Source: Candidatus Saccharimonadota bacterium (lineage in GTDB: Bacteria; Patescibacteriota; Saccharimonadia; Saccharimonadales; Saccharimonadaceae). Taken from it: 64,000 nucleotides of DNA. A program made the translations under genes and the position numbers. How positions within the stretch are numbered: the stretch's first letter is position 1; each line of letters starts with the position of its first letter. The notes under the pieces are model-generated. The model was given only the letters and a program-made list of their open reading frames with translations, had not been told where the DNA came from and did no database searches. Shown here one piece after another: positions 1 to 64,000 of the stretch. The stretch is taken from the NCBI GenBank assembly GCA_026395405.1, contig JAPLYU010000001.1, positions 250,865-314,864 of the forward strand, in the 5' to 3' direction.

Positions 1-581
1 TCAAGGATATTTTATTTGAACGTTCCGGACGCACCGACGAGGATTACGTTGTAAATAACAGATACAAAGTAATATCAAAAGATGACTATTTCAAGATGAT
101 TAGTCAAAAAACCGCGATCCTTTTGCAAGCCAGCTGTAAAGCTGGGGCGATTTATGCTAATGCAACTGATGAACAGGTCGCATTAATGGGTGAATTCGGC
201 TTCAATATCGGCATTGCTTTCCAGATTCGCGATGATATGTTGGATATATTTGCTGACGAAAAAGAGTTTGGTAAAAAAGTCGGCAAAGATATTATTGAAA
301 AAAAGATGGGCAATTACATTATCTTGTTGGCTCTGGAAAAACTAGACGACGAGGGCAAAAATTTCATCACAAGCCTATTAGAGGGTTCAAACGAAGTTAC
401 AGACCAGGACGTTGCAAAAGTGACTGAACTGGTTGAAAAAACCAATGCAAAATCTGACGCTGAAAAAACGGCTGAATATTTTATTAATAAAGCCATGGAT
501 GCACTTGGAAAGTTACCACAAAATGAAGCAACTGGCTATTTGGGTGAACTTGCAAACTTTATAGTTAAAAGGAGTAAATAA
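1..581 (+). CDS. polyprenyl diphosphate synthase (trans-prenyltransferase, FPPS/GGPPS type); 5' end outside window
   Basis: Frame is open from base 3. The C-terminal half carries the second Asp-rich motif FQIRDDMLDIF followed by GK.VGKD, typical of class I trans-isoprenyl diphosphate synthases. Confidence 0.8.
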   Translation, partial: KDILFERSGRTDEDYVVNNRYKVISKDDYFKMISQKTAILLQASCKAGAIYANATDEQVALMGEFGFNIGIAFQIRDDMLDIFADEKEFGKKVGKDIIEKKMGNYIILLALEKLDDEGKNFITSLLEGSNEVTDQDVAKVTELVEKTNAKSDAEKTAEYFINKAMDALGKLPQNEATGYLGELANFIVKRSK

Positions 582-1109
582 ATGATAAACGTAGTTTTGG
601 TTGACGAAAACGACAATCAAGTTGGCGTAGAAGAAAAGGTTGCTGCGCATTTAGGCGAAGGCAAATTACATCGGGCTTTTTCGATTTTAGTGTTTAATGA
701 AAATGGCGAAACACTAGTTACTCAACGGAGTGCTGGTAAAATGTTGTGGCCGCTTGTTTGGGATAGTGCTTGTGCCAGTCATCCGTTTGAAAACGAAGGC
801 CAAGAAGCTGCCGGTGAACGCAGACTTACCGAAGAACTTGGATTTACTTGCAAACTTGAAAATGCTGATACTTTTCAATACCACGAAAAATATCAGGATA
901 TTGGTGCGGAAAACGAAATTTGCGCAATTTTAGTCGGGGATTATAACGGCCACGTGCATCCAAACCCAGAAGAAGTCGCGGACTATAAATGGATGGCCAT
1001 CAAAGACATCCAGGATGACATGGCCGCAAATCCGGATAAATATACTATTTGGTTCAAGATTGAACTTGACCGATTGATTGCAAAAGGACGAATTAAGGTC
1101 CAGAATTAA
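582..1109 (+). CDS. idi: isopentenyl-diphosphate delta-isomerase, type 1 (Nudix fold)
   Basis: LHRAFSILVFN...LVTQRS..K..WPLVWDSACASHP...GERRLTEELG...ENEICAIL matches the type 1 IDI Cys/Glu active-site pattern. The ATG directly abuts the stop of the upstream gene. Confidence 0.85.
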   Translation: MINVVLVDENDNQVGVEEKVAAHLGEGKLHRAFSILVFNENGETLVTQRSAGKMLWPLVWDSACASHPFENEGQEAAGERRLTEELGFTCKLENADTFQYHEKYQDIGAENEICAILVGDYNGHVHPNPEEVADYKWMAIKDIQDDMAANPDKYTIWFKIELDRLIAKGRIKVQN

Positions 1110-1112
1110 AAA

Positions 1113-1559
1113 ATGATTATAAAACACAAAACTTTGAACTATAAAACAAAAGAACGACTGGATTTCTTGGATATTACTGATAAAGTTCATGAATTTGTGG
1201 CCGAATCGGGTGTCAAAGACGGCATCGTCAATATCCAAACCCTGCATACAACTACGTCAATAATCGTTAACGAAGACGAACCGTTATTAATCGAAGACAT
1301 GAAAAAACACTTCCGTGAACTTGCGCGCGAAGACGCCTATTATGGGCACAATGATTTTGATATCAGAATTGCTCATATGCACGGGCTGGATGAATATAAA
1401 AATGGCCATTCGCATTGTTTGGCGGCCTATTTACCGACGAATGTCACGTTGAATGTGGTTGGTGGCAAAGTTACTTTTGGTGATTGGCAACGGATTTTCT
1501 TTATTGAACTAGACCATTCCCGTGACCGTAAAGTCCAAATGCAAATAATGGGCGAATAG
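1113..1559 (+). CDS. YjbQ/UPF0047 family protein (secondary thiamine-phosphate synthase-like)
   Basis: LDFLDITDKV..FV..SGVKDGIVNIQTLHTTTSIIVNEDEP...HSHCLAAYLP...VTFGDWQRIFFIELD is the characteristic YjbQ signature. Confidence 0.8.
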   Translation: MIIKHKTLNYKTKERLDFLDITDKVHEFVAESGVKDGIVNIQTLHTTTSIIVNEDEPLLIEDMKKHFRELAREDAYYGHNDFDIRIAHMHGLDEYKNGHSHCLAAYLPTNVTLNVVGGKVTFGDWQRIFFIELDHSRDRKVQMQIMGE

Positions 1560-1569
1560 GTAGGAAATA

Positions 1570-1953
1570 TTGGTGGATATTATTAATTCATTAGTAAAAT
1601 ATCTGCAAGATTTTGCGGCGACGTCCGAGGCTACTTACCATGTGAATCCATGGATATTTTTAATTTTGTTTTTTGGCAGCGCCGTACCGCTGTATTTTGG
1701 CTATTTCTTAATCGCAAAATCGGCGCTGAAATATGAAAATCATAAATTGAAACGCAAGAAAATAGATAGAAATCAACTCCGAATTGGCATAATAGTTTCG
1801 ATAGCTGCTTGGTGGATTCCGTATGTATATGTCATGATTTTTGGCAGACTCCCTTTTGGAATGTTTGCATTTTTCATAGCTTTTATCTTGGCAACAGGGT
1901 TCTTTTTTATAAAAACACTGCACAGCAAAATTACCAAAGCTGAAAAAAGCTAA
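1570..1953 (+). CDS. hypothetical integral membrane protein
   Basis: 127-aa ORF with 3-4 hydrophobic helices in the same orientation as the isoprenoid cluster. No recognisable motif. Starts on TTG/GTG. Confidence 0.45.
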   Translation: MVDIINSLVKYLQDFAATSEATYHVNPWIFLILFFGSAVPLYFGYFLIAKSALKYENHKLKRKKIDRNQLRIGIIVSIAAWWIPYVYVMIFGRLPFGMFAFFIAFILATGFFFIKTLHSKITKAEKS

Positions 1954-1991
1954 CGCTTTCGAATATCTGTCGGTAGTGATAAGATTAGTAC

Positions 1992-2876
1992 ATGCCGGTT
2001 AAGGTTGCGAAAAATAAATATCTTGACATTAGAAAAGCCTCAATTTCAGTCTGGGATGAGTTTGTTTATGGCGGGCACTTTTTGGCGCTGGGCGATGCGG
2101 TTGCGCTGTATGTTATGGCTGTTGTTTTAAACATTTCTGTTACTTGGGATTTTTTGGTTGTGATTTACCTGTGTGTTTTCGCGGCTAATTTGTTTAATCG
2201 ATCCGATGAATCCGGACATGATGCGCTGACAAATCCAGTCAGGGTTAAAGTTATGGACAAATATGTTAGATATTTTTATCCAATAACTGCCATTTGTTTA
2301 GCTATTTCGGTTTTACTGATATTATCTTATTCAAATTATGCAGCACTGCTTTTCGCCGTTTTAATTTTTGTAATCGCGACCCTTTACACGTTACTCTTCA
2401 AAAAAATGACGAAATATGTGATTGGGTTCAAAAGTTTTGTCGCTGCGTTTTTTTATGCGTTGATGGTCTTTTTCCTAACTATTTATTATTCTGTGCCAGT
2501 AGGTGCCGCAGCGATTCTAATGTTTGCGTTTTATTTTATTAGGATTTTTATCAGCAACGCCGCCTGTGATGTCAAAGATATAGAAGGTGATAAAAAACGC
2601 GAGCTTAAAACCTTTGCAATCAGAATGGGCGAAAACGGAGCTATGCGATTTTTAAACATCTTGAATATTGCCTCGGGATTGTTAATTATTTGGGGGGTTT
2701 ACGCAAACGTTTTGCCGGTATTTTCATTGGCACTGTTGCTGACCGTACCGTATGCAATTTATTACTTGTATTTAAATTCCAAAATGAACAGCAAAGAAAT
2801 GTATACAAACGCAATTGTCGACGGTGAATTTTTGTTATGGTTGCCGTTTTTACTGATAGGGAAGGTTTTATTTTAA
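1992..2876 (+). CDS. UbiA-family aromatic/glycerol-phosphate prenyltransferase (polytopic membrane)
   Basis: About 8 TM helices. Second Asp-rich motif CDVKDIEGDKKRELKTF resembles the D..D.EGD...G..T motif of DGGGP-synthase-like UbiA enzymes. First motif is a divergent NLFNRSDESGHD. Confidence 0.75.
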   Translation: MPVKVAKNKYLDIRKASISVWDEFVYGGHFLALGDAVALYVMAVVLNISVTWDFLVVIYLCVFAANLFNRSDESGHDALTNPVRVKVMDKYVRYFYPITAICLAISVLLILSYSNYAALLFAVLIFVIATLYTLLFKKMTKYVIGFKSFVAAFFYALMVFFLTIYYSVPVGAAAILMFAFYFIRIFISNAACDVKDIEGDKKRELKTFAIRMGENGAMRFLNILNIASGLLIIWGVYANVLPVFSLALLLTVPYAIYYLYLNSKMNSKEMYTNAIVDGEFLLWLPFLLIGKVLF

Positions 2877-2881
2877 CTACT

Positions 2882-3736
2882 ATGAGCGAAGACGTAAAAG
2901 AAGACACGAAAAAGTATTACGATACAACTCAGATTTCGTACAATCTGCTGTGGATGAACAAAAAAAATCTGGCAATGCATTACGGGTTTTGGGGTAAAGG
3001 TATAAAAACACTTCACGAAGCATTGTTAAATCAAAACAAAGAAACAGCCGAAGCGCTAGAAATTAAAAAAGACGATAGAGTGCTTGATGCAGGGTGCGGT
3101 GTAGGCGGTTCTGCTATTTGGGTAGCGGAAAATTACGGTGCAAAGGTGACCGGGATTACTATTGTTGAAAAACAGATAAAACAGGCTACTAAAAATGCAA
3201 AAAAAAGGGACGTGGACCACCTTGTCGATTTCAAGTTAATGGACTATTGCAACACAGATTTCCCAAATGATTCATTTGATAAAATTTACGCTATGGAAAG
3301 TATGTGTTATGCAAAAAGTAAGGCAGTTTTCGTAAAAGAAATGTACAGAATATTAAAACCAGGCGGCTGCTTGACAATATCAGACGCCTTTCTGGATGAC
3401 AAAACCATTCAAAAATCAGACGAGTTAATGCTGAATGATTGGATGGTTGGCTGGGCTGTGCCGAACGTATCAAAAATTGAAAATTTTCACGATGATTTAT
3501 GCCGGGCTGGGTTTAAGGGGATAAATGATAAAAATGTTAATGACCAGATTATTCCCTCTGCAAAGCGTATAAACAAGATTGGGCGAGTGTTCTATCCATT
3601 TGATTGGACCTGCAATATGCTCGGAATTGTCTCGAACACTACATTTAAAAGCACAATAGCAACTGTTGTTCAACTTCATTTGTTTTCTGAAATGATTATG
3701 CAGTATCATTTAATTAAAGCTAGAAAACCGGAGTAA
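2882..3736 (+). CDS. class I SAM-dependent methyltransferase (type 11, sterol/tocopherol/prenyl C-methyltransferase-like)
   Basis: SAM motif I VLDAGCGVGGSAIW plus post-I and motif II/III (DKIYAMES, LKPGG). I chose the ATG at 2882 (MSEDVKE), just after the upstream stop, instead of the overlapping 2837 start in the ORF track. Confidence 0.8.
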   Translation: MSEDVKEDTKKYYDTTQISYNLLWMNKKNLAMHYGFWGKGIKTLHEALLNQNKETAEALEIKKDDRVLDAGCGVGGSAIWVAENYGAKVTGITIVEKQIKQATKNAKKRDVDHLVDFKLMDYCNTDFPNDSFDKIYAMESMCYAKSKAVFVKEMYRILKPGGCLTISDAFLDDKTIQKSDELMLNDWMVGWAVPNVSKIENFHDDLCRAGFKGINDKNVNDQIIPSAKRINKIGRVFYPFDWTCNMLGIVSNTTFKSTIATVVQLHLFSEMIMQYHLIKARKPE

Positions 3737-3769
3737 CATGAAAAAAATCTTTGCATTTATGGTGGGGTT

Positions 3770-5920
3770 ATGCAAAACATAGATTTATTAAAATCATTCT
3801 TTGTAATCCCATTCACACTGATTTTAGTAGGCCTTTCTTTCTGGGTGCTTTTGTCGGACAAAAAATCAAAAGCGAATAAACTATTGTTTGTTGAAATTAA
3901 TCTCTTGATTTTTTCAATGTTGGCAGATTATCTATCGGGGTTTTTTAACGACTTGACATCAACCTATCTGGTCAGGCTCTCGTATATGTTTTTAATTTTG
4001 GCTTTGGTGATGTTTTACTTTTTCGTTCAACATTTTCCATTTGAAAGCACAATAAGCAAAAGGCATAGATTGTTTAACATGTTTTTAATCATTTTAATGT
4101 CGGTTTTCAGCATTGTTATTATTTTTACTCCCATGATTGTTTCGTCGACTTCGGATTGGAGTAATCAAGTTACTTCGGGTGACTTTGCGTGGGTATACTA
4201 TTCTCTTATAGTCATACTTATTTTAGTATCGTTCTATAATATGATGAAGAAATACCAGCTTTCATCTAAATCTGATAGAGAAAAAATCAGATTCATGCTT
4301 GTCGGGGTTGCGATATATGCGATGCTTCAGGTCACATTTAACCTAATTCTACCAATACTCGGCACACAAAAGTTCTATTATCTAGGTGATTACTCGATAA
4401 TAATTTTCGTTGCATTTACTACTTACGCGATAGTAAGACACCACTTGTTTGACGTAAAACTTGCGATTGTCAGAAGCGTAACCTATTCGCTTGTTCTGGT
4501 CACTTTAGCTGGAATATATCTAGTTATAGCGTTTGTTATTTCGGCGGTATTTAATATCGGACAATCAAACACTGGTCAAATTGTTAGTGGAGTTGTAATC
4601 AGTTTGGTTCTGGCGTTTGCGTTCCAGCCATTGAAGCGCTTTTTCGACAAGATTACCAACAGGGTTTTTTACAAAGACAACTATAATACAGACGATTTCT
4701 TTGCAAAGCTGAACAAGACCCTGTCAATTACGACCGATTTACGTGAATTATTAGAACGAGTTGCATATGAAATAGGGACTACATTAAAAGCTGAACAAGC
4801 GTTTTTCTTTATCTTTACAAAACCGGACGGACATTATGTTTCGGCTGGGACAAGGGGGCATAAGCAATTGCCTAGGCACGATGCGGTTTTGTTTGAACAG
4901 AAATCGCAAGGTAAAAGGGCTGTCTTTGAGGCGTCAATGTTTGACGATGATGACCCGGTAAAAAGAATGATGATAAGTCATCGGATTGAATTAGTTTTGC
5001 CATTAATTCAGGATGACGCGGTTATCGGATATTTATGTTTGGGTGAACACAAGACTTCAGGTTATACTCATCGCGATATCAAGGCACTGAATACAATCAG
5101 CGACGAACTGGTTATTGCAGTTCAAAACGCACTGTCAATTCACGAAATTCGCGAACTTAATGCCTCATTGCAACAAAAAATCGCCAACGCTACCAAAGAA
5201 CTCCGGTCCAGCAACGCTGTTCTACGCCGACTTGACGAGATAAAGGACGAATTCATTAGTATGGCATCACACCAGCTGAGAACGCCCCTTACGAGTGTCA
5301 AGGGCTATATAAGCATGGTAATCGAGGGTGATGCGGGCAAGATTTCGCCTTCACAAAAGCAATTATTGGATCAGGCGTTTATGAGTAGTGAAAATATGGT
5401 TCATTTGATTAATGACTTCCTAAACGTTTCCAGAATTCAATCAGGTAAATTCGTTATTGATAAAAAATCGGTTGATTTTTCGGTCCTTGTTGATGAAGAA
5501 ATGAACGGACTGCGACCAAACGCCACCGCCAGGGGTATGAAACTGGTTTATAAAAAACCAAATAAATTCCCAGTCGTGGAAGTTGACGAGGGCAAATTCC
5601 GTCAGGTCGTCATGAATTTCGCTGACAATGCGATTTATTATTCGCATGAGGATTCGTCAATAATAATCAGCCTGGGTGTTGAAGGCAATGAAATTGTATT
5701 TACGGTTAAAGATACCGGAATTGGAGTACCCAAGGCCGAACAGGACAAGTTATTTGCTAAATTCTATCGGGCTGCGAACGCCAAGGTCCAGCGCCCAGAT
5801 GGCACAGGTGTAGGCATTTATCTGGCTAAACGGGTGATTGACGCCCACGGCGGAAAAATCATCTTTGAATCAACCGAAGGTAAAGGCAGTACATTCGGTT
5901 TCCGCTTACCGATAAAATAA
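3770..5920 (+). CDS. sensor histidine kinase with multi-TM N-terminal sensor, GAF-like domain, HisKA and HATPase_c
   Basis: About 7-8 N-terminal TM helices. H-box MASHQLRTPLTSVKGY, N-box NFADNAIYYS, G-boxes DTGIGVP and GTGVGIYLAKRVIDAHGG. No response regulator is adjacent. Confidence 0.85.
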   Translation: MQNIDLLKSFFVIPFTLILVGLSFWVLLSDKKSKANKLLFVEINLLIFSMLADYLSGFFNDLTSTYLVRLSYMFLILALVMFYFFVQHFPFESTISKRHRLFNMFLIILMSVFSIVIIFTPMIVSSTSDWSNQVTSGDFAWVYYSLIVILILVSFYNMMKKYQLSSKSDREKIRFMLVGVAIYAMLQVTFNLILPILGTQKFYYLGDYSIIIFVAFTTYAIVRHHLFDVKLAIVRSVTYSLVLVTLAGIYLVIAFVISAVFNIGQSNTGQIVSGVVISLVLAFAFQPLKRFFDKITNRVFYKDNYNTDDFFAKLNKTLSITTDLRELLERVAYEIGTTLKAEQAFFFIFTKPDGHYVSAGTRGHKQLPRHDAVLFEQKSQGKRAVFEASMFDDDDPVKRMMISHRIELVLPLIQDDAVIGYLCLGEHKTSGYTHRDIKALNTISDELVIAVQNALSIHEIRELNASLQQKIANATKELRSSNAVLRRLDEIKDEFISMASHQLRTPLTSVKGYISMVIEGDAGKISPSQKQLLDQAFMSSENMVHLINDFLNVSRIQSGKFVIDKKSVDFSVLVDEEMNGLRPNATARGMKLVYKKPNKFPVVEVDEGKFRQVVMNFADNAIYYSHEDSSIIISLGVEGNEIVFTVKDTGIGVPKAEQDKLFAKFYRAANAKVQRPDGTGVGIYLAKRVIDAHGGKIIFESTEGKGSTFGFRLPIK

Positions 5921-5921
5921 A

Positions 5922-6143
5922 CTAAAACCCTGCTATTAGTCTGATAATTTCAATTATAATAACAATTACAAAAATAGCCACTCCCGCTATTAACAAGATT
6001 GGCTTGGCGATTTTTTTATGATCAAACCACCACTGAGAGGGTTTGTTACGGTTAACGGCTGAAATTTTGGTGATTACCGGTTTAGTCATAGCGGCATCAA
6101 CGCCGGTATAAACTTTGTTTCGCTTTTTTTTATTCTTTCCCAT
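5922..6143 (-). CDS. small tail-anchored membrane protein, hypothetical
   Basis: 73-aa ORF with a Lys-rich N-terminus and one C-terminal TM helix (ILLIAGVAIFVIVIIIEII). Confidence 0.45.
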   Translation of the reverse strand: MGKNKKKRNKVYTGVDAAMTKPVITKISAVNRNKPSQWWFDHKKIAKPILLIAGVAIFVIVIIIEIIRLIAGF

Positions 6144-6173
6144 GATATGTACGATTATACCAGATTACAAAAT

Positions 6174-6193
6174 ACCCCCGCATTGTAGCGGGG
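6174..6193 (-). terminator. intrinsic terminator downstream of the LPXTG protein gene
   Basis: Stem cccccgc/gcggggg with a 6-nt loop. On the minus strand it is followed by tattttgt. Confidence 0.6.
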
Positions 6194-6255
6194 GCAATTG
6201 TTTGTCTGAATCGCTTCAGAAGTTTGAGCGGTCAGACTCGGGCCAGGGGATTAAA

Positions 6256-7887
6256 TTATCCTCGGCGTCGACTTGCTCGGTAGTAACCGGCACTCGCAAC
6301 CAATGATCCAAGTCCGAAGAAGGCAGAAATATCTGCACCGGCACCTGTGGTTGGAAGTTCTGATGGTGTAACTGGAGTTACTGGTGTTACAGGAGTAACT
6401 GGAGTTTCCACGCATCGACTATCACCTTCAGGGATACCTGGTTTACATTCTTTTGGAGTTTCACACCGGACATCACCCTCTGGGATTCCGGGTTTACACT
6501 CTTTTGGAGGTTGGTTAACTTTGATTTTTACTTTACAAGCTTCGCTGGTAACGGTTTTTTCAGTTCCGTCAATATTGAAGGTAACGTGCAAAATCGCAGT
6601 ATACTCAGCATCTTTTGTTGCATAAGTGTGTGTAACCGTTGGGTTAGTAACGGTTGTATTCGAATTGTCGCCAAAGTCAAATTTATAGTTTTTGACAGTT
6701 GCGCCGTTTTCGGCTGTTGCTTTAGCTTTAAATTCATACTTGTTTTCGTCGATCAGTTTTGCTGTCAATGAATCACAAGTGAATACAGGTTCCTTTGGTT
6801 TTTCACACTCTTTTTTAACGACGACGTTGGCAGTATCCGTAATCGAATATCCAGCAACGTTTACATTAGCCTTGTTGACAAGGGTGTTGTCGCCACAATT
6901 TGGTAATTTGTCATTATCAGTAACTTTGGCACTAAAGATTACCCATGCGTTTGCACCGACACCGTATGAACCGATGTTGACACCTGTTCCGTTAGCGATA
7001 TTATCACTAATAGTTTTCCCGCTTGGGAAGTTAGAGTTACCAACGACGGTCGAACCGTTTACATAGGTTTCACCGGCTGGTAGGGTATCACGAACTGTGA
7101 CGCCGTCTTCTTGCATGTTTCCAGTGTTTTTGTACTGAATCAAGTAGTCAACAGTTTCACCAGGTTTAGCTGTATAGCTTTTAGCCCAGGTGTTTGCACC
7201 GTGTTTGCTGACCATTTTACTCATCGTAAATGAGGAATTTGGGGCAAATTGTGGTTTAACAGTAAAGCTGACATAGCCAGCAAACTGCAGACATCCAGGG
7301 ATTTGACCATTCATGCTGGTGTATCCAAGTTTCGCACCAGTGCTGGTGAAAATACTTTCAGGAAGAGTAAAGGTTTTTACGTTGTTTTCAAAGATTAGGC
7401 TGTTTTTTACATACGCCAGATTAAAATCTGTGCTGCTGGTAAATTTAGCGCTATCGTAAACTTCTTTTGGAGAAGCGTTGGTTGAATCAATAAAACCATC
7501 AACTGTGATTGATTTTCCAGTAGTTGTTGGCAAATTGACTGTTGCTTTTACATTTTCGGCGACAAGTTTCAGGTTGGCTGCTGCGTTATTGTGAACGTAC
7601 ATGCGAACCGTATATTCTTTGCCGCTTTGAACGGTCATATCATCCGTAAATTTGTTTGTTGTGCCTTTTTCGCGGATTCCCACGAAATTGCGTTCGTCAC
7701 CGATGTTTGGATTATCGGTAATTGAGTCGAACGTAACGTGATCGGCAGGATGTGCCATCGTGTATGTTGGACGGGTTGGTCCCCATGCGAACAGGGTTGC
7801 AGGAATGATAAGAGCGGCTGCAATTATCGCAAACACTGCACTCGTACGCTTGGGAGCGCGATTTAAAATTGACATTAGTTTACCCAT
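6256..7887 (-). CDS. LPXTG-anchored surface protein with DUF11-like and PKD-like Ig folds and Cys-rich/Pro-Thr-Val repeats
   Basis: Signal peptide (AVFAIIAAALIIPATLFAWGP). PKD-like FDFGDNS...VTHTY segment. Tandem KECKPGIPEGD.RCE x2 and TPV x4 repeats. C-terminal LPTTGAG plus hydrophobic stretch plus RASRRRG sortase signal. Start set at the ATG at 7887, preceded by GGAG. Confidence 0.85.
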   Translation of the reverse strand: MGKLMSILNRAPKRTSAVFAIIAAALIIPATLFAWGPTRPTYTMAHPADHVTFDSITDNPNIGDERNFVGIREKGTTNKFTDDMTVQSGKEYTVRMYVHNNAAANLKLVAENVKATVNLPTTTGKSITVDGFIDSTNASPKEVYDSAKFTSSTDFNLAYVKNSLIFENNVKTFTLPESIFTSTGAKLGYTSMNGQIPGCLQFAGYVSFTVKPQFAPNSSFTMSKMVSKHGANTWAKSYTAKPGETVDYLIQYKNTGNMQEDGVTVRDTLPAGETYVNGSTVVGNSNFPSGKTISDNIANGTGVNIGSYGVGANAWVIFSAKVTDNDKLPNCGDNTLVNKANVNVAGYSITDTANVVVKKECEKPKEPVFTCDSLTAKLIDENKYEFKAKATAENGATVKNYKFDFGDNSNTTVTNPTVTHTYATKDAEYTAILHVTFNIDGTEKTVTSEACKVKIKVNQPPKECKPGIPEGDVRCETPKECKPGIPEGDSRCVETPVTPVTPVTPVTPSELPTTGAGADISAFFGLGSLVASAGYYRASRRRG

Positions 7888-8137
7888 TACTAGGTACTCC
7901 TTTTCTTTGATTCGCCTCGCAGACAGAATCAATGTTATGAACATAAATTAATTAACTAAAGATATGATGATGTGAATGCCGAATTGTTAAAGGCGCAACA
8001 AATCAGATTGTTACAACGTGCATGTCGATCCACTAAGGTGAATCACAAGTAGTCGACTCGACTGCGAACGCTAGGCGTTCAAGCAGGAATTGATTCCTTG
8101 GAGATGTTGTAAGTGTTGTATAGATTAGTTCCCCGTT

Positions 8138-8174
8138 GAGCGGGAGTGTGGCGTGGGGTGCCACACTCCCGCTC
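8138..8174 (-). terminator. GC-rich 15-bp perfect hairpin downstream of the island ORFs
   Basis: gagcgggagtgtggc / gccacactcccgctc with a 7-nt loop, located about 150 nt past the stop of ORF 8322-8867 on the minus strand. Confidence 0.5.
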
Positions 8175-8321
8175 TTCTTGCGTCACGAAGTCGGTTGTAC
8201 CATGGGCACAATCCGTTCGAGTCACTAACCCCGATCATAGGGGCCGTAACGGGCGTTAATGACGGCGCAATGGGCTGGGGAATGCCCAATCACTGGCTTG
8301 ACGCCAGCGATTTTCGAGAAA

Positions 8322-8867
8322 TCACATCCCCGGAGGGGGTGCTGTACCGGTTGCTACCGGAGTCGGGAGATCCGGTGTCGGCGTCGGCTGAGGATCAGGC
8401 GTCGCGGCTCCGGTAGGCTTGGGCGCCGGTGTCGTCGGGTTGGGCCGAGGCGTCTTGCCAGGCTTATTCGGCGTCTTGGTGTACTGCCCAGGACCCTTTG
8501 TTGCGTTCTGACCACCGCCGACAGGGGCATTGCCCTGAGCGTAGGGGTCCTGGCTGGCAATCTTCCTGGCGAGGTTGTCGGTCGGAACGACCGGCAATTT
8601 ACCCTTACCAGGGAACGCCAAGTTACCGCACCTTCTGAGAGCGACAAACTTGCTGCCGTCCTTGAAGGTGACGATAAGGGCTGTACGATTGCCGGAGATT
8701 CCAGCATGTGCAGCACGACCGAACTTGCCACCAGAGTACCCACTGTTGTACCAGCTAGCCGGCGCGTTGCCGACTTTGCTGGTTGTTCCCTTGGCTGTGA
8801 GAGCTCCCTTAACGGAAGCCCAAAGCAGCATTCCTCGTGTGGACAGGTATGTCCCATCGGGGCTCAA
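8322..8867 (-). CDS. hypothetical protein with Pro/Thr-rich C-terminus (high GC); possibly the 3' half of a frameshifted gene
   Basis: 181-aa ORF with a GC-rich codon style. It begins on TTG only 8 nt after the upstream stop, with no obvious SD. Its frame stays open upstream to 8888, overlapping the end of the upstream ORF. Confidence 0.45.
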   Translation of the reverse strand: MSPDGTYLSTRGMLLWASVKGALTAKGTTSKVGNAPASWYNSGYSGGKFGRAAHAGISGNRTALIVTFKDGSKFVALRRCGNLAFPGKGKLPVVPTDNLARKIASQDPYAQGNAPVGGGQNATKGPGQYTKTPNKPGKTPRPNPTTPAPKPTGAATPDPQPTPTPDLPTPVATGTAPPPGM

Positions 8868-8875
8868 GAGACCGG

Positions 8876-9619
8876 TTAAGCGGTGAACTCAGGCGCAGTG
8901 TTGCCAGGGAGTCCTGTCCCGATGACCCTGTTCAGGTCACCGAGGCCGACGTCCTGCTGGACAAACCTCTGATCGAGGTTCGCTGTCGCAGAAGCCGACG
9001 GGGTTGTCGTAGGACTAGCCGTCGGACTTGCGGTCGGACTTGCCGCGGGCGATGCTTTCGTATCAGCGACCGCGACGGTCTTGTCACCGTTCGACACGAT
9101 GACGACGATGGCTGCGGCGCATACCACCAGCAGAACCAACGCCATTGCGAGCCCAGCGATCAGAATCGTCTGGGTCTTGCTCTTGCGAGGCGCCGGGGGC
9201 TGAGCTTCAGCAGTCTCCGACTTGTAGTACGTCACCTTTTCGGTGACGTCCTGCTCGTCAGTGACCTTCTTGTCAGTCTTCGTCTTGTCCGGCTGAGGCA
9301 CTTCGGCCACAGGCGGCTTCGATGAGGGCTCTGCAGCCCCCGTGGGGGGCGTCGTGCCCTTGTCTTCAGTCTCCATGTTGACCTCGGTCTCGTTGTCGTC
9401 GTTGTCATCGTCATGAAAGACGATGTAACTCCAGAACTTGTTCCAGCCTCTGCGGATCCAGAACCAGAACCGCCTCATGCGGTTCTTGGGGTAGTCATCG
9501 TGAGACTGTGGGATGAGACCGCATTTGATTGCGAATCCGTACCACCAGTCCCAGAAGGGCTCCTTGACGTGGTACTTCCACAAAATGTGGAGGTGAACAC
9601 GCCTTGACAGCTTTTCCAT
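8876..9619 (-). CDS. hypothetical single-pass membrane protein (Trp-rich cytoplasmic N-terminus, acidic/Pro-rich linker, TM, Ala-Ser-Pro-Thr repeats)
   Basis: The ATG at 9619 is preceded by gaggagg. TM helix ILIAGLAMALVLLVVCAAAIVVIV. ASPTASPTASPTTTP low-complexity segment. High G+C. Confidence 0.55.
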   Translation of the reverse strand: MEKLSRRVHLHILWKYHVKEPFWDWWYGFAIKCGLIPQSHDDYPKNRMRRFWFWIRRGWNKFWSYIVFHDDDNDDNETEVNMETEDKGTTPPTGAAEPSSKPPVAEVPQPDKTKTDKKVTDEQDVTEKVTYYKSETAEAQPPAPRKSKTQTILIAGLAMALVLLVVCAAAIVVIVSNGDKTVAVADTKASPAASPTASPTASPTTTPSASATANLDQRFVQQDVGLGDLNRVIGTGLPGNTAPEFTA

Positions 9620-9960
9620 TACAAATTCCTCCTCGTCTCCCCTTAGGCAGGATTTGTGGCAAAGCCACGGTTGCTGTCCAGGGGGTCGGGAGCAGCGCGG
9701 CAACCAATCATTTAGATTAATTGGCGCGCCGCTCTCGACTGAGAAAGAAATTATAAAAATCTATACAAAATACTTGTCTTATTCAGACATGCACTGTAAT
9801 AATCTGATTTGTTAACGATCGTCCGCCATCTGTGAAAGTTCCACCTCACACCTTGATAACTGATGCCACTAATGTATCACAAAAAGGCTAAATTGTCAAT
9901 GTATTAACATAACATTTATGAATAAACACAAGCAGTTTAAATTCAGTCAGATATCAATAC

Positions 9961-9989
9961 TGGTCAAAACCATCTATTTTTGCTACAAT
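9961..9989 (+). promoter_or_regulatory. putative sigma-70 type promoter for tRNA-Glu
   Basis: TGGTCA, then 17 nt, then TACAAT. The -10 element ends 20 nt before the tRNA 5' end. Confidence 0.45.
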
Positions 9990-10009
9990 CATCTGGCGAT
10001 TAACGTATC

Positions 10010-10084
10010 GGTCTCATCGTCTAACGGTTAGGACACCAGGTTTTCATCCTGGCAACCCGGGTTCGATTCCCGGTGAGATCACCA
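10010..10084 (+). tRNA. tRNA-Glu (anticodon UUC), CCA encoded
   Basis: Hand-folded cloverleaf. Acceptor GGTCTCA/TGAGATC (one G-T pair). Anticodon stem ccagg/cctgg with loop ttTTCat. T arm CCGGG-TTCGATT-CCCGG. Discriminator A plus CCA. Confidence 0.9.
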
Positions 10085-10122
10085 AAGTAAAATACCCATC
10101 CATGCGATGGGTATTTTACTTT
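10084..10122 (+). terminator. 17-bp perfect hairpin immediately after tRNA-Glu
   Basis: aaagtaaaatacccatc / gatgggtattttacttt with loop catgc. Confidence 0.55.
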
Positions 10123-10131
10123 GGTATTTCT

Positions 10132-10304
10132 TCGAAATTGAAACCGGGTTGCCCAACCCGGGTGAGAACTGCCAGTCGGCAGTTCGCAAGGCCGGAAGCC
10201 GGATGACGAACGTCACCGACTGAGGCGGGGTCGCGGAATTTTCTGAAAGAAAATATCTGTGACCGATTCCTACTTATAACATCTAGGCGTTGGCCCGGTG
10301 AGAT
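10132..10304 (+). repeat. tRNA-linked conserved structured element, copy A, ending in an interrupted duplicate of the tRNA-Glu 3' end
   Basis: Shares with 57128-57296 this order: P1 hairpin, GTGAGAA, CTGCC-loop-GGCAG, TTCGCAAGG, variable hairpins, GCGGGGTCGCGGAA, GTGACCGA. It then has cgattcc (10264-10270), about 24 nt, and cccggtgagat (10294-10304), which copy the tRNA-Glu T-loop-to-acceptor segment. Confidence 0.6.
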
Positions 10305-10316
10305 TTTCTGGTTTTC

Positions 10317-10664
10317 TTAGTGTGTCAACAACCAAATTAAAGCTTCACAGTCGACAATCTCGTTCTGGGCAGCGTCACGTGTTGCCTGATCATCTGAATG
10401 GTCGACCACGTACTGGTATTGTTTTTCAGCAGTTTCTAGCATTTGTATCGCTTGTTTGGGTTTGGTCTGCATCTCGTCAATACCTTTTTGCTTCAGTTTA
10501 TCTGCTGCGGGTTTATCAGATACAGCAACCGTTTGACTGTTATTCGATATTGTGACAAATCGTGCAATTGAGACCACGCTTATCAACGCAATCAAGAATA
10601 GCGCCCCTAAGAGGATTGCATAAATTAGCTTCTTATTATTTTCTATTTTTTTCTTTTTTACCAT
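10317..10664 (-). CDS. small N-terminally anchored protein, paralog 1
   Basis: Lys-rich N-terminus and one TM helix. C-terminal motif ATRDAAQNEIVDCEALIWLL is shared with the downstream paralog. Confidence 0.55.
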   Translation of the reverse strand: MVKKKKIENNKKLIYAILLGALFLIALISVVSIARFVTISNNSQTVAVSDKPAADKLKQKGIDEMQTKPKQAIQMLETAEKQYQYVVDHSDDQATRDAAQNEIVDCEALIWLLTH

Positions 10665-10761
10665 ATCTTTTCTCCTTAATGTTTATTTCGCTTATGCTAT
10701 ATAAATTATAGTACTTAACACTGTAAAAACAAGTGTTGGCGCTAATCCGGTCTTTATATTC

Positions 10762-11139
10762 TTAAACATTAACCGTATATGATTGGCTTGGGGTTTGGTT
10801 TCTAAGGATGCTAATAAAATAAATTTGCGCCTCACAATCAATTATCATATTTTGGGCGTAATCACGGACAGATTGGTCGGGGCTGGTTGCAAGAATGTGC
10901 TGGTATAATTTTTCAGCCACATGGTACAACAGATTTGCCTCAATGTATCTTTTGTTGGTGTAGGCAACAAGTGCTTGGGCTTTAGTCGCATCTGCCAACG
11001 ATTGCTCGGAACATGCTACCGTTTTATTGGTATTGGCTTGATTGATACGATAAACTAAAACACCTGACCCGGTTGCAATAACTGCGACCATAACCACCGA
11101 TGCGATAATGTACTTAAATTTTATATTTTTTAACATCAC
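10762..11139 (-). CDS. small N-terminally anchored protein, paralog 2
   Basis: One TM helix. C-terminal SVRDYAQNMIIDCEAQIYFI aligns with paralog 1, and the shared AEK.YQ..L/V helix also matches. Confidence 0.55.
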   Translation of the reverse strand: MMLKNIKFKYIIASVVMVAVIATGSGVLVYRINQANTNKTVACSEQSLADATKAQALVAYTNKRYIEANLLYHVAEKLYQHILATSPDQSVRDYAQNMIIDCEAQIYFISILRNQTPSQSYTVNV

Positions 11140-11281
11140 GTTTCCTCCGATTTTCTTAATACGCTTATGTCTACAAGAATTATGATACTTACTTTTTTAG
11201 ACCGACGCAAATCAGAAAGTTTATTATAAGCAAAGAAAAAGGACAGACTTTTTTGTGTTAAATAATAATTTCAAGGATTAG

Positions 11282-11312
11282 GGGAGAGGCGGGCATTTGC
11301 CGCACCTCTCCC
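11282..11312 (-). terminator. GC-rich hairpin overlapping the stop of the metallophosphoesterase gene
   Basis: gggagagg (11282-11289) pairs with cctctccc (11305-11312), with further inner G-C pairs. Confidence 0.4.
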
Positions 11313-12805
11313 TATTTAATAGGATAGTAGTGTTGACTGCCGCCGCGGTCCAGGCGATCGAACTCAAGGGTCCAAACACCGACTAGTTTGGGGTTGGGGC
11401 CACTCGAGAAACACAGTACCTGGAACGAATAGCTGGCGCTTCGGGAAACGCCATCTAGGCCAGAGGCTCCACTGGTGCCACTGCCGATGAGATTTACCGT
11501 TCCTTCGGTCTTGTGGCCGACCTTGTGGTCGTGGCCATAGACTACGGTCAGGTTACGCTTGTCAGCCCTGGCCAGTTCGATGGCCTCTTTAGCCTGGGCC
11601 AACTCGTGTACGACGATGACATCGGGGGGTTCTGGGTAGTTGTACCAAGACCCAGCCAGGGATTCGGAGCTGTTTTCTAACTGCGCCGGTGTTGCCACCA
11701 AGCCTGAATCGTAGGCGGTTGGGTCGCTTTGGCCGATAGCCGTCACTCCATTGATGTTTACCTCTTGGCTACCGAGCAGTTTATAGCCCATTTGCCCAAA
11801 GGTCCGCATAGCTCCGGCGTTCTCGTGGTTGCCCCCGTCGAAATAGATGGGTCTTTTGCCGATGTTTAGCGAACCATCGAAAAAGTGGGCTTCCCACGAA
11901 TATCCCGCGTTGGTGATGTCGCCGGCCAGTATCAGCGCCGAGATATCGCCAAAGCGCTTCTTCGGGTCGTTGATGATTTGGCTGGCAATTTGCATGCCCA
12001 CCGTACTGTCATGGATGTCACCGGCAGCCAAGATGAACGTGCCTGAAGTCGGGATACCCTGACTGCCATCGGTCACGTTATTCATCTGGTCGTTCAGCGA
12101 CACGGCCCCGTCTATCAGGTTATTTAGCAGATTCTCCTGCAGTTGATAGCCCTTGGCTATCTTTAGTACGTAGGGAGCTGCTTTTGCCAGGTCCTGAGCT
12201 AAGGGCCCGGTATAGCTGATATCCGGTGTCCTGTTGAACGTAAGGTACGATATTCCTATCAATACCAAAGCCGGCAGGACAAAGCAGATAACGCCCCAGA
12301 TCGCGAACTTCCTCTTGAACCAGTGTTCGCCGCCGTTGCTGAGGGATATTCCTACTGCGAGTCCTATCAGTGCGATGATAATGACTCGGGTTACCAGGAA
12401 CGCAGCCACTGCGTTGACGGCGTCGTACCCGAACTTCTTGCCGACAGTTTTTGCTGTATTCGGCAGGTCTTGACCGGTCGTAATGTGGTCGTTTAGGACC
12501 AAGTTCATCTTGAGGTTGATTGGAATGGGGTGTGTGCGGAAATTCATGGATCCCAGAGGACCCAGCGAAAACTGCACGTAACCGCCACTCCTCGAACCTA
12601 AGGCCAGCTGATACGACAAATCGCCCTGACGCACCAGGAAATGTTGAGGTGTGATTAGCACCATTCCCAGTACGAGCATGGACAAAATGACGAAAAGCCG
12701 GAAGCAGAACTTGGACAAGGCCTTTTTGTTGGTCTTGATTCTGGTTAGTGTGTTTGACGGCCAAGCAAGGGCCGCCCTGACTTTGCGCTTAGCAAAACAC
12801 AGCAT
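11312..12805 (-). CDS. membrane-anchored calcineurin-like metallophosphoesterase (elevated G+C)
   Basis: N-terminal TM helices followed by the MPE motifs AAGDIHD, LAGDITN, GGNHE and VYGHDH. G+C is 33/60 at both 11401-11460 and 12301-12360, versus 19/60 at 10801-10860. Confidence 0.8.
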   Translation of the reverse strand: MLCFAKRKVRAALAWPSNTLTRIKTNKKALSKFCFRLFVILSMLVLGMVLITPQHFLVRQGDLSYQLALGSRSGGYVQFSLGPLGSMNFRTHPIPINLKMNLVLNDHITTGQDLPNTAKTVGKKFGYDAVNAVAAFLVTRVIIIALIGLAVGISLSNGGEHWFKRKFAIWGVICFVLPALVLIGISYLTFNRTPDISYTGPLAQDLAKAAPYVLKIAKGYQLQENLLNNLIDGAVSLNDQMNNVTDGSQGIPTSGTFILAAGDIHDSTVGMQIASQIINDPKKRFGDISALILAGDITNAGYSWEAHFFDGSLNIGKRPIYFDGGNHENAGAMRTFGQMGYKLLGSQEVNINGVTAIGQSDPTAYDSGLVATPAQLENSSESLAGSWYNYPEPPDVIVVHELAQAKEAIELARADKRNLTVVYGHDHKVGHKTEGTVNLIGSGTSGASGLDGVSRSASYSFQVLCFSSGPNPKLVGVWTLEFDRLDRGGSQHYYPIK

Positions 12806-13021
12806 GCCCTCACCACCTTTGATGTGAAAGAACGTTTTCCTTACTACTATCGAGTATCTATTGAATAGGTACGCAACATATTAGTCAAGCATGCAAATTG
12901 CTATTTAAGAATATAAAACCACCAATAACCAGTCCGATTTAAGTTGTGCACAGCGGCTTACTGGACGCTTGAATACAAATAGGGTAAACTTGAATTGATA
13001 AACATAAACGATTTATAACAG

Positions 13022-13822
13022 ATGGCGAGCGACAAAAAACTCATTATAGCTAATTGGAAGATGAACCTCGATATGCACGAGGCGAGTTTGTATCTGCATA
13101 AATTATCAAAAATGGTAAAAGTCCACAGGGATACCGAGGTTGTACTAGCTCCTACATCTTTGACACTGCAGTCGCTAAGTTTGCAGGTTAATTTAAAGCA
13201 ATTCAAACTGGCGGCACAAAATTTTTATTGGCGTGATTCAGGTACATATACCGGTGAAATTTCCGCTACTCAACTACGTGGCGTAGTGCAATATGCCTTA
13301 GTCGGTCACTCTGAACGGCGCCATATCTTTAATGAAAGCGACAAAGACGTTCGTAACAAAGTCGCAGCAGCAATCCGCAACAATATTCGACCGGTGTTAT
13401 GCATCGGCGAAACTGCTTGGGAACATGCAAATAACGAGACCAAAGACGTTATCCACGACCAACTTGCAGGCGGGTTGGCCAATATTACAGGTGAAGAACT
13501 TGAAAAAGTTGTCATCGCGTATGAACCCGTCTGGGCAATTAGCGCTGGGCTAGGGTCTACGCCAGTTAGTGTTTCACTCGATGATGTCAAATTGGCATTT
13601 AACGCAGTTCGCAACCAAATCAAACACCTGTACGGGCAAAAGGCGTCAGAATCTATCCAAGTACTTTATGGCGGTAGCGTAACAGGGGATAGTGTGGCAG
13701 ATTATTTATCACTTCCGGGTGTAAATGGACTACTTGTGGGTTGGGCTAGTTTGAACGCCAATACGTTTAATGAAATACTTGAAAAAGCACATAAAAGTGC
13801 CTTAGCGGATAAAAAGGAATAG
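13022..13822 (+). CDS. tpiA: triosephosphate isomerase
   Basis: IANWKMN, GHSERR, AYEPVWAI and YGGSV motifs. Confidence 0.9.
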   Translation: MASDKKLIIANWKMNLDMHEASLYLHKLSKMVKVHRDTEVVLAPTSLTLQSLSLQVNLKQFKLAAQNFYWRDSGTYTGEISATQLRGVVQYALVGHSERRHIFNESDKDVRNKVAAAIRNNIRPVLCIGETAWEHANNETKDVIHDQLAGGLANITGEELEKVVIAYEPVWAISAGLGSTPVSVSLDDVKLAFNAVRNQIKHLYGQKASESIQVLYGGSVTGDSVADYLSLPGVNGLLVGWASLNANTFNEILEKAHKSALADKKE

Positions 13823-13833
13823 GGGTGGAATAA

Positions 13834-14784
13834 ATGAAAGACATTGATTTTGATGAAATAGACCGAGCAGTAAACTCAGTCAGTTCGGACAATCCTGTCA
13901 CAAACGATAATATCGCAAGCACCACAACCCAACCTGATACATCCGAACCATCAAAACCAGCAATTCAAACGCCACCAGCTTTGGCGGGACGACGAAGTTC
14001 AGGACAGTTTATGGACGTCGTTCATCCCAGCTCGAATATGCGTCGAGCACCAATCAATATGCCGGATCGTCCATTGAATCAAAATACTACACCAGATACA
14101 CCAACGTCTCCTTCTGTTTCAGAACCGCAACCAACTGAAACCGAATTGCCGACACCAACCGTCCCAAACAGTGGCTGGGCTGAATTAAAAGACGAGAACG
14201 AAGACGCGGATATCGATAAAATCAACGATGACATCGTAAACGAACTTGACCACAAATCAGACGAATTACCAGACACTCCGTTTATATCGGGGACCAAGGT
14301 TGAAAAACGACCACTTGGGGCATTTTCTACCGAATCAACAGCTCCCGAAGTTGAACCTGAATCAGAAAATCCAATCTCGGATGATAAAAAGGATGACTCG
14401 CTTCCCGATGAGTTGCAAGACAATCTGTTATCAATCGAATCAAAAGAAAGTACGCCTAGTCCAGAGATTCAAAAAGAGGAAGCAGAGCCTATTGAAAAAC
14501 CCGAGGTTGTCGAAAAGCCTGAAGTCACTAAAAAACCCGAAGCGTCGATAGTCGAAAGCAAGCCTGCTGTAGCTACTTCTATAACCCAGCAATACGAAGA
14601 AAAACCAAGTACTGGCGATAAGGATAGCGGGCCGATTTACGACACAAATGCCTACCACAAACCCCTTGCGTCACCAGTAAAAAAGAAATCGAGCTGGAAA
14701 ATAATCATATGGATACTAGGTATACTTATCATTGGTGTTGGCGCTGGCATTCTGGTGTATTATTTTGTCCGACCGATACTGTAA
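13834..14784 (+). CDS. hypothetical acidic Pro/Glu-rich protein with C-terminal TM anchor
   Basis: 316-aa ORF with low-complexity PE/PT-rich segments (KPEVVEKPEVTKKPE) and a terminal helix IIIWILGILIIGVGAGILVYYF. Confidence 0.55.
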   Translation: MKDIDFDEIDRAVNSVSSDNPVTNDNIASTTTQPDTSEPSKPAIQTPPALAGRRSSGQFMDVVHPSSNMRRAPINMPDRPLNQNTTPDTPTSPSVSEPQPTETELPTPTVPNSGWAELKDENEDADIDKINDDIVNELDHKSDELPDTPFISGTKVEKRPLGAFSTESTAPEVEPESENPISDDKKDDSLPDELQDNLLSIESKESTPSPEIQKEEAEPIEKPEVVEKPEVTKKPEASIVESKPAVATSITQQYEEKPSTGDKDSGPIYDTNAYHKPLASPVKKKSSWKIIIWILGILIIGVGAGILVYYFVRPIL

Positions 14785-14813
14785 TCTTATCTTTTAGGCT
14801 ATAATAGATATTA

Positions 14814-16919
14814 ATGGACTTACTTGAAGGGCTAAATACGGCGCAAGTTAAAGCGGTGCAGATAACATCTGGACCGCTTCTTATTCTGGCTGGCGCCGGC
14901 AGTGGCAAGACAAAAACGCTGACACACCGGATTGCATATCTGATTGCAAACGAAAATATTTCGCCTAACGAAATTTTGGCGGTGACCTTTACGAACAAAG
15001 CTGCCAAAGAAATGCGCGAAAGACTGGGTGTTTTATTGGGGCAAAACAGTGCAAATCGTGGTTTTATGCCCTATATGGGCACTTTTCATGGAATCTGCGT
15101 GCGCATGCTAAGTATTGATGGTGAATTAATCGGAATTCCAAAGAACTTCGTAATCTATGACGAAGATGATAGGCGAGGGCTGATTAAACAAGTTATGAAA
15201 CGTTTGTCCATCAGTGACAATGAAATGAAATCGCGCTCAGTCAGCTCGGCCATTTCTAATGCAAAAAACGAGATGACGGATCCGGAAATGTATTTGGCTG
15301 CAGCCCAAGTCCCCTACCAAAAAAATGTTGCAAAAATCTATAAAAAGTACGAGGAACTCCGCAAAAAAGCCGGGGCACTCGATTTTGACGATTTGTTGCT
15401 GGAAGTAGTCCATTTGCTTCGGGACAATTCTGATGTTCGTAAAAAATGGCAAGATAAATTCAAACACATTTTAATCGACGAATACCAGGATACGAATGCG
15501 GCCCAGTACAACATTATTAAACTATTAGTCAACGAAAAACGAAATATTTGCGTAGTGGGTGACGACTGGCAATCGATTTATAGCTGGCGTGGTGCCGATT
15601 TTACAAATATTCTGAATTTTGAGCGTGATTTTAAGGGTACGGCCGTAATCAAGCTGGAACAAAACTATCGTAGTACCGGCAATATTTTGGATGCCGCCAG
15701 TAACGTTATCGCTAAAAACGTCAAACGAACCGACAAAAAACTTTGGACTAAAGCTGGGGCGGGCGCGCCTGTCCAAGTACATGAACTTTACGACGAAGCC
15801 GAAGAGGCGAATTTGGTCGGCGAAAGAATTTCATCACATGTAACAATCGGTGCCAGAAAATACGGTGATTTTGCCGTTTTATACCGTACAAATGCCCAAA
15901 GCTACACCTTGGAACGCGCATTTTTGCGTTTTCGTGTCCCCTACCAGATTATTGGTGGAGTCAGGTTTTATGATCGCAAGGAGATTAAAGATGTTATTGC
16001 ATATCTGCGGTTAATTTATCAACCACAGGACAGGATGAGTTTCAGCCGGATTGCGAATGTTCCGGTCCGTAGTGTTGGCGCAATGAGTTTGGAAAAGTTT
16101 TTGCAGTGGCAGTCGGGAAGTGACATGGATATTATTACCGCACTTGAAAATGTTGAGCAAACCAGTACGATTACAGCCAAAGCTAAATCTTCACTTTCTA
16201 TCCTCGGCCAAAAACTTAGGTTATTGCAGGCTGATATGCAGACCGCAACACCAAAGGAGCTGATTGAGCGAATGTTAGGCCTGGTGGGGTATCGCGAATA
16301 TATAGCCGATGGCAGTCCGGCCGCCGAAGAACGCGAAGCCAATATCGGTGCACTTTTGTCAGATGCTCAAAGCTTTGTTACTTTACCCGACTTTTTAGAA
16401 GAAGTAGCCCTAATGTCCAGTGCTGATACCAGCAGCCACGGACAAAAAGTAACACTTATGACACTTCATGCCGCAAAGGGTTTGGAGTTTCCGGTCGTTT
16501 TCATTGTTGGGATGGAAGAGGGAATCTTGCCACATGCCAGAGTTTATGAAGCCGGACCAGACGAACTAGAAGAAGAACGTCGCTTGGCCTACGTTGGAAT
16601 GACCAGGGCACGCGAAGAACTTCATCTAACCTATGCCGGAAGTCGCATGCAGTTCGGGCAGCGTGGCTACAACCCAATGTCACGTTTTATATCAGACATG
16701 GGCGATCAAGTGAATCTGTCTGCTCCAGTTGCACCAAAATTCGTTGTCGAGCAGGAATTTTACAGTGACGAGGTATTTACAGTCGGCGAAAACGTTCGCT
16801 CGGCAACGTTCGGGTGTGGACAAATTGTCGAAGTTGATGGTTTGGCAATGACTATAAAATTTGACGATGGCCGAACTAAAAAACTCAACGCCGAATATGC
16901 TAGATTAGAGAAAATTTAA
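14814..16919 (+). CDS. pcrA: ATP-dependent DNA helicase, UvrD/PcrA family
   Basis: Walker A AGAGSGKT, motifs DEYQDTN, VGDDWQSIYSWRGA, LEQNYRS, TLHAAKGLEFP and VGMTRA. Confidence 0.9.
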   Translation: MDLLEGLNTAQVKAVQITSGPLLILAGAGSGKTKTLTHRIAYLIANENISPNEILAVTFTNKAAKEMRERLGVLLGQNSANRGFMPYMGTFHGICVRMLSIDGELIGIPKNFVIYDEDDRRGLIKQVMKRLSISDNEMKSRSVSSAISNAKNEMTDPEMYLAAAQVPYQKNVAKIYKKYEELRKKAGALDFDDLLLEVVHLLRDNSDVRKKWQDKFKHILIDEYQDTNAAQYNIIKLLVNEKRNICVVGDDWQSIYSWRGADFTNILNFERDFKGTAVIKLEQNYRSTGNILDAASNVIAKNVKRTDKKLWTKAGAGAPVQVHELYDEAEEANLVGERISSHVTIGARKYGDFAVLYRTNAQSYTLERAFLRFRVPYQIIGGVRFYDRKEIKDVIAYLRLIYQPQDRMSFSRIANVPVRSVGAMSLEKFLQWQSGSDMDIITALENVEQTSTITAKAKSSLSILGQKLRLLQADMQTATPKELIERMLGLVGYREYIADGSPAAEEREANIGALLSDAQSFVTLPDFLEEVALMSSADTSSHGQKVTLMTLHAAKGLEFPVVFIVGMEEGILPHARVYEAGPDELEEERRLAYVGMTRAREELHLTYAGSRMQFGQRGYNPMSRFISDMGDQVNLSAPVAPKFVVEQEFYSDEVFTVGENVRSATFGCGQIVEVDGLAMTIKFDDGRTKKLNAEYARLEKI

Positions 16920-16925
16920 CCAAAT

Positions 16926-16978
16926 TTACATATTATAAAATAAAACCTTCTTTTAGAAGGTCCGTCCTTCTAAAAGTT
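16926..16978 (+). repeat. about 53-nt intergenic repeat with 11-bp hairpin, copy 1 (after pcrA)
   Basis: ttacatattataaaataaaa..c.tttagaaggtccgtccttctaaaagtt is nearly identical to 37847-37899. Hairpin cttttagaagg / ccttctaaaag. Confidence 0.7.
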
Positions 16979-17039
16979 AGTCGATAAAGTTGATTTTTGG
17001 TATAATTGACTAATACCGGTTGAGGTATATTAAGAATTT

Positions 17040-18185
17040 ATGAATATTCTGAAAAAAAAGACTGTAACACTTGTCGCCGCGCTAATAACTGCGCTTATTT
17101 TTTTGATATTTGCCGCACTTTTTACTGTTTCTGGCATAACCCACGCCCAAGATAGCGGTTCGCAAAGTTCTCGTCTGATTACAATTCATGACCGCGGTGT
17201 TACCAAGGTGGTGCTAACAAAAGCTACGACAATTGGTAATGCTATCGCAGATGCCGGAATACCAATTGATAAAAAAGACATGGTTGAACCAGACGTAAAC
17301 CAAAAACTAATCGCCACTCACTATCAAGTCAATATCTATCGTGCCAGGCCGGTGCTAGTCATTGATGGGAATATTCGACAAAAAATCATTACGCCCTACC
17401 AAACCCCCCTACAAATAGCGGCTGGTGCCGGTATTGTGGTTTATCCCGAGGATATTACGACGATTGATCGCGTTGACGACTTGGTTAGCGGAGCTGGTTT
17501 ACAGATGACAATAAAACGGGCAATACCGTTCGAATTCACGCTATATGGGAAAACCTCAACCGTTCGAACTCAGGCATCAACGGTTGGCGGAATGTTGTCT
17601 GAAAAAGGGATAAAACTTACAAAAGACGACCGAGTATCACCGGGTGCAAATTCCAAAATTGTTTTTGGCTTGCCCGTAAGGGTTTGGCGAGAAGGCAAAC
17701 AGACAATCACTTTCGAAGAGGTAGTTAATTTTGACATAGAGAAAATTCAAGATGCCGACAGGCCAGTTGGGTATCTGAACATCACAACCCCCGGCGTAAC
17801 CGGTACTCGAAATGTTACTTATGAAATTGTTGTTCAAGACGGCCAAGAAATTTCTAGAAAAGAGATTGCCAGCCTAACAACAAGACCTCCGGTAAAGCAG
17901 GTCGAGGTCGTCGGGGCAAAATTGGCATTTAGCGGTGATTTTGCAGCCGCCTTGGCGAAACTACGCAGTTGTGAGGGTGGATATAATAGTTGGAATGCAT
18001 CAGGTCCATATTACGGGGCATATCAATTTGACAGACAAACATGGGGGACCGTAGCTAATCCGGCGGATTATGGATCAGCATCGCCAGCCGAACAAGACAA
18101 CGCCGCATATCAGCTTTATCTGCGTCGCGGATGGCACCCGTGGCCAGTATGTGGGGCAGCTGTTCTGCCGGATATTTATAGATAA
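17040..18185 (+). CDS. RpfB/YabE-like secreted protein (DUF348 repeats, G5 domain, C-terminal transglycosylase-like domain)
   Basis: N-terminal TM/signal. G5-like segment (ITTPGVTGTRNVTYEIVVQDGQEISRKEI). C-terminal CEGGYNSWNASGPYYGAYQFDRQTW...AEQDNAAYQLY..RGWHPWPVCG resembles the Rpf-type transglycosylase domain. Confidence 0.75.
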   Translation: MNILKKKTVTLVAALITALIFLIFAALFTVSGITHAQDSGSQSSRLITIHDRGVTKVVLTKATTIGNAIADAGIPIDKKDMVEPDVNQKLIATHYQVNIYRARPVLVIDGNIRQKIITPYQTPLQIAAGAGIVVYPEDITTIDRVDDLVSGAGLQMTIKRAIPFEFTLYGKTSTVRTQASTVGGMLSEKGIKLTKDDRVSPGANSKIVFGLPVRVWREGKQTITFEEVVNFDIEKIQDADRPVGYLNITTPGVTGTRNVTYEIVVQDGQEISRKEIASLTTRPPVKQVEVVGAKLAFSGDFAAALAKLRSCEGGYNSWNASGPYYGAYQFDRQTWGTVANPADYGSASPAEQDNAAYQLYLRRGWHPWPVCGAAVLPDIYR

Positions 18186-18961
18186 TGACAGCTCAAAATA
18201 AACACTTAGGCCAAAATTGGCTTCATAGTAGGGAAGTGCTTGCAAAAATAGCAGATTACGCCGAGATTTCAAAAAACGAAACCGTTCTGGAAATTGGTCC
18301 CGGATTAGGAACGCTTACAAGCGAACTTTTAAAGAGGGCAAGGGCGGTAGTAGCCGTTGAATTTGATGACGAATTGGCGCGCAAATTACCAGCTCAGTTT
18401 CCGGGCAAAAATCTGGAGGTAATATCGGAGGATATTTTAAAGTTTGATTTATCAGATATGTCGCCCGGCTATAAAGTTGTGGCTAATATCCCCTACTACA
18501 TTACCAATAAAATTATACAAATCTTGATGACTGCCAAAAATAAGCCCAAAACGACCGTACTATTGGTTCAAAAAGAGGTTGCACAGCGACTAGCTGCCAA
18601 ACCTGGTAAAATGAGCATTTTGTCAATAAGTGCGCAGGTTTTCGCGGAAGTAACGCTTGGCGATATAGTTCCGGCAGAATTATTTACACCCGTGCCAAAA
18701 GTTGACAGTCAAATAGTTATTCTTAGAACCAGAAAAACTCCGCTAGTAACTAATGCCGATGAACCCAACTTTTTCAAAGTTGTAAAAGCCGGTTTTTCCT
18801 CAAAACGCAAAAAACTGCGCAGCAGCCTTTCAGGTGGTTTAAAACTTCCCAAAGATGAAGTCGAGATACTTATGGGCAAGGCGAATATCGATCCTAATGA
18901 ACGCGCCGAAGCACTGAGCCTGCCGGATTGGGTCCGATTGACTCATATTGTTGCCAAATAA
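18185..18961 (+). CDS. rsmA: 16S rRNA (adenine1518/1519-N6)-dimethyltransferase
   Basis: LGQNWL, VLEIGPGLGTLT and VVANIPYYIT motifs. Its start overlaps the upstream stop (ATAATG). Confidence 0.9.
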   Translation: MTAQNKHLGQNWLHSREVLAKIADYAEISKNETVLEIGPGLGTLTSELLKRARAVVAVEFDDELARKLPAQFPGKNLEVISEDILKFDLSDMSPGYKVVANIPYYITNKIIQILMTAKNKPKTTVLLVQKEVAQRLAAKPGKMSILSISAQVFAEVTLGDIVPAELFTPVPKVDSQIVILRTRKTPLVTNADEPNFFKVVKAGFSSKRKKLRSSLSGGLKLPKDEVEILMGKANIDPNERAEALSLPDWVRLTHIVAK

Positions 18962-18982
18962 CGCTAATGCTATACTTACCAT

Positions 18983-20068
18983 ATGCGACAGCGTACACGT
19001 AGTTCTACATCTACCAACCATCATCTAACACCTACCAGCATCGGTTTTACTCTTATTGAGCTGGTAATCGTCATCGCCGTTATAGCTATCGTTGCCGTGT
19101 TAGGTATGGCAGGTTATAACGCAGAAATTAACAGCACAATCAGTTCCTCTATTCAATCAAGCCTAAAGAACACCTCAAAACAATTAAACGTTGATCAGGC
19201 TCGCAGTATTACTGGTATTTTTCCAGCTACTCTTGCTGATGCTAATAACGGTACGGGTATTAGTTTTAACACAGACACAACGGTGGTATACAAAGTTGAT
19301 AATGCCGATACCCCTAAAACGTTCTGTCTATCAGCGACTCAAAGAGGTCAAAGTTACTTTATCACCCAAGAAGGCACCATATTTGCAGGACCCTGCCCGG
19401 TTCTATACCTCGATGCAGGTATTTCCACGTCATACCCAGGTACAGGCGCTATCTGGTATGATTTGAGCGGGAATGGAAATAATGGCACGTTGGCAAATGG
19501 ACCGAATTATAGTAGCTCAAATGGAGGGTCATTGGGTTTTAATTATGATATACCAAACTATGTTACAGTTGCTCTAGCAAATTCATTTAATAAAACCGAA
19601 GGGACAATTAACCTTTGGGTTAACCCAACAAGATATAATGGTGGAAATGGATATTTTGTAAATCGTGAAGACGCTACTCCAAATGCTACTGATTGGTTTT
19701 GGATTGGCCCATACAGTGATACATTTTATTTTAGAATTGGGAATGGAGCGGATTGTTGCAGCAATGACCTTTCTTTTGGTAGCGTTTCTACAGTTATTCC
19801 TATTAATACCTGGACTAATATGAGCTTTACTTGGAAAATTAATGGAAGATCTGTAATTTATAAAAATGGAAATCCATTAACATCAAGAACCATTGGAAAT
19901 ATACCTAATACTAACCCAGCAACTAATGGAACATTTGGACTTGGGCATACAAATGGACCAAGTTATTTTGATGGTAAAATGTCAGTCATTCAATCCTACA
20001 ACAGAGCTCTTAGTACAAACGAAATTCAACAAAACTACAACATACTTAAGGGTCGATTCGGCCTATAG
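18983..20068 (+). CDS. type IV pilin-like protein fused to a LamG/concanavalin-A-like lectin domain
   Basis: Class III signal SIG/FTLIELVIVIAVIAIVAVLG. The C-terminus has GTINLWVNP...FYFRIGNG...FDGKMSVIQSYNRALSTNEIQQNY, typical of LamG_3 jelly-roll domains. Confidence 0.8.
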   Translation: MRQRTRSSTSTNHHLTPTSIGFTLIELVIVIAVIAIVAVLGMAGYNAEINSTISSSIQSSLKNTSKQLNVDQARSITGIFPATLADANNGTGISFNTDTTVVYKVDNADTPKTFCLSATQRGQSYFITQEGTIFAGPCPVLYLDAGISTSYPGTGAIWYDLSGNGNNGTLANGPNYSSSNGGSLGFNYDIPNYVTVALANSFNKTEGTINLWVNPTRYNGGNGYFVNREDATPNATDWFWIGPYSDTFYFRIGNGADCCSNDLSFGSVSTVIPINTWTNMSFTWKINGRSVIYKNGNPLTSRTIGNIPNTNPATNGTFGLGHTNGPSYFDGKMSVIQSYNRALSTNEIQQNYNILKGRFGL

Positions 20069-20124
20069 TTTTAAATAATACCTTCGAAGACTATTATTTA
20101 ATCTGTTACAATATTACTAGAACT

Positions 20125-21609
20125 ATGGAAAAAAAATTATACATTACAACCGCAATTCCTTATGTAAACGCGCCGCCTCACATCGGCAACGCCCTTGACT
20201 ATTTGCTAGCCGATATTTGGACACGTTATCAAAAACAAAACGGGAACGAAGTGCGTTTTCAGGTTGGCACAGACGAACATGGAAATAAAATTGCCGCCAA
20301 GGCAGCCGAATCTGGAATTGATCCCAAAACCTACGTCGATAAAATGTATGTAAATTTCGAAGCATTGATGAAAAAAGTCGGCGCCAGCTATACTGATTTT
20401 ATTCGTACAACCGACCCGAAACACATAGAAGCCGTTCAAATTATCTGGCAAAAACTACAGCAATATATTTACAAGGGGACGTATGAGGGTTGGTATTGTG
20501 TCGGTTGCGAATCATTTGTTTCCGACAAGGAAGCCACCGAAAACGGCGGGGTTTGCCCAGATCACAATCAACCATATCAGCGCCTAAGCGAAGAAAACTA
20601 TTATTTCAAAGCCAGCGCTTTTTCTGATGCGGTCCGTGAAGCAATTAAAAGCGGCGAAATGCAAATCGTTCCGGAATTTCGTAAAAAAGAATTTCTAGAA
20701 CTTATGAAAGACGGTCTGCAGGATGTCAGCATTTCCAGGCCGCGCAAAAACCTCAGTTGGGGTGTTCCAGTGCCAGGTGACCCCGATAATATTATGTATG
20801 TTTGGATGGATGCACTGTCGAACTATATCACCGTATTGGGCTATCCAAATAATCCGACTTGGCAAGAATTTTGGCCAGCAGATGTAGAAGTTTTAGGCAA
20901 AGATATCATGCGTTTTCACGCTGGTCTTTGGCCGGCAATGTTATTGGGGCTGGGACTGCCTTTGCCGAAAAAACTATTAGTCCACGGATTTGTTAACGTT
21001 GGTGGCGCCAAAATGAGTAAAAGCGTCGGAAACATCGTTGACCCTAACCAGATTATCGATGAATATGGTGTTGATGCTTTTCGCTATTTCTTTTCACGGC
21101 ACATCCCGACACTAGATGACGGTGACTTCACTTGGGAGAAGTTCGAAACTGCTTATAATACAGAACTGGCCAACGATCTAGGTAACCTAGTTTCGCGAAT
21201 CGCCAGCATGGTTACTCGTTACGAGGCTGGTGTTATTGGCGTTGTCAATCATGGCGAACATGACATGAACGTTTATCACGAAACGATGGACTCATTGGAA
21301 TTTAATAAGTCCATGGACGAGACTTGGTCAAAGGTCCGCAGTCTGAACCAATATATTGAAAGCGTCAAACCGTGGGTAATTGCCAAACAAATAGAAAAAA
21401 ACCCAGAAGCCGCACCACATTTATCAGAGGTGTTAACTTACTCGGTTGGCTCAATCATGCAAATTGCGGATTTACTAGTTCCATTTTTGCCCGACACTGC
21501 CAGTAAAATTCATAAAGTATTTGAAACTGGAAAAATCGTAGCGCTTGACGGCGTGTTATTCCCAAAAATCTATATTCACACCGAAAGCCCGAATCCTGTC
21601 AAGAAATAG
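20125..21609 (+). CDS. metG: methionyl-tRNA synthetase (short form)
   Basis: HIGH-type motif PPHIGNAL, KMSKS motif and a Cys-rich CP1 knuckle (CVGCESF...CPDH). Confidence 0.9.
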   Translation: MEKKLYITTAIPYVNAPPHIGNALDYLLADIWTRYQKQNGNEVRFQVGTDEHGNKIAAKAAESGIDPKTYVDKMYVNFEALMKKVGASYTDFIRTTDPKHIEAVQIIWQKLQQYIYKGTYEGWYCVGCESFVSDKEATENGGVCPDHNQPYQRLSEENYYFKASAFSDAVREAIKSGEMQIVPEFRKKEFLELMKDGLQDVSISRPRKNLSWGVPVPGDPDNIMYVWMDALSNYITVLGYPNNPTWQEFWPADVEVLGKDIMRFHAGLWPAMLLGLGLPLPKKLLVHGFVNVGGAKMSKSVGNIVDPNQIIDEYGVDAFRYFFSRHIPTLDDGDFTWEKFETAYNTELANDLGNLVSRIASMVTRYEAGVIGVVNHGEHDMNVYHETMDSLEFNKSMDETWSKVRSLNQYIESVKPWVIAKQIEKNPEAAPHLSEVLTYSVGSIMQIADLLVPFLPDTASKIHKVFETGKIVALDGVLFPKIYIHTESPNPVKK

Positions 21610-21612
21610 ACC

Positions 21613-22401
21613 ATGTTAATTGATACGCATTGCCATATTCACGAATTTGATTACCCATTTGAAGCGGGTGAAGTTATTAGCCGCGCCCATGCAGCTGGTG
21701 TTGAAAAAATAATTTGTGTCGGAACGAATCTGACTGATTCCAAATTGGCACTTGATTTAGCCACGAAACACGATGGAGTGTTTGCGTCGGTTGGCGTGCA
21801 TCCTCATTACGCCAAGGAGGATATTGGTGATCTGGCCCGTCTAGTTGACTCCGTTCATTCGGGAAATAAATTGGTTGCTATCGGTGAAATCGGCTTGGAC
21901 TATCACTATTCGGACGGCACATCACATGATGCACAGAAAAAAATTCTAAAACAACAGATTGAACTGGCGCTGGACCATGATTTGCCAATTATCTTTCATG
22001 TTCATGATGCCTATGATGAGTTTTGGGAAGTTTTGGATGGGTTTAAAGACGACGGCAGGCAAATCCGGGGAGTATTGCATTGTTTTACGGATACAATCGA
22101 AAACTCCAAAGAAGGGCTGAAACGCGGTTTTTATATCAGCCTAAACGGCATTTGTACATTTACTCACGATAAATTGCAAAAAGAAATGTTTGATTCAATC
22201 CCATTGGATAAAATATTACTGGAAACAGATGCACCATGGTTGACACCTTACCCCTTACGTGGTAAAATAAAAGAAAACGAGCCAGCGTTCGTGAGGGAGG
22301 TCGCCGAATATATCGGCCAGACCCGTAATGTTCCGATTGAACAAATCGCAGACATAACAACTCGGAATGCTAGCAAACTGTTTAAATATATAAACCACTA
22401 A
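21613..22401 (+). CDS. tatD: TatD-family metal-dependent hydrolase/DNase
   Basis: IDTHCHI, VGVHPH, IGEIGLDY, IFHVHDA, HCF and ETDAPWL motifs. Confidence 0.85.
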   Translation: MLIDTHCHIHEFDYPFEAGEVISRAHAAGVEKIICVGTNLTDSKLALDLATKHDGVFASVGVHPHYAKEDIGDLARLVDSVHSGNKLVAIGEIGLDYHYSDGTSHDAQKKILKQQIELALDHDLPIIFHVHDAYDEFWEVLDGFKDDGRQIRGVLHCFTDTIENSKEGLKRGFYISLNGICTFTHDKLQKEMFDSIPLDKILLETDAPWLTPYPLRGKIKENEPAFVREVAEYIGQTRNVPIEQIADITTRNASKLFKYINH

Positions 22402-22415
22402 GAGGTGAAGAATAA

Positions 22416-22661
22416 ATGTATCAGGAATCGCAGGATCTGCAAATCCACAGCCATGTCCCAGATGAGCCTAATAAAGACGAGCTCGATGCTATTGATGCAA
22501 TATACCGTGATATGCCGGTGGATGCTTCGGATGTTGTTTTCTTTCGACCCGAACAAGTAGCTAACCCGTATTCAAGAAAACTGTACGCAGTAAGTGATGA
22601 ACTTAATAGAGCGCGTTCCCGTTGTTTAGATAGCCAATTTTTTATTGAGGATGCTGCCTAA
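22416..22661 (+). CDS. hypothetical small acidic protein
   Basis: 81-aa ORF whose stop overlaps the next start by 1 nt (TAATG). No recognisable motif. Confidence 0.45.
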   Translation: MYQESQDLQIHSHVPDEPNKDELDAIDAIYRDMPVDASDVVFFRPEQVANPYSRKLYAVSDELNRARSRCLDSQFFIEDAA

Positions 22662-23086
22662 TGAAAAGCTTCGGTAATTCGGTTACAAAAGTAATATTCG
22701 GCAAAGTGTTGCCATTTAAGCGCCTTGAGCCATTAACAGAAGACATTCTTCGGGCAAAGGAAAGCGAAATCGGCGCAACAATATTTGGCGCAATGGCACC
22801 AAATGAAATTCAAAGAGAATTCTGGTACGATCGACGAATTGCCGATAGAGACAGTTGGCTCTTTCATCAAAAAATCGTAGAAGATACAGGCGTAAAAGAT
22901 GTAACTATTCATTACGAAGTTCATCCAAATGGGGTACTAAGAATTAGCAGTCATCCAAATACAAAAAATGAATTTATTGAAGGTCAAGAATTAGAAAACT
23001 TTATGACAGCGACCGAATTATATCGGGATATGGTCATAGAAAAGATTTACGAATCAAACTGGTATTTGAGTAAAATAGCTGCTTAG
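22661..23086 (+). CDS. hypothetical protein
   Basis: 141-aa ORF translationally coupled to 22416-22661. No recognisable motif. Confidence 0.5.
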   Translation: MKSFGNSVTKVIFGKVLPFKRLEPLTEDILRAKESEIGATIFGAMAPNEIQREFWYDRRIADRDSWLFHQKIVEDTGVKDVTIHYEVHPNGVLRISSHPNTKNEFIEGQELENFMTATELYRDMVIEKIYESNWYLSKIAA

Positions 23087-23107
23087 CCGTTATAATTAAA
23101 GTTAGTA

Positions 23108-24262
23108 ATGAAATGCGAGATAATTTATCTGGATCATGCAGCTGCTACGCCTATGGACGCGCGAGTTTTGACGGCAATGCAGCCGTATTTTATTGATAAT
23201 TTTTATAATCCATCCAGCCCATACCTGCCAGCTGTATCCGTAAAGCGTGACTATGAAAATGCCAAACACGTAATTGCACAGCAAATCGGCGGTAAAATCG
23301 GCGAAATTATTATTACAGCCGGTGCAACCGAATCTATAAACCTAGCTTTTAGCGGTGTTTCTGGTCACGTTATTACTTCGAACGTCGAACACGACTCGGT
23401 GTTGGCATGTGCTAAACATCACGAAAATACTGTAGTGGCAGCTGATAATCATGGCCTAGTGACCGTCGATGTAATAAAATCGGCGATAAAGCCAGATACG
23501 CAACTTGTCAGCATTGCGCTAGCTAATAACGAACTGGGAACAATTCAGCCGATTCGGGACATTGCTGAAGTTATTAAAACAGAACGAAATAACAGATTGC
23601 AACTGGGTGACAAAACGCCGATTTATTTACACTGCGATGCTTCGCAAGGTGCCTGCCAATTAGATATAAATGTTGCCAGGCTAGGCTTCGACATGTTGAC
23701 CCTAAATGCCGGCAAGATTTATGGGCCCAAGCAAGTTGGGCTATTATGGGCAGCTAGCCACGTCCATTTGCAGCCGCAAATCGTTGGCGGTGGTCAAGAA
23801 AACGGAATACGCAGCGGTACAGAAAACGTTGCAGGTACGATTGGGTTCGCTCGTGCCCTAGAACTTGTCGGCGAACATCGAAAATACGAATCTAAAAGAC
23901 TGGCAAAACTGCGCGACATCTTGCAAACAACGCTTTCGGATGCGTTTGAGTATGCTATTGTATCTGGGCACAAGAAACATCGTCTGGCTGGTCATTTACA
24001 TATTTCTTTTCCCGGTTTGGACGGCGAAAGGCTGATTTTCCTACTGGAAAAACGTGGGGTGCTGGTAGCAACCGGCAGTGCTTGTGCTGCAAATAAAGGG
24101 ACAAGGTCGCATGTTTTAACGGCTATCGGGCTAGGTCCTGAAGCGGCTGATGGTAGTATTAGGATTTCTCTGGGACATTTGTCGACGCCTGAAAATACCG
24201 AAACTGCCGGTAAAATAATGATTGAAGAGATAAAAAACGAATACAAACGAGTGGGCCAATGA
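23108..24262 (+). CDS. cysteine desulfurase (class V aminotransferase, NifS/IscS-like)
   Basis: IYLDHAAATP, TAGATESINLA, LHCDASQ and GKIYGPK (PLP Lys region), plus the active-site loop ATGSACAA. Confidence 0.85.
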   Translation: MKCEIIYLDHAAATPMDARVLTAMQPYFIDNFYNPSSPYLPAVSVKRDYENAKHVIAQQIGGKIGEIIITAGATESINLAFSGVSGHVITSNVEHDSVLACAKHHENTVVAADNHGLVTVDVIKSAIKPDTQLVSIALANNELGTIQPIRDIAEVIKTERNNRLQLGDKTPIYLHCDASQGACQLDINVARLGFDMLTLNAGKIYGPKQVGLLWAASHVHLQPQIVGGGQENGIRSGTENVAGTIGFARALELVGEHRKYESKRLAKLRDILQTTLSDAFEYAIVSGHKKHRLAGHLHISFPGLDGERLIFLLEKRGVLVATGSACAANKGTRSHVLTAIGLGPEAADGSIRISLGHLSTPENTETAGKIMIEEIKNEYKRVGQ

Positions 24263-24754
24263 AAAAAATATTAATCTGGCTAATCACAATTATAATTCTT
24301 ATTGTTATTTTTATCGTTGGAATTAGCCTTTATTTGCAACCAAACAATTTAAGTGATTGCGCGCATCCGATAGGTGATAGGTATTGGTTTTCCAGAGAGT
24401 GCTTCTTCATGGGCTTCTTGACGAATCCGATCGCGATCATCAGGATGGAAAAAAAGTGAAAATATTTACATTGATGAATATGCCGCTACAACAGGTCAGA
24501 ATGCCAAGGATACTCAGACAATTTTTGCCCAGCACAATATTAAACGCGTGATTCTGGTAACCTCTGCTTATCATCAGCGCAGAGCCAGTCTAGAGTTTAA
24601 TAAACGGGCTAAAGGTGTCGTCATATTAGACAGTCCGGCTGGAAACGACAAAGACTGGTCATTCTGGTGGTTTTTAACATTTCGGGGTTGGTGGCTAGTC
24701 GGTGGTGAAACAGTAAAAATAATGATTTTCTATTTGACGGGCTTATGGTCGTAG
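24259..24754 (+). pseudogene. degraded DUF218 (YdcF/ElyC/SanA-like) gene split into two frames
   Basis: ORF 24259-24459 supplies an N-terminal TM helix. From about 24458 the second frame reads ENIYIDEYAATTGQNAKDTQTIFAQHNIKRVILVTSAYHQRRASLEF, which is the DUF218 C-terminal signature. The frames switch at an A7 run (24449-24455), and the central Gly-rich part of the domain appears to be missing. Confidence 0.5.
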
Positions 24755-25929
24755 ATAAAAAAATAAAAGTTTATGTCGGAATGAGTGGCGGCGTAGATTC
24801 GTCGCTGGCAGCGGCTTTGCTGGTTGAACAGGGATACGAAGTTACCGGTGTTTATATGAAGAATTGGACGGCCGATTTACCGGGTATGAAGTGTCCTTGG
24901 GCCGATGATTTAGCCGATGCCAAGCGAGTTGCAGTGCAGTTGGGGATTGATTTTAAGGTATTTGATTTTGAAAACGAGTATAAACACAAAGTCGTCGATT
25001 ATATGATTGCCGAATACAAAAATGGCCATACGCCGAACCCGGATATTATGTGCAATCAAGAGGTAAAATTCAAATTATTCTTAGATGCTGCGCTAGAAGA
25101 TGGCGCCGATATGATTGCAACAGGTCACTACGCAAGAGTAGAACATAGCGATGGCGATTCGCCCATTACTTCATCGTCACTGCTTCATGCCGGGTTGAAT
25201 CAGGGCCCCGGCGCCTTATTAAACTTGGATTCCAGGGTTTCCGATGAAATAACGAGCAAATCGCCGTTGCAAACTGGAGTTCTGAAACAAGCCGTAGATA
25301 AAAACAAAGATCAAACTTACTTTTTGTATAGGGTTACGGGTGAGGCTATGTCGAAAACATTATTCCCAGTTGGTGAACTTACCAAACCTCAGGTGCGAAA
25401 AATGGCGGATGAACGCGGCCTAACAACCGCTGTTAAAAAAGATTCCCAGGGGATTTGCTTTATAGGTCAAATCGGCATCCGTGATTTTCTAAGTTTATAT
25501 GTTGACGCAAAACCCGGCGAAATTATCGATAAAAAATCAGGGAAAGTTTTGGGTCGTCATGATGGAGCGATTTTTTATACTTTCGGCCAACGTCACGGTA
25601 TGGATTTGGGTGGAGGTATGCCGTATTACGTTGTCGGCAAAGATATGGACAAGAACGAAGTTTACGTCACGACCGACCTGAATGACGATACTTTATGGAA
25701 GAAAACAATAAGTTTAACCGATTTGCACTGGATTAACCAGGCTCCGGTTGATGGAAAGTACGAAATACGAGTCCGACACCGCGCACCCCTCGTGTGGGCC
25801 GTAGTGAGCTCAGGCGACAATAACACGCTAAAATTATCTCTGAATAACCCAGAACGAGCCATCGCCCCCGGTCAATCCGTCGTCATTTACGACGGCGACA
25901 CCTGCCTCGGCGGTGGAATCATTATCTAA
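24745..25929 (+). CDS. mnmA: tRNA 2-thiouridine(34) synthase
   Basis: PP-loop VGMSGGVDSS, TPNPDIMCN, ATGHYAR, KDQTYFLY and QGICFIG motifs. It carries an extra roughly 45-aa Ser/Leu-rich insert between ATGHYAR and KDQTYFL. Confidence 0.9.
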   Translation: MVVDKKIKVYVGMSGGVDSSLAAALLVEQGYEVTGVYMKNWTADLPGMKCPWADDLADAKRVAVQLGIDFKVFDFENEYKHKVVDYMIAEYKNGHTPNPDIMCNQEVKFKLFLDAALEDGADMIATGHYARVEHSDGDSPITSSSLLHAGLNQGPGALLNLDSRVSDEITSKSPLQTGVLKQAVDKNKDQTYFLYRVTGEAMSKTLFPVGELTKPQVRKMADERGLTTAVKKDSQGICFIGQIGIRDFLSLYVDAKPGEIIDKKSGKVLGRHDGAIFYTFGQRHGMDLGGGMPYYVVGKDMDKNEVYVTTDLNDDTLWKKTISLTDLHWINQAPVDGKYEIRVRHRAPLVWAVVSSGDNNTLKLSLNNPERAIAPGQSVVIYDGDTCLGGGIII

Positions 25930-25985
25930 CGAAAAAAACCTTCCCCCCTGTGGATAAAAAGGATAAAAAGGACGGACCTTTTTCC

Positions 25986-26013
25986 CCGCCTGTCTGAATA
26001 CAGTTCGGGCAGG
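25986..26013 (+). repeat. strand-specific G-U hairpin motif (ccgcctgtctg ... cgggcagg), solo copy
   Basis: Same stem sequence as the hairpins at 57253-57282 and 58306-58335. The T-G pairs are compatible only with plus-strand RNA folding. Confidence 0.5.
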
Positions 26014-26124
26014 ACACCTTAGGGCGATGACAAATATACAACAGACAGAAAGTCTAGACTTTTTGTTGTTCTAGGTAAATTTACTGGTGGCCGATAATTG
26101 AAAAGAATGGTAAAATTAACAGAT

Positions 26125-28083
26125 ATGAAACCACAGCAAATACGAAGCGAATATTTGAAATTTTTTGAGCAGCGCAACCACGCGATTATTAATCCGGCCA
26201 AACTAGTCCCGGATAATGACCCGACAACATTATTTACCGGAAGTGGTATGCAATCCTTGTTACCATATCTACTAGGCGAAAAACACCCGGAAGGTGTTCG
26301 TTTGGCGGATAGCCAGCCATGTTTCAGGGCTCAGGATATCGACGCCGTTGGCGACAATCGACATACGACATTTTTTGAAATGTTGGGCAACTGGAGTTTG
26401 GGCGACTATTTCAAAGAACAGCAAATTCACTGGTTTTTTGAGTTTTTGACCGAAGTTATCGGGCTCGATGCAAACAGACTTTATGTCAGCGCGTTTATCG
26501 GCGATGAAAAAAATGGGATACCACGCGATGACGAAGTTGCCGATATCTGGAAAAAAGTATTTGAAGAAAAGGGGATAAAGGCTGAAATTGTTGAAATCGG
26601 CACCCAGGAAGATGGCAATAAACGCGGAATTCATGATGACGAGCGTATCTTCTTTTATGACGACAAGGAAAACTGGTGGTCCCGTGGTGGCAGCCTAGGT
26701 AAGACCCCAATCGGCGATCCTTGCGGGCCAGACAGCGAAGTATTTTATGATTACGGCCCGCAAAACCACAACGAAGGATACGGACTTGCGCACCCTGCCA
26801 GTGATAGCGGACGATTTGTTGAAATTGGCAACCAAGTATTTATGCAATACCGCAGGCTAGAAGATGGCAGTTTTGAACCACTAGCCAGTAAAAACGTCGA
26901 TTTCGGCGGAGGCCTAGAGCGAATCTCGGCAGCATCGATTGACAGTCCGGATATGTTCAAAACCGCTCTGTTTTGGCCTATTATCGAAAAACTTCAAAAG
27001 CTTAGCAAAAAAGGCTACGAAAACCATCGCGAAAGCATGCAAATCATCGCCGACCATTTACGTGGTGCTACATTTTTGGCTGTTGACGGTGTCGCACCCA
27101 GCAACAAAGAACAAGGATATGTCATGCGCAGGTTCCTGCGCCGGGCTATTCGTTTTGCGTTTGAACTGGGTATCGAACAGAACTTTTTATCCGAAGTTGT
27201 GCCGGTAATAGCTGATTTATACGCCGATGATTATCCGGAAGTCAAAGCAAAACGAGAAGAGGTCATAACATTACTCGTGAGAGAGGAAAAGGTCTTTAGG
27301 CATACCCTGAGGAAAGGACTCCAGGTCTTCGAAAAGATAATGATGAGTCCGATATCATCTGGTATTGTTGATAATTCAGAACTTTACGACCATAAAGATC
27401 GATTCAAAGTCGAGTACAAGAAAACAATGGATGCTGAAGATATGTTCAGGCTGTATGATACTTTTGGATTTCCTGTTGAACTTATTAAGGAAGAGGCGTT
27501 CATGAAGGGTATTGCTATTACGGATGATACACAGCGCGGGTTTGATGATTTGATGGAAGAACAACGCGAGCGCTCAAGGACTGCGGCAAAGGGAACGTTT
27601 AAGGGCGGGTTATCCGGCGACAGCCTGATGCATAAAAAATACCACTCGGCAGCACATCTGATGGGGCAGGCACTTCGCGATGTATTGGGCGAGGGTGTTG
27701 CGCAAAAAGGCGCCAATATTACAGACGAACGACTACGTTTTGACTTTTCTTGGCCAGAAAAAGTAAATCCTGAACAAATTAAACAAGTCGAAGATATAGT
27801 AAACGAACAAATCGCCAAGGATTTACCGGTGACATTTGCAGAATATCCACTAGCCGAAGCTCGCGCTATAGGCGCATTCGGCGAATTTGGTGATAAATAT
27901 GGTGAAAAAGTCAAAGTTTATCGAATGGGTGCCGAAAACGAAAAACCATATAGCTTGGAAATTTGTGGCGGTCCTCACGTTGACCATACCGGACAACTTG
28001 GCGAGGGTGGCAAAAAATTCAAAATTACCAAAGAAGAATCCTCATCCGCAGGTGTTCGTCGAATAAAAGCTATTCTGATTTAG
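26125..28083 (+). CDS. alaS: alanyl-tRNA synthetase, compact form
   Basis: IRSEYLKFFEQRNH, FTGSGMQ and HTTFFEMLGNWSLGDYFK (catalytic core). Editing-domain HSAAHL and CGGPHV motifs. Start placed at MKPQQIR. The TTG at 26098 or the ATG at 26107 are alternatives. Confidence 0.85.
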   Translation: MKPQQIRSEYLKFFEQRNHAIINPAKLVPDNDPTTLFTGSGMQSLLPYLLGEKHPEGVRLADSQPCFRAQDIDAVGDNRHTTFFEMLGNWSLGDYFKEQQIHWFFEFLTEVIGLDANRLYVSAFIGDEKNGIPRDDEVADIWKKVFEEKGIKAEIVEIGTQEDGNKRGIHDDERIFFYDDKENWWSRGGSLGKTPIGDPCGPDSEVFYDYGPQNHNEGYGLAHPASDSGRFVEIGNQVFMQYRRLEDGSFEPLASKNVDFGGGLERISAASIDSPDMFKTALFWPIIEKLQKLSKKGYENHRESMQIIADHLRGATFLAVDGVAPSNKEQGYVMRRFLRRAIRFAFELGIEQNFLSEVVPVIADLYADDYPEVKAKREEVITLLVREEKVFRHTLRKGLQVFEKIMMSPISSGIVDNSELYDHKDRFKVEYKKTMDAEDMFRLYDTFGFPVELIKEEAFMKGIAITDDTQRGFDDLMEEQRERSRTAAKGTFKGGLSGDSLMHKKYHSAAHLMGQALRDVLGEGVAQKGANITDERLRFDFSWPEKVNPEQIKQVEDIVNEQIAKDLPVTFAEYPLAEARAIGAFGEFGDKYGEKVKVYRMGAENEKPYSLEICGGPHVDHTGQLGEGGKKFKITKEESSSAGVRRIKAILI

Positions 28084-28147
28084 AATTAAATATTACGACT
28101 GCTAATGTTATACTAAGCTTAACAATTTGTTAAGGACCTGGTTTCCC

Positions 28148-29770
28148 ATGGCATATAAAAAATCAAAACAATCCGCTTTTACTATCGTCGAACTTCTAGT
28201 CGTCATAGTAGTTATCGGCATCTTAGCTGCCATTACAATCGTGACTTACGCAAATATATCCCAAAAAGCCACCGTTGCATCAATCCAGTCAGATTTATCC
28301 AACGCCCAAACCCAATTAAAACTGTTTCAAACCGATAACACGGCATTTCCAAACTCCGTTACTGACTGTCCAGTTCCATCAACCGGTAGTTTATGTCTTA
28401 AAGTAAGTTCTGGCAACACTATTTCCAGTTATTCAGCTAATAACTCAGCTAACCCGCAAACCTACAGTTTATCTGTTATGCACGGTAGCACCATATACAC
28501 CGTTACTAGCACTACCGTTCCAACTACCCTTGCTTCGGCTCCACTTTCCCCGGTAGCTGACTGGTTGGCAATGGCCCAGGGTGATCATTATGGTAATGTG
28601 TATGATTTGATAGGTAAACAGTGGGCTACCGTAGCTAGGGTTGGTCCAAAAACTATCTACGACCCGGGGACAAACCACGTATATGACGTACCCGATAATT
28701 ATTTGGGGATAAACCCGCGTAGCGATGGTAAGTCGGGTTCCGAGGCAGAATTCGAAAATACGGGGACTAATTATATAACCAACTCGTACTTCAATACCGA
28801 CTCAAACAGTGACGGCTTAGCAGATAGTTGGGGTGAGACCAATAAGGCAACCTCGGGCGCGACCACTTACACATTATCAAACAGCAGCATATATGGAAAA
28901 GCCCAGAGAGCTCAATACACGGGTCAGGCCGGTGATTCTAACAGCGGTTTTGACCTTCGTTCGTTCAGTAGCGCATCTTTTGTTGCAACCGACCCGGTCA
29001 CGGAGTCGATATTTATAAAAGGTGCTTGCACCGGATGCACTGTAAAATTATGGGCTGTCAGTTATCCTGATTATGCGACCGTTGTAATGTCCAGCGCGAT
29101 AGCCTTGACCAATCAATGGCAAAGAGTGTCCGTAAGTGGGGTAGTCCCTGCCGGTGATACTAATATGTATTTGTATATTCAAGTCAGAGCGGTTGATACG
29201 GCAGACGTATTAGATATTAGCTTGTCGGCCGCCCAAGTGGAAAAAGCGGCGTATACAACTTCTTATATCCCGACAACTGCCGCTATTGCTACGAGGAACG
29301 CCGATTCAACTACAATACCAACCACAAATTGGAATGCCGATACAGGAGCTTCTGTTGTAGTGGCGGGCGATAACCCGTGCCGAGCGTCGGGTGGCTGTGC
29401 GGGTGGCTATTGGCGTGTAAGTTCGGGTAGTAATAACCTCCGGACGTATGCTGGATACACATCATCATATTTAACAGAGGACTATAACGCATCGACTTAT
29501 TATGACTCTCGTGGGATAACGGCGGGATATCATACTCGGGCTGGTCGATGGGACAACGGAAATACCATTCGAAGCTATGTTGATGGCGTTGCTGGAGCTA
29601 GAACTGACGTATATACCACATTATCACCGTTTGCTGGGACTGCGATGTTGGGTGCGTATAACAGCTCAAACTATTTTAATTCCAATATCCAACGGTTCAC
29701 CTTTTACTCGTCAGCACTATCAGACGCAGACATCATGACCGCTAGCAACGCTGTCAAAGATGGCCCATAG
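28148..29770 (+). CDS. type IV pilin-like protein fused to CBM-like jelly-roll and LamG-like domains
   Basis: Class III signal KQSA/FTIVELLVVIVVIGILAAI. Mid-region NSYFNTDSNSDGLADSW...QWQRVSVSG resembles carbohydrate-binding jelly-rolls of tail-fibre-type proteins. C-terminal ...RSYVDGVAG...NIQRFTFYSSALSDADI is LamG-like. Confidence 0.75.
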   Translation: MAYKKSKQSAFTIVELLVVIVVIGILAAITIVTYANISQKATVASIQSDLSNAQTQLKLFQTDNTAFPNSVTDCPVPSTGSLCLKVSSGNTISSYSANNSANPQTYSLSVMHGSTIYTVTSTTVPTTLASAPLSPVADWLAMAQGDHYGNVYDLIGKQWATVARVGPKTIYDPGTNHVYDVPDNYLGINPRSDGKSGSEAEFENTGTNYITNSYFNTDSNSDGLADSWGETNKATSGATTYTLSNSSIYGKAQRAQYTGQAGDSNSGFDLRSFSSASFVATDPVTESIFIKGACTGCTVKLWAVSYPDYATVVMSSAIALTNQWQRVSVSGVVPAGDTNMYLYIQVRAVDTADVLDISLSAAQVEKAAYTTSYIPTTAAIATRNADSTTIPTTNWNADTGASVVVAGDNPCRASGGCAGGYWRVSSGSNNLRTYAGYTSSYLTEDYNASTYYDSRGITAGYHTRAGRWDNGNTIRSYVDGVAGARTDVYTTLSPFAGTAMLGAYNSSNYFNSNIQRFTFYSSALSDADIMTASNAVKDGP

Positions 29771-30455
29771 TTAAATGTTGTTTTATATATCCAAGTTCTA
29801 TATCTATTTCATCAGCCGAATCCAGCACACTTTCTATTATGATTGGTAAATCAACGTTTGGTACAGCACTTATTATCATGTCTTGTTTTGTTTTGAATAG
29901 CGGCTCATGAAATGTCCCAAAACCGCTAATATGCAACTCTTTAATTTTAGGTTTAAATGCCTTTACTAAATCATCTGACAGCTCCATTGTCGGGTCATTC
30001 GTGAAGGAATGATTAATATCGAAAACCATCGGGACGTCGAAAATAGTAAAAACCTTCTGTAAATCCTCGACATTTTTGCAGCTTTCCCTGCGACTATCCA
30101 TATTCTCGACGGCAAAGGGCAAACCTATATCCTTTAAAAAGCTAAAATCATCAAACATATCTGGGTGCAATACGACTGCATCAAAAGGTACCTCACGGTG
30201 CATTTTTTCAATTGCCTTCATTGCTTTTATATATTCACTTTTTTTGCCTTCTCGATAAATTGGGGCATGAACGGACGTATATTTAAAACCTTTAATATCC
30301 GAGGCCTTAAGTTTAATAAACCTTTCGATATCTGGGAGTCTATGAATCATTATCTCTATTGCGTTACAGCCACCTCTTCTAAAGAGGTCAATCGTTGCCG
30401 GGTCAAGAGAGTCGTGGGTGTTATACAGGCACCCCGTTGAAAATCCAATTATCAT
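29754..30455 (-). CDS. xylose-isomerase-like TIM-barrel protein (sugar phosphate isomerase/epimerase or AP-endonuclease-2 superfamily)
   Basis: GFSTGCL, NAIEI, HAP, VVLHP and FAVENM beta-strand-end motifs. It overlaps the convergent pilin gene by 17 nt. Confidence 0.55.
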   Translation of the reverse strand: MIIGFSTGCLYNTHDSLDPATIDLFRRGGCNAIEIMIHRLPDIERFIKLKASDIKGFKYTSVHAPIYREGKKSEYIKAMKAIEKMHREVPFDAVVLHPDMFDDFSFLKDIGLPFAVENMDSRRESCKNVEDLQKVFTIFDVPMVFDINHSFTNDPTMELSDDLVKAFKPKIKELHISGFGTFHEPLFKTKQDMIISAVPNVDLPIIIESVLDSADEIDIELGYIKQHLTMGHL

Positions 30456-30525
30456 GGTTCAATTTTAACATTATCTTTTAGCCTATGTGAGCACAAGCGC
30501 CATTAGTATATAATGGTATGTAACT

Positions 30526-31791
30526 ATGGTATTCAAAAAACTGCGAAACATGCGAAAAGAGAACGCGTCGGATGATTATATCGTGGCGCTGGATATTGGA
30601 ACCGAATACGTCAAAGCTTTGGTTGCTAGGCTAGATGGTGAAGAGTTAAATATCGTCGGTGTTGGACGTACCCACCAGCAAATTAGCGACATGCATTCCG
30701 GTGCCATTGCTGATATTTCCGGAGTTGTTCGAAACTGTGAAGACGCACTGGCTGACGCCGAAGACCAGTCCGGAATTCAGGCGAAAAACGTAGTTATTGG
30801 AATTGCCGGCGAATTAGTTAAAGGGGTGACTAATACTATTCGTTATCGTCGACCACAGCCTGACAGGCCACTGGATACGTCCGAAATGGAATTTATTATC
30901 GAAAAAGTCCAGGAACGTGCACAGAACAAGGCGCAAAAACAGATTGCATTGGAAACCGGTAACGAAGATGTCGAAATCAAACTAGTTAACAGCGCGCTAG
31001 TCAGTATTCACATTGATGGTTATAAAGTAAGTAATCCAATCGGTTTTCAGGGCCATGATGTGGCTGTCCAGATTTATACGGCTTTTGCACCGATGGTTCA
31101 TATAGGTGCACTAGAGCGAGTTGCCGATGAATTATCACTTGAACTTCTGGCAGTTGCAGCCGAACCTTTTGCTGTCAGTCGCAGTGTGCTGGGGAACGAT
31201 GCAAACAGTAATTTTACGGCAATCTTGGCCGATGTTGGTGGCGGAACAACCGATATTGCTGTTGTTGACGATGGCGGTGTCGAAGGTACAAAGATGTTTG
31301 GTATTGGAGGCCGAAGTTTTACTCGTACAATCGCCAGTGAAATGAATATAGCATACGACGACGCCGAAAAACTAAAGGTAAATATTGAAAGTGACAAAAT
31401 AAAACCCGCCGTAGTCACAGACGTTAATAAGGCCATCGATAAATCATTAGAGGTCTGGGTTTCCGGTGTTGAACTGGCATTAAGTGAATTTGATTCAGCC
31501 GACCACTTGCCGAATAGGATTCTATTATGTGGCGGTGGTTCCAGCCTAACCAGATTAGTTGAAGCTTTGCAGAAACAGGAATGGCACAAAGACCTGCCGT
31601 TTACGAAAAAGCCGACGGTTCATCATATTCATCCTTCAGATGTCGCCGGAATTAACGATTTGACCGAACTTGCGAACGACCACACATACATTACGGCCAT
31701 GGGTTTGCTGCGGGTTGGCTATGATACAATTGTTGGCGGTGGCGAAGGCAGCACAATGAAGGAAAAGTTAAACAAGATTCTGCGAATCTAA
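30526..31791 (+). CDS. ftsA: cell division protein FtsA (actin-like ATPase)
   Basis: VALDIGTEYVKALV, GIAGELV, ADVGGGTTDIAV and LCGGGSSL phosphate/adenosine motifs in the FtsA order. Confidence 0.75.
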   Translation: MVFKKLRNMRKENASDDYIVALDIGTEYVKALVARLDGEELNIVGVGRTHQQISDMHSGAIADISGVVRNCEDALADAEDQSGIQAKNVVIGIAGELVKGVTNTIRYRRPQPDRPLDTSEMEFIIEKVQERAQNKAQKQIALETGNEDVEIKLVNSALVSIHIDGYKVSNPIGFQGHDVAVQIYTAFAPMVHIGALERVADELSLELLAVAAEPFAVSRSVLGNDANSNFTAILADVGGGTTDIAVVDDGGVEGTKMFGIGGRSFTRTIASEMNIAYDDAEKLKVNIESDKIKPAVVTDVNKAIDKSLEVWVSGVELALSEFDSADHLPNRILLCGGGSSLTRLVEALQKQEWHKDLPFTKKPTVHHIHPSDVAGINDLTELANDHTYITAMGLLRVGYDTIVGGGEGSTMKEKLNKILRI

Positions 31792-31792
31792 C

Positions 31793-33478
31793 ATGAATAA
31801 AGATATAATTTACATCGATACCGAAGATGACATCACGGCAATAATTGGCAAAATCAAAAAAGCCAATGAAAAGATTGTTGCGCTGGTTCCCCCAAAGCGA
31901 ACCGGGGTTTTACAAAGTGCAGTGAACCTGCGGCTACTTTCACGCATGGCCAAAAAAGAAGGCAAGGAATTAGTGTTGATTTCAGCTAACAAAGCATTGA
32001 TTGCACTTTCGGCTGCTGCTAAAATCCCTGTCGCGAAAAACTTGCAAAGTAAACCAGAAATTGCCGAAATTGCAGCTTTGGAAGTTGATGACGGAGAAGA
32101 TATAATCGATGGTTCAAATCTACCCGTAGGCGATTTAGTTAAGATTTCTGAGAAAAAACCGGGTGATGACATTGCCAAAGACCTTGGCTCGATTGACATT
32201 GATGATGAAGCGGTAGGATATGTGCCCCCATCTGCAGCAGGTTCTGATGATAAAAAACCAGCTAAAATTGCTAAACCAAAAAATGGAGTTAAAGTACCCA
32301 ATTTCGGCAAATTCAGGAAAAAATTATTCATGGGAATCGCTGCCGGAATTTTATTCATTATCTTTTTGATTTGGGCGATTTGGTTTGCGCCATCGGCTAA
32401 AGTGATAATTACCGCCAAAACCCAAGCAGCCCCAGTTAGTATGACGTTGAACTTGGGCGGAACTGCACCAACAAATATAAGTACCAACACAGTTCAAACT
32501 GTAACCAAACAGATTAAAAAAGATTTAAGTGTTGATTTTACGGCGACAGGCTCCAAGACGGTTGGTACAAGCGCTAAGGGGAATGTGATATTCAAAAACT
32601 GCGAGACACTTTCACCTCAAACAATCGCATCAGGGACCACCATCACCTCAAATGGACTGAGCTATACTACTCAATCCTCGGTTACCGTACCAGCTGGCAC
32701 TGGCGGTTTCGGTGGATGTACCGCCGCTGGGGTATCAACTCCGGTTGCCGTCATGGCCTCAGATATTGGAAGCAACTATAATACTGCAAATGGAACAACC
32801 TTTTCTGTTGCAAACCATTCCAATAGTTCCGGAGTGTACCTGAGGGCAGTTGCAACTACTGAAATTACCGGAGGAGAAAGTCATCAAGCGACAGTCGTTA
32901 CAGCCATTGATGTCCAAAAGGCTAAACAGGCGTTGGTCGACCAAAATAATAGTGATGTAAAAAAACAATTAACACGACAATTTACGAATGGTGAAACGGT
33001 TGTAACCGACAGCTTTAAGGCCGATTATTCAGACGCAACGTCTGTACCGGCGATTGATGCAGAGGCGACTGGTGGTAAGGCAAAATTAACTTCTCCAACC
33101 ACCTTTTCAATGACTGCTATCGCAAAATCTGAGCTAGTGGCGTTCCTGCGTGATGCAATCACTAAACAAATGGACGCATCTAAAAACCAACGAATTTATG
33201 ATGATGGTTACAGTAAGGTTGTCCTGTCGGGATATCAAAGCGGCGACAATGGGGCAGCTACTGTTAACGTAGCAACAACTGGTCAATTCGGCCCCAATAT
33301 CGACAAAGAGGCTATAAAAAACCAGGTAAAGGGAAAGAATTTCGGTGATGCTCAAGCCCTACTCAGCAGTATAAATAACGTCAGTAACGTCGATATAAAA
33401 TTCCCTTATTTCTGGGTGACTACTATCCCAAATGATACTAACAAGATAACCGTACAATTCCAGATTTCAAATGCCTAG
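31793..33478 (+). CDS. hypothetical bitopic membrane protein, possibly baseplate-J/gp47-like beta-rich ectodomain
   Basis: Cytoplasmic N-domain, one TM helix (GIAAGILFIIFLIWAIWFA), then a Thr/Gly/Val-rich region with GNVIFKN...ASGTTITS...VTVPA...VAVMASDIGSNYN. The family call is tentative. Confidence 0.5.
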   Translation: MNKDIIYIDTEDDITAIIGKIKKANEKIVALVPPKRTGVLQSAVNLRLLSRMAKKEGKELVLISANKALIALSAAAKIPVAKNLQSKPEIAEIAALEVDDGEDIIDGSNLPVGDLVKISEKKPGDDIAKDLGSIDIDDEAVGYVPPSAAGSDDKKPAKIAKPKNGVKVPNFGKFRKKLFMGIAAGILFIIFLIWAIWFAPSAKVIITAKTQAAPVSMTLNLGGTAPTNISTNTVQTVTKQIKKDLSVDFTATGSKTVGTSAKGNVIFKNCETLSPQTIASGTTITSNGLSYTTQSSVTVPAGTGGFGGCTAAGVSTPVAVMASDIGSNYNTANGTTFSVANHSNSSGVYLRAVATTEITGGESHQATVVTAIDVQKAKQALVDQNNSDVKKQLTRQFTNGETVVTDSFKADYSDATSVPAIDAEATGGKAKLTSPTTFSMTAIAKSELVAFLRDAITKQMDASKNQRIYDDGYSKVVLSGYQSGDNGAATVNVATTGQFGPNIDKEAIKNQVKGKNFGDAQALLSSINNVSNVDIKFPYFWVTTIPNDTNKITVQFQISNA

Positions 33479-33881
33479 GTCTATCACAGCAATTTGTTTG
33501 GATATTGGAGAAAAGCGCATCGGCGTGGCTGTCGGTGATAGTGATGTTCGTATTGCCGTACCTTTTGACACAATTGACGTTGATGGGACCGAGATTGAAA
33601 CTATCGCCGAGGTTTTATTAAAAGAAAAAGCCGACGTTTTAGTAATCGGTTATCCTCGTAATCAATCTGGCGAATCTACGGCTCAGTCAAAGTTCGTCGA
33701 ACAGTTTGCCGCAAAACTAGCAGACGTTGCTCCAAATATTGTTTTTCAAGACGAATCATTGACAAGTGTTATCGCAGAACAGCAGTTGGCTGCATACGGC
33801 CGGCCATATAAAAAAGCCGACATCGACGCCCAAGCGGCAGCAATTATTTTACAAGATTATCTGGAGGCGAATTATGCCTGA
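33471..33881 (+). CDS. ruvX: Holliday junction resolvase-like protein RuvX/YqgF
   Basis: ICLDIGEKRIGVAVGD, VIGYPRN.SG and DESLTS motifs. Confidence 0.85.
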   Translation: MPRSITAICLDIGEKRIGVAVGDSDVRIAVPFDTIDVDGTEIETIAEVLLKEKADVLVIGYPRNQSGESTAQSKFVEQFAAKLADVAPNIVFQDESLTSVIAEQQLAAYGRPYKKADIDAQAAAIILQDYLEANYA

Positions 33882-35019
33882 ATCTAAACCGGTTATTAAA
33901 CATAAACAACAGCCGATTAATGGTCAGCCGAGCGGGCTTAAAATACCTAAAAATTCACCAATACACAAAAACTGGGGCCTAATAATCAGCCTTGCGGTAG
34001 TTGCTTTGATTATAATTTCAATCATTTGCGGATACATTTGGTTCCAATTCCAACTTTCGCCAGCAGGCAGCGATAAACACCAATACATTAAAATCAAGGT
34101 AGCAGAAAATAGTACTTCCAGTCAGATAAGTCAGCAGCTGCAAGACAAGAAAATTATTCGAAGCGCATTGGTTTTCGATCTTTACGTCAGACTTTCCGAT
34201 AAGGGCGGCAAGCTCCAAGCCGGTACATATCGCTTGTCTCCTGCCGATTCTACCTCTGAGATTATCAACCACTTTACTAAAGGTTCCGTCGATAAGTATG
34301 AGATAACATTTTATCCAGGCGCAACACTGGTAGATAATTCAAATAAGACCGTGAAACAAGACGTAACTAGCGTGCTTAAAAAAGCCGGCTATACGCAGGC
34401 AGAAATAACCGAGGGGTTAAATGATACATACGACACCGCTAGTGACAAGATTTTATTTACCGGTAAGCCTGCGGAAACAGACCTAGAGGGCTATATATTC
34501 GGTGATACCTATTCAATCAACGACGGAGCTTCGGTACATGAAATTTTGCAACGAACAATGGATAAATTTTATAAAGTAGTTGTCGATAATAATTTGATAA
34601 CCAGCTACAAGAGTCACAACCTGAGCCTATATCAAGGTATAACGCTAGCTTCAGTTGTTCAGCGTGAGGCAAACAAAGTCGAGGACCAAAACCAGGTCGC
34701 CCAGGTCTTTTATTCCAGATTGGCCAAAGGGATGACACTGGGGTCGGACGTAACTTACCAATATATTGCCGATAAAACAGGTGTTGCGCGTGATCCTAAT
34801 CTAGATTCGCCATATAATACCCGTAGATTTACAGGACTACCCCCTGGACCAATTGCTTCACCGGGCATATTTGCACTACAAGCAGTCGCAAATCCTGCCA
34901 GTGGTGACTATCTGTTCTTCCTAGCAGGAGATGATGGTGTGATGTACTATGCTCGCACCAGTGCCGAACATGATGCCAATATCACCAAGTACTGTAAAAT
35001 TAGTTGTAGTACGCCATAA
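33874..35019 (+). CDS. mltG: endolytic murein transglycosylase MltG (YceG family)
   Basis: N-terminal TM helix. LASVVQREA and SPYNTRRFTGLPPGPIASPG motifs. The ATG at 33874 overlaps the ruvX stop by 8 nt, so the upstream extension in the ORF track is rejected. Confidence 0.85.
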   Translation: MPESKPVIKHKQQPINGQPSGLKIPKNSPIHKNWGLIISLAVVALIIISIICGYIWFQFQLSPAGSDKHQYIKIKVAENSTSSQISQQLQDKKIIRSALVFDLYVRLSDKGGKLQAGTYRLSPADSTSEIINHFTKGSVDKYEITFYPGATLVDNSNKTVKQDVTSVLKKAGYTQAEITEGLNDTYDTASDKILFTGKPAETDLEGYIFGDTYSINDGASVHEILQRTMDKFYKVVVDNNLITSYKSHNLSLYQGITLASVVQREANKVEDQNQVAQVFYSRLAKGMTLGSDVTYQYIADKTGVARDPNLDSPYNTRRFTGLPPGPIASPGIFALQAVANPASGDYLFFLAGDDGVMYYARTSAEHDANITKYCKISCSTP

Positions 35020-35021
35020 AT

Positions 35022-35050
35022 TGACATAAATAGCAAGGGTTGGTATACTA
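35022..35050 (+). promoter_or_regulatory. near-consensus sigma-70 promoter upstream of the LysM-CHAP hydrolase gene
   Basis: TTGACA, then a 17-nt spacer (taaatagcaagggttgg), then TATACT. It is followed by a leader of at least 145 nt before the first possible start codon. Confidence 0.6.
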
Positions 35051-35197
35051 GGTGACAGCACATTTGTGGTTTAGTCTACTGGTGCAGTTTATTTTTATAA
35101 CTGCGGGTGGGTAACACGAATCATAAATGAGCCTACCAATAAATGTCGTACGGGCGCAACAATCTAGAACTAATATTATTTAATATAAAGGTCGAAG

Positions 35198-36463
35198 GTG
35201 CCCCGTTCTTGCGAGAAGATAAGACAAAGTAGGGTAGACGCCACTGTAGCAATGCAGTTCGGCGGGAGATTGAAAATTCGTAACCCGATCAAATTGAGAT
35301 TACCTCAAAAATCTGTTAACGCCAATAAACAGCAAACCCAGGCAAAAACTCGTCGTAGGACGAAGAGCTTGCTGAAACCATCCGTACTTGCTGTCTATGT
35401 TGGTATTTTTGTTGTTATTATTGCTTTTGTTTTTATCGGTTATCATGAACCGAAAGATACTTCAACGGTGGCAAACGCCACCACTGTTACGTCTCCGACT
35501 AGTCAGATTGACCAAACCTCGGTTGATAATGTTGTTGCTACCAATGTTGCGGCAAGCGTTGCTAGTGCGGCTAATTTGCCTATCGCTACGTCTGTTTCCA
35601 ATATGGCAGTATCAGCTCGGGCTAAAAGCCAATTCTTGCAGTCAGACAGTCAGGGCCAGGGAACAACTAAACCGCAACTTGTTGGTTCGGACACGTCAAC
35701 TAAACGTGATGTCATCAGTTATACGGTTAAAGCTGGCGATACGGTCGGCGCAATTGCTGCGCAATTTGGCATAACAAGTCAAACTATCAAATGGGCGAAC
35801 AATTTAACGTCAGATACGCCAACGGTTGGTTCACAACTGCGAATACTCCCTGTTGACGGTGTTCTTTATTCTGTTAAATCGGGCGATACGATTGATTCAA
35901 TCGCTACGAAATATGCGGTCGACAAAGCGCGCTTGATTTTGTATAACGACCTTGACATGAGTGGTCTGCAACCTAACACCAGTATTATTTTGCCAAGTGC
36001 GGTACTACCTGGAAACGAGCGTCCCGGATATGTTGCACCAGTAATTGCGACTGCGAATAATGACTACAACGTATTTTACGGTGTTTCTGGAACTGGTTTT
36101 GGCGGATCAACCTGGAGGATTGGCGTAGGAACTCCTGACAACGGACTTTATGCTCACGGCAACTGTACACTTTACGCCTACAACCGCAGGAAAGCCCTTG
36201 GCTTGCCTGTTGGCGATCACTGGGGAAATGCCGGTACGTGGGCACCAATGGCTGCATCGGAAGGCTATGTTGTTAATCACTCCCCCGGTGTCGGAGCAAT
36301 TATGGCTGACTACGGCCATGTTGCAATCGTTGAATCCTTGTTGCCAAACGGGGATATCAGTATCAGCGAGATGAACGCATATGTTTCTGGTGGCGGATAT
36401 AATATCGTTTCAGGACGTATAGTTATCGCCGGAAACACTGGCCAATACTGGTACATTCACTAA
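35198..36463 (+). CDS. secreted peptidoglycan hydrolase: TM anchor, 2x LysM, C-terminal CHAP domain
   Basis: LysM repeats (YTVKAGDTVGAIAAQFGI..., YSVKSGDTIDSIATKYAV...). CHAP Cys/His region GNCTLYAYNRR...GHVAIVE. The start is uncertain: GTG at 35198 or ATG at 35252. Confidence 0.8.
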   Translation: MPRSCEKIRQSRVDATVAMQFGGRLKIRNPIKLRLPQKSVNANKQQTQAKTRRRTKSLLKPSVLAVYVGIFVVIIAFVFIGYHEPKDTSTVANATTVTSPTSQIDQTSVDNVVATNVAASVASAANLPIATSVSNMAVSARAKSQFLQSDSQGQGTTKPQLVGSDTSTKRDVISYTVKAGDTVGAIAAQFGITSQTIKWANNLTSDTPTVGSQLRILPVDGVLYSVKSGDTIDSIATKYAVDKARLILYNDLDMSGLQPNTSIILPSAVLPGNERPGYVAPVIATANNDYNVFYGVSGTGFGGSTWRIGVGTPDNGLYAHGNCTLYAYNRRKALGLPVGDHWGNAGTWAPMAASEGYVVNHSPGVGAIMADYGHVAIVESLLPNGDISISEMNAYVSGGGYNIVSGRIVIAGNTGQYWYIH

Positions 36464-36483
36464 AATATACAATCTAATTACAA

Positions 36484-36513
36484 TAGTCGCCCCTGTTAAG
36501 TCAGGGGCGACTA
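36484..36513 (+). terminator. intrinsic terminator after the LysM-CHAP gene
   Basis: tagtcgcccctg / caggggcgacta 12-bp stem with a 6-nt loop, followed by tgttatatt. Confidence 0.65.
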
Positions 36514-36531
36514 TGTTATATTGGTTACAAT

Positions 36532-37827
36532 ATGTTTGTCGATACCGCCAAAGTATTTATCAGCGCAGGAAAAGGCGGAGACGGAGCCGTCAATTTTCGG
36601 CATGAGATTTATGTCGAAAAGGGTGGCCCTGACGGTGGCGACGGAGGCAAGGGCGGAGATGTTATTTTTGTAGCAACCAGTGGTTTAAACACTCTGGTTG
36701 ATTTTCGATATAAACCTGAATTAAAAGCAAAACCCGGGGGTAACGGCACTAAACGCGACCGGCATGGCGCAGACGGTGAAAATTTAGAGGTAAAAGTTCC
36801 AATCGGGACAATTGTCAGGAAGAAAGACGAAATTATTGCAGACTTGGTGTCAGATGGGCAAAAAGTTGTTATTGCCAAAGGGGGCGATGGCGGATTCGGC
36901 AACGCTCACTTTAAATCGTCAGTTCGTCAAACCCCTCGAATTGCTGAAAAAGGCGAAAACGGTGAAACATTCGAAGCTACTCTGGAATTGAAGCTTTTGG
37001 CCGATGTTGGACTGGTCGGTTTTCCAAATGTTGGCAAATCGACGTTTCTATCTGTTGTCAGTAATGCTAGGCCGGAAATCGCAGATTATGACTTTACAAC
37101 CCTAACACCTAATTTAGGGGTTGCGGACGTTGATAACACCAGTATTTTGATTGCAGACATCCCAGGACTGATTGAGGGCGCCAGTGAGGGCAAAGGTTTG
37201 GGCGATGCGTTCTTGCGTCATGTTGAACGTACAGCTGTGCTGTTGCACCTGATAGACGCCTATACGGACGATATAGCTGGGGCGTACCAAACAATTCGTG
37301 CGGAACTGGCAAATTACAAGGTTGATTTGAAAGATAGGCCAGAAGTTGTTGCTTTGACAAAAATTGACGGTTTGGACGACGACATTGTCCAAATGCAGAT
37401 TGATGCCGTTAAGGAGGTGGCAGGTGAAACTCCGGTTTTTGCTATCTCATCGATTGCCCACCAGGGGTTAACCGAGCTTTTACGCACTCTTCGTAAAAAA
37501 GTCTTGGAATCTAGGGAGACAGTCGAACTAACTGATGAACCTGACGAAGAAATTGAAACAATATCACTTAGTCAGACCAAAACAGCTGACGCTTGGGAAG
37601 TGCAACAGATTGAAGATGAAGATGATGGCGTCATTATTTACAAGGTTACCGGTGAAAAAGTCGAAAAATTCGCCAGACGAACCGATTTTGGGAATTTCGA
37701 GGGCGTAAACCGCCTGCGCGATATCTTGAAAAAACTTGGGGTTTCCCACGAACTACACCGTCAAGGAGCCGAAGGTGACAGTATTATCCAAATTGGCGAC
37801 AATAAATTCACCTTTTTAGAACAATAA
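36532..37827 (+). CDS. obg: GTPase Obg/CgtA
   Basis: Gly-rich Obg fold GKGGDGAVNFR...GGPDGGDGGKGGDV. G1 GFPNVGKST, G3 DIPGLIEGA and G4 TKID motifs. Confidence 0.9.
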   Translation: MFVDTAKVFISAGKGGDGAVNFRHEIYVEKGGPDGGDGGKGGDVIFVATSGLNTLVDFRYKPELKAKPGGNGTKRDRHGADGENLEVKVPIGTIVRKKDEIIADLVSDGQKVVIAKGGDGGFGNAHFKSSVRQTPRIAEKGENGETFEATLELKLLADVGLVGFPNVGKSTFLSVVSNARPEIADYDFTTLTPNLGVADVDNTSILIADIPGLIEGASEGKGLGDAFLRHVERTAVLLHLIDAYTDDIAGAYQTIRAELANYKVDLKDRPEVVALTKIDGLDDDIVQMQIDAVKEVAGETPVFAISSIAHQGLTELLRTLRKKVLESRETVELTDEPDEEIETISLSQTKTADAWEVQQIEDEDDGVIIYKVTGEKVEKFARRTDFGNFEGVNRLRDILKKLGVSHELHRQGAEGDSIIQIGDNKFTFLEQ

Positions 37828-37846
37828 ACCCTAAAGACATCTAATT

Positions 37847-37899
37847 TTACATATTATAAAATAAAAGTCCCTTTTAGAAGGTCCGTCCTTCTAAAAGTT
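37847..37899 (+). repeat. about 53-nt intergenic repeat with 11-bp hairpin, copy 2 (after obg)
   Basis: Near-identical to 16926-16978. Confidence 0.7.
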
Positions 37900-37958
37900 G
37901 CGTTTTTCGTGCCATCAAGATTATACTAAAGCAATAAATAGGACTATTTTTGTAAAAA

Positions 37959-39041
37959 ATGAAAAAATTAAACCTTCACCATAAAAATTCAAAACGGTCA
38001 TCGGGTTTTACTATCCTAGAATTGATTATTGTAATAGTAATAATTGGTATTCTGGCGGCGGTGGTGATTGCTACATATATTGGTACCGTGCCGAGTGCAC
38101 GCGATGTAGGCGTCCAGTCGGATGTCGACACTATGGATGGACTCCAAACAAATTTCGGTACGAAAAACAATGTTTCCGGCAAGGTGTATTACGGCAGTGG
38201 CTATGACGCCTCCTTGGACTTTCAACCAAGTAGTGGCAACATTATAGACGTGGTCATCAATTCAACTGACTATTGCATTCGTGGATATAACCCAGCCGGG
38301 ACGAAAAATTCGATAACTAACTCATATATTAAAGAGTCGACGTCCGGTGTTTGCGGGATTCTTAGTCCTTCTGCAGCTGCTTACGCAGGCACACCGATTA
38401 AATTACCAGGCGATATCGCAGGATTAAAATTATGGTTGGATGCATCACAGATTACAGGAAAAAATAATAATGATACATTATCAACATGGTCTGATCTTAG
38501 CGGTAGTGGCAATAGTCTCACTCAAGGGACGGTAAGTAATTATCCAGTCTATAAGACGAATATCGTCAAAGGAAAGCCTGCGGTACATTTTGCCGCCGCA
38601 AGTGCGCAAACTATGACAGTTGCTACTAATTTCACAGCGCCAGTCACTGTAATTTACGTAGGTCGTCAATCGGGTGGCACTAACGGTCGTATGCTTTCTG
38701 GGATAAACAATAACTGGCTGTTGGGGTTTTGGGGTGCGTCAAGATCACAGGCGTATTTTGAGGGCTGGGTCTCACCGGTCGGTACACCCGGATCGGATAC
38801 AAATTGGCATATGTACAGTGCTGTAATAACCGGGGCTGGGACTAACACGAAAGTATACGCAGACAGGACTCTAGTTGGTAGCAACCAGGGCGGTTTACAA
38901 GGTCCAAACGGATTAACTCTGATGGGTGAGTACGGTGAAAATTCGGACGGAGATATTACTGAAGTTATCATATACAATTCAGCCATATCTGATGTCAATA
39001 GATCTGCCATTGAAGATTATCTGTCCAATAAGTATTTCTAG
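37959..39041 (+). CDS. type IV pilin-like protein fused to a LamG-like lectin domain
   Basis: Class III signal RSSG/FTILELIIVIVIIGILAAV. C-terminal LKLWLDAS...WSDLSGSGNSLTQ...YSAVITG...GDITEVIIYNSAISDVNRSAIEDYL. Confidence 0.8.
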   Translation: MKKLNLHHKNSKRSSGFTILELIIVIVIIGILAAVVIATYIGTVPSARDVGVQSDVDTMDGLQTNFGTKNNVSGKVYYGSGYDASLDFQPSSGNIIDVVINSTDYCIRGYNPAGTKNSITNSYIKESTSGVCGILSPSAAAYAGTPIKLPGDIAGLKLWLDASQITGKNNNDTLSTWSDLSGSGNSLTQGTVSNYPVYKTNIVKGKPAVHFAAASAQTMTVATNFTAPVTVIYVGRQSGGTNGRMLSGINNNWLLGFWGASRSQAYFEGWVSPVGTPGSDTNWHMYSAVITGAGTNTKVYADRTLVGSNQGGLQGPNGLTLMGEYGENSDGDITEVIIYNSAISDVNRSAIEDYLSNKYF

Positions 39042-39064
39042 TGTTTTTTTGTTATGCTTGAAGT

Positions 39065-40486
39065 ATGACCGAGACTTTCTTTTTTTACGACCTTGAAACT
39101 AGCGGTTTGAGTGGGCGTGAAGATCGCATCATGCAATTTGCCGGTATACGGACCGATTTGGAATTAAAACAAATTGGCGAACCTGTTAATGAATTTATTA
39201 AGTTAAATGACGATACTTTGCCCAGTCCCGAAGCCGTGATGGTTACAGGGATTACACCTCAGCAAACTCAGGATGAAGGTTATCGTGAAGCTGAGTTTTC
39301 AAAGAAATTAGCCAACGAAATATTCACCCCCCATACAATTGCGGTTGGCTTTAATAATATTCGTTTTGATGACGAGTTTATCCGCCATCTGTTTTGGCGA
39401 AACTTTTACGATTCATACGAATGGTCATGGAAAGATGGTCGTTCGCGGTGGGATATGTTGGATGTCGTTCGAATGACCCGGGCGCTTCGACCTGATGGGA
39501 TAAAATGGCCGGTTGATGACAAAGGCGTGGCCACTAACCGCCTAGAATCAATCGGCAAAATAAATGGGATTAATCATGTAAAAGCTCACGATGCCCTAAG
39601 TGACGTAGAGGCACTAATTGGGATAACCAAGCTTATTAAACAAAAGCAACCACAGCTTTTTGACTATTTATTTAAAATGCGTGACAAAAATGAAGTTAAA
39701 AAACTTGTTAATTTGGATAAAAAACAAACATTTGTCTATGTCAGCGGTCGTTATGATTCTGAGTTTAATAAAGCCACTGTCGCATTTCCACTTACGGCCG
39801 GAAAAAACGGCAATGTCATAGTGTACGATCTGCGATATGACCCGACACCCTTCATTAAGATGAATTCAAAAGAACTTGCCAAAAAAATGTTTGCAACTTG
39901 GGAGGAGCGTCAAGCTGACGATTTTGAAAAACTGCCAGTCAAAGAGCTGCAATACAATCGCGCTCCCGCAGTTGCACCAATCAGCGTTTTGGAGCAAGGG
40001 GATGGCTGGAAAAAAATAAGCCTTGAACTATCAGTAATCGATAAACATAAAAAAATATTATTGTCGGTACCGGGATTTGCCGAAAATATCCGTACGATTT
40101 TTGAAAATCGTGAAGAATACAAAAAATCAACAGACCCGGAATCGCAACTGTATGATGGATTCGTATCAGACGCTGACAAAATGCGCCTAGAGGCTGTCCG
40201 AAATGCTGGCGAAAATGATTTAGCTGATTTTCAACCGAATTTTGTTGACGAACGACTAAATCCGCTACTTTTACACTACAAAGCTCGTAATTTCCCAAAA
40301 AGCTTATCTGACGATGAAGCAACGCAGTGGGAAAAATGGCGTGCTGGACGGATTGCCAGCAAATTACCGGCTTATATGAACACTTTGCAAAAACTATCCA
40401 CGTCAGAAACAGACGAAAATAAACTCTTTATTTTACAAGAATTACACCTGTGGGCTGAAAGTATAATGCCCATTGATGCGGATTAA
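39065..40486 (+). CDS. sbcB: exodeoxyribonuclease I
   Basis: DEDD exo motifs FFFYDLETSG, GFNNIRFDDEF and HDALSD, followed by the SH3-like/helical ExoI C-terminal region. Confidence 0.8.
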   Translation: MTETFFFYDLETSGLSGREDRIMQFAGIRTDLELKQIGEPVNEFIKLNDDTLPSPEAVMVTGITPQQTQDEGYREAEFSKKLANEIFTPHTIAVGFNNIRFDDEFIRHLFWRNFYDSYEWSWKDGRSRWDMLDVVRMTRALRPDGIKWPVDDKGVATNRLESIGKINGINHVKAHDALSDVEALIGITKLIKQKQPQLFDYLFKMRDKNEVKKLVNLDKKQTFVYVSGRYDSEFNKATVAFPLTAGKNGNVIVYDLRYDPTPFIKMNSKELAKKMFATWEERQADDFEKLPVKELQYNRAPAVAPISVLEQGDGWKKISLELSVIDKHKKILLSVPGFAENIRTIFENREEYKKSTDPESQLYDGFVSDADKMRLEAVRNAGENDLADFQPNFVDERLNPLLLHYKARNFPKSLSDDEATQWEKWRAGRIASKLPAYMNTLQKLSTSETDENKLFILQELHLWAESIMPIDAD

Positions 40487-40816
40487 TTAAACCCGTTTTA
40501 GCTTTCTGGTTTTTGCTTTGCTTTGCTTGGCAATAAGCAAATTGATTTTGATAAGCAATTCTGGTTTGAATCGGATGACGACGATACCGGCTGCAATTAC
40601 GTATAGTATTAACATTTCTTCGGGTGTAAGTTGCAAATTTGTTCCAGGAATAATTCCAGCGAAAAAGAACATCATTAAAGCATATCCAAAGTGAATCGAA
40701 TCCAGGATGATTAACAAGCTGGAAATCAAGAAAAACACCGTCAAATACTTTCTCATATATATTTGAAAGCATAACTCCAAAAAGTTACTAATGCAACCAT
40801 AAACGTAATATGTCAA
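40487..40816 (-). CDS. hypothetical small membrane protein
   Basis: ORF with 3 hydrophobic helices and a Lys-rich tail. The true start may be the internal MRKYL at about 40756. Confidence 0.4.
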
Positions 40817-40873
40817 ACTATTTGGCGTCTAGCACTGGAAAAAAGTGCCAAAACGGCGTATAATGGTCGGGTT

Positions 40874-43687
40874 ATGCCAGAGGTGATAAAAGTAACAGGC
40901 GCGCGCGAGCACAACCTGAAAAATATTAATGTTGATATTCCACGCGATAAATTCGTGGTTATTACTGGATTGTCCGGTTCGGGAAAATCTTCACTGGCAT
41001 TTGATACTATTTATGCCGAAGGCCAACGTCGTTATGTCGAAAGTTTATCCAGTTATGCCCGTCAATTTTTGGGATTAATGGAAAAGCCCGATGTTGACCA
41101 AATTACAGGTCTAAGCCCGGCTATTAGTATTGATCAAAAATCAACCAGTCATAATCCCCGCAGTACAGTCGCAACAGTAACGGAAGTTTACGATTATTTG
41201 CGCTTATTATTCGCACGGATAGGCGTTCCACACTGTCCAATTTGCGGTAAACCGGTAACTCGTCGGACCAGCGAAACTATTATCGATGAAATTATGAAAC
41301 TGCCTGACGGTGCGAAACTGATGATTTTGGCACCAATTGTTAAGGACAAAAAAGGCGAGTTTGCCCATATTCCCGAACAATTTAGTCGCCAAGGTTTTGC
41401 CCGAGCGCGGGTTGACGGCGTCGTTTATGCCCTGGATGAATTTCCGGTTTTGGATAAAAACTACAAACACAACATCGAAATTGTTGTCGATAGGGTTGCT
41501 ATGTCACCTGATATGCTGGGACGTGTTACGCAATCTGTCGAGCAAACCTTGGATATAGCGGATGGATTAATTGAAGTAATAAACACAGACAACCAAACAC
41601 TTACGGCGTATAGCCAGCGCTATGCTTGTCTGGACCACCCAAACGAAGATATCCCGGAACTTGAACCACGACTTTTTAGTTTTAATGCGCCTCAGGGGGC
41701 ATGCCCTGTATGTACTGGGCTTGGCAACAGGCTAGAGGTTGATCCTGATTTAGTATTTAACCCAAACCTGACCATTTCCGAAGGTGCAATCCGTCCATAT
41801 AACCGGGTTAACAGCGATGCTTGGTATATGAAACGCTTGGCAGAAGTTGCCAAAGCGCATGGATTCAGCGTAAAAACCCCAGTTGGGCAATTGTCCAAAG
41901 GGGATCTCGACAAGGTACTATATGGAACGGGCGACCAAACATATAGCGTGCAACTTGGCAACGGTCGGATGTACGATTCGACTTACGAAGGAGTAATCCC
42001 AAATCTGGAACGACGCCACAAAGAGACGGATAGTGATTTTATTCGACGTGATATTGAACGATTCATGCGTGAACGACAGTGTAATACCTGCCATGGTGCT
42101 CGCCTGAAACCTGTAGTTTTAGCGGTTACGATTCACGATATGAACATAATGGATATTTGTAATCTAGATACCGATAACGCCCTCGAATTGTTTAAAAGCG
42201 GATTAAAACTAAACGATCAGGAAAAATTCATTGCAACCCAGATTATCAAAGAAATTATCGCCAGACTAAGTTTTATGAATAACGTCGGGTTGAACTATCT
42301 GGAACTTGGGCGTGCAGCCAATACTCTGTCGGGCGGCGAAGCTCAGCGAATTCGATTAGCAACACAAATTGGTTCGGGGCTTCAGGGAGTTCTGTATGTT
42401 TTGGATGAACCTTCAATCGGATTGCACCAACGTGATAATCACAGATTAATCGGCACCTTAAAGCATCTTCGCGACCTGGGCAACACCGTAATAGTAGTTG
42501 AACACGATGACGATACGATTCGAAATGCCGATTATTTGTTGGATATTGGTCCAGGGGCTGGGGTTGCAGGTGGACATGTTGTGGCCGCAGGTACTCCGGA
42601 CGAAGTCGCAAAAAACAAGGACAGCATCACAGGGCGATATCTGGCTAGACTAGAAAAAATCGATTCTCCAAAAAAGCGTCGAACTGTTATCAAAGATAAG
42701 GCATTAGTTATTCGTGGCGCCAAGGAAAATAACTTAAAAAATATCGACGTATCATTCCCACTGAATGTCTTAACGGTCGTGAGTGGCGTCAGTGGCAGTG
42801 GTAAATCGACCTTAGTAAACGACATTTTAGCCAAAGAACTATCAGCCAGACTGCACCGTTCGCATGTTGTTCCCGGGTCTCATGAAAACATTGAGGGAAT
42901 AAATTTACTGGATAAAGTAATTGTCATCGACCAATCGGCAATTGGACGGACTCCACGTTCGAATCCAGCAACCTATACTGGAGTATTCACTGCAATTCGC
43001 GATTTATTTGCATCGACGCCTGAATCGAATATTCGCGGTTATAAATCTGGTCGGTTTAGTTTTAATGTCAAGGGCGGACGCTGTGAAAATTGTCATGGCG
43101 ACGGTGTAATTAAAATCGAAATGCACTTTTTACCTGACGTTTATGTAACCTGCGATGTCTGCAAGGGCAAACGCTATAATCGCGAGGCGCTTGAAATAAA
43201 ATACAAGGGGGCAACAATTAGTGACGTTCTGGATATGACCGTAGAACAATCTGCCAAGTTTTTCGAAAATATTCCGGCTATTGCCAGGAAACTAAATACT
43301 CTAGTCGAAGTGGGTCTGGGCTATATTCGGCTTGGCCAACCAGCCACGACATTTAGTGGTGGTGAAGCTCAGCGTATCAAACTTGCAACCGAATTATCGC
43401 GTCGTGCAACTGGAAAAACACTCTATATTTTGGACGAACCAACTACTGGACTGCATACCGACGACGTTAAACGATTGTTGGTAATTTTGCAAAAACTGGT
43501 TTCCAGTGGAAATAGTATGGTGATAATTGAGCATAATCTAGACGTTATCAAAACAGCTGATTACATCATAGACATGGGACCTGAAGGTGGCCAAGGCGGT
43601 GGAAATATTGTAGCTGCCGGAACCCCCGAGCAAGTCGCCAAAGTTAACGATTCGTTTACGGGTCAATATCTTAAAAAAATAGTTTAA
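40874..43687 (+). CDS. uvrA: excinuclease ABC subunit A
   Basis: Two ABC modules ([18 protein letters not shown], two LSGGEAQR signatures) and Zn-finger Cys clusters. Confidence 0.95.
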
Positions 43688-44424
43688 ATTTTATACCGTT
43701 TTAAATATACCGAATCAACGGCTATTATTATTGCCAAAATAATGAGTGCAAGTCCGACTGAAGCGATGATATCTGTTAACCAGTGATAACCCAAATAGAG
43801 CCTACTAAGTGCGACTAAGGATGTTCCAATTACGGCAGTGGCAATCCATGCCCAGAATCTTTGCAAACTGTAGTTTCGTGAATATATTAAATACCCAACG
43901 ACCAGCAAAAATACGGCTATCCCAATCGTATGTCCGGACGGGAAGGAAAAGTCATATTCATACGTTGGAATCATATCGATTTGAGGTGGGCGACTGTCCA
44001 TAAAGTGCAACTTCAACAGAGTCGAGGTTGCAGCAGCAACCGCAACTGCACAGGCTAGAATTACCGGACGCCAAATTTCACGCCGCAACCCCATCCAGGC
44101 AAAAACAACCACAGCAGTAATGGATGCGAAAAAATAAGGATTTGCAATTGATGTGATAATCTTTGCCGAAACCGTAATACCATCAGCCCGATGGTTAATC
44201 ATCCATGTTAATATTGGTAGGTTTAAGGAACCAACCCCAACCGATTGCTTCATGCCAATATAAGCAACAATGAACACAATAATACCTAAAACAAGACAGG
44301 TTGTAGCAAGAACAGCCCGTCCTTTAAGTGAAAGTATTTTTTTTGAATTAGATGGTTCTGTCACGGATAATTCCAACCTATTTTTTTCGTTCAATAATTT
44401 TTCGCCACTCTTGTTTCGTTGCAT
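43684..44424 (-). CDS. PAP2-family phosphatase (membrane)
   Basis: Motifs KLHFMDSRP, PSGHT and SRLYLGYHWLTD, with 6 TM helices. Confidence 0.8.
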   Translation of the reverse strand: MQRNKSGEKLLNEKNRLELSVTEPSNSKKILSLKGRAVLATTCLVLGIIVFIVAYIGMKQSVGVGSLNLPILTWMINHRADGITVSAKIITSIANPYFFASITAVVVFAWMGLRREIWRPVILACAVAVAAATSTLLKLHFMDSRPPQIDMIPTYEYDFSFPSGHTIGIAVFLLVVGYLIYSRNYSLQRFWAWIATAVIGTSLVALSRLYLGYHWLTDIIASVGLALIILAIIIAVDSVYLKRYKI

Positions 44425-45073
44425 TCCAAATAGCTTGTCGTTGACTTTTGTTTTTCAAAAGTTGGTAAATTGCAGGTGAAATCGATACTATTAAAATTAA
44501 TGCGACAATTGGCAGAATAACCGTATCAACATCCAACCCCATGTTTTCCAGTAGTTTACCCAAATAAAATCCCAAATAAGTTATACCAGCGACCCAGATA
44601 AAGCCACCGATGATGTTGTATATCATAAAGGTTTTATATTTCATTTTTGCAACGCCTGCAATCAACGGTACGAATGTACGAACAACTGGGATAAATCTGG
44701 CTAGAATTATTGTTTTACCACCATGTTTATCGTAAAAGTCCTGGGCTTTTTGAACATTTTCTTGTTTGAACAACCGAGAATTTGGTCGTTTAAATAGTGT
44801 TGGACCAATTTTTCTACCAAACAAATAGCCAACATTGGCGCCCAAAACCGCAGCAACCCATAACAACAGGATTACAAGCTCAATATTTAAATCAAGTTTA
44901 AAATGCGACGTTCCCTGTATAAGTAAACCAAGTGTAAATAGAACACTGTCACCAGGGAAGAAAAAACCGATTAATAGTCCGTTTTCAGCAAAAATAATTG
45001 CCGCCACTACAATAAGTACAGCTATTGGTCCGGCTGTCTGAGCGAACTGAACCAGGTCAAATCCAGGAATCAT
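44378..45073 (-). CDS. DedA/SNARE-associated family membrane protein
   Basis: FFPGDSVLF and ARFIPVVRTFVPLIAGVAKMKYKTF motifs. Confidence 0.8.
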   Translation of the reverse strand: MIPGFDLVQFAQTAGPIAVLIVVAAIIFAENGLLIGFFFPGDSVLFTLGLLIQGTSHFKLDLNIELVILLLWVAAVLGANVGYLFGRKIGPTLFKRPNSRLFKQENVQKAQDFYDKHGGKTIILARFIPVVRTFVPLIAGVAKMKYKTFMIYNIIGGFIWVAGITYLGFYLGKLLENMGLDVDTVILPIVALILIVSISPAIYQLLKNKSQRQAIWNATKQEWRKIIERKK

Positions 45074-45156
45074 ACTTTAAACATTTTATCATGTCGCCAC
45101 AGAATGTTATACTAGTAGACAGTAGTTATCATTTAATGACAGAGATAGGATAAAAG

Positions 45157-45876
45157 GTGAGTTACATTTCATTGAAATTAGAAGAACGAACGGCCGAAGG
45201 TAAGAAACTAGCTAAATTACGAAACAATGGTTTGATACCAAGTGTTATTTACGGTGGTCAAGATCAACCGATTATGACGCAATCCAAACAGGTTGAAACA
45301 TCAAAAGTTGTTCATACAGCCGGGCGGCACACTCCAATCAGCTTGACTTTGGATGGCAAGAAAAAACTGGTCATAATCAAGAGTATTGATATGGATCCGG
45401 TAAAGCACGTACTGAGGCATATTGCGTTTCATACGATTAAACAATCAGACATAATTACAACCGAAGTTCCAATTGTCTTGATTGGACAAGGTGAAAGCGC
45501 CGCTGAACGTGCCGGACTAGTTATTTTGCAAGCAATCGAGCATGTTGAAATCAAAGCAAAACCAGCTGATTTGCCAGATTCATTAGAAATCTCGATTCAT
45601 GACCTAGAAACAACCGAAGATAAAATATCCGTTGGTGATATTAAACTGCCCGAGGGTGTCGAATTTGCCGATGCCGACCAAGACTTGGAATTGATTATCG
45701 CCAACGTTTACGAACCGAGTGCACTGCAAGCTGCCAATGAAGCAGCCGGTGGCGAAGCCGAAGCCGAGGAAGAATCAGAAGTCCCTGTCGAAGGCGAGGT
45801 GGAATCCGCAGAATCCGACAAAACCGAAGCTGACAAATCCGAAGCTGACAAAAAATCTGACGAACACTCAAACTAA
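45157..45876 (+). CDS. rplY: ribosomal protein L25/general stress protein Ctc with acidic C-terminal extension
   Basis: R...GK....LR..GLIPSVIYG N-terminal signature and a two-domain Ctc layout. GTG start. Glu/Ala-rich tail. Confidence 0.75.
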   Translation: MSYISLKLEERTAEGKKLAKLRNNGLIPSVIYGGQDQPIMTQSKQVETSKVVHTAGRHTPISLTLDGKKKLVIIKSIDMDPVKHVLRHIAFHTIKQSDIITTEVPIVLIGQGESAAERAGLVILQAIEHVEIKAKPADLPDSLEISIHDLETTEDKISVGDIKLPEGVEFADADQDLELIIANVYEPSALQAANEAAGGEAEAEEESEVPVEGEVESAESDKTEADKSEADKKSDEHSN

Positions 45877-45877
45877 G

Positions 45878-47647
45878 TTAATCTTTGATATATCCACCGG
45901 TTTGGTGAGACCATAGTTTCGCGTATATTCCGCTGTCAATATTTTGCAGTTCATTGTGAGTACCCTGTTCGACAATATGTCCATTGTCTAGCACAATAAT
46001 TCGGTCCAGTTTTGCGACTGTCGACAATCGATGGGCAATTACGATGCTTGTTCTGCCCTCCATCAATTTCGCCAATGCGTTTTGAATCAATTTTTCGTTT
46101 TCACTGTCTAGTGCTGATGTAGCTTCATCCAAAACCAAAATCGGAGCGTCTTTTAATATTGCCCTGGCAATGGCAATTCGTTGACGTTGACCACCGGAAA
46201 GTTTAACCCCTCGTTCGCCGACTAGAGTTTCAAAACCTTTCGGCAGCGTTTCGATGAAGTCAATTGCATTAGCTTGTTTTGCTGCCGTACGAATTTCCTT
46301 TTCGGTTGCATTTGGTTTGCCATAAGCAATGTTTTCGCGGATTGTACGATGGAAAAGTAGCGGTTCTTGCGGTACATAAGCAATTGCTTTATGCAAATCT
46401 GACTGAGTGACTGTGGTGACATCTTGGTCGTTTATCAATACTCGTCCCGCGTCTATATCGTTGAATCTTAGCAATAAATATGTCAAGCTGCTTTTTCCAG
46501 AACCGGAACTACCAACTAATCCAATTTTTTCACCGGACTTTATTTTCAGTGAGAATTCATCAAAAAGTTTATCGTCATTTTCGCTGTGCGTGAATATTAT
46601 TTTTTCAAACTCAATATTACCAGCTTTGACATTAAGTTTTGCTGGGTGAATAGGGTCTTTCAATTCAACTTCTTCATCAAGCGTGCTTATCATCGGGGCG
46701 GCGTCACCAAGGACCCTAATATATGATCTGGTAGTACTTGAGACTGACCACAATTCTGAAACGACATTCAGTGTATAGCTGATAACCAAATAGGTTGTGC
46801 CGACGTTAGCGATGTGATGTTCGGTCGCAATTATCGCCGCCACGAAAGCACTGATGTTCATTATCGTCATCAAAGTACCGTATGAAGCAGTAATCTTTAG
46901 AACGCTTCGAAGTTCGCGAAAATTTGCTTCTCGCCAATGCCCAATTAATTTATTATAGTGTTTTTCTTCTGACTTTTCTCTGGAAAAAGCTTTGACGGCC
47001 GCAATGTTACTGACTACGTCGGCTAAATATGAGGTCATAGCACTGGACCTTTCAGCTACTTGTCGGCTGACTGGCGCGATGGCCGTCTGCGCCCTAACGA
47101 TAATGAATATTATTATCACTGAAAGTACCGCCAAAACTACAGCGAATTGCCAAAGAATGAAACTAAGTGCTATACAAACAGAGATGAGAGTTGTTAATAT
47201 CGGTGTAAAATTAAACACCAATGTATCCCAAAACCGTTCAATTGAGCCGTTCAGTTTATTTGTGTCCGATACGATTCCTCCGCTCATGCGATTTGAATGG
47301 TACCCTAGGCTTTTTGACATTAGGTGATTTAAAACTTTTGCGGATATGGTTGCCTGCATTTTTGTTTCAGCAATATATATCATTGCCATTGTGGCGCGAA
47401 TTGCTATGACATCACCCAAGAAAAGTATTATTGCATAGCCCACCAATAAACCGACGCTACTATTCATAGTGGCGCTTCCGTTGGCAATATTCGTCAGAAG
47501 TCTAGATACAAAGATTGGAGCAATCGTCATCGTAAGAATCGCAAAAACAATCTGCGTGGCAACCATTGACCACGTCAAGACAGGTGAAATTCGCCAGAGT
47601 CCGAATAGGAATCCGATGATTCTTTTTTGTGATTTTTGATTGTTCAT
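45878..47647 (-). CDS. ABC exporter, fused permease/ATPase (MsbA/MdlB-like)
   Basis: Six-helix TMD. Walker A GSSGSGKSS, signature LSGGQRQR, Walker B ILVLDEATSALD. Confidence 0.9.
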   Translation of the reverse strand: MNNQKSQKRIIGFLFGLWRISPVLTWSMVATQIVFAILTMTIAPIFVSRLLTNIANGSATMNSSVGLLVGYAIILFLGDVIAIRATMAMIYIAETKMQATISAKVLNHLMSKSLGYHSNRMSGGIVSDTNKLNGSIERFWDTLVFNFTPILTTLISVCIALSFILWQFAVVLAVLSVIIIFIIVRAQTAIAPVSRQVAERSSAMTSYLADVVSNIAAVKAFSREKSEEKHYNKLIGHWREANFRELRSVLKITASYGTLMTIMNISAFVAAIIATEHHIANVGTTYLVISYTLNVVSELWSVSSTTRSYIRVLGDAAPMISTLDEEVELKDPIHPAKLNVKAGNIEFEKIIFTHSENDDKLFDEFSLKIKSGEKIGLVGSSGSGKSSLTYLLLRFNDIDAGRVLINDQDVTTVTQSDLHKAIAYVPQEPLLFHRTIRENIAYGKPNATEKEIRTAAKQANAIDFIETLPKGFETLVGERGVKLSGGQRQRIAIARAILKDAPILVLDEATSALDSENEKLIQNALAKLMEGRTSIVIAHRLSTVAKLDRIIVLDNGHIVEQGTHNELQNIDSGIYAKLWSHQTGGYIKD

Positions 47648-47755
47648 ACGACCCCTTTCAAGAGTCAGTGTTAATAAAGTAGTAGAGGATCCCTGCGAGG
47701 ATCATATTAGAACAAATTATACAGTATAATATAATCTGGTGTAAAGGGTTTTTAT

Positions 47756-49222
47756 ATGAAATTGAACGATAAATTAAAAACATTACCAATTTCGCCTGGA
47801 GTTTACTTTCATAAAGATAAAAAAGGCGAGATTATTTACGTTGGTAAAGCGGCAGTTTTAAAAAATCGAGTCAAACAGTATTTCCAAAAATCACGCAACA
47901 TGGACATCAAAACCCGGGCGCTAGTAGCCGAAATCGCTGATACGGATTGGGTTGAAACCGAAAGTGAAATTGACGCACTATTTTTAGAGGCAGAAATGGT
48001 CAAACGATATATGCCTCGATACAACATTTTACTTCGTGATGACCGGTCATTGATCTATGTTCGAATCGATATGAAAAGTCAGTGGCCAACAGTTAGTTTT
48101 ACACGTAATCCGGCAGACGATAAAGCAGAATATTTCGGGCCGTATTTTAACAGTTTTGCTGTTAAAAAAGCTTTGCGATATTTGCGTCGGGTATTTCCTT
48201 ACTATACAAAAACCCCTAAAGATAACGATAAACCTGACTTGTATGCTCACCTAGGACTGGCGCCGGTCAATATGAATCCCGATGAATATAAAGCCAACCT
48301 ACGCAAATTAGTCAGCTATATAAATGGCAACAGAAAAACCATAGCTGCTGATTTAGAGCGTGATATGAAATTAGCAGCAAAATCTCAGGATTTTGAAAAA
48401 GCGGCAAATATTCGAAATAAACTACGCAACCTGCGTGAATTGCAGCGCCGAATTATGTTCGGTGACAAAGAATTTTTAGATATATCTAAAGACGAAGCTC
48501 TTAGTGATTTGACCGATTTGCTGAATCTGGTAAAAGTACCGGTCCGTATCGAAGGTTACGACATATCGCATATGGGCGGAGTGAATGTTGTTGCCAGTAT
48601 GGTGGTTTTTAAAAACGGCGTCAGTGACAGGGGACAATATCGAAAATTTAAAACCAAAATTGAACGTAATGACGACTTTGCTAATATGAACGAAGTAATA
48701 GCCAGACGCTTCAGTCAAAATAATATTAAAAATTGGGGCAAACCGGACTTGGTATTGATTGACGGTGGTAAGGGACAGCTTGATGCAGCACTTCGGGCGC
48801 GCGATAAATCAGAACATACCGAAATTCCGTTTATAGGATTAGCAAAGCGCGATGAGCAAATTGTTTTAAAAGATATCCGAATAAATAAACAAAAGCTGAC
48901 AGAAGTCGATGGCACTACTGAGTTAACAGCAGATTTTACGCTAATCAATTTGCCAAAATCATCGGCGGTTGTAAAACTATTGCAACGTATACGCGATGAA
49001 TCCCACCGTTTCGCAGTCAGTTACCACACGGTATTGAAACGCTCCAAGCAAACCGCTAGTTCTCTGGATGAAATACCTGGTATTGGTCCTAAAACCCGGG
49101 CTAAATTAATTCGAAAATTCGGCAGTATTCGTAATTTAACACTAGCGGATGAATCAGACATCACTTTATTAATTGGACCCAACAAGGCGGGGCTTGTCAT
49201 TCTGTACCTAAGAGAGCTATAA
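47756..49222 (+). CDS. uvrC: excinuclease ABC subunit C (compact)
   Basis: GIY-YIG PGVYFHKDKKGEIIYVGKA, UVR domain (DFEKAANIRNKLRNL), EGYDISHMGG and a C-terminal HhH IPGIGPKTRAKLIRKFGS. Confidence 0.85.
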   Translation: MKLNDKLKTLPISPGVYFHKDKKGEIIYVGKAAVLKNRVKQYFQKSRNMDIKTRALVAEIADTDWVETESEIDALFLEAEMVKRYMPRYNILLRDDRSLIYVRIDMKSQWPTVSFTRNPADDKAEYFGPYFNSFAVKKALRYLRRVFPYYTKTPKDNDKPDLYAHLGLAPVNMNPDEYKANLRKLVSYINGNRKTIAADLERDMKLAAKSQDFEKAANIRNKLRNLRELQRRIMFGDKEFLDISKDEALSDLTDLLNLVKVPVRIEGYDISHMGGVNVVASMVVFKNGVSDRGQYRKFKTKIERNDDFANMNEVIARRFSQNNIKNWGKPDLVLIDGGKGQLDAALRARDKSEHTEIPFIGLAKRDEQIVLKDIRINKQKLTEVDGTTELTADFTLINLPKSSAVVKLLQRIRDESHRFAVSYHTVLKRSKQTASSLDEIPGIGPKTRAKLIRKFGSIRNLTLADESDITLLIGPNKAGLVILYLREL

Positions 49223-49236
49223 TTCTAGTAAAGCTT

Positions 49237-52002
49237 ATGTTCAGTTGTGGGAATAAACCAAAAGATCAAAAGAAATTGCTGTTTAGTTCAGCCTTTACTT
49301 TAATTGAACTTATAGTGGTTGTCACAATCATAGCCATTTTAGCGACAATCGGTGTTGTCGGGTACAATAGTTGGCGGCAAGCCACCGCAACAGCACAGTT
49401 GAAAAGCGATTTAAATAGCGTCGCAACTGCAATGGAAGACAACCGTAACTTTAACAATAAATATCCCGCTACAATTCCGTCAACCTTTAACCCAACCACC
49501 GGCGTAACCCTTAGTGGTGGTAGTGATGATGGCGGTTTGACATTTTGTGTTAGCGCCGTAAATTCACAATTTCCAAGCCTTTCATTTCATATTGACTCAA
49601 CAAATAACGGACCACAACCGGGTGTTTGTGCGACCCAAAAACTATTAGCGACCTACGCGGGCACTGGTGGAACAGTAAGCCCTGGTGGTACGTATGCTTC
49701 CAATTCGGTGCAAACAATAACGGCCACACCAAGTCAATATTATCGTGGTCTGGGTAACAATACGAATGTCTGGACCGGTGATAGTGGGTGTGCAGGTGGT
49801 GGTAATATTCTAAGCCATACAATTACAATGGATACCAAAAAAGATTGCACTGCTAATTTCGAACCGATTCCAATAGTATGCGTTCCCTCCGCACCGACGG
49901 TAACGCATGCAACAGTAGCCGGGACAACGACTTTTTCATGGACTCCTGGTGTATGCGGTGGCGCCTCAACTAGATATCAATATCGATATACGATTTCACC
50001 ATCTGGCTTTGATTCCGGCTGGATATCCACCGCCTCGCCGTCTGCCGCCTTTACGACTACGACCGAAGGCCAAACCTACTCGTTGGATGTTCAAACGCAG
50101 TTCTATAACCCGGCTACAAGCACCGCCTGGGGCCCTACGGGAACAGATGGCTGGTTTTTTACACCAACCATCCCAGTAATTACCTGTACGACAGCCTCCA
50201 GTTCGTCGGTTAACTGCTCGTGGACTTCTAACCCATACGCCACTAACTATTCGATGGATCGTGCGACCAACTCTTCGTTTACCACCGGCTTAACCACAAT
50301 AACCCAGGCTGGAACGACCTATACTTCAACCGGACTAGCGCAGGGAACAACCTATTATTTCCGGAGTAAGACTAACCTTGCCGGCAGTTCTAGTGCGTAT
50401 TCGCCTTACGATACTGCGACGACGACTGTCGACATTTGTAACGTACCTGTTGATAATTATTCGACAGTTGGTGCAACTACAACTTGGACGTGGAGCGCAC
50501 CAACCTGTCCTCCGGGAACATCTGCTCGTTATCGCTACGACTATACCATTGCTCCAATAGGTTTTGACTCAGGTTGGACGTCAACCGCCTCAACATCTGT
50601 CGCCTTTACGACCTCGACCGAAGGCCAGACTTATTGCGTAGCTTTGCAAGCACAGGCTTACACGGGGTCTGCATCAAGCGCTTGGACAGCATCTGACACA
50701 GACTGTTACTTAAGAGGGATTCCAACCCCAACGATTACTGCCACAACTGCTTCTAGCACCTCGGTCAATGTGTCGTGGACTTCAGATGCGTATGCTACCA
50801 GCTATACCATGGATCGTGCGACCAACTCTTCGTTTACCACCGGCTTAACCACAATAACCCAGGCTGGAACTACCTATACTTCAACCGGACTCAACGAGGG
50901 AGTAACTTATTATTTCCGTGTAAATTCTAACCTTCCAGCTGGTCCAAGCGCAGACTCACCTTATGGTACTGCTACAACGACAATAACTACTCCGACGCCA
51001 AACCCACCAACAACTACCGATAACACTGTTGGGGCGACTACGACGTGGACGTTCTCTGCCGAGACCTGTGCCGGCGGCACAACCTTAGAATATCGATATG
51101 ACTACACTATCGTACCGCCACCACTCGGTTCTGGTGGATATGACTCTGGTTGGATGGCTACTTCTGCTTCGTCAGTGGCGTTTACAACTTCAACTGAAGG
51201 CAAGACATACAATGTAGTTGTTCAAGCAAGATGTTACACAGGCGCTACTACTAGTTCCTGGACATCATCCAGTGCAAATAACACATATTACCGCATCATT
51301 AACTACTATTTGACGTTAGCTGGATCGAACTGTACTTTTAGCCAGAGTCCGGGTATGGGTCCTTATCCTGAAGGCTCTGCTGCTACGATGACCTGCACTC
51401 CAACCGCAACAAACTATTTTGACCATTGGTCCGGTGATACCGGCTGTACAATAAATGGTGGTACGGATTACACCCATACAGCCAGTCACACAATAACGAT
51501 GGACTCAAATAAGTCATGTGTCGCCCTGAGTTCTCATTGGATATACGCAGACGTCGGGGGTCAGATAGGTGGAAAATATGTATGGTACAAAGATCTGTCT
51601 GCCGAATATGCGTATAAGGTAAATAATAACGCCGATAATAATACCTGGACCGTTATGGGGGGTGATTCAAGCCATCCAAATCAAAGGGTATTGAGGGACC
51701 CAAATACTGCTCCGGGGAATACCCTTGACTGGGCCTCGTGGTATCCGTCTCAATATCGTTGTAATAGTAGCCTTGGTGGCCGCGTGCCAAACAATGGTGA
51801 ATTGGCTGGTATTATTGCTAACAAAAGCTTGTTTAATCAAGATTACGGATTCGGTACCCTTGATGATTGGTATGGGTCATCAAATGAGGCAACTGATTAT
51901 GACACAACAATCAGCCCAGTCAGAAACCGAATCACTGATGATTATGGAGATAGAGGTAAAACTGGAACCGCCGCTATCAGATGTATCGCTGATAACGTGT
52001 AG
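49237..52002 (+). CDS. giant type IV pilin-like adhesin: pilin N-terminus, InlB-B-repeat-like module, FN3-like repeats, C-terminal DUF1566/Lcl-like domain
   Basis: Class III signal FSSA/FTLIELIVVVTIIAILATI. Repeated YRYDYTI.P.GFDSGW...TEGQTY and SW/NSSFTTGLTTITQAGTTYTSTGL..G.TYYFR (FN3-like) units. The C-terminus with ...CNSSLGGRVPNNGELAGI...WYGSSNEA is tentatively DUF1566-like. Confidence 0.8.
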   Translation: MFSCGNKPKDQKKLLFSSAFTLIELIVVVTIIAILATIGVVGYNSWRQATATAQLKSDLNSVATAMEDNRNFNNKYPATIPSTFNPTTGVTLSGGSDDGGLTFCVSAVNSQFPSLSFHIDSTNNGPQPGVCATQKLLATYAGTGGTVSPGGTYASNSVQTITATPSQYYRGLGNNTNVWTGDSGCAGGGNILSHTITMDTKKDCTANFEPIPIVCVPSAPTVTHATVAGTTTFSWTPGVCGGASTRYQYRYTISPSGFDSGWISTASPSAAFTTTTEGQTYSLDVQTQFYNPATSTAWGPTGTDGWFFTPTIPVITCTTASSSSVNCSWTSNPYATNYSMDRATNSSFTTGLTTITQAGTTYTSTGLAQGTTYYFRSKTNLAGSSSAYSPYDTATTTVDICNVPVDNYSTVGATTTWTWSAPTCPPGTSARYRYDYTIAPIGFDSGWTSTASTSVAFTTSTEGQTYCVALQAQAYTGSASSAWTASDTDCYLRGIPTPTITATTASSTSVNVSWTSDAYATSYTMDRATNSSFTTGLTTITQAGTTYTSTGLNEGVTYYFRVNSNLPAGPSADSPYGTATTTITTPTPNPPTTTDNTVGATTTWTFSAETCAGGTTLEYRYDYTIVPPPLGSGGYDSGWMATSASSVAFTTSTEGKTYNVVVQARCYTGATTSSWTSSSANNTYYRIINYYLTLAGSNCTFSQSPGMGPYPEGSAATMTCTPTATNYFDHWSGDTGCTINGGTDYTHTASHTITMDSNKSCVALSSHWIYADVGGQIGGKYVWYKDLSAEYAYKVNNNADNNTWTVMGGDSSHPNQRVLRDPNTAPGNTLDWASWYPSQYRCNSSLGGRVPNNGELAGIIANKSLFNQDYGFGTLDDWYGSSNEATDYDTTISPVRNRITDDYGDRGKTGTAAIRCIADNV

Positions 52003-52081
52003 AACTAGGCCTATTTCCAACATATTTATTTGACGTCTATTTCATTTATTACATGAAACAGTTATAATTCTGGATAAGCAT

Positions 52082-54352
52082 ATGCGTGGTGATAAGGACA
52101 ATAAAGACATCAAAAAAAAGAAAGCGCTGTTTAGCTCGGCTTTTACTCTTGTTGAACTTATAGTGGTTGTGACTATAATCGTAATCCTAGCAACAATCGG
52201 AGTTGTTGGGTATAACAGCTGGCGACAAGCCACTGCATCAGCACAACTGAAAAGTGATTTGAATACCGTTGCTACGGCTATGGAAAACTACCGTAACTTT
52301 AATAACGGATATCCAAATACAGTTCCATCATCCTTCAATCCAAGTAGTGGGGTAACTCTTAGCGGTGGTAGTGATGATGGTGGAGTGACATTTTGTATTA
52401 CCGCGGTCAATTCTCAATTCCCGGGCCTTTCATACCACATAGACTCAACAAACAATGGGCCTCAATCTGGCGTATGTGTATCACAAAAATTATTGGCGAC
52501 TTTTGCGGGCACTGGCGGTACAGTTAGTGCTGGTGGTTCATACGCAACTAACTCTGTCCAGACGATAACGGCTACGCCTAATACAAACTATTCATTTAGT
52601 AGTTGGACTGGTGATACTGGTTGTTCAGGTACTGCCAGCCACACAATCACAATGGACGCGAATAAAACTTGTACAGCGAATTTTGTAACCTGCACGTTAA
52701 CGTTAATCGCAGGTAGTGGCGGGACCATTACTGGAGGTGGCAATAATGTTTGTGGTACGACCCCACCAATTACAAGCACCCCTAGTACATACTACTCATT
52801 TACTAGTTGGACCGGTAGTACCGGTTGCTCTGGCACTGCCACTCATAACATCACTATGGATACAAATAAAACATGTACCGCGAACTTCTCGCCAACGGCA
52901 ATTGCCGCGCCATCGGCTCCAATCGTCACACCGGTAACTGTCACTGATACTACAACCTATTCATGGGGTGCAGCCTCGTGTCCGGGGAATACAGCCAGGT
53001 ATCAATATGACTATACAATTTCACCTGCAGGTTACGATTCTGGCTGGACGGCAACTGCATCAACTTCCGTTGCCTTTACAACCACAACTGAAGGCCAAAC
53101 TTACACTGTAGCCGTTCAAGCCCAATGTTATAACGCGGCGACAAGTAGTCCTTGGAGTTCATCGGGATCGGGCAGTTATTTACGTCCTATAACTTATCAA
53201 ACTTTGACATTAACTCCTGGAACTGGCGGTACTGTCAGCGGTGGAGGATCGTTCGCTACTGGTTCGTCTCCAACAATGACATCTACTCCTAATGCGAACT
53301 ATACATTTACCAGTTGGACCGGTAGTACCGGTTGTAGCGGTACACAAGTTCATACGATAACAATGGACGCAGCAAAGTCCTGTACGGCGAACTTTACGGC
53401 AACAGGTATCGCTACACCGGCAAATCCTATAGTAACGCATGCGACGGTTGGGGCTACAACAACGTTTTCATGGGGCGCAGCCTCGTGTCCGGGTAATTCA
53501 GCCAGATATCAATATGATTATACATATAACACCACGCCAACTCCTTTCGATTCCGGTTGGACAGCAACTGCATTGACATCGTTTGCACCTACAACTTCAA
53601 CCGGACCACTAACATATAGTTTGGCGGTACAAGCTCAATGTTATAACGGCGGCAACCAAAGCGCTTGGAGTGGCAGCGGAACAGATAGCTATCTAAGGCC
53701 TGGTGGTACCGGAGGAACAATTACATATTCAGGTGGTAGAACAATACATACATTTACAAGTAGTGGATCACTCGTGATTACAGGCGGGCCATTGTCTGGT
53801 GGTACCGTACTTATTGTCGCTGGTGGTGTTGGTGGTGCAGGTGGTGTTCAGGGGGGGCCGGCTGGGTCCGGCGGTGCCGGCGGAAAAGTCACAGCCCTCA
53901 GCAGTCAAAGTTTTAATGGGACCACTACGGTCACTGTCGGCGCTGCCGGTGCCGCAAGTGTGTTTGGCGGTACGACATCTAGTGGCACCGGAGCAACCGG
54001 TGGTACACCGAATGGCGAGGGAGCCAATGGCCTCCCGGGCGCAGCAGGTACTTCGTCAAGTATTAGCGGTTCGTCGATTTATTACGGCGGCGGTGGTGGT
54101 TCTGGCGCTTTTGTTGGTTATCCCGTTCACAGTATACATTTTTACGGTGGGGCTGGTGGCTCCGGAGGCGGTGGCACCGGGGGAGATGCATATTATGACG
54201 CCGTTGGGGGATGGAGTTATGGCTTTGTGGGGGTTGATGGAGCGGCAAATACGGGCGGCGGCGGCGGTGGTGGTGGCACCGGTTATGACTCTCCTGAATC
54301 TGGCGGCAACGGCGGTAAGGGAATTGTGATAGTTTCATATCCAACGCCTTAA
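52082..54352 (+). CDS. giant type IV pilin-like adhesin: pilin N-terminus, 4x InlB-B-repeat-like modules, FN3-like units, C-terminal glycine-rich domain
   Basis: N-terminal about 150 aa nearly identical to the 49237 gene. Modules GTGGTVS.GG...ITATPN.NY.F.SWTG.TGCSG...HTITMD..K.CTANF occur 4 times. The last about 220 aa are Gly-rich and end in GGNGGKGIVIVSYP. Confidence 0.8.
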   Translation: MRGDKDNKDIKKKKALFSSAFTLVELIVVVTIIVILATIGVVGYNSWRQATASAQLKSDLNTVATAMENYRNFNNGYPNTVPSSFNPSSGVTLSGGSDDGGVTFCITAVNSQFPGLSYHIDSTNNGPQSGVCVSQKLLATFAGTGGTVSAGGSYATNSVQTITATPNTNYSFSSWTGDTGCSGTASHTITMDANKTCTANFVTCTLTLIAGSGGTITGGGNNVCGTTPPITSTPSTYYSFTSWTGSTGCSGTATHNITMDTNKTCTANFSPTAIAAPSAPIVTPVTVTDTTTYSWGAASCPGNTARYQYDYTISPAGYDSGWTATASTSVAFTTTTEGQTYTVAVQAQCYNAATSSPWSSSGSGSYLRPITYQTLTLTPGTGGTVSGGGSFATGSSPTMTSTPNANYTFTSWTGSTGCSGTQVHTITMDAAKSCTANFTATGIATPANPIVTHATVGATTTFSWGAASCPGNSARYQYDYTYNTTPTPFDSGWTATALTSFAPTTSTGPLTYSLAVQAQCYNGGNQSAWSGSGTDSYLRPGGTGGTITYSGGRTIHTFTSSGSLVITGGPLSGGTVLIVAGGVGGAGGVQGGPAGSGGAGGKVTALSSQSFNGTTTVTVGAAGAASVFGGTTSSGTGATGGTPNGEGANGLPGAAGTSSSISGSSIYYGGGGGSGAFVGYPVHSIHFYGGAGGSGGGGTGGDAYYDAVGGWSYGFVGVDGAANTGGGGGGGGTGYDSPESGGNGGKGIVIVSYPTP

Positions 54353-54399
54353 ATCTTCAAAATCTAATTAACCATTCGTGTTATAATTATCAGAGTTGT

Positions 54400-54783
54400 A
54401 TGAATAATAAATTCGTTATTTTTGTTGTCCGATGGTTGTTTAATTCGCTTGGTTTGTGGATAGCTGTGCGTTTATTTGGTACAGGATATGACAGTTCACA
54501 AGTAAGTATTAGTATTGTCGGGTTTTTACTGGCAGGACTAATTTTTTCAATGGTAAATGCTGTCCTAAAACCGTTCATAGTTATATTGGCATTACCCGCA
54601 ATTTTAGTGACGCTAGGACTGTTTATTATTATCGTCAATGGATTAATGGTATGGATATCGCTTCGGTTTGTTCCAAGTATTGAAATGACGTTTTTTAACT
54701 CTATACTTACCGGAATCATCCTGAGTCTGGTAAACTATATAGTAAGCGCGTCGTTAGTTTTGCGCAAAAGTGAGGCGAATTAA
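54400..54783 (+). CDS. phage-holin-family-4 / DUF360 membrane protein
   Basis: 127 aa with 4 TM helices. RWLFNSLGLWIAVRLF...VNAVLKPFIVILALPAILVTLGLF pattern. Confidence 0.6.
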   Translation: MNNKFVIFVVRWLFNSLGLWIAVRLFGTGYDSSQVSISIVGFLLAGLIFSMVNAVLKPFIVILALPAILVTLGLFIIIVNGLMVWISLRFVPSIEMTFFNSILTGIILSLVNYIVSASLVLRKSEAN

Positions 54784-54791
54784 GGAAAAAA

Positions 54792-55028
54792 ATGAAGAAT
54801 ATAGATAGCATTCTGCAAATAATAACGATTATTTCGGCAGTACTTATGATTTTGGCGATTCTGTTGCAGCAACGTGGCGCATCCTTAGGTGCGGGCTTTG
54901 GGAGTTCCGGTGAATTGTTCACCACTCGTCGGGGAATCGACAAAAACCTGTTCGAGGTAACAATTATTCTGTCAGTTATTTTCGTATTGTCGATACTAGC
55001 TGGGCTAATCTTGCCCGCCATTAAATAG
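54792..55028 (+). CDS. secG: preprotein translocase subunit SecG
   Basis: 78 aa with two TM helices flanking LLQQRGASLGAGFGSSGELFTTRRG. Confidence 0.8.
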   Translation: MKNIDSILQIITIISAVLMILAILLQQRGASLGAGFGSSGELFTTRRGIDKNLFEVTIILSVIFVLSILAGLILPAIK

Positions 55029-55037
55029 GTATATTTT

Positions 55038-56831
55038 ATGCCAGATAAATTAGATTTGTGGGATAAGTTACCAAAACCCAGTTTTGATAAAAAGAAGCTT
55101 ACCAGACGTATGCGAAAAGCCGAGGGCGCAACTATTAAGCATGCCAACAGATTTGTTTTCAAGCGCTGGGAGAACATTCACGAAGTCCAAAGGCACGTTA
55201 TAATCTGGGTCTTGGCAATGGGTGTTTTGATTGCTGCAACTGGCCTGCAATTAATGTGGAACCAACAAAGTTACCAAACGAAAACCTCAGCTGAAAATGG
55301 CATATACGCCGAAGCTGCCCTTGGTCCCGTCGAGACTTTGAACCCTCTGTTTGCCAACTCAAGCGCCGAGAAATCGGCGAGTGACTTGATGTTTTCACGC
55401 CTGTTAAACTATGACCGTACCGGACATCTGAATTACGACCTTGCGACTAATGTTAGGATAAACAACACCAACACTGTCTATACAATTAACATCAGACCAG
55501 ACGTAAAATGGCATGACGGAGTCAAACTAACCGCCAAAGATGTTGCTTTTACGGTTGGTTTAATGAAAGATCCTAATACTCGTACGGTTTTTTCAGGCTG
55601 GTCAGACATAGGCGTAAAAGCTATCGACAACACAACTATTGAGTTCACTTTAAAATCAGCTTTTGCTCCATTTCTACATGCACTAGTCTTCCCAATTATT
55701 CCCGAGCACGCCCTAAAAGGGGTGACGCCTCTAAATCTAAGAGAAAACAGCTTCAGCCAAAACCCAATAGGGAGTGGACCATTTAAATTCAATCTGATTC
55801 AATCAACCGATGCGACATCGGGACGAAAAGTGATTTACTTGACAAGAAACGATAATTACTACGGTGGAACGGCAAAGTTATCGAGGTTTCAGCTCCACAC
55901 CTATAACACGGACTCGGAAATCTTGAGTGCTCTTTCAAAAAATGAAGTAAACGCAGCAACTGATTTATCAAGTACGGATATAGGAAGCATCAATAAATCC
56001 CATTATGACATTCTGACAAAGCCAATTCAAAATGGAGTATATGCACTATTAAATACCAGGAGTGCTCTGTTAAAAGACGCCCCGATAAGGCGGGCACTTC
56101 AGATGGCAACGGATGCTGCGGCTATTCGGAAAAAATTGCCAACAGCAATCCCGGCACTTTGGTTACCATTTACTAACGGTCAGCTGACTGGTAATATACC
56201 CGGTGCGCCGGTGTTTGACCTTGCATCCGCAAAAAAGTTGCTTGATGATAATGGTTGGAAATTAAACAAAGATAATATTAGGGAAAAAGCCGGCACGAAA
56301 TTGAAACTGTCGGTCGTTACCACCAAAGACAATGAACTGGAAAGCGTTTTACAAACCCTGACAGACCAATGGAAAGAATTAGGGGTTACTACTGAAACAA
56401 AAATCATTAACCTGAATAATGCAACGCAAAGTGATGCCCAAAACATACTTCAACCACGTAACTTCGATGTATTATTATATCAACTTGATATTGGGGCTGA
56501 TCCGGATGAATATGCATATTGGCACTCTTCCCAAGCTTCAACAACCGGTCTAAATTATTCAAATTACTCGAACCAGATAAGTGATGATGCCTTGATTTCG
56601 GGTCGAGCTCGGATTGAGCCAGCGCTTCGCAATGCGAAATATATTACCTTTGCTAACCAATGGCTGTCTGATGTTCCTGCAATAGGCCTATATCAGCCGA
56701 CAACTGAATATGCCGTCAGCAAGGGCGCTCAGACGTTTGATAGTTCTAACAAACTGGTTTCATCTGTTGACCGATATGGCGACATCTTAAACTGGGCAGT
56801 TGGAAGCCGTACCGTTTACAAGACACCTTAA
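55038..56831 (+). CDS. ABC transporter substrate-binding protein, family 5 (oligopeptide/nickel type)
   Basis: N-terminal TM/signal anchor. YTINIRPDVKWHDGVKLTAKDVAFT and GSGPFKF motifs of SBP_bac_5. No cognate permease or ATPase genes are adjacent. Confidence 0.8.
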   Translation: MPDKLDLWDKLPKPSFDKKKLTRRMRKAEGATIKHANRFVFKRWENIHEVQRHVIIWVLAMGVLIAATGLQLMWNQQSYQTKTSAENGIYAEAALGPVETLNPLFANSSAEKSASDLMFSRLLNYDRTGHLNYDLATNVRINNTNTVYTINIRPDVKWHDGVKLTAKDVAFTVGLMKDPNTRTVFSGWSDIGVKAIDNTTIEFTLKSAFAPFLHALVFPIIPEHALKGVTPLNLRENSFSQNPIGSGPFKFNLIQSTDATSGRKVIYLTRNDNYYGGTAKLSRFQLHTYNTDSEILSALSKNEVNAATDLSSTDIGSINKSHYDILTKPIQNGVYALLNTRSALLKDAPIRRALQMATDAAAIRKKLPTAIPALWLPFTNGQLTGNIPGAPVFDLASAKKLLDDNGWKLNKDNIREKAGTKLKLSVVTTKDNELESVLQTLTDQWKELGVTTETKIINLNNATQSDAQNILQPRNFDVLLYQLDIGADPDEYAYWHSSQASTTGLNYSNYSNQISDDALISGRARIEPALRNAKYITFANQWLSDVPAIGLYQPTTEYAVSKGAQTFDSSNKLVSSVDRYGDILNWAVGSRTVYKTP

Positions 56832-56864
56832 CATCGGATATACTTACGCTGTACGAAAACTTAT

Positions 56865-56951
56865 GCGCGCGTGCTGTAATTGGTAGCCAGGCCAGCTTGA
56901 GGTGCTGGTGTCCGCAAGGACGTGGAAGTTCAAGTCTTCTCGCGCGCACCA
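56865..56951 (+). tRNA. tRNA-Leu (anticodon GAG), long variable arm, CCA encoded
   Basis: Acceptor GCGCGCG/CGCGCGC. Anticodon stem ccagc/gctgg with loop ttGAGgt. Variable stem-loop gtccgcaaggacg. T arm ggaag-ttcaagt-cttct. 87 nt in total. Confidence 0.9.
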
Positions 56952-56994
56952 CTTGCAAAACCACATCTGTATCTGTATAATTCTCGAAAGGTAA

Positions 56995-57071
56995 GGGCGC
57001 TTAGCTCAGTTGGCTAGAGCATCTCGTTTACACCGAGAGGGTCGGGGGTTCGAGCCCCTCAGCGCCCACCA
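56995..57071 (+). tRNA. tRNA-Val (anticodon UAC), CCA encoded
   Basis: Acceptor GGGCGCT/AGCGCCC. D loop agctcagttggctagagc. Anticodon loop ttTACac. T arm cgggg-gttcgag-cccct region. Discriminator A plus CCA. Confidence 0.9.
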
Positions 57072-57077
57072 AATAAA

Positions 57078-57106
57078 GAAACCAATCCTTGTGATTGGAT
57101 TTTTTA
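57078..57106 (+). terminator. intrinsic terminator after tRNA-Val
   Basis: ccaatc / gattgg stem (extendable) with loop cttgt, followed by a T6 run. Confidence 0.6.
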
Positions 57107-57127
57107 TTTGGTACGCCCCGAATGGAC

Positions 57128-57296
57128 TCGAAACCCCGACGCCAAAGGTTGGGGGTGAGAACTGCCCAGAATGGCAGTTCGCAAGGCGACTTTCCGATGC
57201 AAACTATGTTTGCAATCGTGAAATCGCGGGGTCGCGGAACGTGACCGAGCCCCCGCCTGTCTGTTCGACGGAACGGGCAGGCCTCAGCGCCCACCA
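57128..57296 (+). repeat. tRNA-linked conserved structured element, copy B, ending in an interrupted duplicate of the tRNA-Val 3' end
   Basis: Same module order as 10132-10304. It ends in cgagcccc, a 28-nt G-U hairpin, and cctcagcgcccacca (57282-57296), which copies tRNA-Val 57057-57071. Confidence 0.6.
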
Positions 57297-57341
57297 AGTA
57301 CGTTATTTATCTGAACGATTTATTAGTGTTAGAATTGTAGT

Positions 57342-57515
57342 ATGGATAAAACATCCGAGGAATCAATCCAGAAGCCAGAGTTGCCGGTTGTGGACCCCGA
57401 AAAAATACAACGACTATTGGCACGGGGCGCAATGATTCAAGAAGAGTTTCAAAAACTGCAACCATCACTAAGAAAATTAGACTTAGATGATACGGGTTTA
57501 ATTTTTCGCGATTAG
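57342..57515 (+). CDS. possible small ORF (57 aa), hypothetical
   Basis: ATG-initiated MDKTSEESIQKPELPVVDPEKIQRLLARGAMIQEEFQKLQPSLRKLDLDDTGLIFRD. It falls below the ORF-track cutoff and has no clear SD. Confidence 0.25.
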   Translation: MDKTSEESIQKPELPVVDPEKIQRLLARGAMIQEEFQKLQPSLRKLDLDDTGLIFRD

Positions 57516-57736
57516 TTTATTAGAAAACTAGCCTCATTGACGAACTACTACAATCATCGTAGAATAACAACTAACTTGTTGAACTGAAACAGCTCCAAGG
57601 TACATTGACAAGCAGACAAATTCACAAGGTGGGGCCTCTGTGCTGAACATTCAACGTGGGGGCCTCATTTTGTGATATCTAATGGAGCGAAAGATATAGG
57701 CCGTATATACCTATTGTCGAACCAGGAGGTAATGTC

Positions 57737-58111
57737 GTGTGTGACATAAGCAAACTTAACTATCTGCGGGAGACCCGAGCACGGAAGCGCCAACCGGGAG
57801 TTTCATACCCAGGGTTGGTTGTCACTGACGATCATCTCATCGCCGCTCTTGAGGCAGTTTTGAAAGAGCGGGAGCTGTGCGGCATCTGCGAGCATTACAG
57901 AAGCGAGCATAGTTACTGCCATCTGGCTGGTGACTTGCCGCGGAGGAATCCGGATGAGGATCCGAACGACTACGGATGGCCGGCATGGGTACAGGACCCC
58001 AATGTTGTTGTGACCGTTCAGCTTCCACAAGCCTTCGTTCGCAACTGCGACCACTGTCACTTTGTGACGTCAGCGTGGGAGCCGTGCCGCTCGCCCGTAT
58101 CTTCGACCTAG
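57737..58111 (+). CDS. hypothetical Cys/His-rich small protein (GC-rich, GTG start)
   Basis: AGGAGG lies 8 nt upstream of the GTG. 124 aa with CGICEHYRSEHSYCH and CDHCH clusters suggesting metal binding. Composition is unlike the host background. Confidence 0.55.
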   Translation: MCDISKLNYLRETRARKRQPGVSYPGLVVTDDHLIAALEAVLKERELCGICEHYRSEHSYCHLAGDLPRRNPDEDPNDYGWPAWVQDPNVVVTVQLPQAFVRNCDHCHFVTSAWEPCRSPVSST

Positions 58112-58187
58112 TCTAGCGCAAAGGTATAGGCAGTCCGGGTTGTATAACCGGCTGCCTTGAGGGTATGTGCCTCTGTCTGCTTGTCAT

Positions 58188-58242
58188 ATCGCTTTCATGA
58201 ATGTGCATTCATGCTGATGAGTCCTAAAGGACGAAAAGCGAT
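58188..58242 (+). ncRNA. type III hammerhead ribozyme motif
   Basis: AUCGCUU-U-[CAUGAAU GUGC AUUCAUG]-CUGAUGA-[GUCC UAAA GGAC]-GAA-AAGCGAU. All invariant core nucleotides are present, with three Watson-Crick stems of 7, 4 and 7 bp. Confidence 0.8.
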
Positions 58243-58277
58243 TATTCTGGATAGACGTATTCATGTAGTCGTGAATT

Positions 58278-58347
58278 CGAGGGGTCGCCAAAGATGACCG
58301 AGCCCCCGCCTGTCTGTTCGACGGAACGGGCAGGCCTCAGCGCCCCC
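58278..58347 (+). repeat. third copy of the GGGGTCGC...tRNA-Val-3'-end module (right boundary of the 1-kb insert)
   Basis: cgaggggtcgccaaaga, then the 51-nt exact repeat including the G-U hairpin, then cctcagcgccccc. Confidence 0.65.
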
Positions 58348-58386
58348 TTAATTCCCCTAATGTTAATCAAATGCTATACTCAATTC

Positions 58387-59598
58387 ATGAAAGTTGCTAT
58401 TAGGAACAGATCATCAGGCTTTACCATCGTCGAACTCCTAGTGGTAATAGTCGTCATCGGTATCCTGGCAGCCATTACCATCGTCTCTTATGCTAATATC
58501 TCTCAAAAAGCCGTCGCCACTTCAATAACATCAGACTTAGACAGCGCCTCTAGACAATTAAAATTGTATCAAATTGACCACGGTACTTATCCAGCATTAC
58601 CACTAACTGTCTCCGGAAATAAATACTGTCCATCTGATGATAATCGGTACTGCTTTAAGGCCAGCCCCGGTAATACTTTTACCTACACTAACGTCGCTCC
58701 ATCAACCTTTAATCTAAGAAACGAAAATAGTAGTATCAGCTACTCAACCACCAATAACTCTCAGCCCACAATCTCTAATGTAACTAATTCCTCAAATACC
58801 TGTCCAACCGGCTTTATCCCGGTTCCTGGCAGCGGTACGTATGACACCAATGACTTTTGCGTCATGAAGTACGAAGCCAGTCAGGTCGGTGTCACAACTA
58901 CGCCAATCAGTCAGTCCGGATCTCTTCCTTGGGTAAATATCTCTCAAACCACAGCCATCACCAATAGCGCCAACGTCGCCGGTTGCACCGGCTGTCATCT
59001 GATAACTGAGGCCGAATGGCTGACTCTTACTCAAAATGTTCTTAGTGTTGCTAGCAACTGGGATGATGGGTCTGGTGGCCATACCGTTGGTGTTGGATAC
59101 ATTTACTCCGGCCACAACGACAACGTCCCCGCCAATGCCCTAACAGCTGATCCGAGTGATGCTAATGGCTACGTCGGTACCGGTAATGTCGCCCCGTCAA
59201 GCCAGAAACGTACTCTAGCCTTATCTAACGGTGAAGTCATTTGGGATTTTGCTGGTAATGTCTATGAATGGACTACTGGTACCATTGGTAGTGGTCAACA
59301 ACCAGGCCTAACTGGCGAAGTAGCCTACGCCTGGAAACAATGGAATAACGGTTCACTACTGCAAAATGGCTTTCCAGCTAGTGCTATGCCGGCTTATACT
59401 GGGATACCTGGTGCCAGTGGCTGGAGTTCGGCTCAAAGTATTGGCCAAATGTATACAAATTATGGTGATGCTTCGGTGCGGGGCTTCTTACGTAGTGGCC
59501 ATTATAACAATCTTGGTAACGCTGGGGTTTTCGCTTTGAATTTGAACTATATCCCCAGTGGCACGAACACGTTTATCGGCTTTCGGGTTTCCCGGTGA
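58387..59598 (+). CDS. type IV pilin-like protein fused to an FGE-sulfatase (SUMF1/DUF323)-like domain
   Basis: Class III signal RSSG/FTIVELLVVIVVIGILAAI. The C-terminus has DFCVMKYEAS, PWVNIS, AEWLTL, DFAGNVYEWT and FIGFRVSR, resembling the FGE-sulfatase fold signature. Start set at the ATG at 58387, because the 31-codon upstream extension lies in the repeat. Confidence 0.75.
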   Translation: MKVAIRNRSSGFTIVELLVVIVVIGILAAITIVSYANISQKAVATSITSDLDSASRQLKLYQIDHGTYPALPLTVSGNKYCPSDDNRYCFKASPGNTFTYTNVAPSTFNLRNENSSISYSTTNNSQPTISNVTNSSNTCPTGFIPVPGSGTYDTNDFCVMKYEASQVGVTTTPISQSGSLPWVNISQTTAITNSANVAGCTGCHLITEAEWLTLTQNVLSVASNWDDGSGGHTVGVGYIYSGHNDNVPANALTADPSDANGYVGTGNVAPSSQKRTLALSNGEVIWDFAGNVYEWTTGTIGSGQQPGLTGEVAYAWKQWNNGSLLQNGFPASAMPAYTGIPGASGWSSAQSIGQMYTNYGDASVRGFLRSGHYNNLGNAGVFALNLNYIPSGTNTFIGFRVSR

Positions 59599-59630
59599 TA
59601 TAACCACATCAACTTAATCTTCTTAAGCTT

Positions 59631-59659
59631 GATAATCTCCAGTTTTCTGCTATAATTCA
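59631..59659 (+). promoter_or_regulatory. putative promoter of typA
   Basis: TTGATA, then a 17-nt spacer, then TATAAT about 30 nt upstream of the ATG. Confidence 0.45.
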
Positions 59660-59691
59660 AGATAAGGAACCCGCCTGGCGGGTATATTTTT

Positions 59692-61515
59692 ATGAAAGAC
59701 CCAAAATTTATTAGAAATGTCGCGATTATTGCCCATGTCGATCATGGCAAGACCACTATTGTTGATGGGCTTTTAAAACAAAGCAATACTTTCCGTTCCA
59801 ATCAGGCCGAGATGGAACAAACCTTGATTATGGACAGTGGCGACCAAGAACATGAGCGTGGCATTACTATTACCGCCAAACAAACCTCGGTTTATTTTGG
59901 TGATTACAAGATAAATATTATCGACACCCCAGGACACGCGGATTTTTCAGGTGAAGTTGAACGAACCCTTAATATGGCAGACGGAGTACTGTTGGTAGTT
60001 GATGCCCAGGAAGGGCCAATGCCACAAACTAAATTCGTATTACAAAAAGCGTTGGAACTTGGACTGCAACCCGTAGTTATTATCAATAAAATCGACAAAG
60101 CCGCACGTCGGATAGACGAGGTTTTGGACGAAACCGCCGACCTATTCCTAGAGCTTGCAGTCGACGACAGCCAACTTTATTATCCGGTTTATTACTGTAT
60201 CAGCCGTGAAGGTAAGGCCTGGAAAGAATTACCAGACAATCCATCTGAACACACCGACATGAGCCCCATTTTCAATGCAATTATTAATGATATACCGTCA
60301 CCAACCGTTGATTCCAAAGGTAATCTTCAACTATTAGTTACTGCACTTCAATATGATTCATTTGTGGGCAAGTATGCAATCGGTCGTGTTAGCCGCGGAG
60401 TTGTTAAAAAAGGTTTGCCAGTTACATTAGTAAAACGCGACGGCAAACAAGTTAGCACGAGGATTGACAAGGTTTTTGGCTATCGCGGTCTGAATCGCGA
60501 AGAAGTCGACAGCGCAATTGCTGGAGACATCGTGGCACTTACTGGTGTAACGGACGCAAACATTGGCGAAACGATTGCCGACAAGGATAATCCCGAAGCC
60601 TTGCCGACTATCGACGTTGAAGCCCCAACAATCAGCATTTATTTAGGGCCCAACACCAGCCCGATGAAAGGCAAGGAGGGTCAGTTTAATACCTCCAGAC
60701 AAATTGGCGCCAGGTTAAAACGTGAATTGGAAACAAATGTTAGTTTGCGTGTAGAAGAAGACGGCATTGGCTTTAAGGTCTGTGGTCGCGGTGAATTACA
60801 TTTGTCGGTTTTAATCGAAACTCTGCGCCGTGAAGGCTATGAATTCGAAGTTGGCCGTCCGCAAGTTGTTGTCACAATTGAAGACGGTGTCAAAAAAGAA
60901 CCAGTCGAAGAACTACTAATTGAAGTCGCGTCCGAATTTATGGGTGTAATTAGCCAAGAACTGGGAGCTAGGCGAGCGAATCTGGTTAAACAGGAACAAA
61001 CCAGCAGTGGTACAACGCGGATGACCTATATTTTGCCAACGAGAGCTTTAATCGGGCTTCGCAATTTGTTACTGACGGATACAAAAGGCACCGTTATTAT
61101 GAATTCATTGCCACATGGTTATCAAAAACTCGGACCAAAACTTCCAAAAATCAGAAACGGCGCAATTATCACGACAGATTCCGGCATAACAACCCCGTAC
61201 GCCCTGGAAATGGGCGAATCCCGTGGCGAATTATTTATAGGACCTGGCGTTAACGTTTATCAAGGCATGATAGTTGGTTTGTATCAGCGCAATGATGATT
61301 TGGAAATGAATGTTTGCAAAGCAAAACACCTGACCAACATGCGCAGCTCATCTAGTGATGGCACGGTCCAATTAACGCCGTTTACTGACCTAAGTTTGGA
61401 ACAATGTATTGACTTCATTGAAGATGACGAACTACTTGAAGTTACCCCAAAAAATCTGCGCCTTCGCAAACGATATCTAGACCCGAACCAGCGTAAACGT
61501 GCAGCAAAAAGCTAA
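59692..61515 (+). CDS. typA: translational GTPase TypA/BipA
   Basis: [24 protein letters not shown] and NKID motifs with an EF-G-like domain order. Confidence 0.9.
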
Positions 61516-62459
61516 TTGACCGGATATTTAACGATTGTTTTTAATAAGTCGGACTTATCGATTAAAGCGGCAGCTATCACATCGTCGGCAGCCCCATAGT
61601 ATAAATAATAGTTAGAAATTAGTTCGACAACAGATGTCCCGAAAACGACATTTGGCACAACTCCAGCTTCTTCGTATTTAAAACCGGGCGATAAAAGCGG
61701 GTACGGTAGTCGGTACAATACTTCGGTTGGAGCTTTTAGGTTTAGGATTGCAGCCCCCATTGAATATTTCATATCGTGACTAACGCCATGATAAAAGAAT
61801 AGCCAGCCTATGGGTGTTTTTATTGGTGGAGAACCAGCGCCAATTTTAAGCGACTCCCAGTCGTTCTGTGTTGGTTTTAATACTGTAGAAAATTTTGTCC
61901 ATTTTTTTAAATCAGTCGATGTGCTTAGTTGAATATTTGGTTCTAATCTGTGAAGCATGTAATATAGCCCGTTAATTTTTTCAGAGAATAGTACACCATC
62001 TTTGTCATTTTGTGGTTTTTGTTTTTCAAAACTGGGCGTTACGTGTTCGAATTTGTGAAAATCCGTCGTTTCAAGAATTCGAATCCTTGTTTGAACGGGC
62101 ATTTCTTGTTTGGCATATGCCGTATAGGATATAAGATACCGGCCATCAATATGAACAATTCTTGGATCTTCGATACCGCTATATTCAAGCCCGGTATGAT
62201 CAGGAATAACGCGTGGTTTTTTGTCTTTATTCCAGTCGATACCATCGTCACTTTCGGCATATCCGATTCTGGATATCCCATCTTTACCAAAAGCGCGGTA
62301 TAACATTTTCCATTTGCCGTTTTCGAGAACAACTGCCGGTGCAAATACACCTCCGGCCTCCCAATTAAGTTCCGGATCAGGTTCAATCAGTGGCTTGCCA
62401 TTAATTCTAGTGAAGCATATCTGTTGGTCTTGTTGGTTTGAGGTATCATTTAGTGTCAT
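61512..62459 (-). CDS. glycoside hydrolase family 130-like beta-propeller (phosphorylase/glycosidase)
   Basis: WEAGGVFAPAVV..NGKW.MLYRA, RIGYAESDDGIDW, EDPRIV..DGRYLISYTAY and YYGAADD are characteristic of GH130/DUF377-type five-bladed propellers. Confidence 0.65.
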   Translation of the reverse strand: MTLNDTSNQQDQQICFTRINGKPLIEPDPELNWEAGGVFAPAVVLENGKWKMLYRAFGKDGISRIGYAESDDGIDWNKDKKPRVIPDHTGLEYSGIEDPRIVHIDGRYLISYTAYAKQEMPVQTRIRILETTDFHKFEHVTPSFEKQKPQNDKDGVLFSEKINGLYYMLHRLEPNIQLSTSTDLKKWTKFSTVLKPTQNDWESLKIGAGSPPIKTPIGWLFFYHGVSHDMKYSMGAAILNLKAPTEVLYRLPYPLLSPGFKYEEAGVVPNVVFGTSVVELISNYYLYYGAADDVIAAALIDKSDLLKTIVKYPVN

Positions 62460-62560
62460 CTTGTGCTATTATTATACAATAATGATGTAATAAGTGGGTA
62501 AAAAACTATTACTTCGCTTATACTTGTTTACGACGATAATCATTGAATTGATAGCATACT

Positions 62561-63754
62561 ATGACAAAGAGAAAATTACGAGTTGGACTGATAAGTTCCT
62601 ACGTACCCATGAAATGCGGTATCGCAACGCATAGCCGCGATTTATTAGAGGCAATGCTTGGTCATAGTAATTTTGATTGGCGACTTGTTGCCGCCGAAGA
62701 CACCTTGGGGCCATATAATTTTAACGACAAAGAAATTGCCACATTAGATAAAAGCAATAAAAAATCATACGAAGCTGCCGCAGAGGCTATGAATAAATGG
62801 CAGCCGGACGTCGTACTATTGGCGCACGAATTCGGTTTGTATGGCGGAACAACCAAAGACATACAGCATAATGATAAAAACCTGCATGTTATCACGGGCG
62901 ACTATATCCTTACTCTCATCGATAAACTAAAAGCTCCGATTATTACAACCCTTCATACAATTATCCCAGATCCCGATAAATTACGTCGTGAAGTGATGCG
63001 TGCAATCAGTAAACGGTCATCCAAACTTGTATCAATGACAGACGACGGTCGCAGTACCCTAGACTTTTTTTATGGGATAAAACCAGCCAAGGTGGCAGTT
63101 ATACCGCACGGCGTTCCACAGCCGGTTCAGCGGGACAAAAAACTTGTATTAAAAGATCTTAAACTTGATACAAACAAATTCTACCTTTTAGTTACTGGAT
63201 TAATCGGACCGAATAAGGGGATAGAATTAATCATCAAGGCCTTGCCCGATATTATTAAAAAACATTCCGAGGTTATGTTGTTGGTCGTTGGTCAAACGCA
63301 CCCGGTAATTTTAGAAGAAGTTGGTGAGGTATATCGAGAAGGTTTGATAAAACTAGCGACAGAACTGGGAGTTTGTGACCATATACAATTTGTGAATGAA
63401 TATTTGCCTACGGACAAGCTGGTTGATTATTTGACGATTGCCGATGTTTATTTGACGATTCACAGTGATCCTGAACAAGCTGCGTCTGGTACTTTGGCAT
63501 ACGCCTTGGGTTGCGGACTGGCTTCAATCTCTACTCCCTATCGTTATGCCAAGGAGGTTTTGGCCGATGGCCGAGGATTTCTAGTGCCATTTAACGATCC
63601 TTTGGCGATTGCGAAACAGGTTGATACATTGATTGAAAACAAGGCTCTTCTGAATGAAACTAGGGAAAAAGCCATGCTATTTGGATGTCCAATGAGCTGG
63701 GAGAAAGTCGGGGATGAGTATATGAAATTAGTTGAGGCAATTTTACAGGAGTAA
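62561..63754 (+). CDS. glycosyltransferase family 4 (GT-B, group 1)
   Basis: N-terminal CGIATHSRDL and a C-terminal E..G..L.EA-type region (SGTLAYALGCGLASIST). Confidence 0.75.
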   Translation: MTKRKLRVGLISSYVPMKCGIATHSRDLLEAMLGHSNFDWRLVAAEDTLGPYNFNDKEIATLDKSNKKSYEAAAEAMNKWQPDVVLLAHEFGLYGGTTKDIQHNDKNLHVITGDYILTLIDKLKAPIITTLHTIIPDPDKLRREVMRAISKRSSKLVSMTDDGRSTLDFFYGIKPAKVAVIPHGVPQPVQRDKKLVLKDLKLDTNKFYLLVTGLIGPNKGIELIIKALPDIIKKHSEVMLLVVGQTHPVILEEVGEVYREGLIKLATELGVCDHIQFVNEYLPTDKLVDYLTIADVYLTIHSDPEQAASGTLAYALGCGLASISTPYRYAKEVLADGRGFLVPFNDPLAIAKQVDTLIENKALLNETREKAMLFGCPMSWEKVGDEYMKLVEAILQE

Positions 63755-63758
63755 TATT

Positions 63759-64000
63759 GTGGGGAAGTTTCCCTCTACACCTTATTTTGATAATTTAATT
63801 GACGACTTCGGGATTTGGCAACACACCGACGAAAATTCTATTTTGCGTGGGGAAGGTTATGCGTTGGACGATGCTGCGCGCGGACTACTATTGACACTTG
63901 CGCTAGACAGACAGCAGCAATCGGAAGCATTATTTTCATATATATTAAAATCACAATCCAAAGACGGTTTTTATGGTTTTGCCAGGCAGGATAGAAATTT
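63759..64000 (+). CDS. hypothetical protein, 3' end outside window
   Basis: GTG-initiated frame open to the window end (VGKFPSTPYFDNLIDDFGIWQHTD...GYALDDAARGLLL...). It begins 5 nt after the GT4 stop. Confidence 0.35.
   Translation, partial: MGKFPSTPYFDNLIDDFGIWQHTDENSILRGEGYALDDAARGLLLTLALDRQQQSEALFSYILKSQSKDGFYGFARQDRN

Follow-up and report, generated by a model that had tools for sequence, protein, structure and literature searches.

The window, the whole 64,000-nucleotide stretch of Candidatus Saccharimonadota DNA that was analysed, contains three tRNA genes, and two of them carry look-alike stretches on their 3' side, here called copy A (after tRNA-Glu) and copy B (after tRNA-Val). In the 64 kb, the blocks GGCAGTTCGCAAGG and GCGGGGTCGCGGAA are present at these two sites and nowhere else, and the folding of both regions greatly exceeds that of shuffles (z = -6.65 each). 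The parts of the two copies are as follows.

10010-10084, + strand: intact tRNA-Glu(ttc), the host gene of copy A (ARAGORN; Rfam tRNA, 63.1 bits)
10082-10124, + strand: terminator palindrome of copy A, CCAAAGTAAAATACCCATC / GATGGGTATTTTACTTTGG, a 20-pair terminator-like hairpin
10122-10153, + strand: decayed antisense copy of the tRNA-Glu 3' half, TGGTATTTCTTCGAAATTGAAACCGGGTTGCC against reverse complement TGGTGATCTCACCGGGAATCGAACCCGGGTTGCC (local alignment, z = 8.0 versus shuffles)
10144-10161, + strand: P1 hairpin of copy A, CCGGGTT/AACCCGG (10144-10150/10155-10161), the second turn of the zigzag (sequence reading)
10162-10263, + strand: core of copy A (covariance model R1, 45.4 bits, E = 1.7e-08)
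10264-10304, + strand: displaced sense copy of the tRNA-Glu 3' part (sequence reading)
56995-57071, + strand: intact tRNA-Val(tac), the host gene of copy B (ARAGORN; Rfam)
57069-57111, + strand: terminator palindrome of copy B, starting in the CCA end (terminator-hairpin prediction)
57109-57140, + strand: decayed antisense copy of the tRNA-Val 3' half, TGGTACGCCCCGAATGGACTCGAAACCCCGAC against reverse complement TGGTGGGCGCTGAGGGGCTCGAACCCCCGAC (z = 7.0)
57134-57154, + strand: P1 hairpin of copy B, CCCCGAC/GTTGGGG (57134-57140/57148-57154), the turn from the antisense arm to the sense T-stem copy
57155-57245, + strand: core of copy B, with the canonical long-hairpin variant of P3 (R1, 98.5 bits, E = 1.3e-21)
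57246-57297, + strand: displaced sense copy of the tRNA-Val 3' part, consisting of CGAGCCCC, a 28-nt hairpin insert (57254-57281), and CCTCAGCGCCCACCAA

The first-pass annotation had described the same module order behind the terminator hairpins of tRNA-Glu and tRNA-Val and had located the two P1 hairpins; the sequence is as it described, and the P1 sequences and coordinates are correct. The interval that it assigned to copy A, 10132-10304, does hold the core, but mixes it with an antisense tRNA remnant, P1, and a displaced, interrupted 3' fragment; the flanks of the core, which it had counted as part of the element, are tRNA-derived. Similarly, the element lies beyond the terminator of the tRNA gene, as proposed, but it is not free-standing, the core being inserted in the T-loop of a partial tRNA copy. 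In copy A, the terminator palindrome starts within the CCA end, which is the first turn of the zigzag, and the antisense arm begins with TGG, the reverse complement of CCA, and contains no core. The 5' strand of P1 is the end of this antisense arm; its 3' strand is the sense variable loop together with the 5' strand of the T-stem (CAACCCGG). The core follows in the order G1, P2, AG, a two-hairpin variant of P3, GGG, and P5 with an additional loop hairpin, where G1 corresponds to tRNA G53. The displaced 3' part consists of CGATTCC (10264-10270), a 23-nt insert (10271-10293) with CC repeated at either side, and CCCGGTGAGAT (10294-10304). The 23-nt and 28-nt inserts in the 3' fragments of A and B may be of the short GC-rich hairpin type described below. 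With antisense arms only about 70% matched and 3' fragments split by what seem to be later small inserts, both units appear to be old and decayed. Each is of the downstream type, placed behind a terminator, with no promoter of its own predicted.

The core is 85 to 108 nt long and consists of three hairpins, P2, P3, and P5. It starts with G1, a G in 236 of 237 cores that matches a tRNA G, and continues through P2 (UGAGAAC UGCC ... GGCA GUUCGCA), AG, a long and variable P3, GGG, and P5 (GUCGCG GAA CGUGAC), the last at times with an additional hairpin in its loop, as in copy A; in sequence, the termini of the core read (G)TGAGAA...CGTGAC. Of the 29 pairs that RNAalifold predicted from a MAFFT alignment of 51 cores, 16 carry double changes. 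In a metagenome set of 129 independent cores, 95.3% of cells were paired, compared with 77.9% for column shuffles and 26 to 49% for slid partners, and 27 of the 29 pairs, P5 included, showed changes on both sides; this alignment was fitted to the model, and the RNAalifold result on the MAFFT alignment agrees with it. One G-U pair of P5 is nearly invariant, which points to the sense strand as the strand that folds. Real covariation is located in P2, P3, and P5 of the core, and it bears out the conserved structured element of the earlier annotation. The compensatory changes in P1, which had been offered as evidence of selection, are of a different nature. P1 is a tRNA copy facing an inverted copy, and it differs between A and B because the Glu and Val sequences differ; it pairs by construction, so that its five "compensatory" pairs are neither independent covariation nor independent evidence of selection. 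The pairing suggested between GGGGTCG and a segment specific to each tRNA is not needed, because GGGGTCG(CG) is the 5' strand of P5 and pairs, with covariation, with CGTGAC.

Searches for a known family returned nothing for the core. Across the window, Rfam gave only tRNA and lysM-TM7 above the gathering threshold; Rfam 15 at E<=10 on positions 10085-10330 gave only subthreshold matches, which were to the terminator hairpin or low-scoring; and 11 related loci gave no family for the core, with only tRNAs, lysM-TM7, and RNase P RNA seen across the searches. The families covered by Rfam 15 include tmRNA, SRP, Y RNA, T-box, the hammerhead, twister, hatchet, pistol, HDV, and hairpin ribozymes, and group I and II introns. 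No Rfam sequence model of a self-cleaving ribozyme class matched the core, and a full-text literature search found no published description of the element. That no ncRNA class could be named from the sequence is thus upheld both at the gathering threshold and at E<=10. We conclude that the core is a conserved element, under selection for its fold, and that it falls outside all named ncRNA classes.

One genome per species was scanned for exact patterns, which gave 75 loci, 73 of them real, and covariance model R1 was built from 51 distinct cores. The covariance-model search that the first-pass annotation had proposed finds homologs: R1 identified 94 cores in the 73 Saccharibacteria genome loci, only the two known cores in the window, and, following a second scan of metagenomes with the 5' third of the core as query (at least 120 loci), 129 cores within the first 100 of those loci. 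Nearly all related loci come from Saccharibacteria assemblies; five pattern matches on viral contigs are not cores, and R1 finds none there. Neighbors of A and B were present only on short contigs terminating at repeats. Cores are associated with more than 15 different tRNA species and are present 5' of genes as well; a D-arm unit upstream of tRNA-Gly(GCC) is found in at least 11 species. A tRNA type that carries a unit in some species is bare in others, and many tRNAs have no unit at all. At two loci (L064 and L008), the core lies within another small-RNA-like gene, again as a broken copy accompanied by an intact one. Copies do not always lie 3' of tRNA genes: upstream, mirror-image units exist, and a few cores reside in another small-RNA-like gene. 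Those metagenome cores without a canonical 3' half that were read were mostly P5 variants, P5 hairpin insertions, or nested cores, and none contained an ORF; at L111 and L151 the core runs into unrelated sequence. The genome loci held no orphan 3' halves of the kind that a split core with an ORF inside would give.

Where a tRNA lies within 130 nt, 165 of 167 cores are on its strand, and the proposed tie to tRNA genes stands. The mapped sites comprise the T-loop after G53 (64 cores), the 3' strand of the D-stem or position 26 (28 cores), the anticodon loop (4 cores), and the D-loop (3 cores). The core takes the place of about 2 nt in the tRNA, immediately 3' of a G: GG|TT|CAAG becomes GG-TGAGAA...CGTGAC-CAAG, and further replacement sites are GAAGG|AG|CACGC in tRNA-Ser and GACG|CG|CTAGC in tRNA-Leu. 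The sequence interrupted is a partial decoy tRNA, never the working gene; the intact same tRNA lies 40 to 100 nt away, and nearly all interrupted copies lack the other tRNA half. At L017, a full-length tRNA-Pro-like sequence carries the core in its anticodon loop, with no intact copy in 8 kb.

These positions bear on the possibility that the core is a tRNA intron, self-splicing or protein-spliced, and that the neighboring intact genes are ordinary paralogues. The loop positions recall the archaeal noncanonical introns at 25/26, 53/54, and 56/57 (PMC4090602), the fold is that of a structured RNA, the nesting described below is twintron-like, and the tRNA-Pro-like copy at L017 would fit. We nevertheless consider an intron very improbable. 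Removal of the core would not restore the tRNA, since about 2 nt are replaced; nearly all host copies are without the other half; and a core of 85 to 108 nt matches no group I or group II model. The core also ends in different hairpins, P2 and P5, which are not paired together, so there is no bulge-helix-bulge.

The downstream units, A and B included, share a zigzag architecture. The intact tRNA is followed by a terminator palindrome that starts from the CCA end and then by an antisense 3' half, which begins with TGG and runs back to about position 39-47; after a tight turn come sense positions ∼43-53, the core, and sense positions 56-76 with CCA, often with another terminator behind. An antisense 3' half after the terminator was significant in 40 units (mean z = 5.9). 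For tRNAs without a detected downstream core, the median antisense z was 0.5, with twelve outliers; ten of these twelve were read, and in each the second sense copy contains some insert other than the core. The antisense arm copies an uninterrupted T-loop, with 88 to 97% match opposite T54 and T55, which the sense arm partly lacks. It is best preserved beside the core. Opposite G53, 53% of 76 units have a substituted base, compared with 2 to 18% at most neighboring positions and 23% opposite G52. Since this arm is complementary to the sequences on either side of the core, the core forms a three-hairpin bulge protruding from a long helix; this outer helix is visible in the minimum-free-energy fold of copy B.

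Upstream units are the mirror image: a duplicated promoter and positions 1-25, the core, positions 28-36, an anticodon-loop turn, a decayed antisense 5' half without core, and the intact gene. This order is plainest in L009 (29 nt, z = 9.1), L016, L052, and L035. The apparent "expanded anticodon loops" of upstream copies arise from the palindrome turn, most clearly in tRNA-Ser (CACGCcTGG-A-CCAAGCGTG). Their reading as functional anticodon changes was rejected, given that the tRNA-Ser case reads as a palindrome turn; Gly fits only approximately. TTGAACC was likewise rejected as a promoter, being the reverse complement of the T-loop and wrongly spaced from the tRNA. An exact-pattern metagenome scan for a perfect Lys antisense arm joined to a core gave no match, and no young unit with perfect arms was found, the best arms being still 20% mismatched.

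In the downstream units, the tRNA 3' part is present as a direct repeat, the two copies 180 to 230 bp apart. A direct repeat of the tRNA 3' end downstream, with a boundary in the T-loop, is also what many tRNA-integrating elements leave, and the units might accordingly be viewed as scars of integrase-mediated islands or prophages, that is, attL/attR remnants with conserved arms. This explanation is largely refuted, and we give it the least credence of any. The same core of about 90 nt is found at more than 15 tRNA species, also on the 5' side; an inverted arm is present; and the covariation of the core is of the RNA type. Neither the window flanks nor the 711 ORFs from the 73 loci include an integrase, no mobile-element domain was detected in the nine ORFs around A and B (Pfam), and blastn gave no match to a phage or plasmid. 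The same results speak against a possibility that the first-pass annotation had named as one that would refute it, that both copies are simply arms of one known integrative element family: integrase, mobile-element gene, and phage or plasmid match are all lacking. Clustering of the 711 ORFs gave no shared neighboring protein family other than housekeeping ones; the recurring families are pilin-like proteins, ABC transporter, LemA, RarA, RecG, and FolD.

Several features of the cores suggest movement. At five loci (L006, L088, L096, L147, and L178), a core is nested within a core at GGG|GT|CGCG, the foot of P5, without duplication; this nesting site resembles the T-loop sequence GGGTTCG. Arrays of units of decreasing quality lie beside a single tRNA at L070, L038, and L022, and two cores occupy one pseudo-tRNA-Leu at L026 and L062. 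The spread of near-identical cores is mosaic: in many cases the core most closely related to a given one, with 95 to 98% identity, lies at another tRNA and in another species-level genome. A core at tRNA-Glu (L072) and one at tRNA-His (L030) have an identical 41-nt P3, and that of L008, which has a non-tRNA host, is one base off, while P3 in other cores is widely divergent. No orthologous pair of empty and filled sites was proven; L062 and L025/L026 share a match of only 19 nt and are not syntenic downstream. Neither an autonomous copy of the core nor a candidate enzyme was found.

The T-loop site also accommodates other sequences. One is an unrelated module of ∼70 to 80 nt with a covarying hairpin capped by GTTTAC, which has 32 matches in the loci and no match in the window; another is a short GC-rich hairpin of 25 to 30 nt. 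The occurrence of unrelated inserts in one architecture, together with nesting without duplication, suggests that the core does not itself produce the zigzag, and that the zigzag marks the only type of product able to survive at an essential single-copy gene.

We favor, at a probability of roughly 55%, the explanation that copies A and B are units of a Saccharibacteria-wide mobile module that is protein-less and non-autonomous, has tRNA loops as its target, and survives only in rearrangements that keep an intact gene. The core would be, or recently would have been, mobile, moved by an unlinked enzyme or by RNA chemistry of its own, and its insertion would be strand-specific, 3' of a G, in an exposed loop. 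From the presence of the core in the sense arm and its absence from the antisense arm, we infer a duplex with an insertion in one strand. If copying of such a duplex proceeded around a hairpin turn located about 10 nt away from the core, it might give first the antisense arm, without core, and then the sense arm, with it; a second turn, at the terminator palindrome or, on the 5' side, at the leader, could then join this product to the intact copy. Fold-back DNA synthesis or recombination would retain one intact gene, and the long palindrome would later decay, except where the core is held. A plain insertion into a single-copy tRNA would presumably be lethal, and for that reason only rearranged products with an intact gene would persist. 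This fold-back route is a reconstruction from end products. An alternative, snap-back of a chimeric RNA by reverse transcriptase, is unlikely and was set aside, since it predicts a core in both arms and the antisense arm lacks one.

A further step would be to regard the module as a new, gene-less class of bacterial mobile element, made of a structured RNA (or single-strand DNA) of roughly 90 nt. By its own chemistry or through an unlinked enzyme, it would write itself into exposed loops of tRNA and other small-RNA genes, and at essential genes it would become fixed through fold-back copying that restores the gene and leaves behind a decoy embedded in a hairpin; we consider this possible but doubtful. 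On such a reading, the core would be a parasite comparable to a viroid or retrozyme, with the tRNA genes of ultra-small episymbiotic bacteria as its target.

The core and the arm adjoining it are kept while other parts decay, and this, with the substitution opposite G53, looks like selection in place, possibly for a host function. The main rival to a mobile module is a cis-acting RNA with a function for the host, situated in the leader or trailer of tRNA transcription units and retained in Saccharibacteria through selection. It might serve as a processing stem that releases a small RNA, as a decoy whose antisense segment can pair with the tRNA 3' half, or as a sensor tuning tRNA maturation; the duplications would then record the origin of such elements and not current mobility. 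In line with this, the core is intact in old units (98.5 bits in B despite decayed arms), some sites are occupied in many species (the tRNA-Gly(GCC) D-arm unit, in at least 11), the substitution opposite G53 is position-specific and the arm beside the core well conserved, and upstream units would be transcribed with the intact tRNA from the duplicated tRNA promoter. We judge a host RNA to be unlikely all the same: cores are nested in cores, units form decaying arrays, three unrelated insert types occupy one place, near-identical cores sit at unrelated tRNAs in different species, and many tRNAs have no unit. Moreover, A and B lie behind terminators with no promoter predicted, and we can name no function that would need a broken copy of the adjoining tRNA.

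The units could also be read in terms of a guide RNA, comparable to a bridge RNA or omega RNA, that serves an RNA-guided recombinase or nuclease encoded at an unlinked site, with the core as protein-binding scaffold and the sense and antisense tRNA segments as guides for insertion or cutting at the tRNA gene. Such a system would have a structured scaffold, invariant junction nucleotides, and target-matching flanks of both polarities, as the units do; insertion is site-specific, including self-targeting of the T-loop-like GGGGTCG, and the specificity follows the tRNA with the scaffold unchanged. We think this improbable, however. Bridge RNAs of IS110 and omega RNAs of IS200/IS605-IS607 are encoded beside the enzyme gene, and no such ORF family is found near the 73 loci; in ∼600 kb of flanks there was no TnpB, IscB, IS110-type, or other nuclease or recombinase gene. 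The "guides" are decaying 30- to 40-nt copies of whole tRNA halves, not short maintained ones, and nested insertions are without guide-like flanks.

If the module is mobile, it would represent a kind of element, free of protein genes, whose targets are the best-conserved RNA genes in the cell and which nonetheless leaves them undestroyed in every case. It would also be a parallel in bacteria to the "intron transposition" seen, but not explained, among archaeal tRNAs, with nested copies, arrays, and zigzags to constrain the mechanism, and if an enzyme or ribozyme activity specific for a G|NN|Y loop underlies insertion, it could have practical applications. Half-tRNA decoys and antisense tRNA segments lie beside many tRNA genes of Saccharibacteria. 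These matter for tRNA annotation and for assembly, since contigs break at the repeats, and the flanking decoys affect studies of tRNA expression in Saccharibacteria.

Among known systems, the units share features with several kinds of gene-less or integrating element. Like MITEs, REPINs, and the PATEs of IS200/IS605, the core is multicopy, noncoding, hairpin-rich, and gene-less, and is presumably moved in trans. In contrast to these, it has a strict orientation and target and forms a three-hairpin junction with RNA-type covariation instead of simple palindromes; its TGAGAA and CGTGAC ends are not inverted repeats, and insertion replaces about 2 nt with no target-site duplication, so a MITE or REPIN was rejected. 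The CTX-type phages carry a folded single-strand attachment site and use the host XerCD at dif to integrate a whole phage genome; their inverted-plus-direct layout arises because the mobile form mimics the duplex target by a hairpin. The units similarly have target-like sequence beside the target, both inverted and direct, but nothing in the units points to a single-stranded circle or to Xer sites.

Bacterial group I introns in tRNA anticodon loops, and twintrons, are alike in placing a sense-oriented structured RNA in a tRNA loop and in nesting. The core is far too small for a group I intron (85 to 108 nt versus ∼200 nt or more) and matches no catalytic-core family (P3-P7); the exons do not adjoin, and the truncated host copies are nonfunctional. 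Resemblance to group II introns is confined to the ends (GUGAG...AC versus GUGYG ... AY), with no domain V-like hairpin, no Rfam match, and a length of 90 nt. Both intron classes were rejected as candidates.

Integrating elements can scatter tRNA fragments (PMC3293823). With tyrosine-integrase islands and plasmids of the pNOB8 type, the units have in common a target running from the T-loop to the 3' end, an intact tRNA, and a displaced partial direct repeat. An island of the integrase type was rejected because, although the direct repeat is present, integrase and cargo are absent from a unit of only 200 to 250 bp; the unit, for its part, contains the target also in inverted form along with a covarying core, is found with many tRNA identities, and has mirror-image counterparts 5' of genes.

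The closest analogue is the transposing archaeal tRNA introns, with which several insertion positions are in common. In the Thermoproteales, introns at the noncanonical positions 25/26, 53/54, and 56/57 include very similar inserts in unrelated tRNAs, and the mechanism of their spread is unexplained (PMC4090602). Both systems thus consist of short noncoding inserts in tRNA loops or arms, with near-identical ones in unrelated tRNAs. The archaeal introns are excised at a bulge-helix-bulge by EndA and interrupt a working gene, whereas the core has a bacterial host, has no bulge-helix-bulge at its junctions, for which an archaeal-type intron was rejected, replaces about 2 nt, and is found only in truncated decoys joined to an intact gene via an antisense arm. 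On these comparisons, the bacterial host, the decoy-plus-antisense layout, and this core are absent from the archaeal-intron and integrating-element analogues alike.

The decoys, broken partial tRNA copies beside the intact genes, host a second kind of insert besides the three-hairpin core. This module ("type 2"), about 70-80 nt long and unrelated to the core, lies in the T-loop of the decoy tRNA 3' half, flanked by TTCG on one side and ATATCC on the other. Its sequence runs in the order GGTTCG-GYGYAGTG, a hairpin with a GTTTAC loop and a covarying stem, GGAGG, and GCCGAT. Matches were found at the following related loci and at 27 further places; there were none in the window, and a search of Rfam returned nothing matching the module.

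L049, 5049-5129: type 2 match
L075, 574-653: type 2 match
L068, 304-383: type 2 match
L063, 6890-6972: type 2 match
L054, 2009-2086: type 2 match

In both window units, copy A at tRNA-Glu(ttc) and copy B at tRNA-Val(tac), the displaced tRNA 3' fragment is split by a GC-rich hairpin of a 23-30-nt class, with CC on both sides of the insert.

10271-10293: short GC-rich hairpin insert, copy A
57254-57281: short GC-rich hairpin insert, copy B

Similar short inserts occupy the T-loops of L055, L067, and L017. All of these, those of the window included, may represent a third insert type or the leftovers of deleted cores.

The core also occurs inside sequence that is not tRNA (L064, 1560-1850; L008, 1600-1846). 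This host is partly duplicated a short way downstream, with ATGTTAGG... before the core and again 3' of it, which suggests that it is another small structured RNA gene; no Rfam family matched it, and in L064 it adjoins uvrA.

At L017, a core interrupts the anticodon loop of a tRNA-Pro-like sequence (2960-3160) that is full-length and whose acceptor strands match; its T-loop contains a hairpin of 26 nt. ARAGORN detected no intact tRNA anywhere within these 8 kb. This is the sole case resembling an interrupted gene without an intact copy nearby. The same locus encodes a class A RNase P RNA (341-871; 531 nt, 237 bits) with 209 nt in place of the model's 46, an expansion of ∼160 nt that is neither core, type 2 module, nor short hairpin. 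Its source, the 150-kb contig JAYVTZ010000005.1 (G+C 43.8% over the 8-kb stretch examined), is labelled Burkholderiaceae, probably through mis-binning; the core it contains is that of Saccharibacteria.

Pattern matches in L023 (Gracilibacteria) and L043 (Limnobacter) arose by chance and lack the core.

Unit-bearing tRNAs, in the window and at many loci, are followed by terminators that are long A-tract/T-tract palindromes.

10082-10124: terminator palindrome after tRNA-Glu(ttc)
57069-57111: terminator palindrome after tRNA-Val(tac)

Because the stem begins within the encoded CCA (CCAAAG...CTTTGG), the tRNA 3' end belongs to the hairpin.

Public short-read contigs (L081-L083) carry the ORFs adjoining copies A and B, encoding proteins identical to the window's, and stop within ∼140-190 nt of the tRNA units; the repeats thus appear to break assemblies.

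The Saccharibacteria origin of the window is confirmed by a known RNA family, found upstream of the ORF at 35198-36463.

35131-35268: lysM-TM7 RNA (Rfam RF03005, 89.9 bits)

Follow-up and report, generated by a model that had tools for sequence, protein, structure and literature searches.

Among the systems described so far, derivatives of the IS200/IS605 group (palindrome-associated, REP/RAYT-type) lie in one orientation directly 3' of a conserved tetranucleotide, show neither target-site duplications nor terminal inverted repeats, are small, gene-less and multi-copy, and carry hairpins at or near both ends. The same features are found in the core of a tRNA-linked element that occurs in a stretch of 64,000 nucleotides from a Candidatus Saccharimonadota genome and is referred to here as the window; hairpin P2 of this core lies 2 nt away from the left end, and hairpin P4 is placed at the right end. 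On the other hand, clustering and motif scans of the fetched loci revealed no Y1 transposase or TnpB for the core; its sequence shows strong RNA-type covariation with conserved G.U throughout, and it is confined to tRNA-like hairpin loops and partial tRNA copies. The left hairpin starts so close to the end that it seems to leave no room for the usual IS200/IS605 guide tetranucleotide, and no guide pairing could be identified. In its behaviour the core comes closest to the non-autonomous elements of the IS200/IS605 type; membership is not established, given that no transposase was seen and that the geometry of the ends is atypical.

A second group of relevant systems comprises the tRNA-targeting integrative elements and the cis-mobilizable elements (CIMEs), which share with the element described here a tRNA 3' end on both sides, a site in the T-loop and the conservation of an intact tRNA. 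They differ from it in that the unit under study is of about 190 nt, lacks an integrase, contains a structured RNA as well as 5' and antisense pieces of the tRNA, and its core alone can be found inserted elsewhere. Introns of tRNA genes (bacterial group I and archaeal bulge-helix-bulge introns) also occupy a precise site in a tRNA loop, are preceded by a U, and show a twintron-like nesting comparable to that of the core. Bacterial group I introns of tRNA genes sit in anticodon loops, and position 54/55 is a known site of archaeal tRNA introns. In contrast to these introns, the core has neither a group I core nor a guide, it is never present in a complete tRNA, and an intact gene always adjoins it. 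The arrangement of the tRNA 3' third as sense, antisense and sense copies recalls the tandem inversion duplications that, according to work in Salmonella attributed to the Roth laboratory, reportedly arise by snap-back at quasi-palindromes; likewise, one junction is located at the terminator palindrome. However, the arrangement studied here recurs at many tRNA loci and genomes, and its third copy carries a specific structured element. Finally, the hammerhead and other small self-cleaving ribozymes are similar to the core in size and in having a multi-helix junction, but the core lacks the CUGANGA...GAAA signature and matched no Rfam ribozyme model. No description of the element was found in literature searches, and the core is apparently undescribed.

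Organization of the window loci

In the very small genomes of Saccharibacteria, only a few tRNA genes, and essential ones, would be expected. Two of the tRNAs of the window, tRNA-Glu and tRNA-Val, head the same order of parts. The intact tRNA is followed by a terminator hairpin and by an antisense copy that covers its 3' third; next come a short sense segment (S5), the core, and a copy of the tRNA from T55/C56 onward, of which the two portions are designated S3a and S3b (Table 1).

Table 1. Features of the tRNA-Glu and tRNA-Val loci of the window
Feature	Coordinates	Strand	Evidence or remark
Promoter-like site of tRNA-Glu	9961-9989		
tRNA-Glu(UUC), intact, CCA encoded	10010-10084	+	ARAGORN; Rfam tRNA 63.1 bits
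Terminator hairpin, 20 pairs	10081-10125	+	Outer pairs formed by tRNA ACC(A) with downstream TGGT
Degenerate antisense copy of tRNA-Glu 10051-10084	10122-10153	+	Local alignment score 31; 0/1000 shuffles
S5 of copy A, CAACCCGGGT	10154-10163	+	Sense copy running from the variable loop through the T stem 5' strand to T54
Core copy A, long-P3/long-P4 subtype	10164-10263	+	Covariance model R1, 43.4 bits, E 1.3e-6
P2 of copy A	10166-10185		
Joining GCAAG of copy A	10186-10190		
P3 of copy A	10191-10226		
P4 of copy A	10229-10264		
S3a of copy A, CGATTCC	10264-10270	+	tRNA-Glu C56 to position 62
Unrelated 23-nt spacer splitting the 3' flank of copy A	10271-10293	.	
S3b of copy A, CCCGGTGAGAT	10294-10304	+	tRNA-Glu T stem 3' strand and acceptor 3' strand
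tRNA-Leu(GAG)	56865-56951		ARAGORN
Promoter-like site of tRNA-Val	56953-56981		
tRNA-Val(UAC), intact	56995-57071	+	ARAGORN; Rfam
Bidirectional terminator hairpin	57082-57098	+	A/T-rich arms prolong it to ~57068-57113
Degenerate antisense copy of tRNA-Val 57039-57071	57109-57142	+	Score 32; 0/1000 shuffles
S5 of copy B, GGTTGGGGGT	57147-57156	+	Sense copy of tRNA-Val 57040-57049, 9/10 identical, ends at T54
Core copy B, common short subtype	57157-57245	+	R1, 100.6 bits, E 1.9e-17; covariation
P2 of copy B	57159-57180		
GCAAG of copy B	57181-57185		
P3 of copy B	57186-57227		
P4 of copy B	57230-57246		
S3a of copy B, CGAGCCCC	57246-57253	+	tRNA-Val C56 to position 63
28-nt hairpin within the 3' flank of copy B	57254-57281	+	Lineage-specific
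S3b of copy B, CCTCAGCGCCCACCA	57282-57296	+	What remains of the T stem 3' strand of tRNA-Val, with the acceptor 3' strand and ACCA
Type III hammerhead ribozyme motif	58188-58242	+	RF00008, 39.7 bits (under the gathering score of 48.5), E 9.5e-7
Third copy, 5'-truncated: diverged P3, P4, tRNA-Val 3' flank	58239-58345	+	R1, 18 bits, E 0.085

At the tRNA-Glu locus the antisense segment covers the variable loop, the T arm, the acceptor 3' strand and the CCA of the tRNA, and S5 is identical in its ten residues (10/10) to positions 10053-10062 of the intact gene. The boundaries of the core of copy A were set from nested copies in other loci; the C at 10264 doubles as the closing base of its P4. This core is nearly matched in sequence by a core that adjoins a tRNA-Gly in another genome locus (L004).

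A preliminary description of this DNA had noted that each element ends in an interrupted duplicate of the T-loop-to-acceptor segment of its own tRNA. The four duplicate strings indeed occupy the sites at which they had been reported, and they are beyond chance, given that exact 11-mers are confined to the tRNA and the element copies: CCCGGTGAGAT is found at 10069 and 10294, and CCTCAGCGCCC at 57057, at 57282 and, in the third copy, at 58335. In shuffled sequence, with one mismatch allowed, the mean number of matches for these two 11-mers was 0.66 and 0.46. The observation that the copied segment follows the identity of the adjacent tRNA could be extended to other genomes, where in 62 elements downstream of an intact tRNA it starts at T55/C56 of the local tRNA. 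It was also correct that the unit is small and gene-less, and no open reading frame was found inside any copy of the core. On the other hand, that account left out the 5' sense fragment and the antisense copy. The tRNA sequence that adjoins the core upstream stops at T54, so that the core lies inside a partial tRNA copy, and the duplicate first noticed is the right-hand flank, from T55/C56 onward, of a partial tRNA copy that is split by the core.

It had further been proposed that the break within the duplicate falls at the same place in both copies, which is true for this genome but does not apply to the family, in which only about 5 of the 62 elements have an interrupted flank, i.e., the two window copies and those of L056, L086 and L045. 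The 3' flank is unbroken through the acceptor strand in 27 of the 62 downstream elements, often extending past the CCA to include a second terminator as well (the exactly duplicated stretch of L001 measures 63 nt), and it ends after the T stem in 31; the retained part of this flank is the part able to pair with the upstream GGG. Contiguous flanks are present in related elements of tRNA-Glu (L044 and L063) and tRNA-Val (L124 and L129); therefore, the shared position of the break is a trait of the window lineage and not of the family. No exact copy of the 28-nt hairpin of copy B was present among the 117 loci examined.

Fold, distribution and insertion site of the core

The core has 89-100 nt in the window copies, and the element overall about 90-125 nt, with the ends 5'-GAGAAC and GTGAC-3'. 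From an alignment of 49 distinct cores, RNAalifold predicted the three hairpins P2, P3 and P4. In this alignment double-sided changes occur at 17 of the 30 pairs; 99.2% of the cells are paired, versus 24-42% when the partners were slid by 1-3 columns, and the cells with double changes amount to 247, versus 9-21 in the slid control. The covariation score of the core was reached by no shuffle. Examples of covariation in P4 are GGTCGC/GTGACC, GCCTGC/GTAGGT and GCTCGC/GTGAGT, and a conserved G.U pair in this hairpin indicates that the RNA is encoded on the tRNA sense strand. The invariance of P2 in the alignment set is explained by the search pattern, which fixed this hairpin; in more distant copies P2 also covaries (GAAGUGCC/GGCACUUC, GGAUUGCC/GGCAAUCC and GACCCGC/GCGGGUC). 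As judged from the predicted fold, the flanking T-stem GGG...CCC could close P2, P3 and P4 into a four-way junction. Copies within one genome are for the most part old, with a median identity of about 0.7, and nearly all of them are still paired.

No match for the core was obtained with Rfam 15, either at the gathering threshold or at permissive E values (up to 10 for copy A and up to 5 for copy B), and none of the known self-cleaving classes in Rfam (hammerhead, HDV-like, twister, twister-sister, pistol, hatchet and hairpin) gave a match over either core. The sole hammerhead match falls outside the core (Table 1). When the sequence was mapped by hand, an HDV-like fold was discarded because the P2 loop is too short, and a hammerhead because GGGUGA...GCAAG deviates from CUGANGA...GAAA at essential positions.

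A pattern derived from the most conserved part of the core matched at least 117 loci in genome contigs, nearly all of them labelled as Saccharibacteria, and the core adjoins more than 20 tRNA species across these bacteria. The covariance model gave 132 matches in 100 loci, and a profile search 147 copies, 140 of which have the 5' end of the element as their start. For the 123 copies with defined ends, the residues preceding the core are T at -1 and G at -2, both invariant, with G also at -3 in 121 and at -4 in 116, a target logo that is biased by the initial search, which demanded GGGT; the later profile matches all have GT, and nearly all GGT. The insertion is located between T54 and T55 in 66 of the 123 copies; about 15 others are spread over the variable and anticodon loops, the D region and further T-loop positions, and 42, which have no tRNA match close enough, could not be mapped. 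Every mapped site is within or borders a single-stranded part of the cloverleaf. The T-loop copies are found downstream of the intact tRNA in 56 cases and upstream in 10, and the copies mapped at more 5' tRNA positions (variable loop, anticodon and D) are all upstream. Removal of the core did not regain a complete tRNA in any of the 123 copies, showing that the element is seen solely in redundant, incomplete tRNA copies.

In two loci (L007 and L117) a core is nested at GGGT^CGC in P4 of another core with no target duplication, and these nested copies define the exact ends of the element as GAGAA...GTGAC. Truncated copies of the core also occur. Tandem arrays were observed in L021 (33-317), L026, L113, L052 and L066, with a unit of about 190 nt formed by the 3' flank, the terminator, the antisense copy, the 5' flank and the core, and some pseudo-tRNAs hold two cores at different positions. 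No clear clustering of core similarity was detected by genome or by tRNA type, a result that favours neither recent spread nor strict vertical descent.

The tRNA-Val locus was compared among relatives using the solute-binding protein gene located upstream of tRNA-Leu and tRNA-Val, with which 80 metagenome loci were fetched. This comparison served as the empty-site check that had been suggested for the element, and it revealed that the site is polymorphic: in L133 it is empty, with bipA straight after tRNA-Val at a distance of 37 nt; L118, the closest relative (83% protein identity), and L130 have the terminator and a degenerate antisense copy with the core absent; and the site is filled in L124, L126, L129 and the window. 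The full unit is present in L124 and L129, and L126 carries a different core subtype; the presence of different subtypes at one locus argues for turnover. Beyond the solute-binding protein gene in the loci L118-L167, tRNA-Leu(GAG) and tRNA-Val(UAC) repeatedly change order and orientation from one related genome to another, which suggests local inversions, perhaps arising through inverted tRNA copies.

Candidate explanations

For an element with the structure, insertion site, nesting, confinement to partial copies and presence or absence among relatives observed here, the explanation that we favour, and to which we assign a little better than an even chance, is that of a gene-less, RNA-structured insertion element of Saccharibacteria, mobile or formerly mobile, that targets GGGT in exposed loops. 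The target of insertion would be a GGGT that a hairpin or cloverleaf presents in one of its loops, either in single-stranded DNA or in RNA, and the mover could be a factor encoded elsewhere or the RNA of the element itself. The element may be co-transcribed with the tRNA by read-through of the terminator, and its antisense segment would pair with both flanks. Insertion of the core destroys a tRNA, and in keeping with this no copy is seen outside redundant, partial duplicates of the adjacent tRNA gene; the element would persist where such a spare duplicate absorbs the insertion. The usual layout comprises the sense tRNA, the terminator, the antisense copy and the element-bearing sense copy, and less often the broken copy is found upstream of the intact gene; in the window genome the 3' flank of the broken copy has later been interrupted. 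The tRNA duplications themselves may not be caused by the core, considering that antisense-plus-sense tRNA copies are also found without it and beside a second conserved sequence.

If this explanation is true, a widespread, multi-copy, RNA-structured element exists in Saccharibacteria outside all the families considered here, and many of the pseudo-tRNA fragments and tRNA-adjacent repeats of these genomes would be explained. In the candidate phyla radiation, it could represent either a mobility mechanism of a new kind or an additional class of functional RNA linked to tRNAs, and its sharply delimited target just after GGGT, its precise ends and its compact fold would make cleavage, ligation and protein binding testable in vitro. 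For annotators, it would mean that duplicates of tRNA 3' ends are not always marks of an integrase.

No integrase, transposase, reverse transcriptase or TnpB-like protein was found in the 64-kb window or in the fetched loci. Ten window ORFs, including those nearest the elements, were scanned singly with no recombinase detected, and 42 more gave housekeeping families and no integrase among the best 25 of 84 Pfam families. Clustering of the ORFs over 117 loci yielded no recurrent mobility gene, just housekeeping and pilin-like neighbours, the pilin-like genes being the most frequent cluster (17 of the 117 loci examined). A crude motif scan of all the sequence fetched (2,911 open-frame segments) for Y1 transposase, reverse transcriptase, tyrosine recombinase and TnpB produced one spurious match only, and the core motif had no matches in viral contigs.

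The best of the other explanations, although in our opinion an unlikely one, is that these sequences form a host-selected family of small RNAs derived from tRNA read-through transcripts, in which the core would be a functional RNA (e.g., a ribozyme, an RNA bound by a protein, or a decoy related to tRNA), the tRNA flanks and the antisense segment would provide a helix for processing or presentation, and a single fold, circularly permuted, would underlie both the downstream and the upstream layout. In agreement with it, pairing is kept in each copy despite a divergence of 30-40%, in many genera the location immediately behind the tRNA terminator is constant, no mobility gene was found in the window or the fetched loci, and no promoter-like site is present between the terminator and the core at either window locus. 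The antisense segment can also pair with both flanks, irrespective of its own placement, which is 5' in the downstream type and 3' in the upstream type (e.g., L084, L077 and L073). It is this ability in either layout, together with a fold that is kept at about 70% identity, that keeps a host function under consideration. Nevertheless, a host RNA does not account well for cores nested in cores, for truncated copies and tandem arrays, for insertions at several sites within tRNA copies, for empty orthologous sites and differing subtypes at one locus, or for a 3' flank that decays freely past the T stem.

Somewhat less probable than a host RNA would be an autonomous, intron-like or self-cleaving mobile ribozyme, in which the core would cleave and ligate at GGGU^, reverse-splice into the exposed loops of tRNA transcripts, and reach the genome via cDNA and recombination. 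The constant U/T at the end of the upstream flank, the fact that every mapped site falls within a cloverleaf loop or borders one, and the twintron-like nesting are consistent with such a ribozyme, as are the clean cases of L001 and L002, where the long duplicated flank ends at the terminator U-tract, and the hammerhead that replaces the 5' module in the third window copy. Against it, no known ribozyme or intron family matched the core (at E values up to 10 for copy A and 5 for copy B), an internal guide complementary to GGGU is absent, most copies end in C and not in G, no interrupted complete tRNA exists for splicing to rescue (0/123), and no reverse transcriptase was found nearby. A group I intron in particular was discarded, as there are three hairpins only, no Rfam match and no gene regained, in addition to the absence of the guide and the terminal C of most copies. 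A bolder form of the ribozyme proposal, which we consider more doubtful still, is that the core is a protein-independent mobile RNA, representing a new class of ribozyme of about 90 nt that reverse-splices at the GGGU starting the hairpin loop of tRNA transcripts, with the antisense segment acting as an external splint to bring the two flanks into line and the genomic copies being retro-copies fixed beside the tRNA gene.

In the preliminary description, the duplicates had been read as attL/attR scars of an integrase, as a miniature element mobilizable in cis, or as what a regular deletion has left of an integrative element that targets tRNA genes. This reading seems very improbable to us: it is true that tRNA 3'-end direct repeats from the T-loop onward bound a unit of about 190 nt in clean relatives (L001, L002, L124 and L129), that the site is polymorphic, and that T-loops reportedly serve as crossover sites for tRNA-targeting integrases (a finding ascribed to Williams, 2002), but the reading fails on the RNA covariation within the supposed arm, the presence of a 5' tRNA fragment and an antisense copy, the core-only nested insertions and the sites outside the T-loop, and no integrase was found in the window or among the recurring neighbour genes, nor a core match in viral contigs. 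The interior is a conserved RNA with compensatory changes instead of decayed cargo or arm sites, and the motif proposed as attP, GGGGTCGCGGAA...GTGACCGA, is the covarying hairpin P4 of the core RNA.

Two other candidates were also tried. An IS110-type bridge or seek RNA was rejected because the tRNA-derived pieces adjoining the core are all in the same sense and no recombinase was found. A TnpB guide RNA, in which GGGT would serve as adjacent motif and the 3' flank would be the guide, was set aside because it would be directed at the neighbouring intact tRNA, which is essential, and because the motif scan showed no TnpB-like ORF.

Variant contexts and neighbouring sequences

Some cores were found outside a recognizable tRNA copy. 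In L008, L033 and L088, the core follows GGGT in a conserved non-tRNA context that reads ACGGGTGACGTKCG..GGGT, then the core, and then ...GGAACGGACGGCAGGACCCG; this context had no Rfam match and is loosely similar to the 28-nt hairpin of copy B. The second conserved sequence mentioned above was observed in L069, L083, L114, L032, L034 and L035, downstream of tRNA-Arg, tRNA-Pro and tRNA-Gly, and reads ...TTCGGCGTAG..GTGAAATGAAAATGTGTTTACATATTTTCAT, with a shorter form TCGTGAAGCGCAG. It follows the terminator, the antisense T arm and the sense T stem, the T stems of those tRNAs being devoid of GGG, and it may be another element family at the same site. A third variant is present in L003 (after tRNA-Val) and L050 (after tRNA-Tyr), where a P2-like hairpin, GGRTWTGCC AGT GGCAWAYCC, comes immediately behind the antisense T arm, with CGSCAC and a short hairpin next; the GAGAAC core is absent.

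The third window copy bears a 28-nt hairpin identical to that of copy B, and in a pairwise alignment its sequence from P4 onward is a direct repeat of ~57227-57292. The hammerhead takes the place of S5 and the P2 module in this copy and, by direct reading, consists of CGCUUU^C, stem I (CAUGAAU/AUUCAUG), CUGAUGA, stem II (GUCCU/AGGAC), GAAA and AGCG. Since free-standing hammerheads of a similar kind occur in L066 and L053, its fusion to the third copy may be an accident of recombination.

The fused copy belongs to a segment of about 1 kb (57297-58345) with direct repeats of P4 and the 3' flank at both ends, ~57227-57292 and 58282-58345, that contains a 57-aa ORF and a 124-aa Cys/His-rich ORF with a weak match to DUF7101, in addition to the hammerhead. 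In L133, L129 and L118, bipA lies directly beyond the tRNA-Val region, versus this segment in the window. The truncated copy with its hammerhead lies upstream of a pilin-like gene (58387-59598, + strand), whose product has a methylation motif at the N terminus together with a weak FGE-sulfatase-like domain. Elsewhere in the window, a lysM-TM7 RNA (RF03005, 89.9 bits), which points to a saccharibacterial origin of the sequence, was detected at 35131-35268 (+ strand), upstream of a 421-aa ORF.

Follow-up and report, generated by a model that had tools for sequence, protein, structure and literature searches.

Modular pilins, in which a linker joins a functional module to a short pilin module with its class III signal, are known from Streptococcus sanguinis, where PilB and PilC follow this design (PMC8179133, PMC9934059) and PilC, with its ConA-like lectin module, has been proven to bind glycans as a minor pilin (PMC9934059). 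A survey listed more than 1,200 modular pilins in 264 architectures; CPR phyla contribute many of them and Saccharibacteria a single one (PMC8179133). In Saccharibacteria, type IV pili are conserved and required for host binding, and orphan pilins as well as minor pilins of lectin-like type belong to them (PMC11623550, PMC10633639). [quoted passage not shown]

We analysed a stretch of 64 kb of DNA (the window), which we assign to a Saccharibacterium, the phylum of TM7x, because it contains a lysM-TM7 RNA and the relatives of its UvrC are nearly all Saccharibacteria MAGs. Six of its genes, P1 to P6, encode with a probability of about 0.7 modular type IV pilins made of a carrier and effector modules. 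Such proteins have precedents in S. sanguinis PilB/PilC, the 264-architecture survey and TM7x PilX1/PilX2. Whereas the S. sanguinis genes lie within a 22-kb pil locus and the function of their products was proven experimentally, the six genes are scattered among housekeeping genes and P1-P6 are known from sequence; their effectors also differ (Lcl_C, DGR-type C-type lectin, glycine-rich ends, long InlB-B/Fn3 stalks). TM7x has 12 pilins in four, mostly clustered loci, against six singletons or pairs in 41 kb here, and its PilX1 and PilX2 lack the predicted PilD signal that all six proteins possess.

Prepilin signals and modules of P1-P6

We searched all six frames of the window for class III (prepilin) signals with the expression [GAS][FMILVY][TS][LIVM][LIVMA]E[LIVMTA] and observed exactly six sites, as the first-pass annotation had counted, all of them at the N-termini of the P1-P6 open reading frames. 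A stricter prepilin motif occurred six times, whereas 200 shuffles gave 0.03 on average, and the six proteins all pass the NCBIfam cut-off for the prepilin domain TIGR02532. Among 708 ORFs of at least 40 aa, a pilin-module HMM matched P1-P6 only and tied all of them together (E 1e-10 to 1e-62). The features are as follows; a slash marks the predicted cleavage site.

P1, 18983..20068, + strand: predicted modular type IV pilin, 361 aa; class III signal in a 21-aa leader, …TSIG/FTLIEL
P1 aa ~22-140: pilin module, Cys115/Cys138
P1 aa 192-349, nt 19556-20029, + strand: Laminin_G_3 lectin-type module (Pfam, 54 bits)
P2, 28148..29770, + strand: predicted modular type IV pilin, 540 aa; class III signal in a 10-aa leader, …KQSA/FTIVEL
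P2 aa ~11-120: pilin module, Cys73/Cys82
P2 aa 203-385, nt 28754-29302, + strand: CBM-like jelly roll (NCBIfam GTA_spike_fiber, 55.9 bits)
P2 aa ~400-540: LamG-like C-terminal module (PF13385 in homologues)
P3, 37959..39041, + strand: predicted modular type IV pilin, 360 aa; class III signal in a 16-aa leader, …RSSG/FTILEL
P3 aa 19-70 and 77-126: alpha-1 helix and beta-sheet head, Cys106/Cys132 (AlphaFold2)
P3 aa ~150-360, nt 38406-39038, + strand: ConA/LamG-type beta-sandwich (AlphaFold2 and Foldseek)
P4, 49237..52002, + strand: predicted modular type IV pilin, 921 aa; class III signal in a 19-aa leader, …FSSA/FTLIEL
P4 aa ~20-135: pilin module
P4 stalk: InlB-B repeats, Fn3 domains and three copies of a Fn3-like 90-aa repeat
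P4 aa 765-921, nt 51529-51999, + strand: divergent Lcl_C/DUF1566 C-type-lectin-like C-terminal domain
P5, 52082..54352, + strand: tandem paralogue of P4, 756 aa; class III signal in a 20-aa leader, …FSSA/FTLVEL
P5 stalk: three InlB-B repeats and two Fn3-like repeats
P5 aa ~541-756, nt 53702-54349, + strand: glycine-rich C-terminal module (sequence; weak Gly_rich_2 match)
P6, 58387..59598, + strand: predicted modular type IV pilin, 403 aa; class III signal in an 11-aa leader, …RSSG/FTIVEL
P6 aa 14-65 and 74-130: alpha-1 helix and head, Cys81/Cys90 (AlphaFold2)
P6 aa 139-403, nt 58801-59595, + strand: C-type-lectin/FGE-sulfatase-like module
P6 aa 365-403, nt 59479..59595, + strand: Asn-rich VR-equivalent segment, RGFLRSGHYNNLGNAGVFALNLNYIPSGTNTFIGFRVSR

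All six genes are on the + strand. For P6 the longest ORF begins at 58294; we set the start at the ATG at 58387, since the extension enters a tRNA-like repeat and the leader from 58387 resembles those of homologues. The leaders are basic and 10-21 aa long. As had been read before, residue -1 is Gly in three proteins (SIG/F, SSG/F, SSG/F) and Ala in the other three (QSA/F, SSA/F, SSA/F). Prepilin peptidases tolerate Ala at this position, which is usual in some Com pilins and cleaved more poorly in Pseudomonas; its presence in three proteins counts against the pilus reading. The GAST content of P1-P6 is 37-56%, against 21-29% in cytoplasmic neighbours, and their composition is thus of extracellular type.

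The shared pilin module spans about 135 aa, a long N-terminal helix and a beta-sheet head with a Cys pair. The six proteins had been described as continuing into other domains instead of a pilin head. AlphaFold2 models of P3 (pLDDT 88.3) and P6 (pLDDT 86.2) each contain a 52-residue N-terminal helix followed by the strands of a beta-sheet head, and that description was therefore wrong; by homology, heads are probably present in P1, P2, P4 and P5 as well.

Lectin or adhesin-type modules are joined to the carriers according to domain matches in all six proteins, and the types previously proposed were largely recovered. LamG-type folds occur in three genes: P1, by its Pfam match; P2, by its homologues, which at full length bear PF02018 (in line with the CBM-like jelly roll) and PF13385, and by an HMM that weakly connects it to the LamG family of P3; and P3, by an HMM link to P1 and by Foldseek matches to lectin domains and directly to the lectin module of S. 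sanguinis PilC (7oa8/7oa7, E about 1e-6). The announced Fn3/InlB-B arrays are those of P4 and P5. The DUF1566-like end is that of P4, PF07603 (Lcl_C) being matched by 19 of 28 homologues of its C-terminal 157 aa, and the glycine-rich end is visible in the P5 sequence. Over the pilin module and first InlB-B repeat, P5 is 76% identical to P4 (BLASTP), and the duplicated DNA (49197-49743 / 52042-52591) takes in the upstream region; a promoter-like TTGTCA-18-TATAAT precedes P4, its end 14 nt from the ATG. For incorporation into a filament, 756-921 aa is a very large subunit size, which counts against the pilus reading.

Conserved slots with changing effectors

None of PilB, PilC, PilD, PilM and PilT was detected among the window ORFs scanned, and neither pilus machinery nor a prepilin peptidase is encoded in the window, which bears out the earlier remark that no pilus assembly genes adjoin the six genes or lie in the window. 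An actin-fold gene (30526-31791) was considered as PilM and rejected, with 123 bits for an FtsA-like identity against 44 bits for PilM.

The first-pass annotation saw the six genes as wedged between housekeeping genes. Their neighbours are indeed of this kind, but the positions are not random. Comparison of gene orders across species shows that P1-P6 hold conserved slots directly downstream of uvrC, ksgA, obg and tRNA-Val, in which the pilins range from 115 to 736 aa with effector modules swapped. A pilin lies directly 3' of uvrC in 34-36 of 78 species, with lengths covering this same range; its modules there include fn3, InlB-B, phage tail collar, RCC1, NHL, LamG, Gly_rich_2, Fib_succ_major and Lcl_C. 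In many species this slot holds a bare pilin of 115-130 aa, with a module homologous to the P4/P5 pilin module, whereas the oral Nanosynbacter loci have no pilin after uvrC.

The order KsgA-P1-MetRS is kept in metagenome contigs L092-L096, where P1 is 32-42% identical and the neighbours 68-82%. In the obg-sbcB slot of the closest relative, the protein P0003 combines a P3-type carrier (68% identity) with an effector of P2 type (37% identity), which differs from the P3 effector. Such alignments show that the carrier is retained, that closely related species differ by lengthening, duplication or exchange of the effector, and that effectors evolve much faster than neighbouring genes. At least two more paralogues, P0092 and P0257, are found elsewhere on the same 696-kb contig, as expected for the distributed repertoire that had been suggested.

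The C-terminal module of P6 and DGRs

By Foldseek, the pilin part of P6 matches T. thermophilus PilA4. The top matches of P6 are the DGR variable proteins TaqVP of Thermus (5vf4), Mtd of a Bordetella phage (1yu0) and TvpA of Treponema (2y3c), which share the fold of its C-terminal module; FGE, PvdO and EgtB come next (E 3e-8 against 3e-4 for the enzymes). As modelled, the module adopts the ligand-binding C-type-lectin fold known from DGR variable proteins. It had been called FGE-sulfatase-like and enzyme-like, and the first term describes its fold correctly whereas the second does not hold. Like these proteins, P6 ends in …GFRVSR at its C-terminus and has a hypervariable face, although its carrier is a type IV pilin and not a phage tail fibre or a lipoprotein.

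The P6 family counts more than 3,600 homologues. In the VR-equivalent segment its entropy reaches 2.7-3.5 bits at positions interleaved between invariant scaffold residues, and near-identical homologues differ only in their last ~35 aa; on this basis the segment is the family-hypervariable, predicted binding face of the fold. It corresponds to the DGR variable region of three relatives. One of them, L090, has a pilin-C-type-lectin gene together with bAvd, RT and TR, and 16 of 16 TR/VR mismatches fall at TR adenines. In L013 the DGR occupies the slot held here by P3. The VR of L088 fits the L090 TR, with 15 of 16 mismatches at A, and no RT was found within 2.5 kb upstream or 10 kb downstream. 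Judged from these repeats, DGRs genuinely target the P6 family in related Saccharibacteria, with complete cassettes and adenine-specific differences as in the known systems.

P6 itself could then be an active target, mutated in trans by a retroelement elsewhere in the genome; its paralogue P0092 might be hit as well, and perhaps also the C-terminal Lcl_C domain of P4. We consider this unlikely. The structural matches, the homologues that vary only at their ends, the L090 cassette, the L013 slot and the L088 VR are all in its favour, as is the Asn that P6 keeps where the L090 TR encodes Asn. However, the 64-kb window contains no RT, Avd or TR, in particular no template repeat for nt 59479-59595. 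P6 and the L090 TR differ by 38 mismatches spread over all four bases, and scaffold changes (W to Y, GS to LG, A to I) fall outside the adenine-encoded positions of the related TR. The sole independent assembly covering P6 matches the window identically, hypervariation is absent from the P0177 cluster, and all 42 collection blocks listing P0137 have it in identical form.

Other readings and proposed display

The six proteins could also be surface proteins that use the class III signal as a membrane anchor and do not polymerise into pili, the Fn3/InlB-B stalks merely raising the binding module above the cell wall. A precedent is the archaeal bindosome, in which a prepilin-type signal is likewise found on large sugar-binding proteins encoded away from assembly genes; these bind solutes for uptake and have no pilin head domain, whereas the P3 and P6 models keep the full pilin fold. 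The distance from any assembly genes, the very long stalks of P4 and P5 and the absence of a pilus phenotype upon PilK deletion in TM7x (PMC11623550) fit membrane anchoring, which we nevertheless judge unlikely: the carrier, with Glu5 and a head, goes beyond an anchor helix, the bare pilins of the uvrC slot resemble ordinary filament subunits, and the structurally equivalent modular pilins of S. sanguinis do enter pili (PMC8179133, PMC9934059).

A role as minor pseudopilins of a Com pilus or a type II secretion-like pseudopilus, in DNA uptake or secretion and not in adhesion, appears very unlikely. The best N-terminal NCBIfam matches of the six proteins are GspG, GspH and ComGC models, all below cut-off, and some ComGC pilins typically carry Ala at -1; these matches, however, span the shared N-terminal helix only, the effectors are of lectin or adhesin types and not DNA-binding, and no com or gsp genes are nearby. 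Saccharibacteria are naturally competent, and their Com proteins cooperate with type IV pili (PMC10633639).

That P6 is a surface-tethered enzyme of the formylglycine-generating or sulfoxide-synthase type instead of a binding module is hardly credible: FGE, PvdO and EgtB are among its matches and the Pfam FGE-sulfatase match is weak (18.6-19.8 bits, under the 23.3 cut-off), but DGR variable proteins outscore the enzymes, P6 has no Cys after residue 203 when the copper-binding Cys pair of FGE is located in the C-terminal part of the fold, and a hypervariable C-terminal face is expected of a binding site and not of a catalytic one.

We therefore return to modular type IV pilins. [quoted passage not shown] Cleavage after the -1 Gly or Ala would be made by a prepilin peptidase with its gene outside the window, elsewhere in the genome, and type IV pilus machinery would pull the carrier helix out of the membrane into a filament, with the bulky subunits most likely at the tip or as rare subunits. 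The effector modules would in this way face the cell-wall glycans of a host bacterium, with pilus display and host binding as the probable roles of P1-P6. Of the host-recognition adhesins first proposed, the carriers with lectin modules and the distributed repertoire stand, whereas head replacement and an enzyme-like P6 do not.

Type V tip pilins of Bacteroides offer a parallel in another phylum, with a C-type-lectin head on a pilus subunit that is DGR-diversified into a variable adhesive tip, although they rely on lipoprotein processing and strand exchange instead of type IV alpha-helical assembly (bioRxiv 10.1101/2024.11.15.621889). What is added here is the existence of conserved slots with swapped effectors and the DGR targeting of the P6 family in relatives. 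If P6 were indeed diversified in trans, this pilus adhesin would be a programmable hypervariable receptor-binding protein.

Class III signals, pilin fold and C-terminal modules

A six-frame motif scan of the window detected the core of a class III signal at six sites, each of which opens a long ORF on the + strand (starts at 18983, 28148, 37959, 49237, 52082 and 58387). A stricter motif occurs six times, whereas 200 shuffles gave 0.03 occurrences on average. The six proteins, P1 to P6, all exceed the cut-off of NCBIfam TIGR02532 and have a short charged leader (10-21 residues) that ends in Gly or Ala at -1, followed by Phe at +1, by Glu at +5 and by a hydrophobic stretch of some 20 residues; inspection of the sequences agreed with the first-pass annotation that the -1 residue is Gly in three of them and Ala in three. 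In the window, 81 ORFs reach 100 aa and 708 reach 40 aa, and among the latter an HMM of the pilin module, built from P3 homologues, matched these six only.

It had been suggested that the signal is joined directly to a foreign domain in place of a pilin head. In fact, the pilin module is kept. An AlphaFold2 model of P3 based on homologue alignments (pLDDT 88.3) has a helix at residues 19-70, strands at 77-126 and a beta-sandwich at 156-339, and the corresponding model of P6 (pLDDT 86.2) has a helix at 14-65, strands at 74-130 and then a module of 260 residues. By Foldseek, the pilin part of P6 matches PilA4 (6xxd) with a TM-score of 0.60, and a pair of Cys is present in the head region of each of P1-P6. 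The pilin fold, an alpha-1 helix on an antiparallel beta-sheet head, is thus retained in the models of P3 and P6; for P1, P2, P4 and P5 it is predicted by way of the pilin-module HMM only. We call this N-terminal pilin module the carrier and the C-terminal module or modules that follow it the effector.

Pilin genes of the window and their effectors
18983-20068, + strand: P1, Laminin_G_3 (Pfam, 54 bits)
28148-29770, + strand: P2, CBM-like jelly roll and LamG-like end (GTA_spike_fiber, 55.9 bits; PF02018 and PF13385 in homologues)
37959-39041, + strand: P3, ConA-like fold (Foldseek: tetanus-toxin Hc, trans-sialidase lectin domains, S. sanguinis PilC 7oa8/7oa7)
49237-52002, + strand: P4, InlB-B and Fn3 arrays (domain search); last 157 aa, divergent Lcl_C/DUF1566 (PF07603 matched by 19 of 28 homologues)
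52082-54352, + strand: P5, InlB-B and Fn3 arrays (domain search); Gly-rich C-terminal end (sequence)
58387-59598, + strand: P6, C-type-lectin/FGE-like fold (domain search and Foldseek)

None of these effector types is peculiar to pili, and each is connected to its pilin module through a linker. Searches of the PDB by sequence with the P6 and P4 modules returned nothing useful, and Pfam gave weak matches or none when the modules were isolated. P4 and P5 are tandem paralogues with 76% identity across the first ~190 residues. The GAST content of P1-P6 is 37-56%, versus 21-29% for their cytoplasmic neighbours.

Modular pilins are already known, with 264 architectures, many of them from CPR (PMC8179133), as are lectin-like and orphan pilins in Saccharibacteria (PMC11623550). 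As a protein type the modular pilin is therefore already described, and P1-P6 add members to it. Because modular pilins have precedents in PilB and PilC of S. sanguinis (PMC8179133, PMC9934059), TM7x possesses PilX1/PilX2 and a sugar-inhibitable host binding (PMC11623550) and type IV pili are essential in S. epibionticum (PMC10633639), we infer that P1-P6 would be cut by the prepilin peptidase PilD and built into a pilus filament, probably at its tip, and that the effector modules may bind glycans or the host.

The assembly machinery (PilB/PilC/PilD type) is conserved in cultured Saccharibacteria (PMC11623550, PMC10633639). ORF scans found no PilB, PilC, PilD or PilT in the window, as the first-pass annotation had noted, and a Walker-A scan across the relatives' loci examined gave no PilB or PilT. 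An actin-fold gene at 30526-31791 was considered as PilM and rejected because its FtsA-like scores are higher (TIGR01174 ftsA 123 bits vs TIGR01175 pilM 44 bits; Pfam FtsA 55 bits vs PilM_2 33 bits).

Conserved gene slots and exchange of modules

The pilin genes lie between housekeeping genes, as had been proposed: KsgA and MetRS, AlaRS, Obg and exonuclease I, UvrC, tRNA-Val and BipA. The 80 closest UvrC loci come nearly all from Saccharibacteria MAGs, and the order SbcB-UvrA-PAP2-VTT-L25-ABC-UvrC-[slot]-membrane protein-SBP5-tRNAs-BipA is conserved among these species. A pilin gene directly follows uvrC in 34-36 of 78 species. The proteins encoded in this slot range among relatives from bare pilins of 115-130 aa up to 736 aa; in the window the slot holds two pilins, of 921 and 756 aa, and in oral Nanosynbacter it has no pilin and the gap is only 66 bp. 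The modules found on uvrC-slot pilins are fn3, InlB-B, phage tail collar, Gp10_C, RCC1, NHL, LamG, Gly_rich_2, Fib_succ_major and Lcl_C.

Other slots behave similarly. The one between obg and sbcB is empty in one relative (locus L027), and it is occupied by P3 in the window, by the gene of the homologous protein P0003 in L006 and by a cassette of a diversity-generating retroelement (DGR) in L013. The slot between tRNA-Val and BipA is unoccupied in four relatives, and L026, L030 and L031 have other pilins there. The order KsgA-P1-MetRS is kept in five metagenome contigs, in which P1 has 32-42% identity versus 68-74% for KsgA and 79-82% for MetRS.

Dozens of proteins with unrelated C-terminal Pfam domains share 50-68% identity with P3 over its first ~140 residues, and the C-termini observed behind such carriers include CBM_4_9, RCC1, Fib_succ_major, Gly_rich_2, fn3, LamG, BNR/sortilin, NHL propellers and Lcl_C. 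The P2 carrier is likewise found with varied C-termini in homologues. In the closest relative, L006 (UvrC 86% identity), the P0003 gene lies directly upstream of sbcB; residues 1-145 of P0003 have 68% identity to P3, and the remainder matches the P2 effector (37% identity), not that of P3. The junction in P0003 lies right behind the last Cys of the head. At the sequence level, the carrier and the effector behave as units that can be separated.

Phage-type modules (phage tail collar, Gp10_C, tip-attachment Ig) were also observed on uvrC-slot pilins of relatives (L006-L085), which hints at a sharing of modules between phage receptor-binding proteins and pilins.

Expression signals and neighbouring features

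Each of P1-P6 is co-directional with its upstream neighbour and has a TATAMT box 13-39 nt ahead of the ATG, with no obvious Shine-Dalgarno sequence. In the upstream regions of P1 (18940-18982), P4 (49190-49236), P5 (52040-52081) and P6 (58345-58386), the boxes are 13-19 nt ahead of the ATG, and this proximity without a Shine-Dalgarno sequence suggests leaderless or near-leaderless mRNAs. In the region 47.5-60 kb, the best promoter-like site ends 14 nt ahead of the P4 start.

Further features of the window
6256-7944, - strand: predicted surface protein of 562 aa, with a hydrophobic N-terminal segment (not prepilin-type), DUF11 and PKD
8000-12000: GC content 50% vs ~43% elsewhere
8259-9703, both strands: overlapping Arg-rich ORFs with no family match
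10317-10664 and 10762-11139, - strand: two paralogous small membrane-anchored proteins, beside tRNA-Glu
16922-16978 and 37843-37899: 57-nt repeat (91% identity), upstream of a G5/transglycosylase gene and of P3, respectively
30526-33478: FtsA-like gene, divergent and scoring under the ftsA equivalog cut-off, then a protein of 561 aa predicted to have a single membrane helix
35131-35268: lysM-TM7 RNA (Rfam, 89.9 bits), overlapping the start (GTG, 35198) of a LysM-CHAP ORF
56995-57071: tRNA-Val, whose 3' end recurs at 57282-57300 and 58335-58353
57211-57292 and 58264-58345: 82-nt direct repeat (90% identity), terminating in the copies of the tRNA-Val 3' end
58188-58242, + strand: hammerhead type III ribozyme candidate

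The 57-nt repeat, not found in the 87 loci searched, contains a promoter-like TTTACA…TATTATAAAAT and then a perfect hairpin, CTTTTAGAAGG-TCCG-CCTTCTAAAAG. No FtsZ gene adjoins the FtsA-like gene, and the 561-aa protein downstream of it has no match in Pfam or NCBIfam. Since the lysM-TM7 RNA overlaps the listed start of the LysM-CHAP ORF, the true start is probably farther downstream.

The tRNA-Val repeats at 57057-58353 look like an att-site duplication by an integrated element, and the segment 57.07-59.69 kb, including P6, is absent as a whole from four relatives (L008, L012, L013, L016). The hammerhead candidate lies inside the segment that the repeats enclose, and 145 nt separate it from the P6 start downstream; it covers the full model (1-54) with an intact core (CUGAUGAG…CGAAA), but its score of 39.7 bits does not reach the Rfam gathering score (48.5).

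P6 and diversity-generating retroelements

Homologues of P6 number more than 3,600, most of them being full length and 55-66% identical to it. Pfam reads its C-terminal module as FGE-sulfatase with 18.6-19.8 bits, under the cut-off of 23.3, and no Cys follows residue 203, in contrast to the catalytic Cys pair expected of a formylglycine-generating enzyme; P6 was not placed in that family. A heme-type CxxCH reading of the invariant C200-x-x-C203-H204 was set aside by inference, since this stretch aligns with what precedes the "RLPTEAEW" motif in FGE/C-type-lectin (CLec) domains. A phage origin was discarded too, no relative of P6 being found on IMG/VR viral contigs.

In Foldseek, the DGR variable proteins TaqVP (E 3e-8), Mtd and TvpA ranked above FGE, PvdO and EgtB, and the CLec fold of P6 has its variable region at the C-terminus, as in DGR variable proteins. 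At family positions 372-397, hypervariable residues are interleaved with an invariant scaffold. In a cluster of nine homologues at 90% identity, ~370 residues are almost invariant and discrete differing positions occur in the last ~35 residues; another cluster of P6 homologues displays no hypervariation. It is through the hypervariable cluster that the link to DGRs was found, and not via the contexts of two homologous proteins, P0137 and P0099, in which no reverse transcriptase (RT) is present within 10 kb.

In L090 (327-3366), the contig of one member of the nine-homologue cluster, a pilin-CLec gene is directly followed by bAvd and an RVT_1 reverse transcriptase, a complete DGR cassette whose template repeat (TR) of 121 nt differs from the 3' end of the gene at 16 sites, 16 of 16 at template adenines. 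In L088 the gene has different neighbours and no RT is in reach, and of the 16 mismatches between its variable region and the L090 template, 15 are at adenines. A decaying cassette occupies the obg-sbcB slot of L013 (3-1620), directly upstream of sbcB; beside a P6-like gene it has Avd, an RT in fragments and a template repeat with 12 of 15 mismatches at A. As judged from these sequences, DGRs act on pilin-CLec fusions in relatives, where carrier, CLec, Avd, RT, TR and adenine-only differences are all observed. Together, the hypervariation of the homologues and these cassettes make P6 a member of a DGR-target family.

A DGR local to the window was ruled out, as no RT, Avd or template was found. 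Indeed, tblastn with the L090 RT and Avd gave no match within the 64 kb, and no template repeat for the P6 3' end (nt 59339-59598) was detected within the window. The P4 3' end likewise has no TR-like repeat there, and no repeat pair is adenine-biased. When the variable-region-equivalent segment of P6 (nt 59479-59595, aa 365-403) was compared with the L090 template, the differences fell on all four bases.

We tentatively propose a cassette system for host recognition, in which carriers in fixed slots bear interchangeable effectors, with a CLec class hypermutated by DGRs that includes copies not adjacent to them; a DGR at another place in the 696-kb genome would then act from a distance on P6 (nt 59479-59595) and also on the paralogue MCX6728638.1. 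We give this reading roughly one chance in five. DGRs are abundant in CPR (PMC10221324), their rare targets include a GspG-type pilin domain (PMC11661182), and in Bacteroides type V tip pilins are diversified by DGR (10.1101/2024.11.15.621889). In the literature searched, we found no description of DGR-diversified type IV pilin fusions or of the slot pattern.

Among the means by which ultrasmall epibionts may locate their host bacteria and stay attached to them, type IV pili have the best support. The window adds P1-P6 as candidate subunits with which an uncultured Saccharibacterium may recognise its host, and as testable leads for determinants of host range. The comparisons suggest that diversity arises in three ways: through a conserved carrier at fixed positions, through lectin-type modules that are rapidly exchanged and enlarged from one sister species to the next and, in one module family, through retroelement hypermutation of the binding face. 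If P6 is a remote DGR target, the cell would possess a programmable, hypervariable pilus-tip lectin.

Follow-up and report, generated by a model that had tools for sequence, protein, structure and literature searches.

A 1,053-bp insert between composite tRNA-tail repeats in a tRNA-Val array of a Saccharimonadota genome

Introduction

Among the closest described counterparts of the locus analysed here are the CIMEs, which, like other elements of the IME/CIME and ICESt1/ICESt3 type, accrete in tandem at tRNA genes (reviewed in PMC5704250). A second point of reference is provided by the hammerhead ribozymes of prokaryotes, which lie in intergenic sequence beside small open reading frames (ORFs) and whose function is still called an open question (PMC6155905).

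Here we describe a tRNA-Val array in a 64,000-nt stretch of DNA (the window) from a metagenome-assembled genome (MAG) of Candidatus Saccharimonadota. Saccharibacteria are ultrasmall epibionts with reduced genomes and, to our knowledge, it is poorly understood how they gain and shuffle genes, surface and pilus genes above all. The locus shows that tRNA genes here carry arrays of very small units without integrases, that the units of the array are bounded by an uncatalogued, conserved and structured module, X, and that at least one type of cargo is a complete expression cassette running from promoter to ribozyme.

Results

The features of the array are collected in Table 1. Its layout is the one that the first-pass annotation had read from the sequence, with tRNA-Val followed by a small unit, a repeat, a 1-kb insert, a second repeat and a pilin gene, and the two 51-mers at 57242-57292 and 58295-58345 are identical, as stated there. 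They are the only copies within the window at up to 3 mismatches, where 0 are expected (100 shuffles). Leftwards the similarity runs on to 82 nt at 90% identity (57211-57292 versus 58264-58345); a manual count again gave 12 of 17 matches directly upstream of the 51-mer, including GGGGTCGC. To the right the copies have nothing in common (ACCAAG versus CCTTAA), and the insert unit measures 1,053 bp in any register between 57242-58294 and 57293-58345. As in tRNA-associated islands, the direct repeats contain a tRNA tail and an intact tRNA stands at one end: each repeat holds the last 21 nt of tRNA-Val (CGAGCCCC / TCAGCGCCC), followed in copy 1 by ACCA, with the tail split by a 30-nt hairpin insert that is absent from tRNA-Val itself. 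The earlier description of the repeat as derived from the tRNA-Val end thus fits its tail, whereas the 3' half of module X makes up its left two thirds. As the repeat combines this half of X with the hairpin-interrupted tail, it was the composite site that was duplicated, and not the plain tRNA end, in agreement with the first reading. The left repeat spans the 3' strand of helix P3 of X, P4 and the interrupted tail; the right repeat consists of a partial X (the 3' half from TCGTGAA, with a degenerate P4) and the same tail, and the covariance model matches its region at 58199-58317 with 26.4 bits, versus 124 bits on the left. Since the hairpin-bearing tail variant is also present in X units at a tRNA-Gln gene (L154) and in L101, a contig that has a tRNA-Gln-like tail and stops before any tRNA, the composite site predates the insert.

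Table 1. Annotated features of the tRNA-Val array (positions in the window).
Feature	Position	Strand	Remarks
tRNA-Leu(GAG)	56865-56951		upstream of tRNA-Val
tRNA-Val(TAC)	56995-57071	+	intact, array anchor; ARAGORN; Rfam tRNA 66.8 bits
Terminator-like element T (long hairpin and T-run)	57069-57111	+	begins at tRNA-Val CCA; terminator scan match 57082-57098 plus T-run; also inverted repeat I1
X unit	57112-57296	+	covariance model R1, 124 bits at 57137-57264
Hairpin P1	57134-57154		3' strand copies tRNA-Val positions about 46-54
Module X	57157-57246		UGAG, P2, CGCAAGG, P3, GGGG, P4
Left direct repeat	57211-57292	+	first 31 nt 74% identical to right copy; last 51 nt (57242-57292) exact
Hairpin insert in tRNA-Val tail	57254-57283		30 nt; 12-bp hairpin, -21.8 kcal/mol, z = -6.0
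Left part of insert	57293-57536	+	ACCA and spacer, then ORF57; host-like composition
ORF57	57342-57515	+	ORF list
Sigma-70-like promoter (TTGACG, 17 nt, TAGAAT)	57537-57565	+	promoter scan 10/12
5' box TGACAAGCAGACA	57606-57618	+	complementary to 3' box; inverted repeat I3
ORF124	57737-58111	+	GTG start; AGGAGG at 57724-57729 (7 nt upstream)
3' box TGTCTGCTTGTCA	58174-58186	+	invariant CTGCTTGTCATAT adjoins hammerhead
Type III hammerhead ribozyme	58188-58242	+	Rfam RF00008, 39.7 bits, E = 1.5e-6
Right direct repeat	58264-58345	+	exact 51 nt = 58295-58345; no ACCA
Type IV pilin-like gene	58387-59598	+	N_methyl motif; outside 1-kb element

On the reading that we favour, and in which our confidence is about evenly balanced, the 1,053-bp unit would be a cassette-type insertion without an integrase, brought into the tRNA-Val array by a single Campbell-type crossover. 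This would have joined an X unit of the chromosome to an element copy with an attachment sequence of its own, made up of the 3' half of X and the hairpin-bearing tRNA-Val tail, and the exchange would have fallen within the 51-nt block that is identical in both. A crossover inside this block would account for the abrupt end of identity at 57241/57242, and for the leftward continuation of the left repeat as canonical X and of the right repeat as degenerate X. The recombinase would have been supplied in trans, or the exchange would have depended on RecA. The accretion had been called site-specific at first pass, a term that we have dropped, as no integrase or recombinase was found in the insert or among the neighbouring genes scanned (SBP, holin-like, pilin, TypA, GH130 and glycosyltransferase); this absence counts against the insertion itself, and the sequence would be explained equally well by RecA-type crossing-over within the 51 identical bases or by unequal exchange among copies of X.

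We then compared the window with two Logan assemblies made at k=31, SRR20698641 and SRR20698644, both of which reproduce the insert at 100% identity. Because the insert is identical in two independent assemblies, an artefact specific to the MAG is argued against. A collapsed or chimeric repeat might be suspected, given that the window comes from a metagenome-assembled genome and that a 51-nt repeat loops de Bruijn graphs, but the unitig ends fall where a true two-copy repeat predicts, and the left flanks of the repeat copies differ meaningfully, one being canonical and the other degenerate X. This explanation is largely refuted, and we regard it as extremely improbable. The unitigs of SRR20698644 end precisely at the repeat, with L002 covering 57263-58324 and L175 beginning at 58316, and this assembly gives the integrated junctions. 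In SRR20698641, contig L001 corresponds to window positions 57242-58324 with a 30-nt overlap of its ends, and closes into a 1,053-nt cycle at k=31; this may reflect a circular intermediate, although a tandem duplication or the loss of low-coverage junction k-mers could also yield such a cycle. The contig of the same assembly in the pilin/typA/GH130 region stops inside typA at about 59746 and is uninformative about the right junction.

Module X belongs to a large family. A strict pattern for its core matched 90 metagenomic stretches; these yielded at least 78 distinct copies, of which 74 were aligned. The consensus holds 37 pairs (97.4% paired, versus 32-48% in slid controls) with 326 compensatory cells. 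It describes a module of about 110 nt with covarying helices, which occupies the T-loop position in an incomplete tRNA copy and is built as a multi-helix junction with P2, P3 and P4 inside the T-stem. The core mostly lies 98-127 nt after a tRNA on the same strand, with 13 isotypes represented; the tail of the unit is the last 21 nt of that tRNA, identical in most units examined, and most X-bearing copies are without the tRNA 5' half. The X unit of the window, which had been labelled a mini-element, is composed in order of a linker, P1, module X, CGAGCCCC, the 30-nt hairpin insert and TCAGCGCCCACCA, and folds with z = -6.3. The hairpin and T-run design of element T likewise follows other tRNAs that carry X units. 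Rfam returned no meaningful match for X over 57100-57300 at E up to 5-10.

A number of candidate identities for X were rejected. A canonical hammerhead does not fit, as GGUGAG...CGCAAGG is without the essential core bases and the sequence 5' of P1 is usually AAA and not NUH. No bulge-helix-bulge pairing was seen at the junctions by manual reading, which speaks against an archaeal-type intron in the T-loop; at about 110 nt X is smaller than the known group I introns, and the missing tRNA 5' halves of most copies point the same way. ARAGORN found no tmRNA or permuted tmRNA after tRNA-Val, where the acceptor pair reads manually as G3-C70, not G3-U70. A minus-strand tRNA pseudogene at 57108-57145 owes its likeness to the palindromic T-loop TTCGAA and to the complementarity of P1, and an antisense copy of the acceptor strand was unsupported (5.3 versus 4.6 when shuffled). 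No recurrent protein gene accompanies X across loci: large serine recombinase genes adjoin X units in only two (L165 and L125), and the 32-locus 'protein cluster' that had suggested such a recombinase as a partner was antisense translation through X.

In the case of the insert, its three reported constituents were confirmed from the ORF list, the sequence and Rfam: ORF57, a GC-rich GTG-initiated ORF with AGGAGG (ORF124) and a hammerhead motif. The label of GC-rich cargo proved apt for ORF124 (56.5% GC and 62% GC3, against 43.5% GC in the window as a whole and a GC3 of about 40% in nearby genes) but not for the ORF57 part, which at 37.5% GC is host-like. The insert is a mosaic in which a host-like ORF57 part, a recurrent type of expression cassette and half of an X site are joined. 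The outlying composition of ORF124 favours insertion, while the fact that just part of the insert is compositionally foreign counts against it. The sole identical protein on record for ORF57 is NTV39_01595 of Candidatus Saccharibacteria (NCBI MAG annotation), and the ORF has no family matches in Pfam, PHROGs or PADLOC. ORF124 is a Cys/His-rich, GC-rich orphan: searches of 5.8 billion proteins and of 1.84 billion representatives recovered nothing but the query, and there was no significant match in Pfam (the best, at E = 0.0077, misses the cut-off), PHROGs, PADLOC or the PDB; its single-sequence AF2 model (pLDDT 39.6) is unusable. P0002, which came up in the homologue search with the two ORFs, is a spurious match to a helicase-associated repeat. 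As neither ORF has a significant family match, the element has no integrase of its own, which is not required of a CIME. No second copy of the 1,053-bp element turned up in any collection, whether of proteins, phages, plasmids or viral contigs, which counts against the mobility of this exact element. By blastn, a check suggested at first pass, the insert had no phage or plasmid match; in IMG/VR a 46-mer and the X core were both absent, and three pattern matches to the 3' box there were due to chance, lying in coding DNA without a ribozyme.

The cassette has a conserved order of promoter, leader, 5' box TTGACAAGCAG, ORF, 3' box CTGCTTGTCATAT and then hammerhead. Locus L170 carries four such cassettes in tandem, two of them with a hammerhead, and boxes and ribozyme core are invariant; a homologue search with one L170 cassette protein, made to find further arrays, returned only the query. 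The 5' box occurs at every L170 cassette and once in L006, a relative. A TTGAC-type hexamer, 17-nt spacer and TAGAAT were also seen by eye upstream of one L170 cassette (box at 1818) and in L006, and the leader of the ORF124 cassette resembles L006 21523-21629. In both the minimum-free-energy (MFE) and centroid folds of the 1,053-nt unit, the 5' and 3' boxes pair with each other.

The hammerhead scores below the Rfam gathering score of 48.5, and its core is complete: CUGAUGA (58214-58220) and the GAAA after stem II supply C3-U4-G5-A6-N7-G8-A9 and G12-A13-A14 when aligned to the model, and do not vary among three family members. The cmscan alignment shows stems I and II closed and III open, and MFE and centroid give the same three-way junction. 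Compared with the two L170 copies (3 sequences in all), all three stems show compensatory changes, with CAUGAA/UUCAUG versus CAUAAC/GUUAUG in stem I and GUCC/GGAC versus GUUC/GAAC versus GUCU/AGAC in stem II. By manual reading of the alignment the cleavage triplet fits N-U-H, with UUU/C in the window (U58195/C58196) and CUC/C in L170; the triplet UUU, where GUC is common, and the sub-threshold score both count against the insertion reading. Self-cleavage is predicted after U58195. On that reading, the cargo would comprise ORF57 and a self-contained cassette (sigma-70-like promoter, leader, 5' box, Shine-Dalgarno, ORF124 and 3' box) from which ORF124 may be expressed, and the hammerhead would cut the transcript to leave an mRNA with its 3' end 9 nt past the 13-bp clamp that it forms with its own 5' leader.

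The ribozyme also raises the question of an RNA-mediated element of the retrozyme or Varkud kind, which would have its multimeric or read-through transcripts cut by the hammerhead, ligated to a 1,053-nt circle, reverse-transcribed and re-inserted, the tRNA-like X and tail serving as recognition or priming site. We think this improbable, and decidedly so. In its favour, each 1,053-nt period of the circular or tandem graph contains one hammerhead; its size agrees with the 600-1000 nt of retrozyme circular RNAs (PMC6155905); the element has a tRNA-like 3' module ending in ACCA; and partial X copies begin at TCGTGAA in both the window and L142, as at a preferred RNA end. However, the single hammerhead lies outside the exact repeat, unlike those of retrozyme LTRs, and the left repeat region carries the 5' half of X in place of a second one; the element is protein-coding with an internal promoter, its fold is not rod-like, the neighbourhood scanned has no reverse transcriptase, and the L170 ribozyme terminates ordinary tandem cassettes, which fits mRNA 3'-end processing. 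An Obelisk (a rod-like RNA of about 1 kb with Oblin-1 and no DNA copy) or viroid-like rod was rejected too: the 1,053-nt fold is branched, the ORFs are without homologues, and the sequence lies inside a chromosomal DNA contig.

Turning to the wider locus, tRNA-Val in the relative L006 is followed by a terminator and then directly by the typA promoter, with nothing between, which favours insertion. The tRNA-Val locus is an insertion hot spot, with the pilin-like gene as its distal member; by comparison with L006, the native typA promoter resumes at about 59615. The empty site in L006 is that of the whole 2.5-kb island, and none was seen for the 1-kb insert alone. In line with the proposed accretion in arrays, cargo between tRNA-tail or X repeats recurs elsewhere. 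In L142 a HAD gene is enclosed by a repeat of TCGTGAA...tail (two copies of 52 nt, 2 mismatches), the same X segment as in the window; in L164 two X units at a distance of 841 nt enclose a phosphatase gene; in L127 a HIT gene stands between tails; and L137 has an island of 4 kb between tails that ends in GGTTCGAATCC...CCA. An integrase is encoded in none of these four, and in 0 of 5 cargo-bearing arrays overall.

The insert might instead be what is left of a prophage, ICE or IME of greater size that once used the T-loop/3' end of tRNA-Val as attB and decayed to a CIME-like relic, keeping attL and attR while losing its integrase. Cargo flanked by repeats of the 3' part of a tRNA beside the intact gene is the classical signature. 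CIMEs and tandem accretion are documented (PMC5704250), the L137 island has ends of this type, and large serine recombinase genes adjoin X units in L165 and L125. We nevertheless find such a history unlikely, since the repeat is mostly X and not tRNA sequence, similarity to phages, ICEs or plasmids was not found, the arrays have no integrase, and the cargo is a tidy promoter-to-ribozyme cassette and not gene debris, of a type that also occurs away from tRNAs (L170).

A more credible alternative to insertion, though still a doubtful one, is a local rearrangement in which two X units, or an X and a partial X, already stood in the tRNA-Val array around ordinary resident genes and 51 nt were then homogenised by conversion or unequal crossing-over. 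The direct repeat would then mark recombination of paralogous X copies and not integration. X units are plainly recombinogenic and occur in tandem or nested in L152 (188-nt spacing), L098, L149, L168 and L094, and the cargo genes of L164 and L142 look like ordinary host genes. The host-like ORF57 part, the lack of a recombinase in the insert and scanned neighbours, and the absence of the exact element elsewhere in protein, phage and plasmid collections point in the same direction. Against rearrangement stand the closed 1,053-nt cycle in one assembly, the outlying composition of ORF124 and the relative without the whole island. The switch from 74% to 100% identity fits a crossover or a conversion boundary, and does not separate insertion from rearrangement.

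Discussion

Beyond the single insertion that we favour, X units and the cargo that they bracket could constitute an undescribed tRNA-anchored system of cassette capture, without an integrase, in Saccharibacteria/Patescibacteria. We offer this tentatively, as a proposal with the odds against it. X, folded as RNA or as single-stranded DNA, would be the recombination or targeting site, and might guide or catalyse its own insertion, as it carries sequence matching the target tRNA; it would be the route by which small genes, hammerhead-terminated cassettes and those for pilins among them, come and go. The exchange of the 5' half of X for a hammerhead would then hint at a small ribozyme as the ancestor of X, or at a similar mode of action.

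If X were indeed an active recombination or targeting element, this would amount to a new kind of tRNA-directed mobile or recombination system. On a more modest reading, the locus contributes a new RNA-like motif that covaries strongly and of which at least 78 distinct copies were recovered. It also suggests a role for a bacterial type III hammerhead, with predicted self-cleavage, in the formation of mRNA 3' ends (compare PMC6155905). Finally, it calls for caution in the annotation of MAGs, in which antisense ORFs through X yield spurious 'protein families'.

Among known systems, retrozymes and the Neurospora Varkud satellite plasmid, whose circular RNAs are processed by ribozymes and have DNA copies, resemble the insert in unit size (about 1 kb), in having direct repeats, tRNA-like sequence and a type III hammerhead, and in a possible circular form; the insert differs from them in its single ribozyme outside the exact repeat, its protein-coding content with internal promoter, its bacterial host and a scanned neighbourhood without a reverse transcriptase. 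X itself resembles the PATEs derived from IS200/IS605 and the omega-RNAs of TnpB/IscB, in which a structured scaffold precedes a guide drawn from the flanking DNA. The scaffold of X measures about 110 nt, has a hairpin close to either end and leads straight into about 21 nt of target-identical sequence (the tRNA tail); X is also multi-copy and without terminal inverted repeats. In contrast to these, X has no TnpA, TnpB or IscB gene nearby and no Rfam omega-RNA match, and the target tRNA is in every case partly duplicated beside it, whereas IS200/IS605 insertion produces no such duplication.

The hammerhead agrees with bacterial RF00008 members in its complete core, closed stems I and II, open stem III and intergenic position near a small ORF, and departs from them in its sub-threshold score, minimal stem II (4 bp) and UUU triplet, and in being fused to a 13-nt box that pairs with the mRNA leader and followed by half an X module. 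Like integron cassettes, which are bounded by attC and depend on IntI, the units are small (about 0.5-1 kb), mostly hold one gene and stand in arrays, with a structured, site-like sequence that has covarying stems and a strand-specific fold, and with a suspected circular form. In contrast to integrons, a scan of the genes around the array revealed no IntI, attI or Pc, the ORF124 cassette brings a promoter of its own, and X is far more conserved in sequence than attC, is anchored at tRNAs within a copy of the T-arm, and forms a multi-helix junction in place of the imperfect hairpin with R''-L''/L'-R' boxes.

The likeness to CIMEs lies in the intact tRNA at one end, in successive units bounded by direct repeats of the tRNA 3' part and in units without an integrase of their own. 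The present array differs in that neither a cognate integrase nor conjugation or phage genes were found, in scale, with an X unit of about 0.2 kb and an insert of 1.05 kb, and in a repeat that is dominated by structured X at the T-loop position and not by plain tRNA sequence.

Direct repeats and an insert at tRNA-Val

The first-pass annotation had described a roughly 1-kb insert between identical 51-nt repeats and had read it as tandem accretion of a second small element at one tRNA. The observation itself was confirmed, while the interpretation was supported in part. The 51-mer TGACCGAGCCCCCGCCTGTCTGTTCGACGGAACGGGCAGGCCTCAGCGCCC has exactly two copies in the window (57242-57292 and 58295-58345; chance expectation 0), a recount of the 17 nt upstream returned the same 12 matches, and a repeat finder paired 57211-57292 with 58264-58345 (82 nt, 90% identity). 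Inside the repeat lie the last 21 nt of tRNA-Val (the tail), interrupted by 30 nt (57254-57283) that fold into a 12-bp hairpin (z = -6.0). Since a covariance model of X, the structured module described below, matches both the tRNA-Val unit and the right repeat region, the repeat is the 3' half of X (the 3' strand of helix P3, and P4) plus this interrupted tail. The same hairpin-bearing variant was found in an X unit at tRNA-Gln (locus L154) and in locus L101; it is therefore a trait of an X subfamily that predates the insert rather than a product of it.

In a relative with 83% identity in the neighbouring SBP gene (locus L006), tRNA-Val and its terminator are followed directly by the typA promoter, whereas the window has 2.5 kb between terminator and promoter, made up of the X unit, the 1,053-bp insert and a pilin gene. 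After the SBP gene, tRNA-Leu(GAG) and tRNA-Val(TAC) vary in order and relative orientation among related Saccharibacteria (L005-L015, L026: +/+, -/+, -/-, swapped), a sign that the locus has been inverted repeatedly.

Features of the tRNA-Val and tRNA-Glu regions (window positions)
Feature	Position	Detail
tRNA-Glu(TTC)	10010-10084	variant X unit downstream, region 10085-10300
Variant X unit after tRNA-Glu	10144-10282	covariance model 43.6 bits
tRNA-Leu(GAG)	56865-56951	
tRNA-Val(TAC)	56995-57071	
X unit (uncatalogued module) at tRNA-Val	57112-57296	covariance model 124 bits; also in loci L085-L174, L005, L009
ORF57	57342-57515	between repeats
Sigma-70-like promoter	57537-57565	TTGACG, 17 nt, TAGAAT; then leader
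5' box TGACAAGCAGACA	57606-57618	in leader
ORF124	57737-58111	GTG start, AGGAGG 7 nt upstream
3' box TGTCTGCTTGTCA	58174-58186	directly before hammerhead
Type III hammerhead	58188-58242	39.7 bits, E = 1.5e-6; Rfam gathering score 48.5 not reached
Right repeat region of insert		covariance model 26.4 bits
Type IV pilin-like gene	58387-59598	within 2.5-kb segment absent from L006

X is a structured module within partial tRNA copies

Two related Saccharibacteria loci (L005 and L009) conserve the sequence that follows the tRNA-Val terminator, and their differences include compensatory changes. A strict core pattern, TTCCGATGC-N11-GCANTCGTGAA, gave 90 matches among metagenome contigs and none among viral ones; once two evident false matches (L088 and L146) had been left out, at least 78 distinct copies were extracted, and 74 aligned. 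The core lies mostly 98-127 nt past the 3' end of a same-strand tRNA gene (13 isotypes), in the constant order intact tRNA, long terminator-like hairpin from CCA, short linker, hairpin P1, X, tRNA tail. X itself (~110 nt) runs UGAG, P2, CGCAAGG, long P3, GGGG, P4. On one side of X stands P1, with a 3' strand that copies tRNA positions ~41-54, and on the other a copy of the 21 terminal nt of the tRNA (C56 to CCA), which is exact in most units examined; X therefore occupies the T-loop position within a partial copy of the tRNA. The associated copies are absent at tRNAs without X.

Across the 74 aligned copies, pairing at the 37 consensus pairs reaches 97.4% and falls to 32-48% with slid partners; 326 cells are changed on both sides, against 19-49 in controls. 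The interrupted T-stem covaries with tRNA identity, and a near-invariant G.U pair in P4 identifies the tRNA-sense strand as the folded one. No Rfam family matched X. The covariance model built from this alignment found three sites in the window. As judged from sequence features, which do not discriminate between these roles, X may be a tRNA-elbow mimic, a folded recombination site or a guide-like RNA with target-matching segments.

The tRNA-Glu variant keeps P2 and CGCAAGG, has another hairpin set in place of P3 and a 20-nt insert in P4, and ends in an interrupted and truncated tRNA-Glu tail. Six further loci (L095, L116, L138 at tRNA-Ser gct, L169, L012 and L015) share the architecture of tRNA, terminator, hairpin and copy, with unrelated structured inserts in the T-loop; X is therefore one among several module types. 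In L087, L125, L147 and L170 (5960-6130), X sits in the T-loop or D-loop of a partial 5' copy upstream of an intact tRNA, the tRNA-Gln-like copy in L170 having anticodon CTA. In nine metagenome loci, the X unit is followed directly by a type IV pilin-like gene. Large serine recombinase genes converge on the X 3' end in two loci only (L125 and L165 4398-6066, where the gene is split), and were rejected as a general partner. An apparent protein family with the conserved peptide HVPRPRxFTIANxVCIG proved false: it represents antisense ORFs through X (window 57028-57297, minus strand, and 32 metagenome loci), which could contaminate MAG annotations.

The insert carries a hammerhead cassette

Both proposed genes were located, the possible 57-aa ORF as ORF57 and the GC-rich, GTG-initiated one as ORF124. 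The claim of a GC-rich insert held for ORF124, an outlier at 56.5% GC and 62% GC3 (window 43.5% GC, neighbouring genes ~40% GC3), and failed for the ORF57 part (37.5% GC, no outlier). Neither protein has homologues other than identical records, nor significant family, defence, phage or PDB matches; ORF124 is rich in Cys and His. The two boxes around ORF124 are perfectly complementary, and a near-perfect hairpin (57622-57675, ~21-bp stem) separates the 5' box from the Shine-Dalgarno sequence.

The hammerhead motif listed in the annotation was recovered as a type III hammerhead, with the canonical three-way junction as its minimum-free-energy fold. Its core and the CTGCTTGTCATAT box are unchanged in three copies, whose stems I, II and III differ by compensatory changes. 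The predicted cleavage site follows U58195. We infer that the mRNA is trimmed by the ribozyme 9 nt past a 13-bp clamp of its 5' leader with its 3' end; such an arrangement would be a device for 3'-end formation or stabilisation. Covariance-model alignment superposes the hammerhead (hairpin, CUGAUGAG, hairpin, CGAAA) on P1, GGUGAG, P2 and CGCAAGG of X, so that an active-looking ribozyme stands exactly in the place of the 5' half of canonical X; either homology or coincidence may account for this. An RNA-mediated, retrozyme-like cycle as the origin of the insert is quite improbable. The insert failed the retrozyme membership test.

The same layout recurs in the metagenome locus L170 (5' box TTGACAAGCAG, small ORF, 3' box CTGCTTGTCA), with four tandem cassettes, two of which end in a hammerhead. 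Ahead of one box in L170, and of the cassette start that L006 shows, a TTGAC-type hexamer and TAGAAT are recognisable; the TTGAC-17-TAGAAT promoter is visible at some cassettes of the family. A homologue search with one L170 cassette protein left it, too, an orphan. Across the family (L170 1-2960; L006 21523-21629), a conserved leader, TTGACAAGCAG, an orphan ORF and CTGCTTGTCA are followed optionally by a hammerhead. The L170 cassettes code for small membrane or secreted proteins, and their leaders have a hairpin at the position equivalent to that in the window.

Origin of the insert

Identity steps abruptly from 74% to 100% at 57241/57242, canonical X lies left of repeat copy 1 and degenerate X left of copy 2, and the right flanks are unrelated. 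These features therefore favour a Campbell-type insertion, in which a small element entered the resident X unit at its tail; we rank this reading first and hold it with moderate confidence. The element would bring an attachment sequence of X half and tRNA-Val tail, and one reciprocal crossover inside the pre-existing identity block, by a recombinase in trans or by RecA on 51 nt of homology, would land it in the tail. The main rival, in which resident X copies underwent unequal exchange or conversion with no mobile intermediate, is held with lower confidence.

Comparable arrays occur elsewhere. L142 comprises tRNA-Gln, an X unit, a HAD gene and a second unit with partial X, and its 52-nt repeats differ at two positions. 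The partial X starts at TCGTGAA in two independent arrays, those of the window (58269) and L142 (minus strand, 1753), which suggests a preferred breakpoint within X. A phosphatase gene is flanked by two X units 841 nt apart in L164, and tails flank a HIT gene in L127 and a 4-kb island in L137. None of these four cargoes contains an integrase, and no recurrent protein family adjoins X. That the insert is instead a decayed larger island appears unlikely.

The insert is present at 100% identity in two Logan k=31 assemblies (SRR20698641 and SRR20698644), and an assembly artefact is highly improbable. The SRR20698644 unitigs end exactly at the repeat (L002, 57263-58324; the typA contig L175, from 58316), as expected for an integrated two-copy state. 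In SRR20698641, L001 (57242-58324) has a 30-nt end overlap that closes a cycle of period 1,053, which fits a circular or tandem form with copy number above that of the junctions, and could also reflect missing junction k-mers.

Comparison with known systems

Of most interest are the uncatalogued X module and the family of hammerhead cassettes, both revealed through the insert. Prokaryotic hammerheads adjoining small ORFs are already known, with function unresolved (PMC6155905); the ribozyme described here satisfies the structural definition of type III but falls below the Rfam score threshold. The insert failed the Obelisk membership test. The arrangement is similar to integron cassettes in its unit size and its strand-specific folded site, but fails the defining IntI/attI and attC-shape tests. 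It works like the CIME/IME-type elements that accrete in tandem at tRNA genes (PMC5704250), but its units differ in scale, no integrase was identified for them, and their repeated site is a structured module, conserved and placed at the T-loop. The insert is a new, variant form of integrase-less accretion linked to tRNA.
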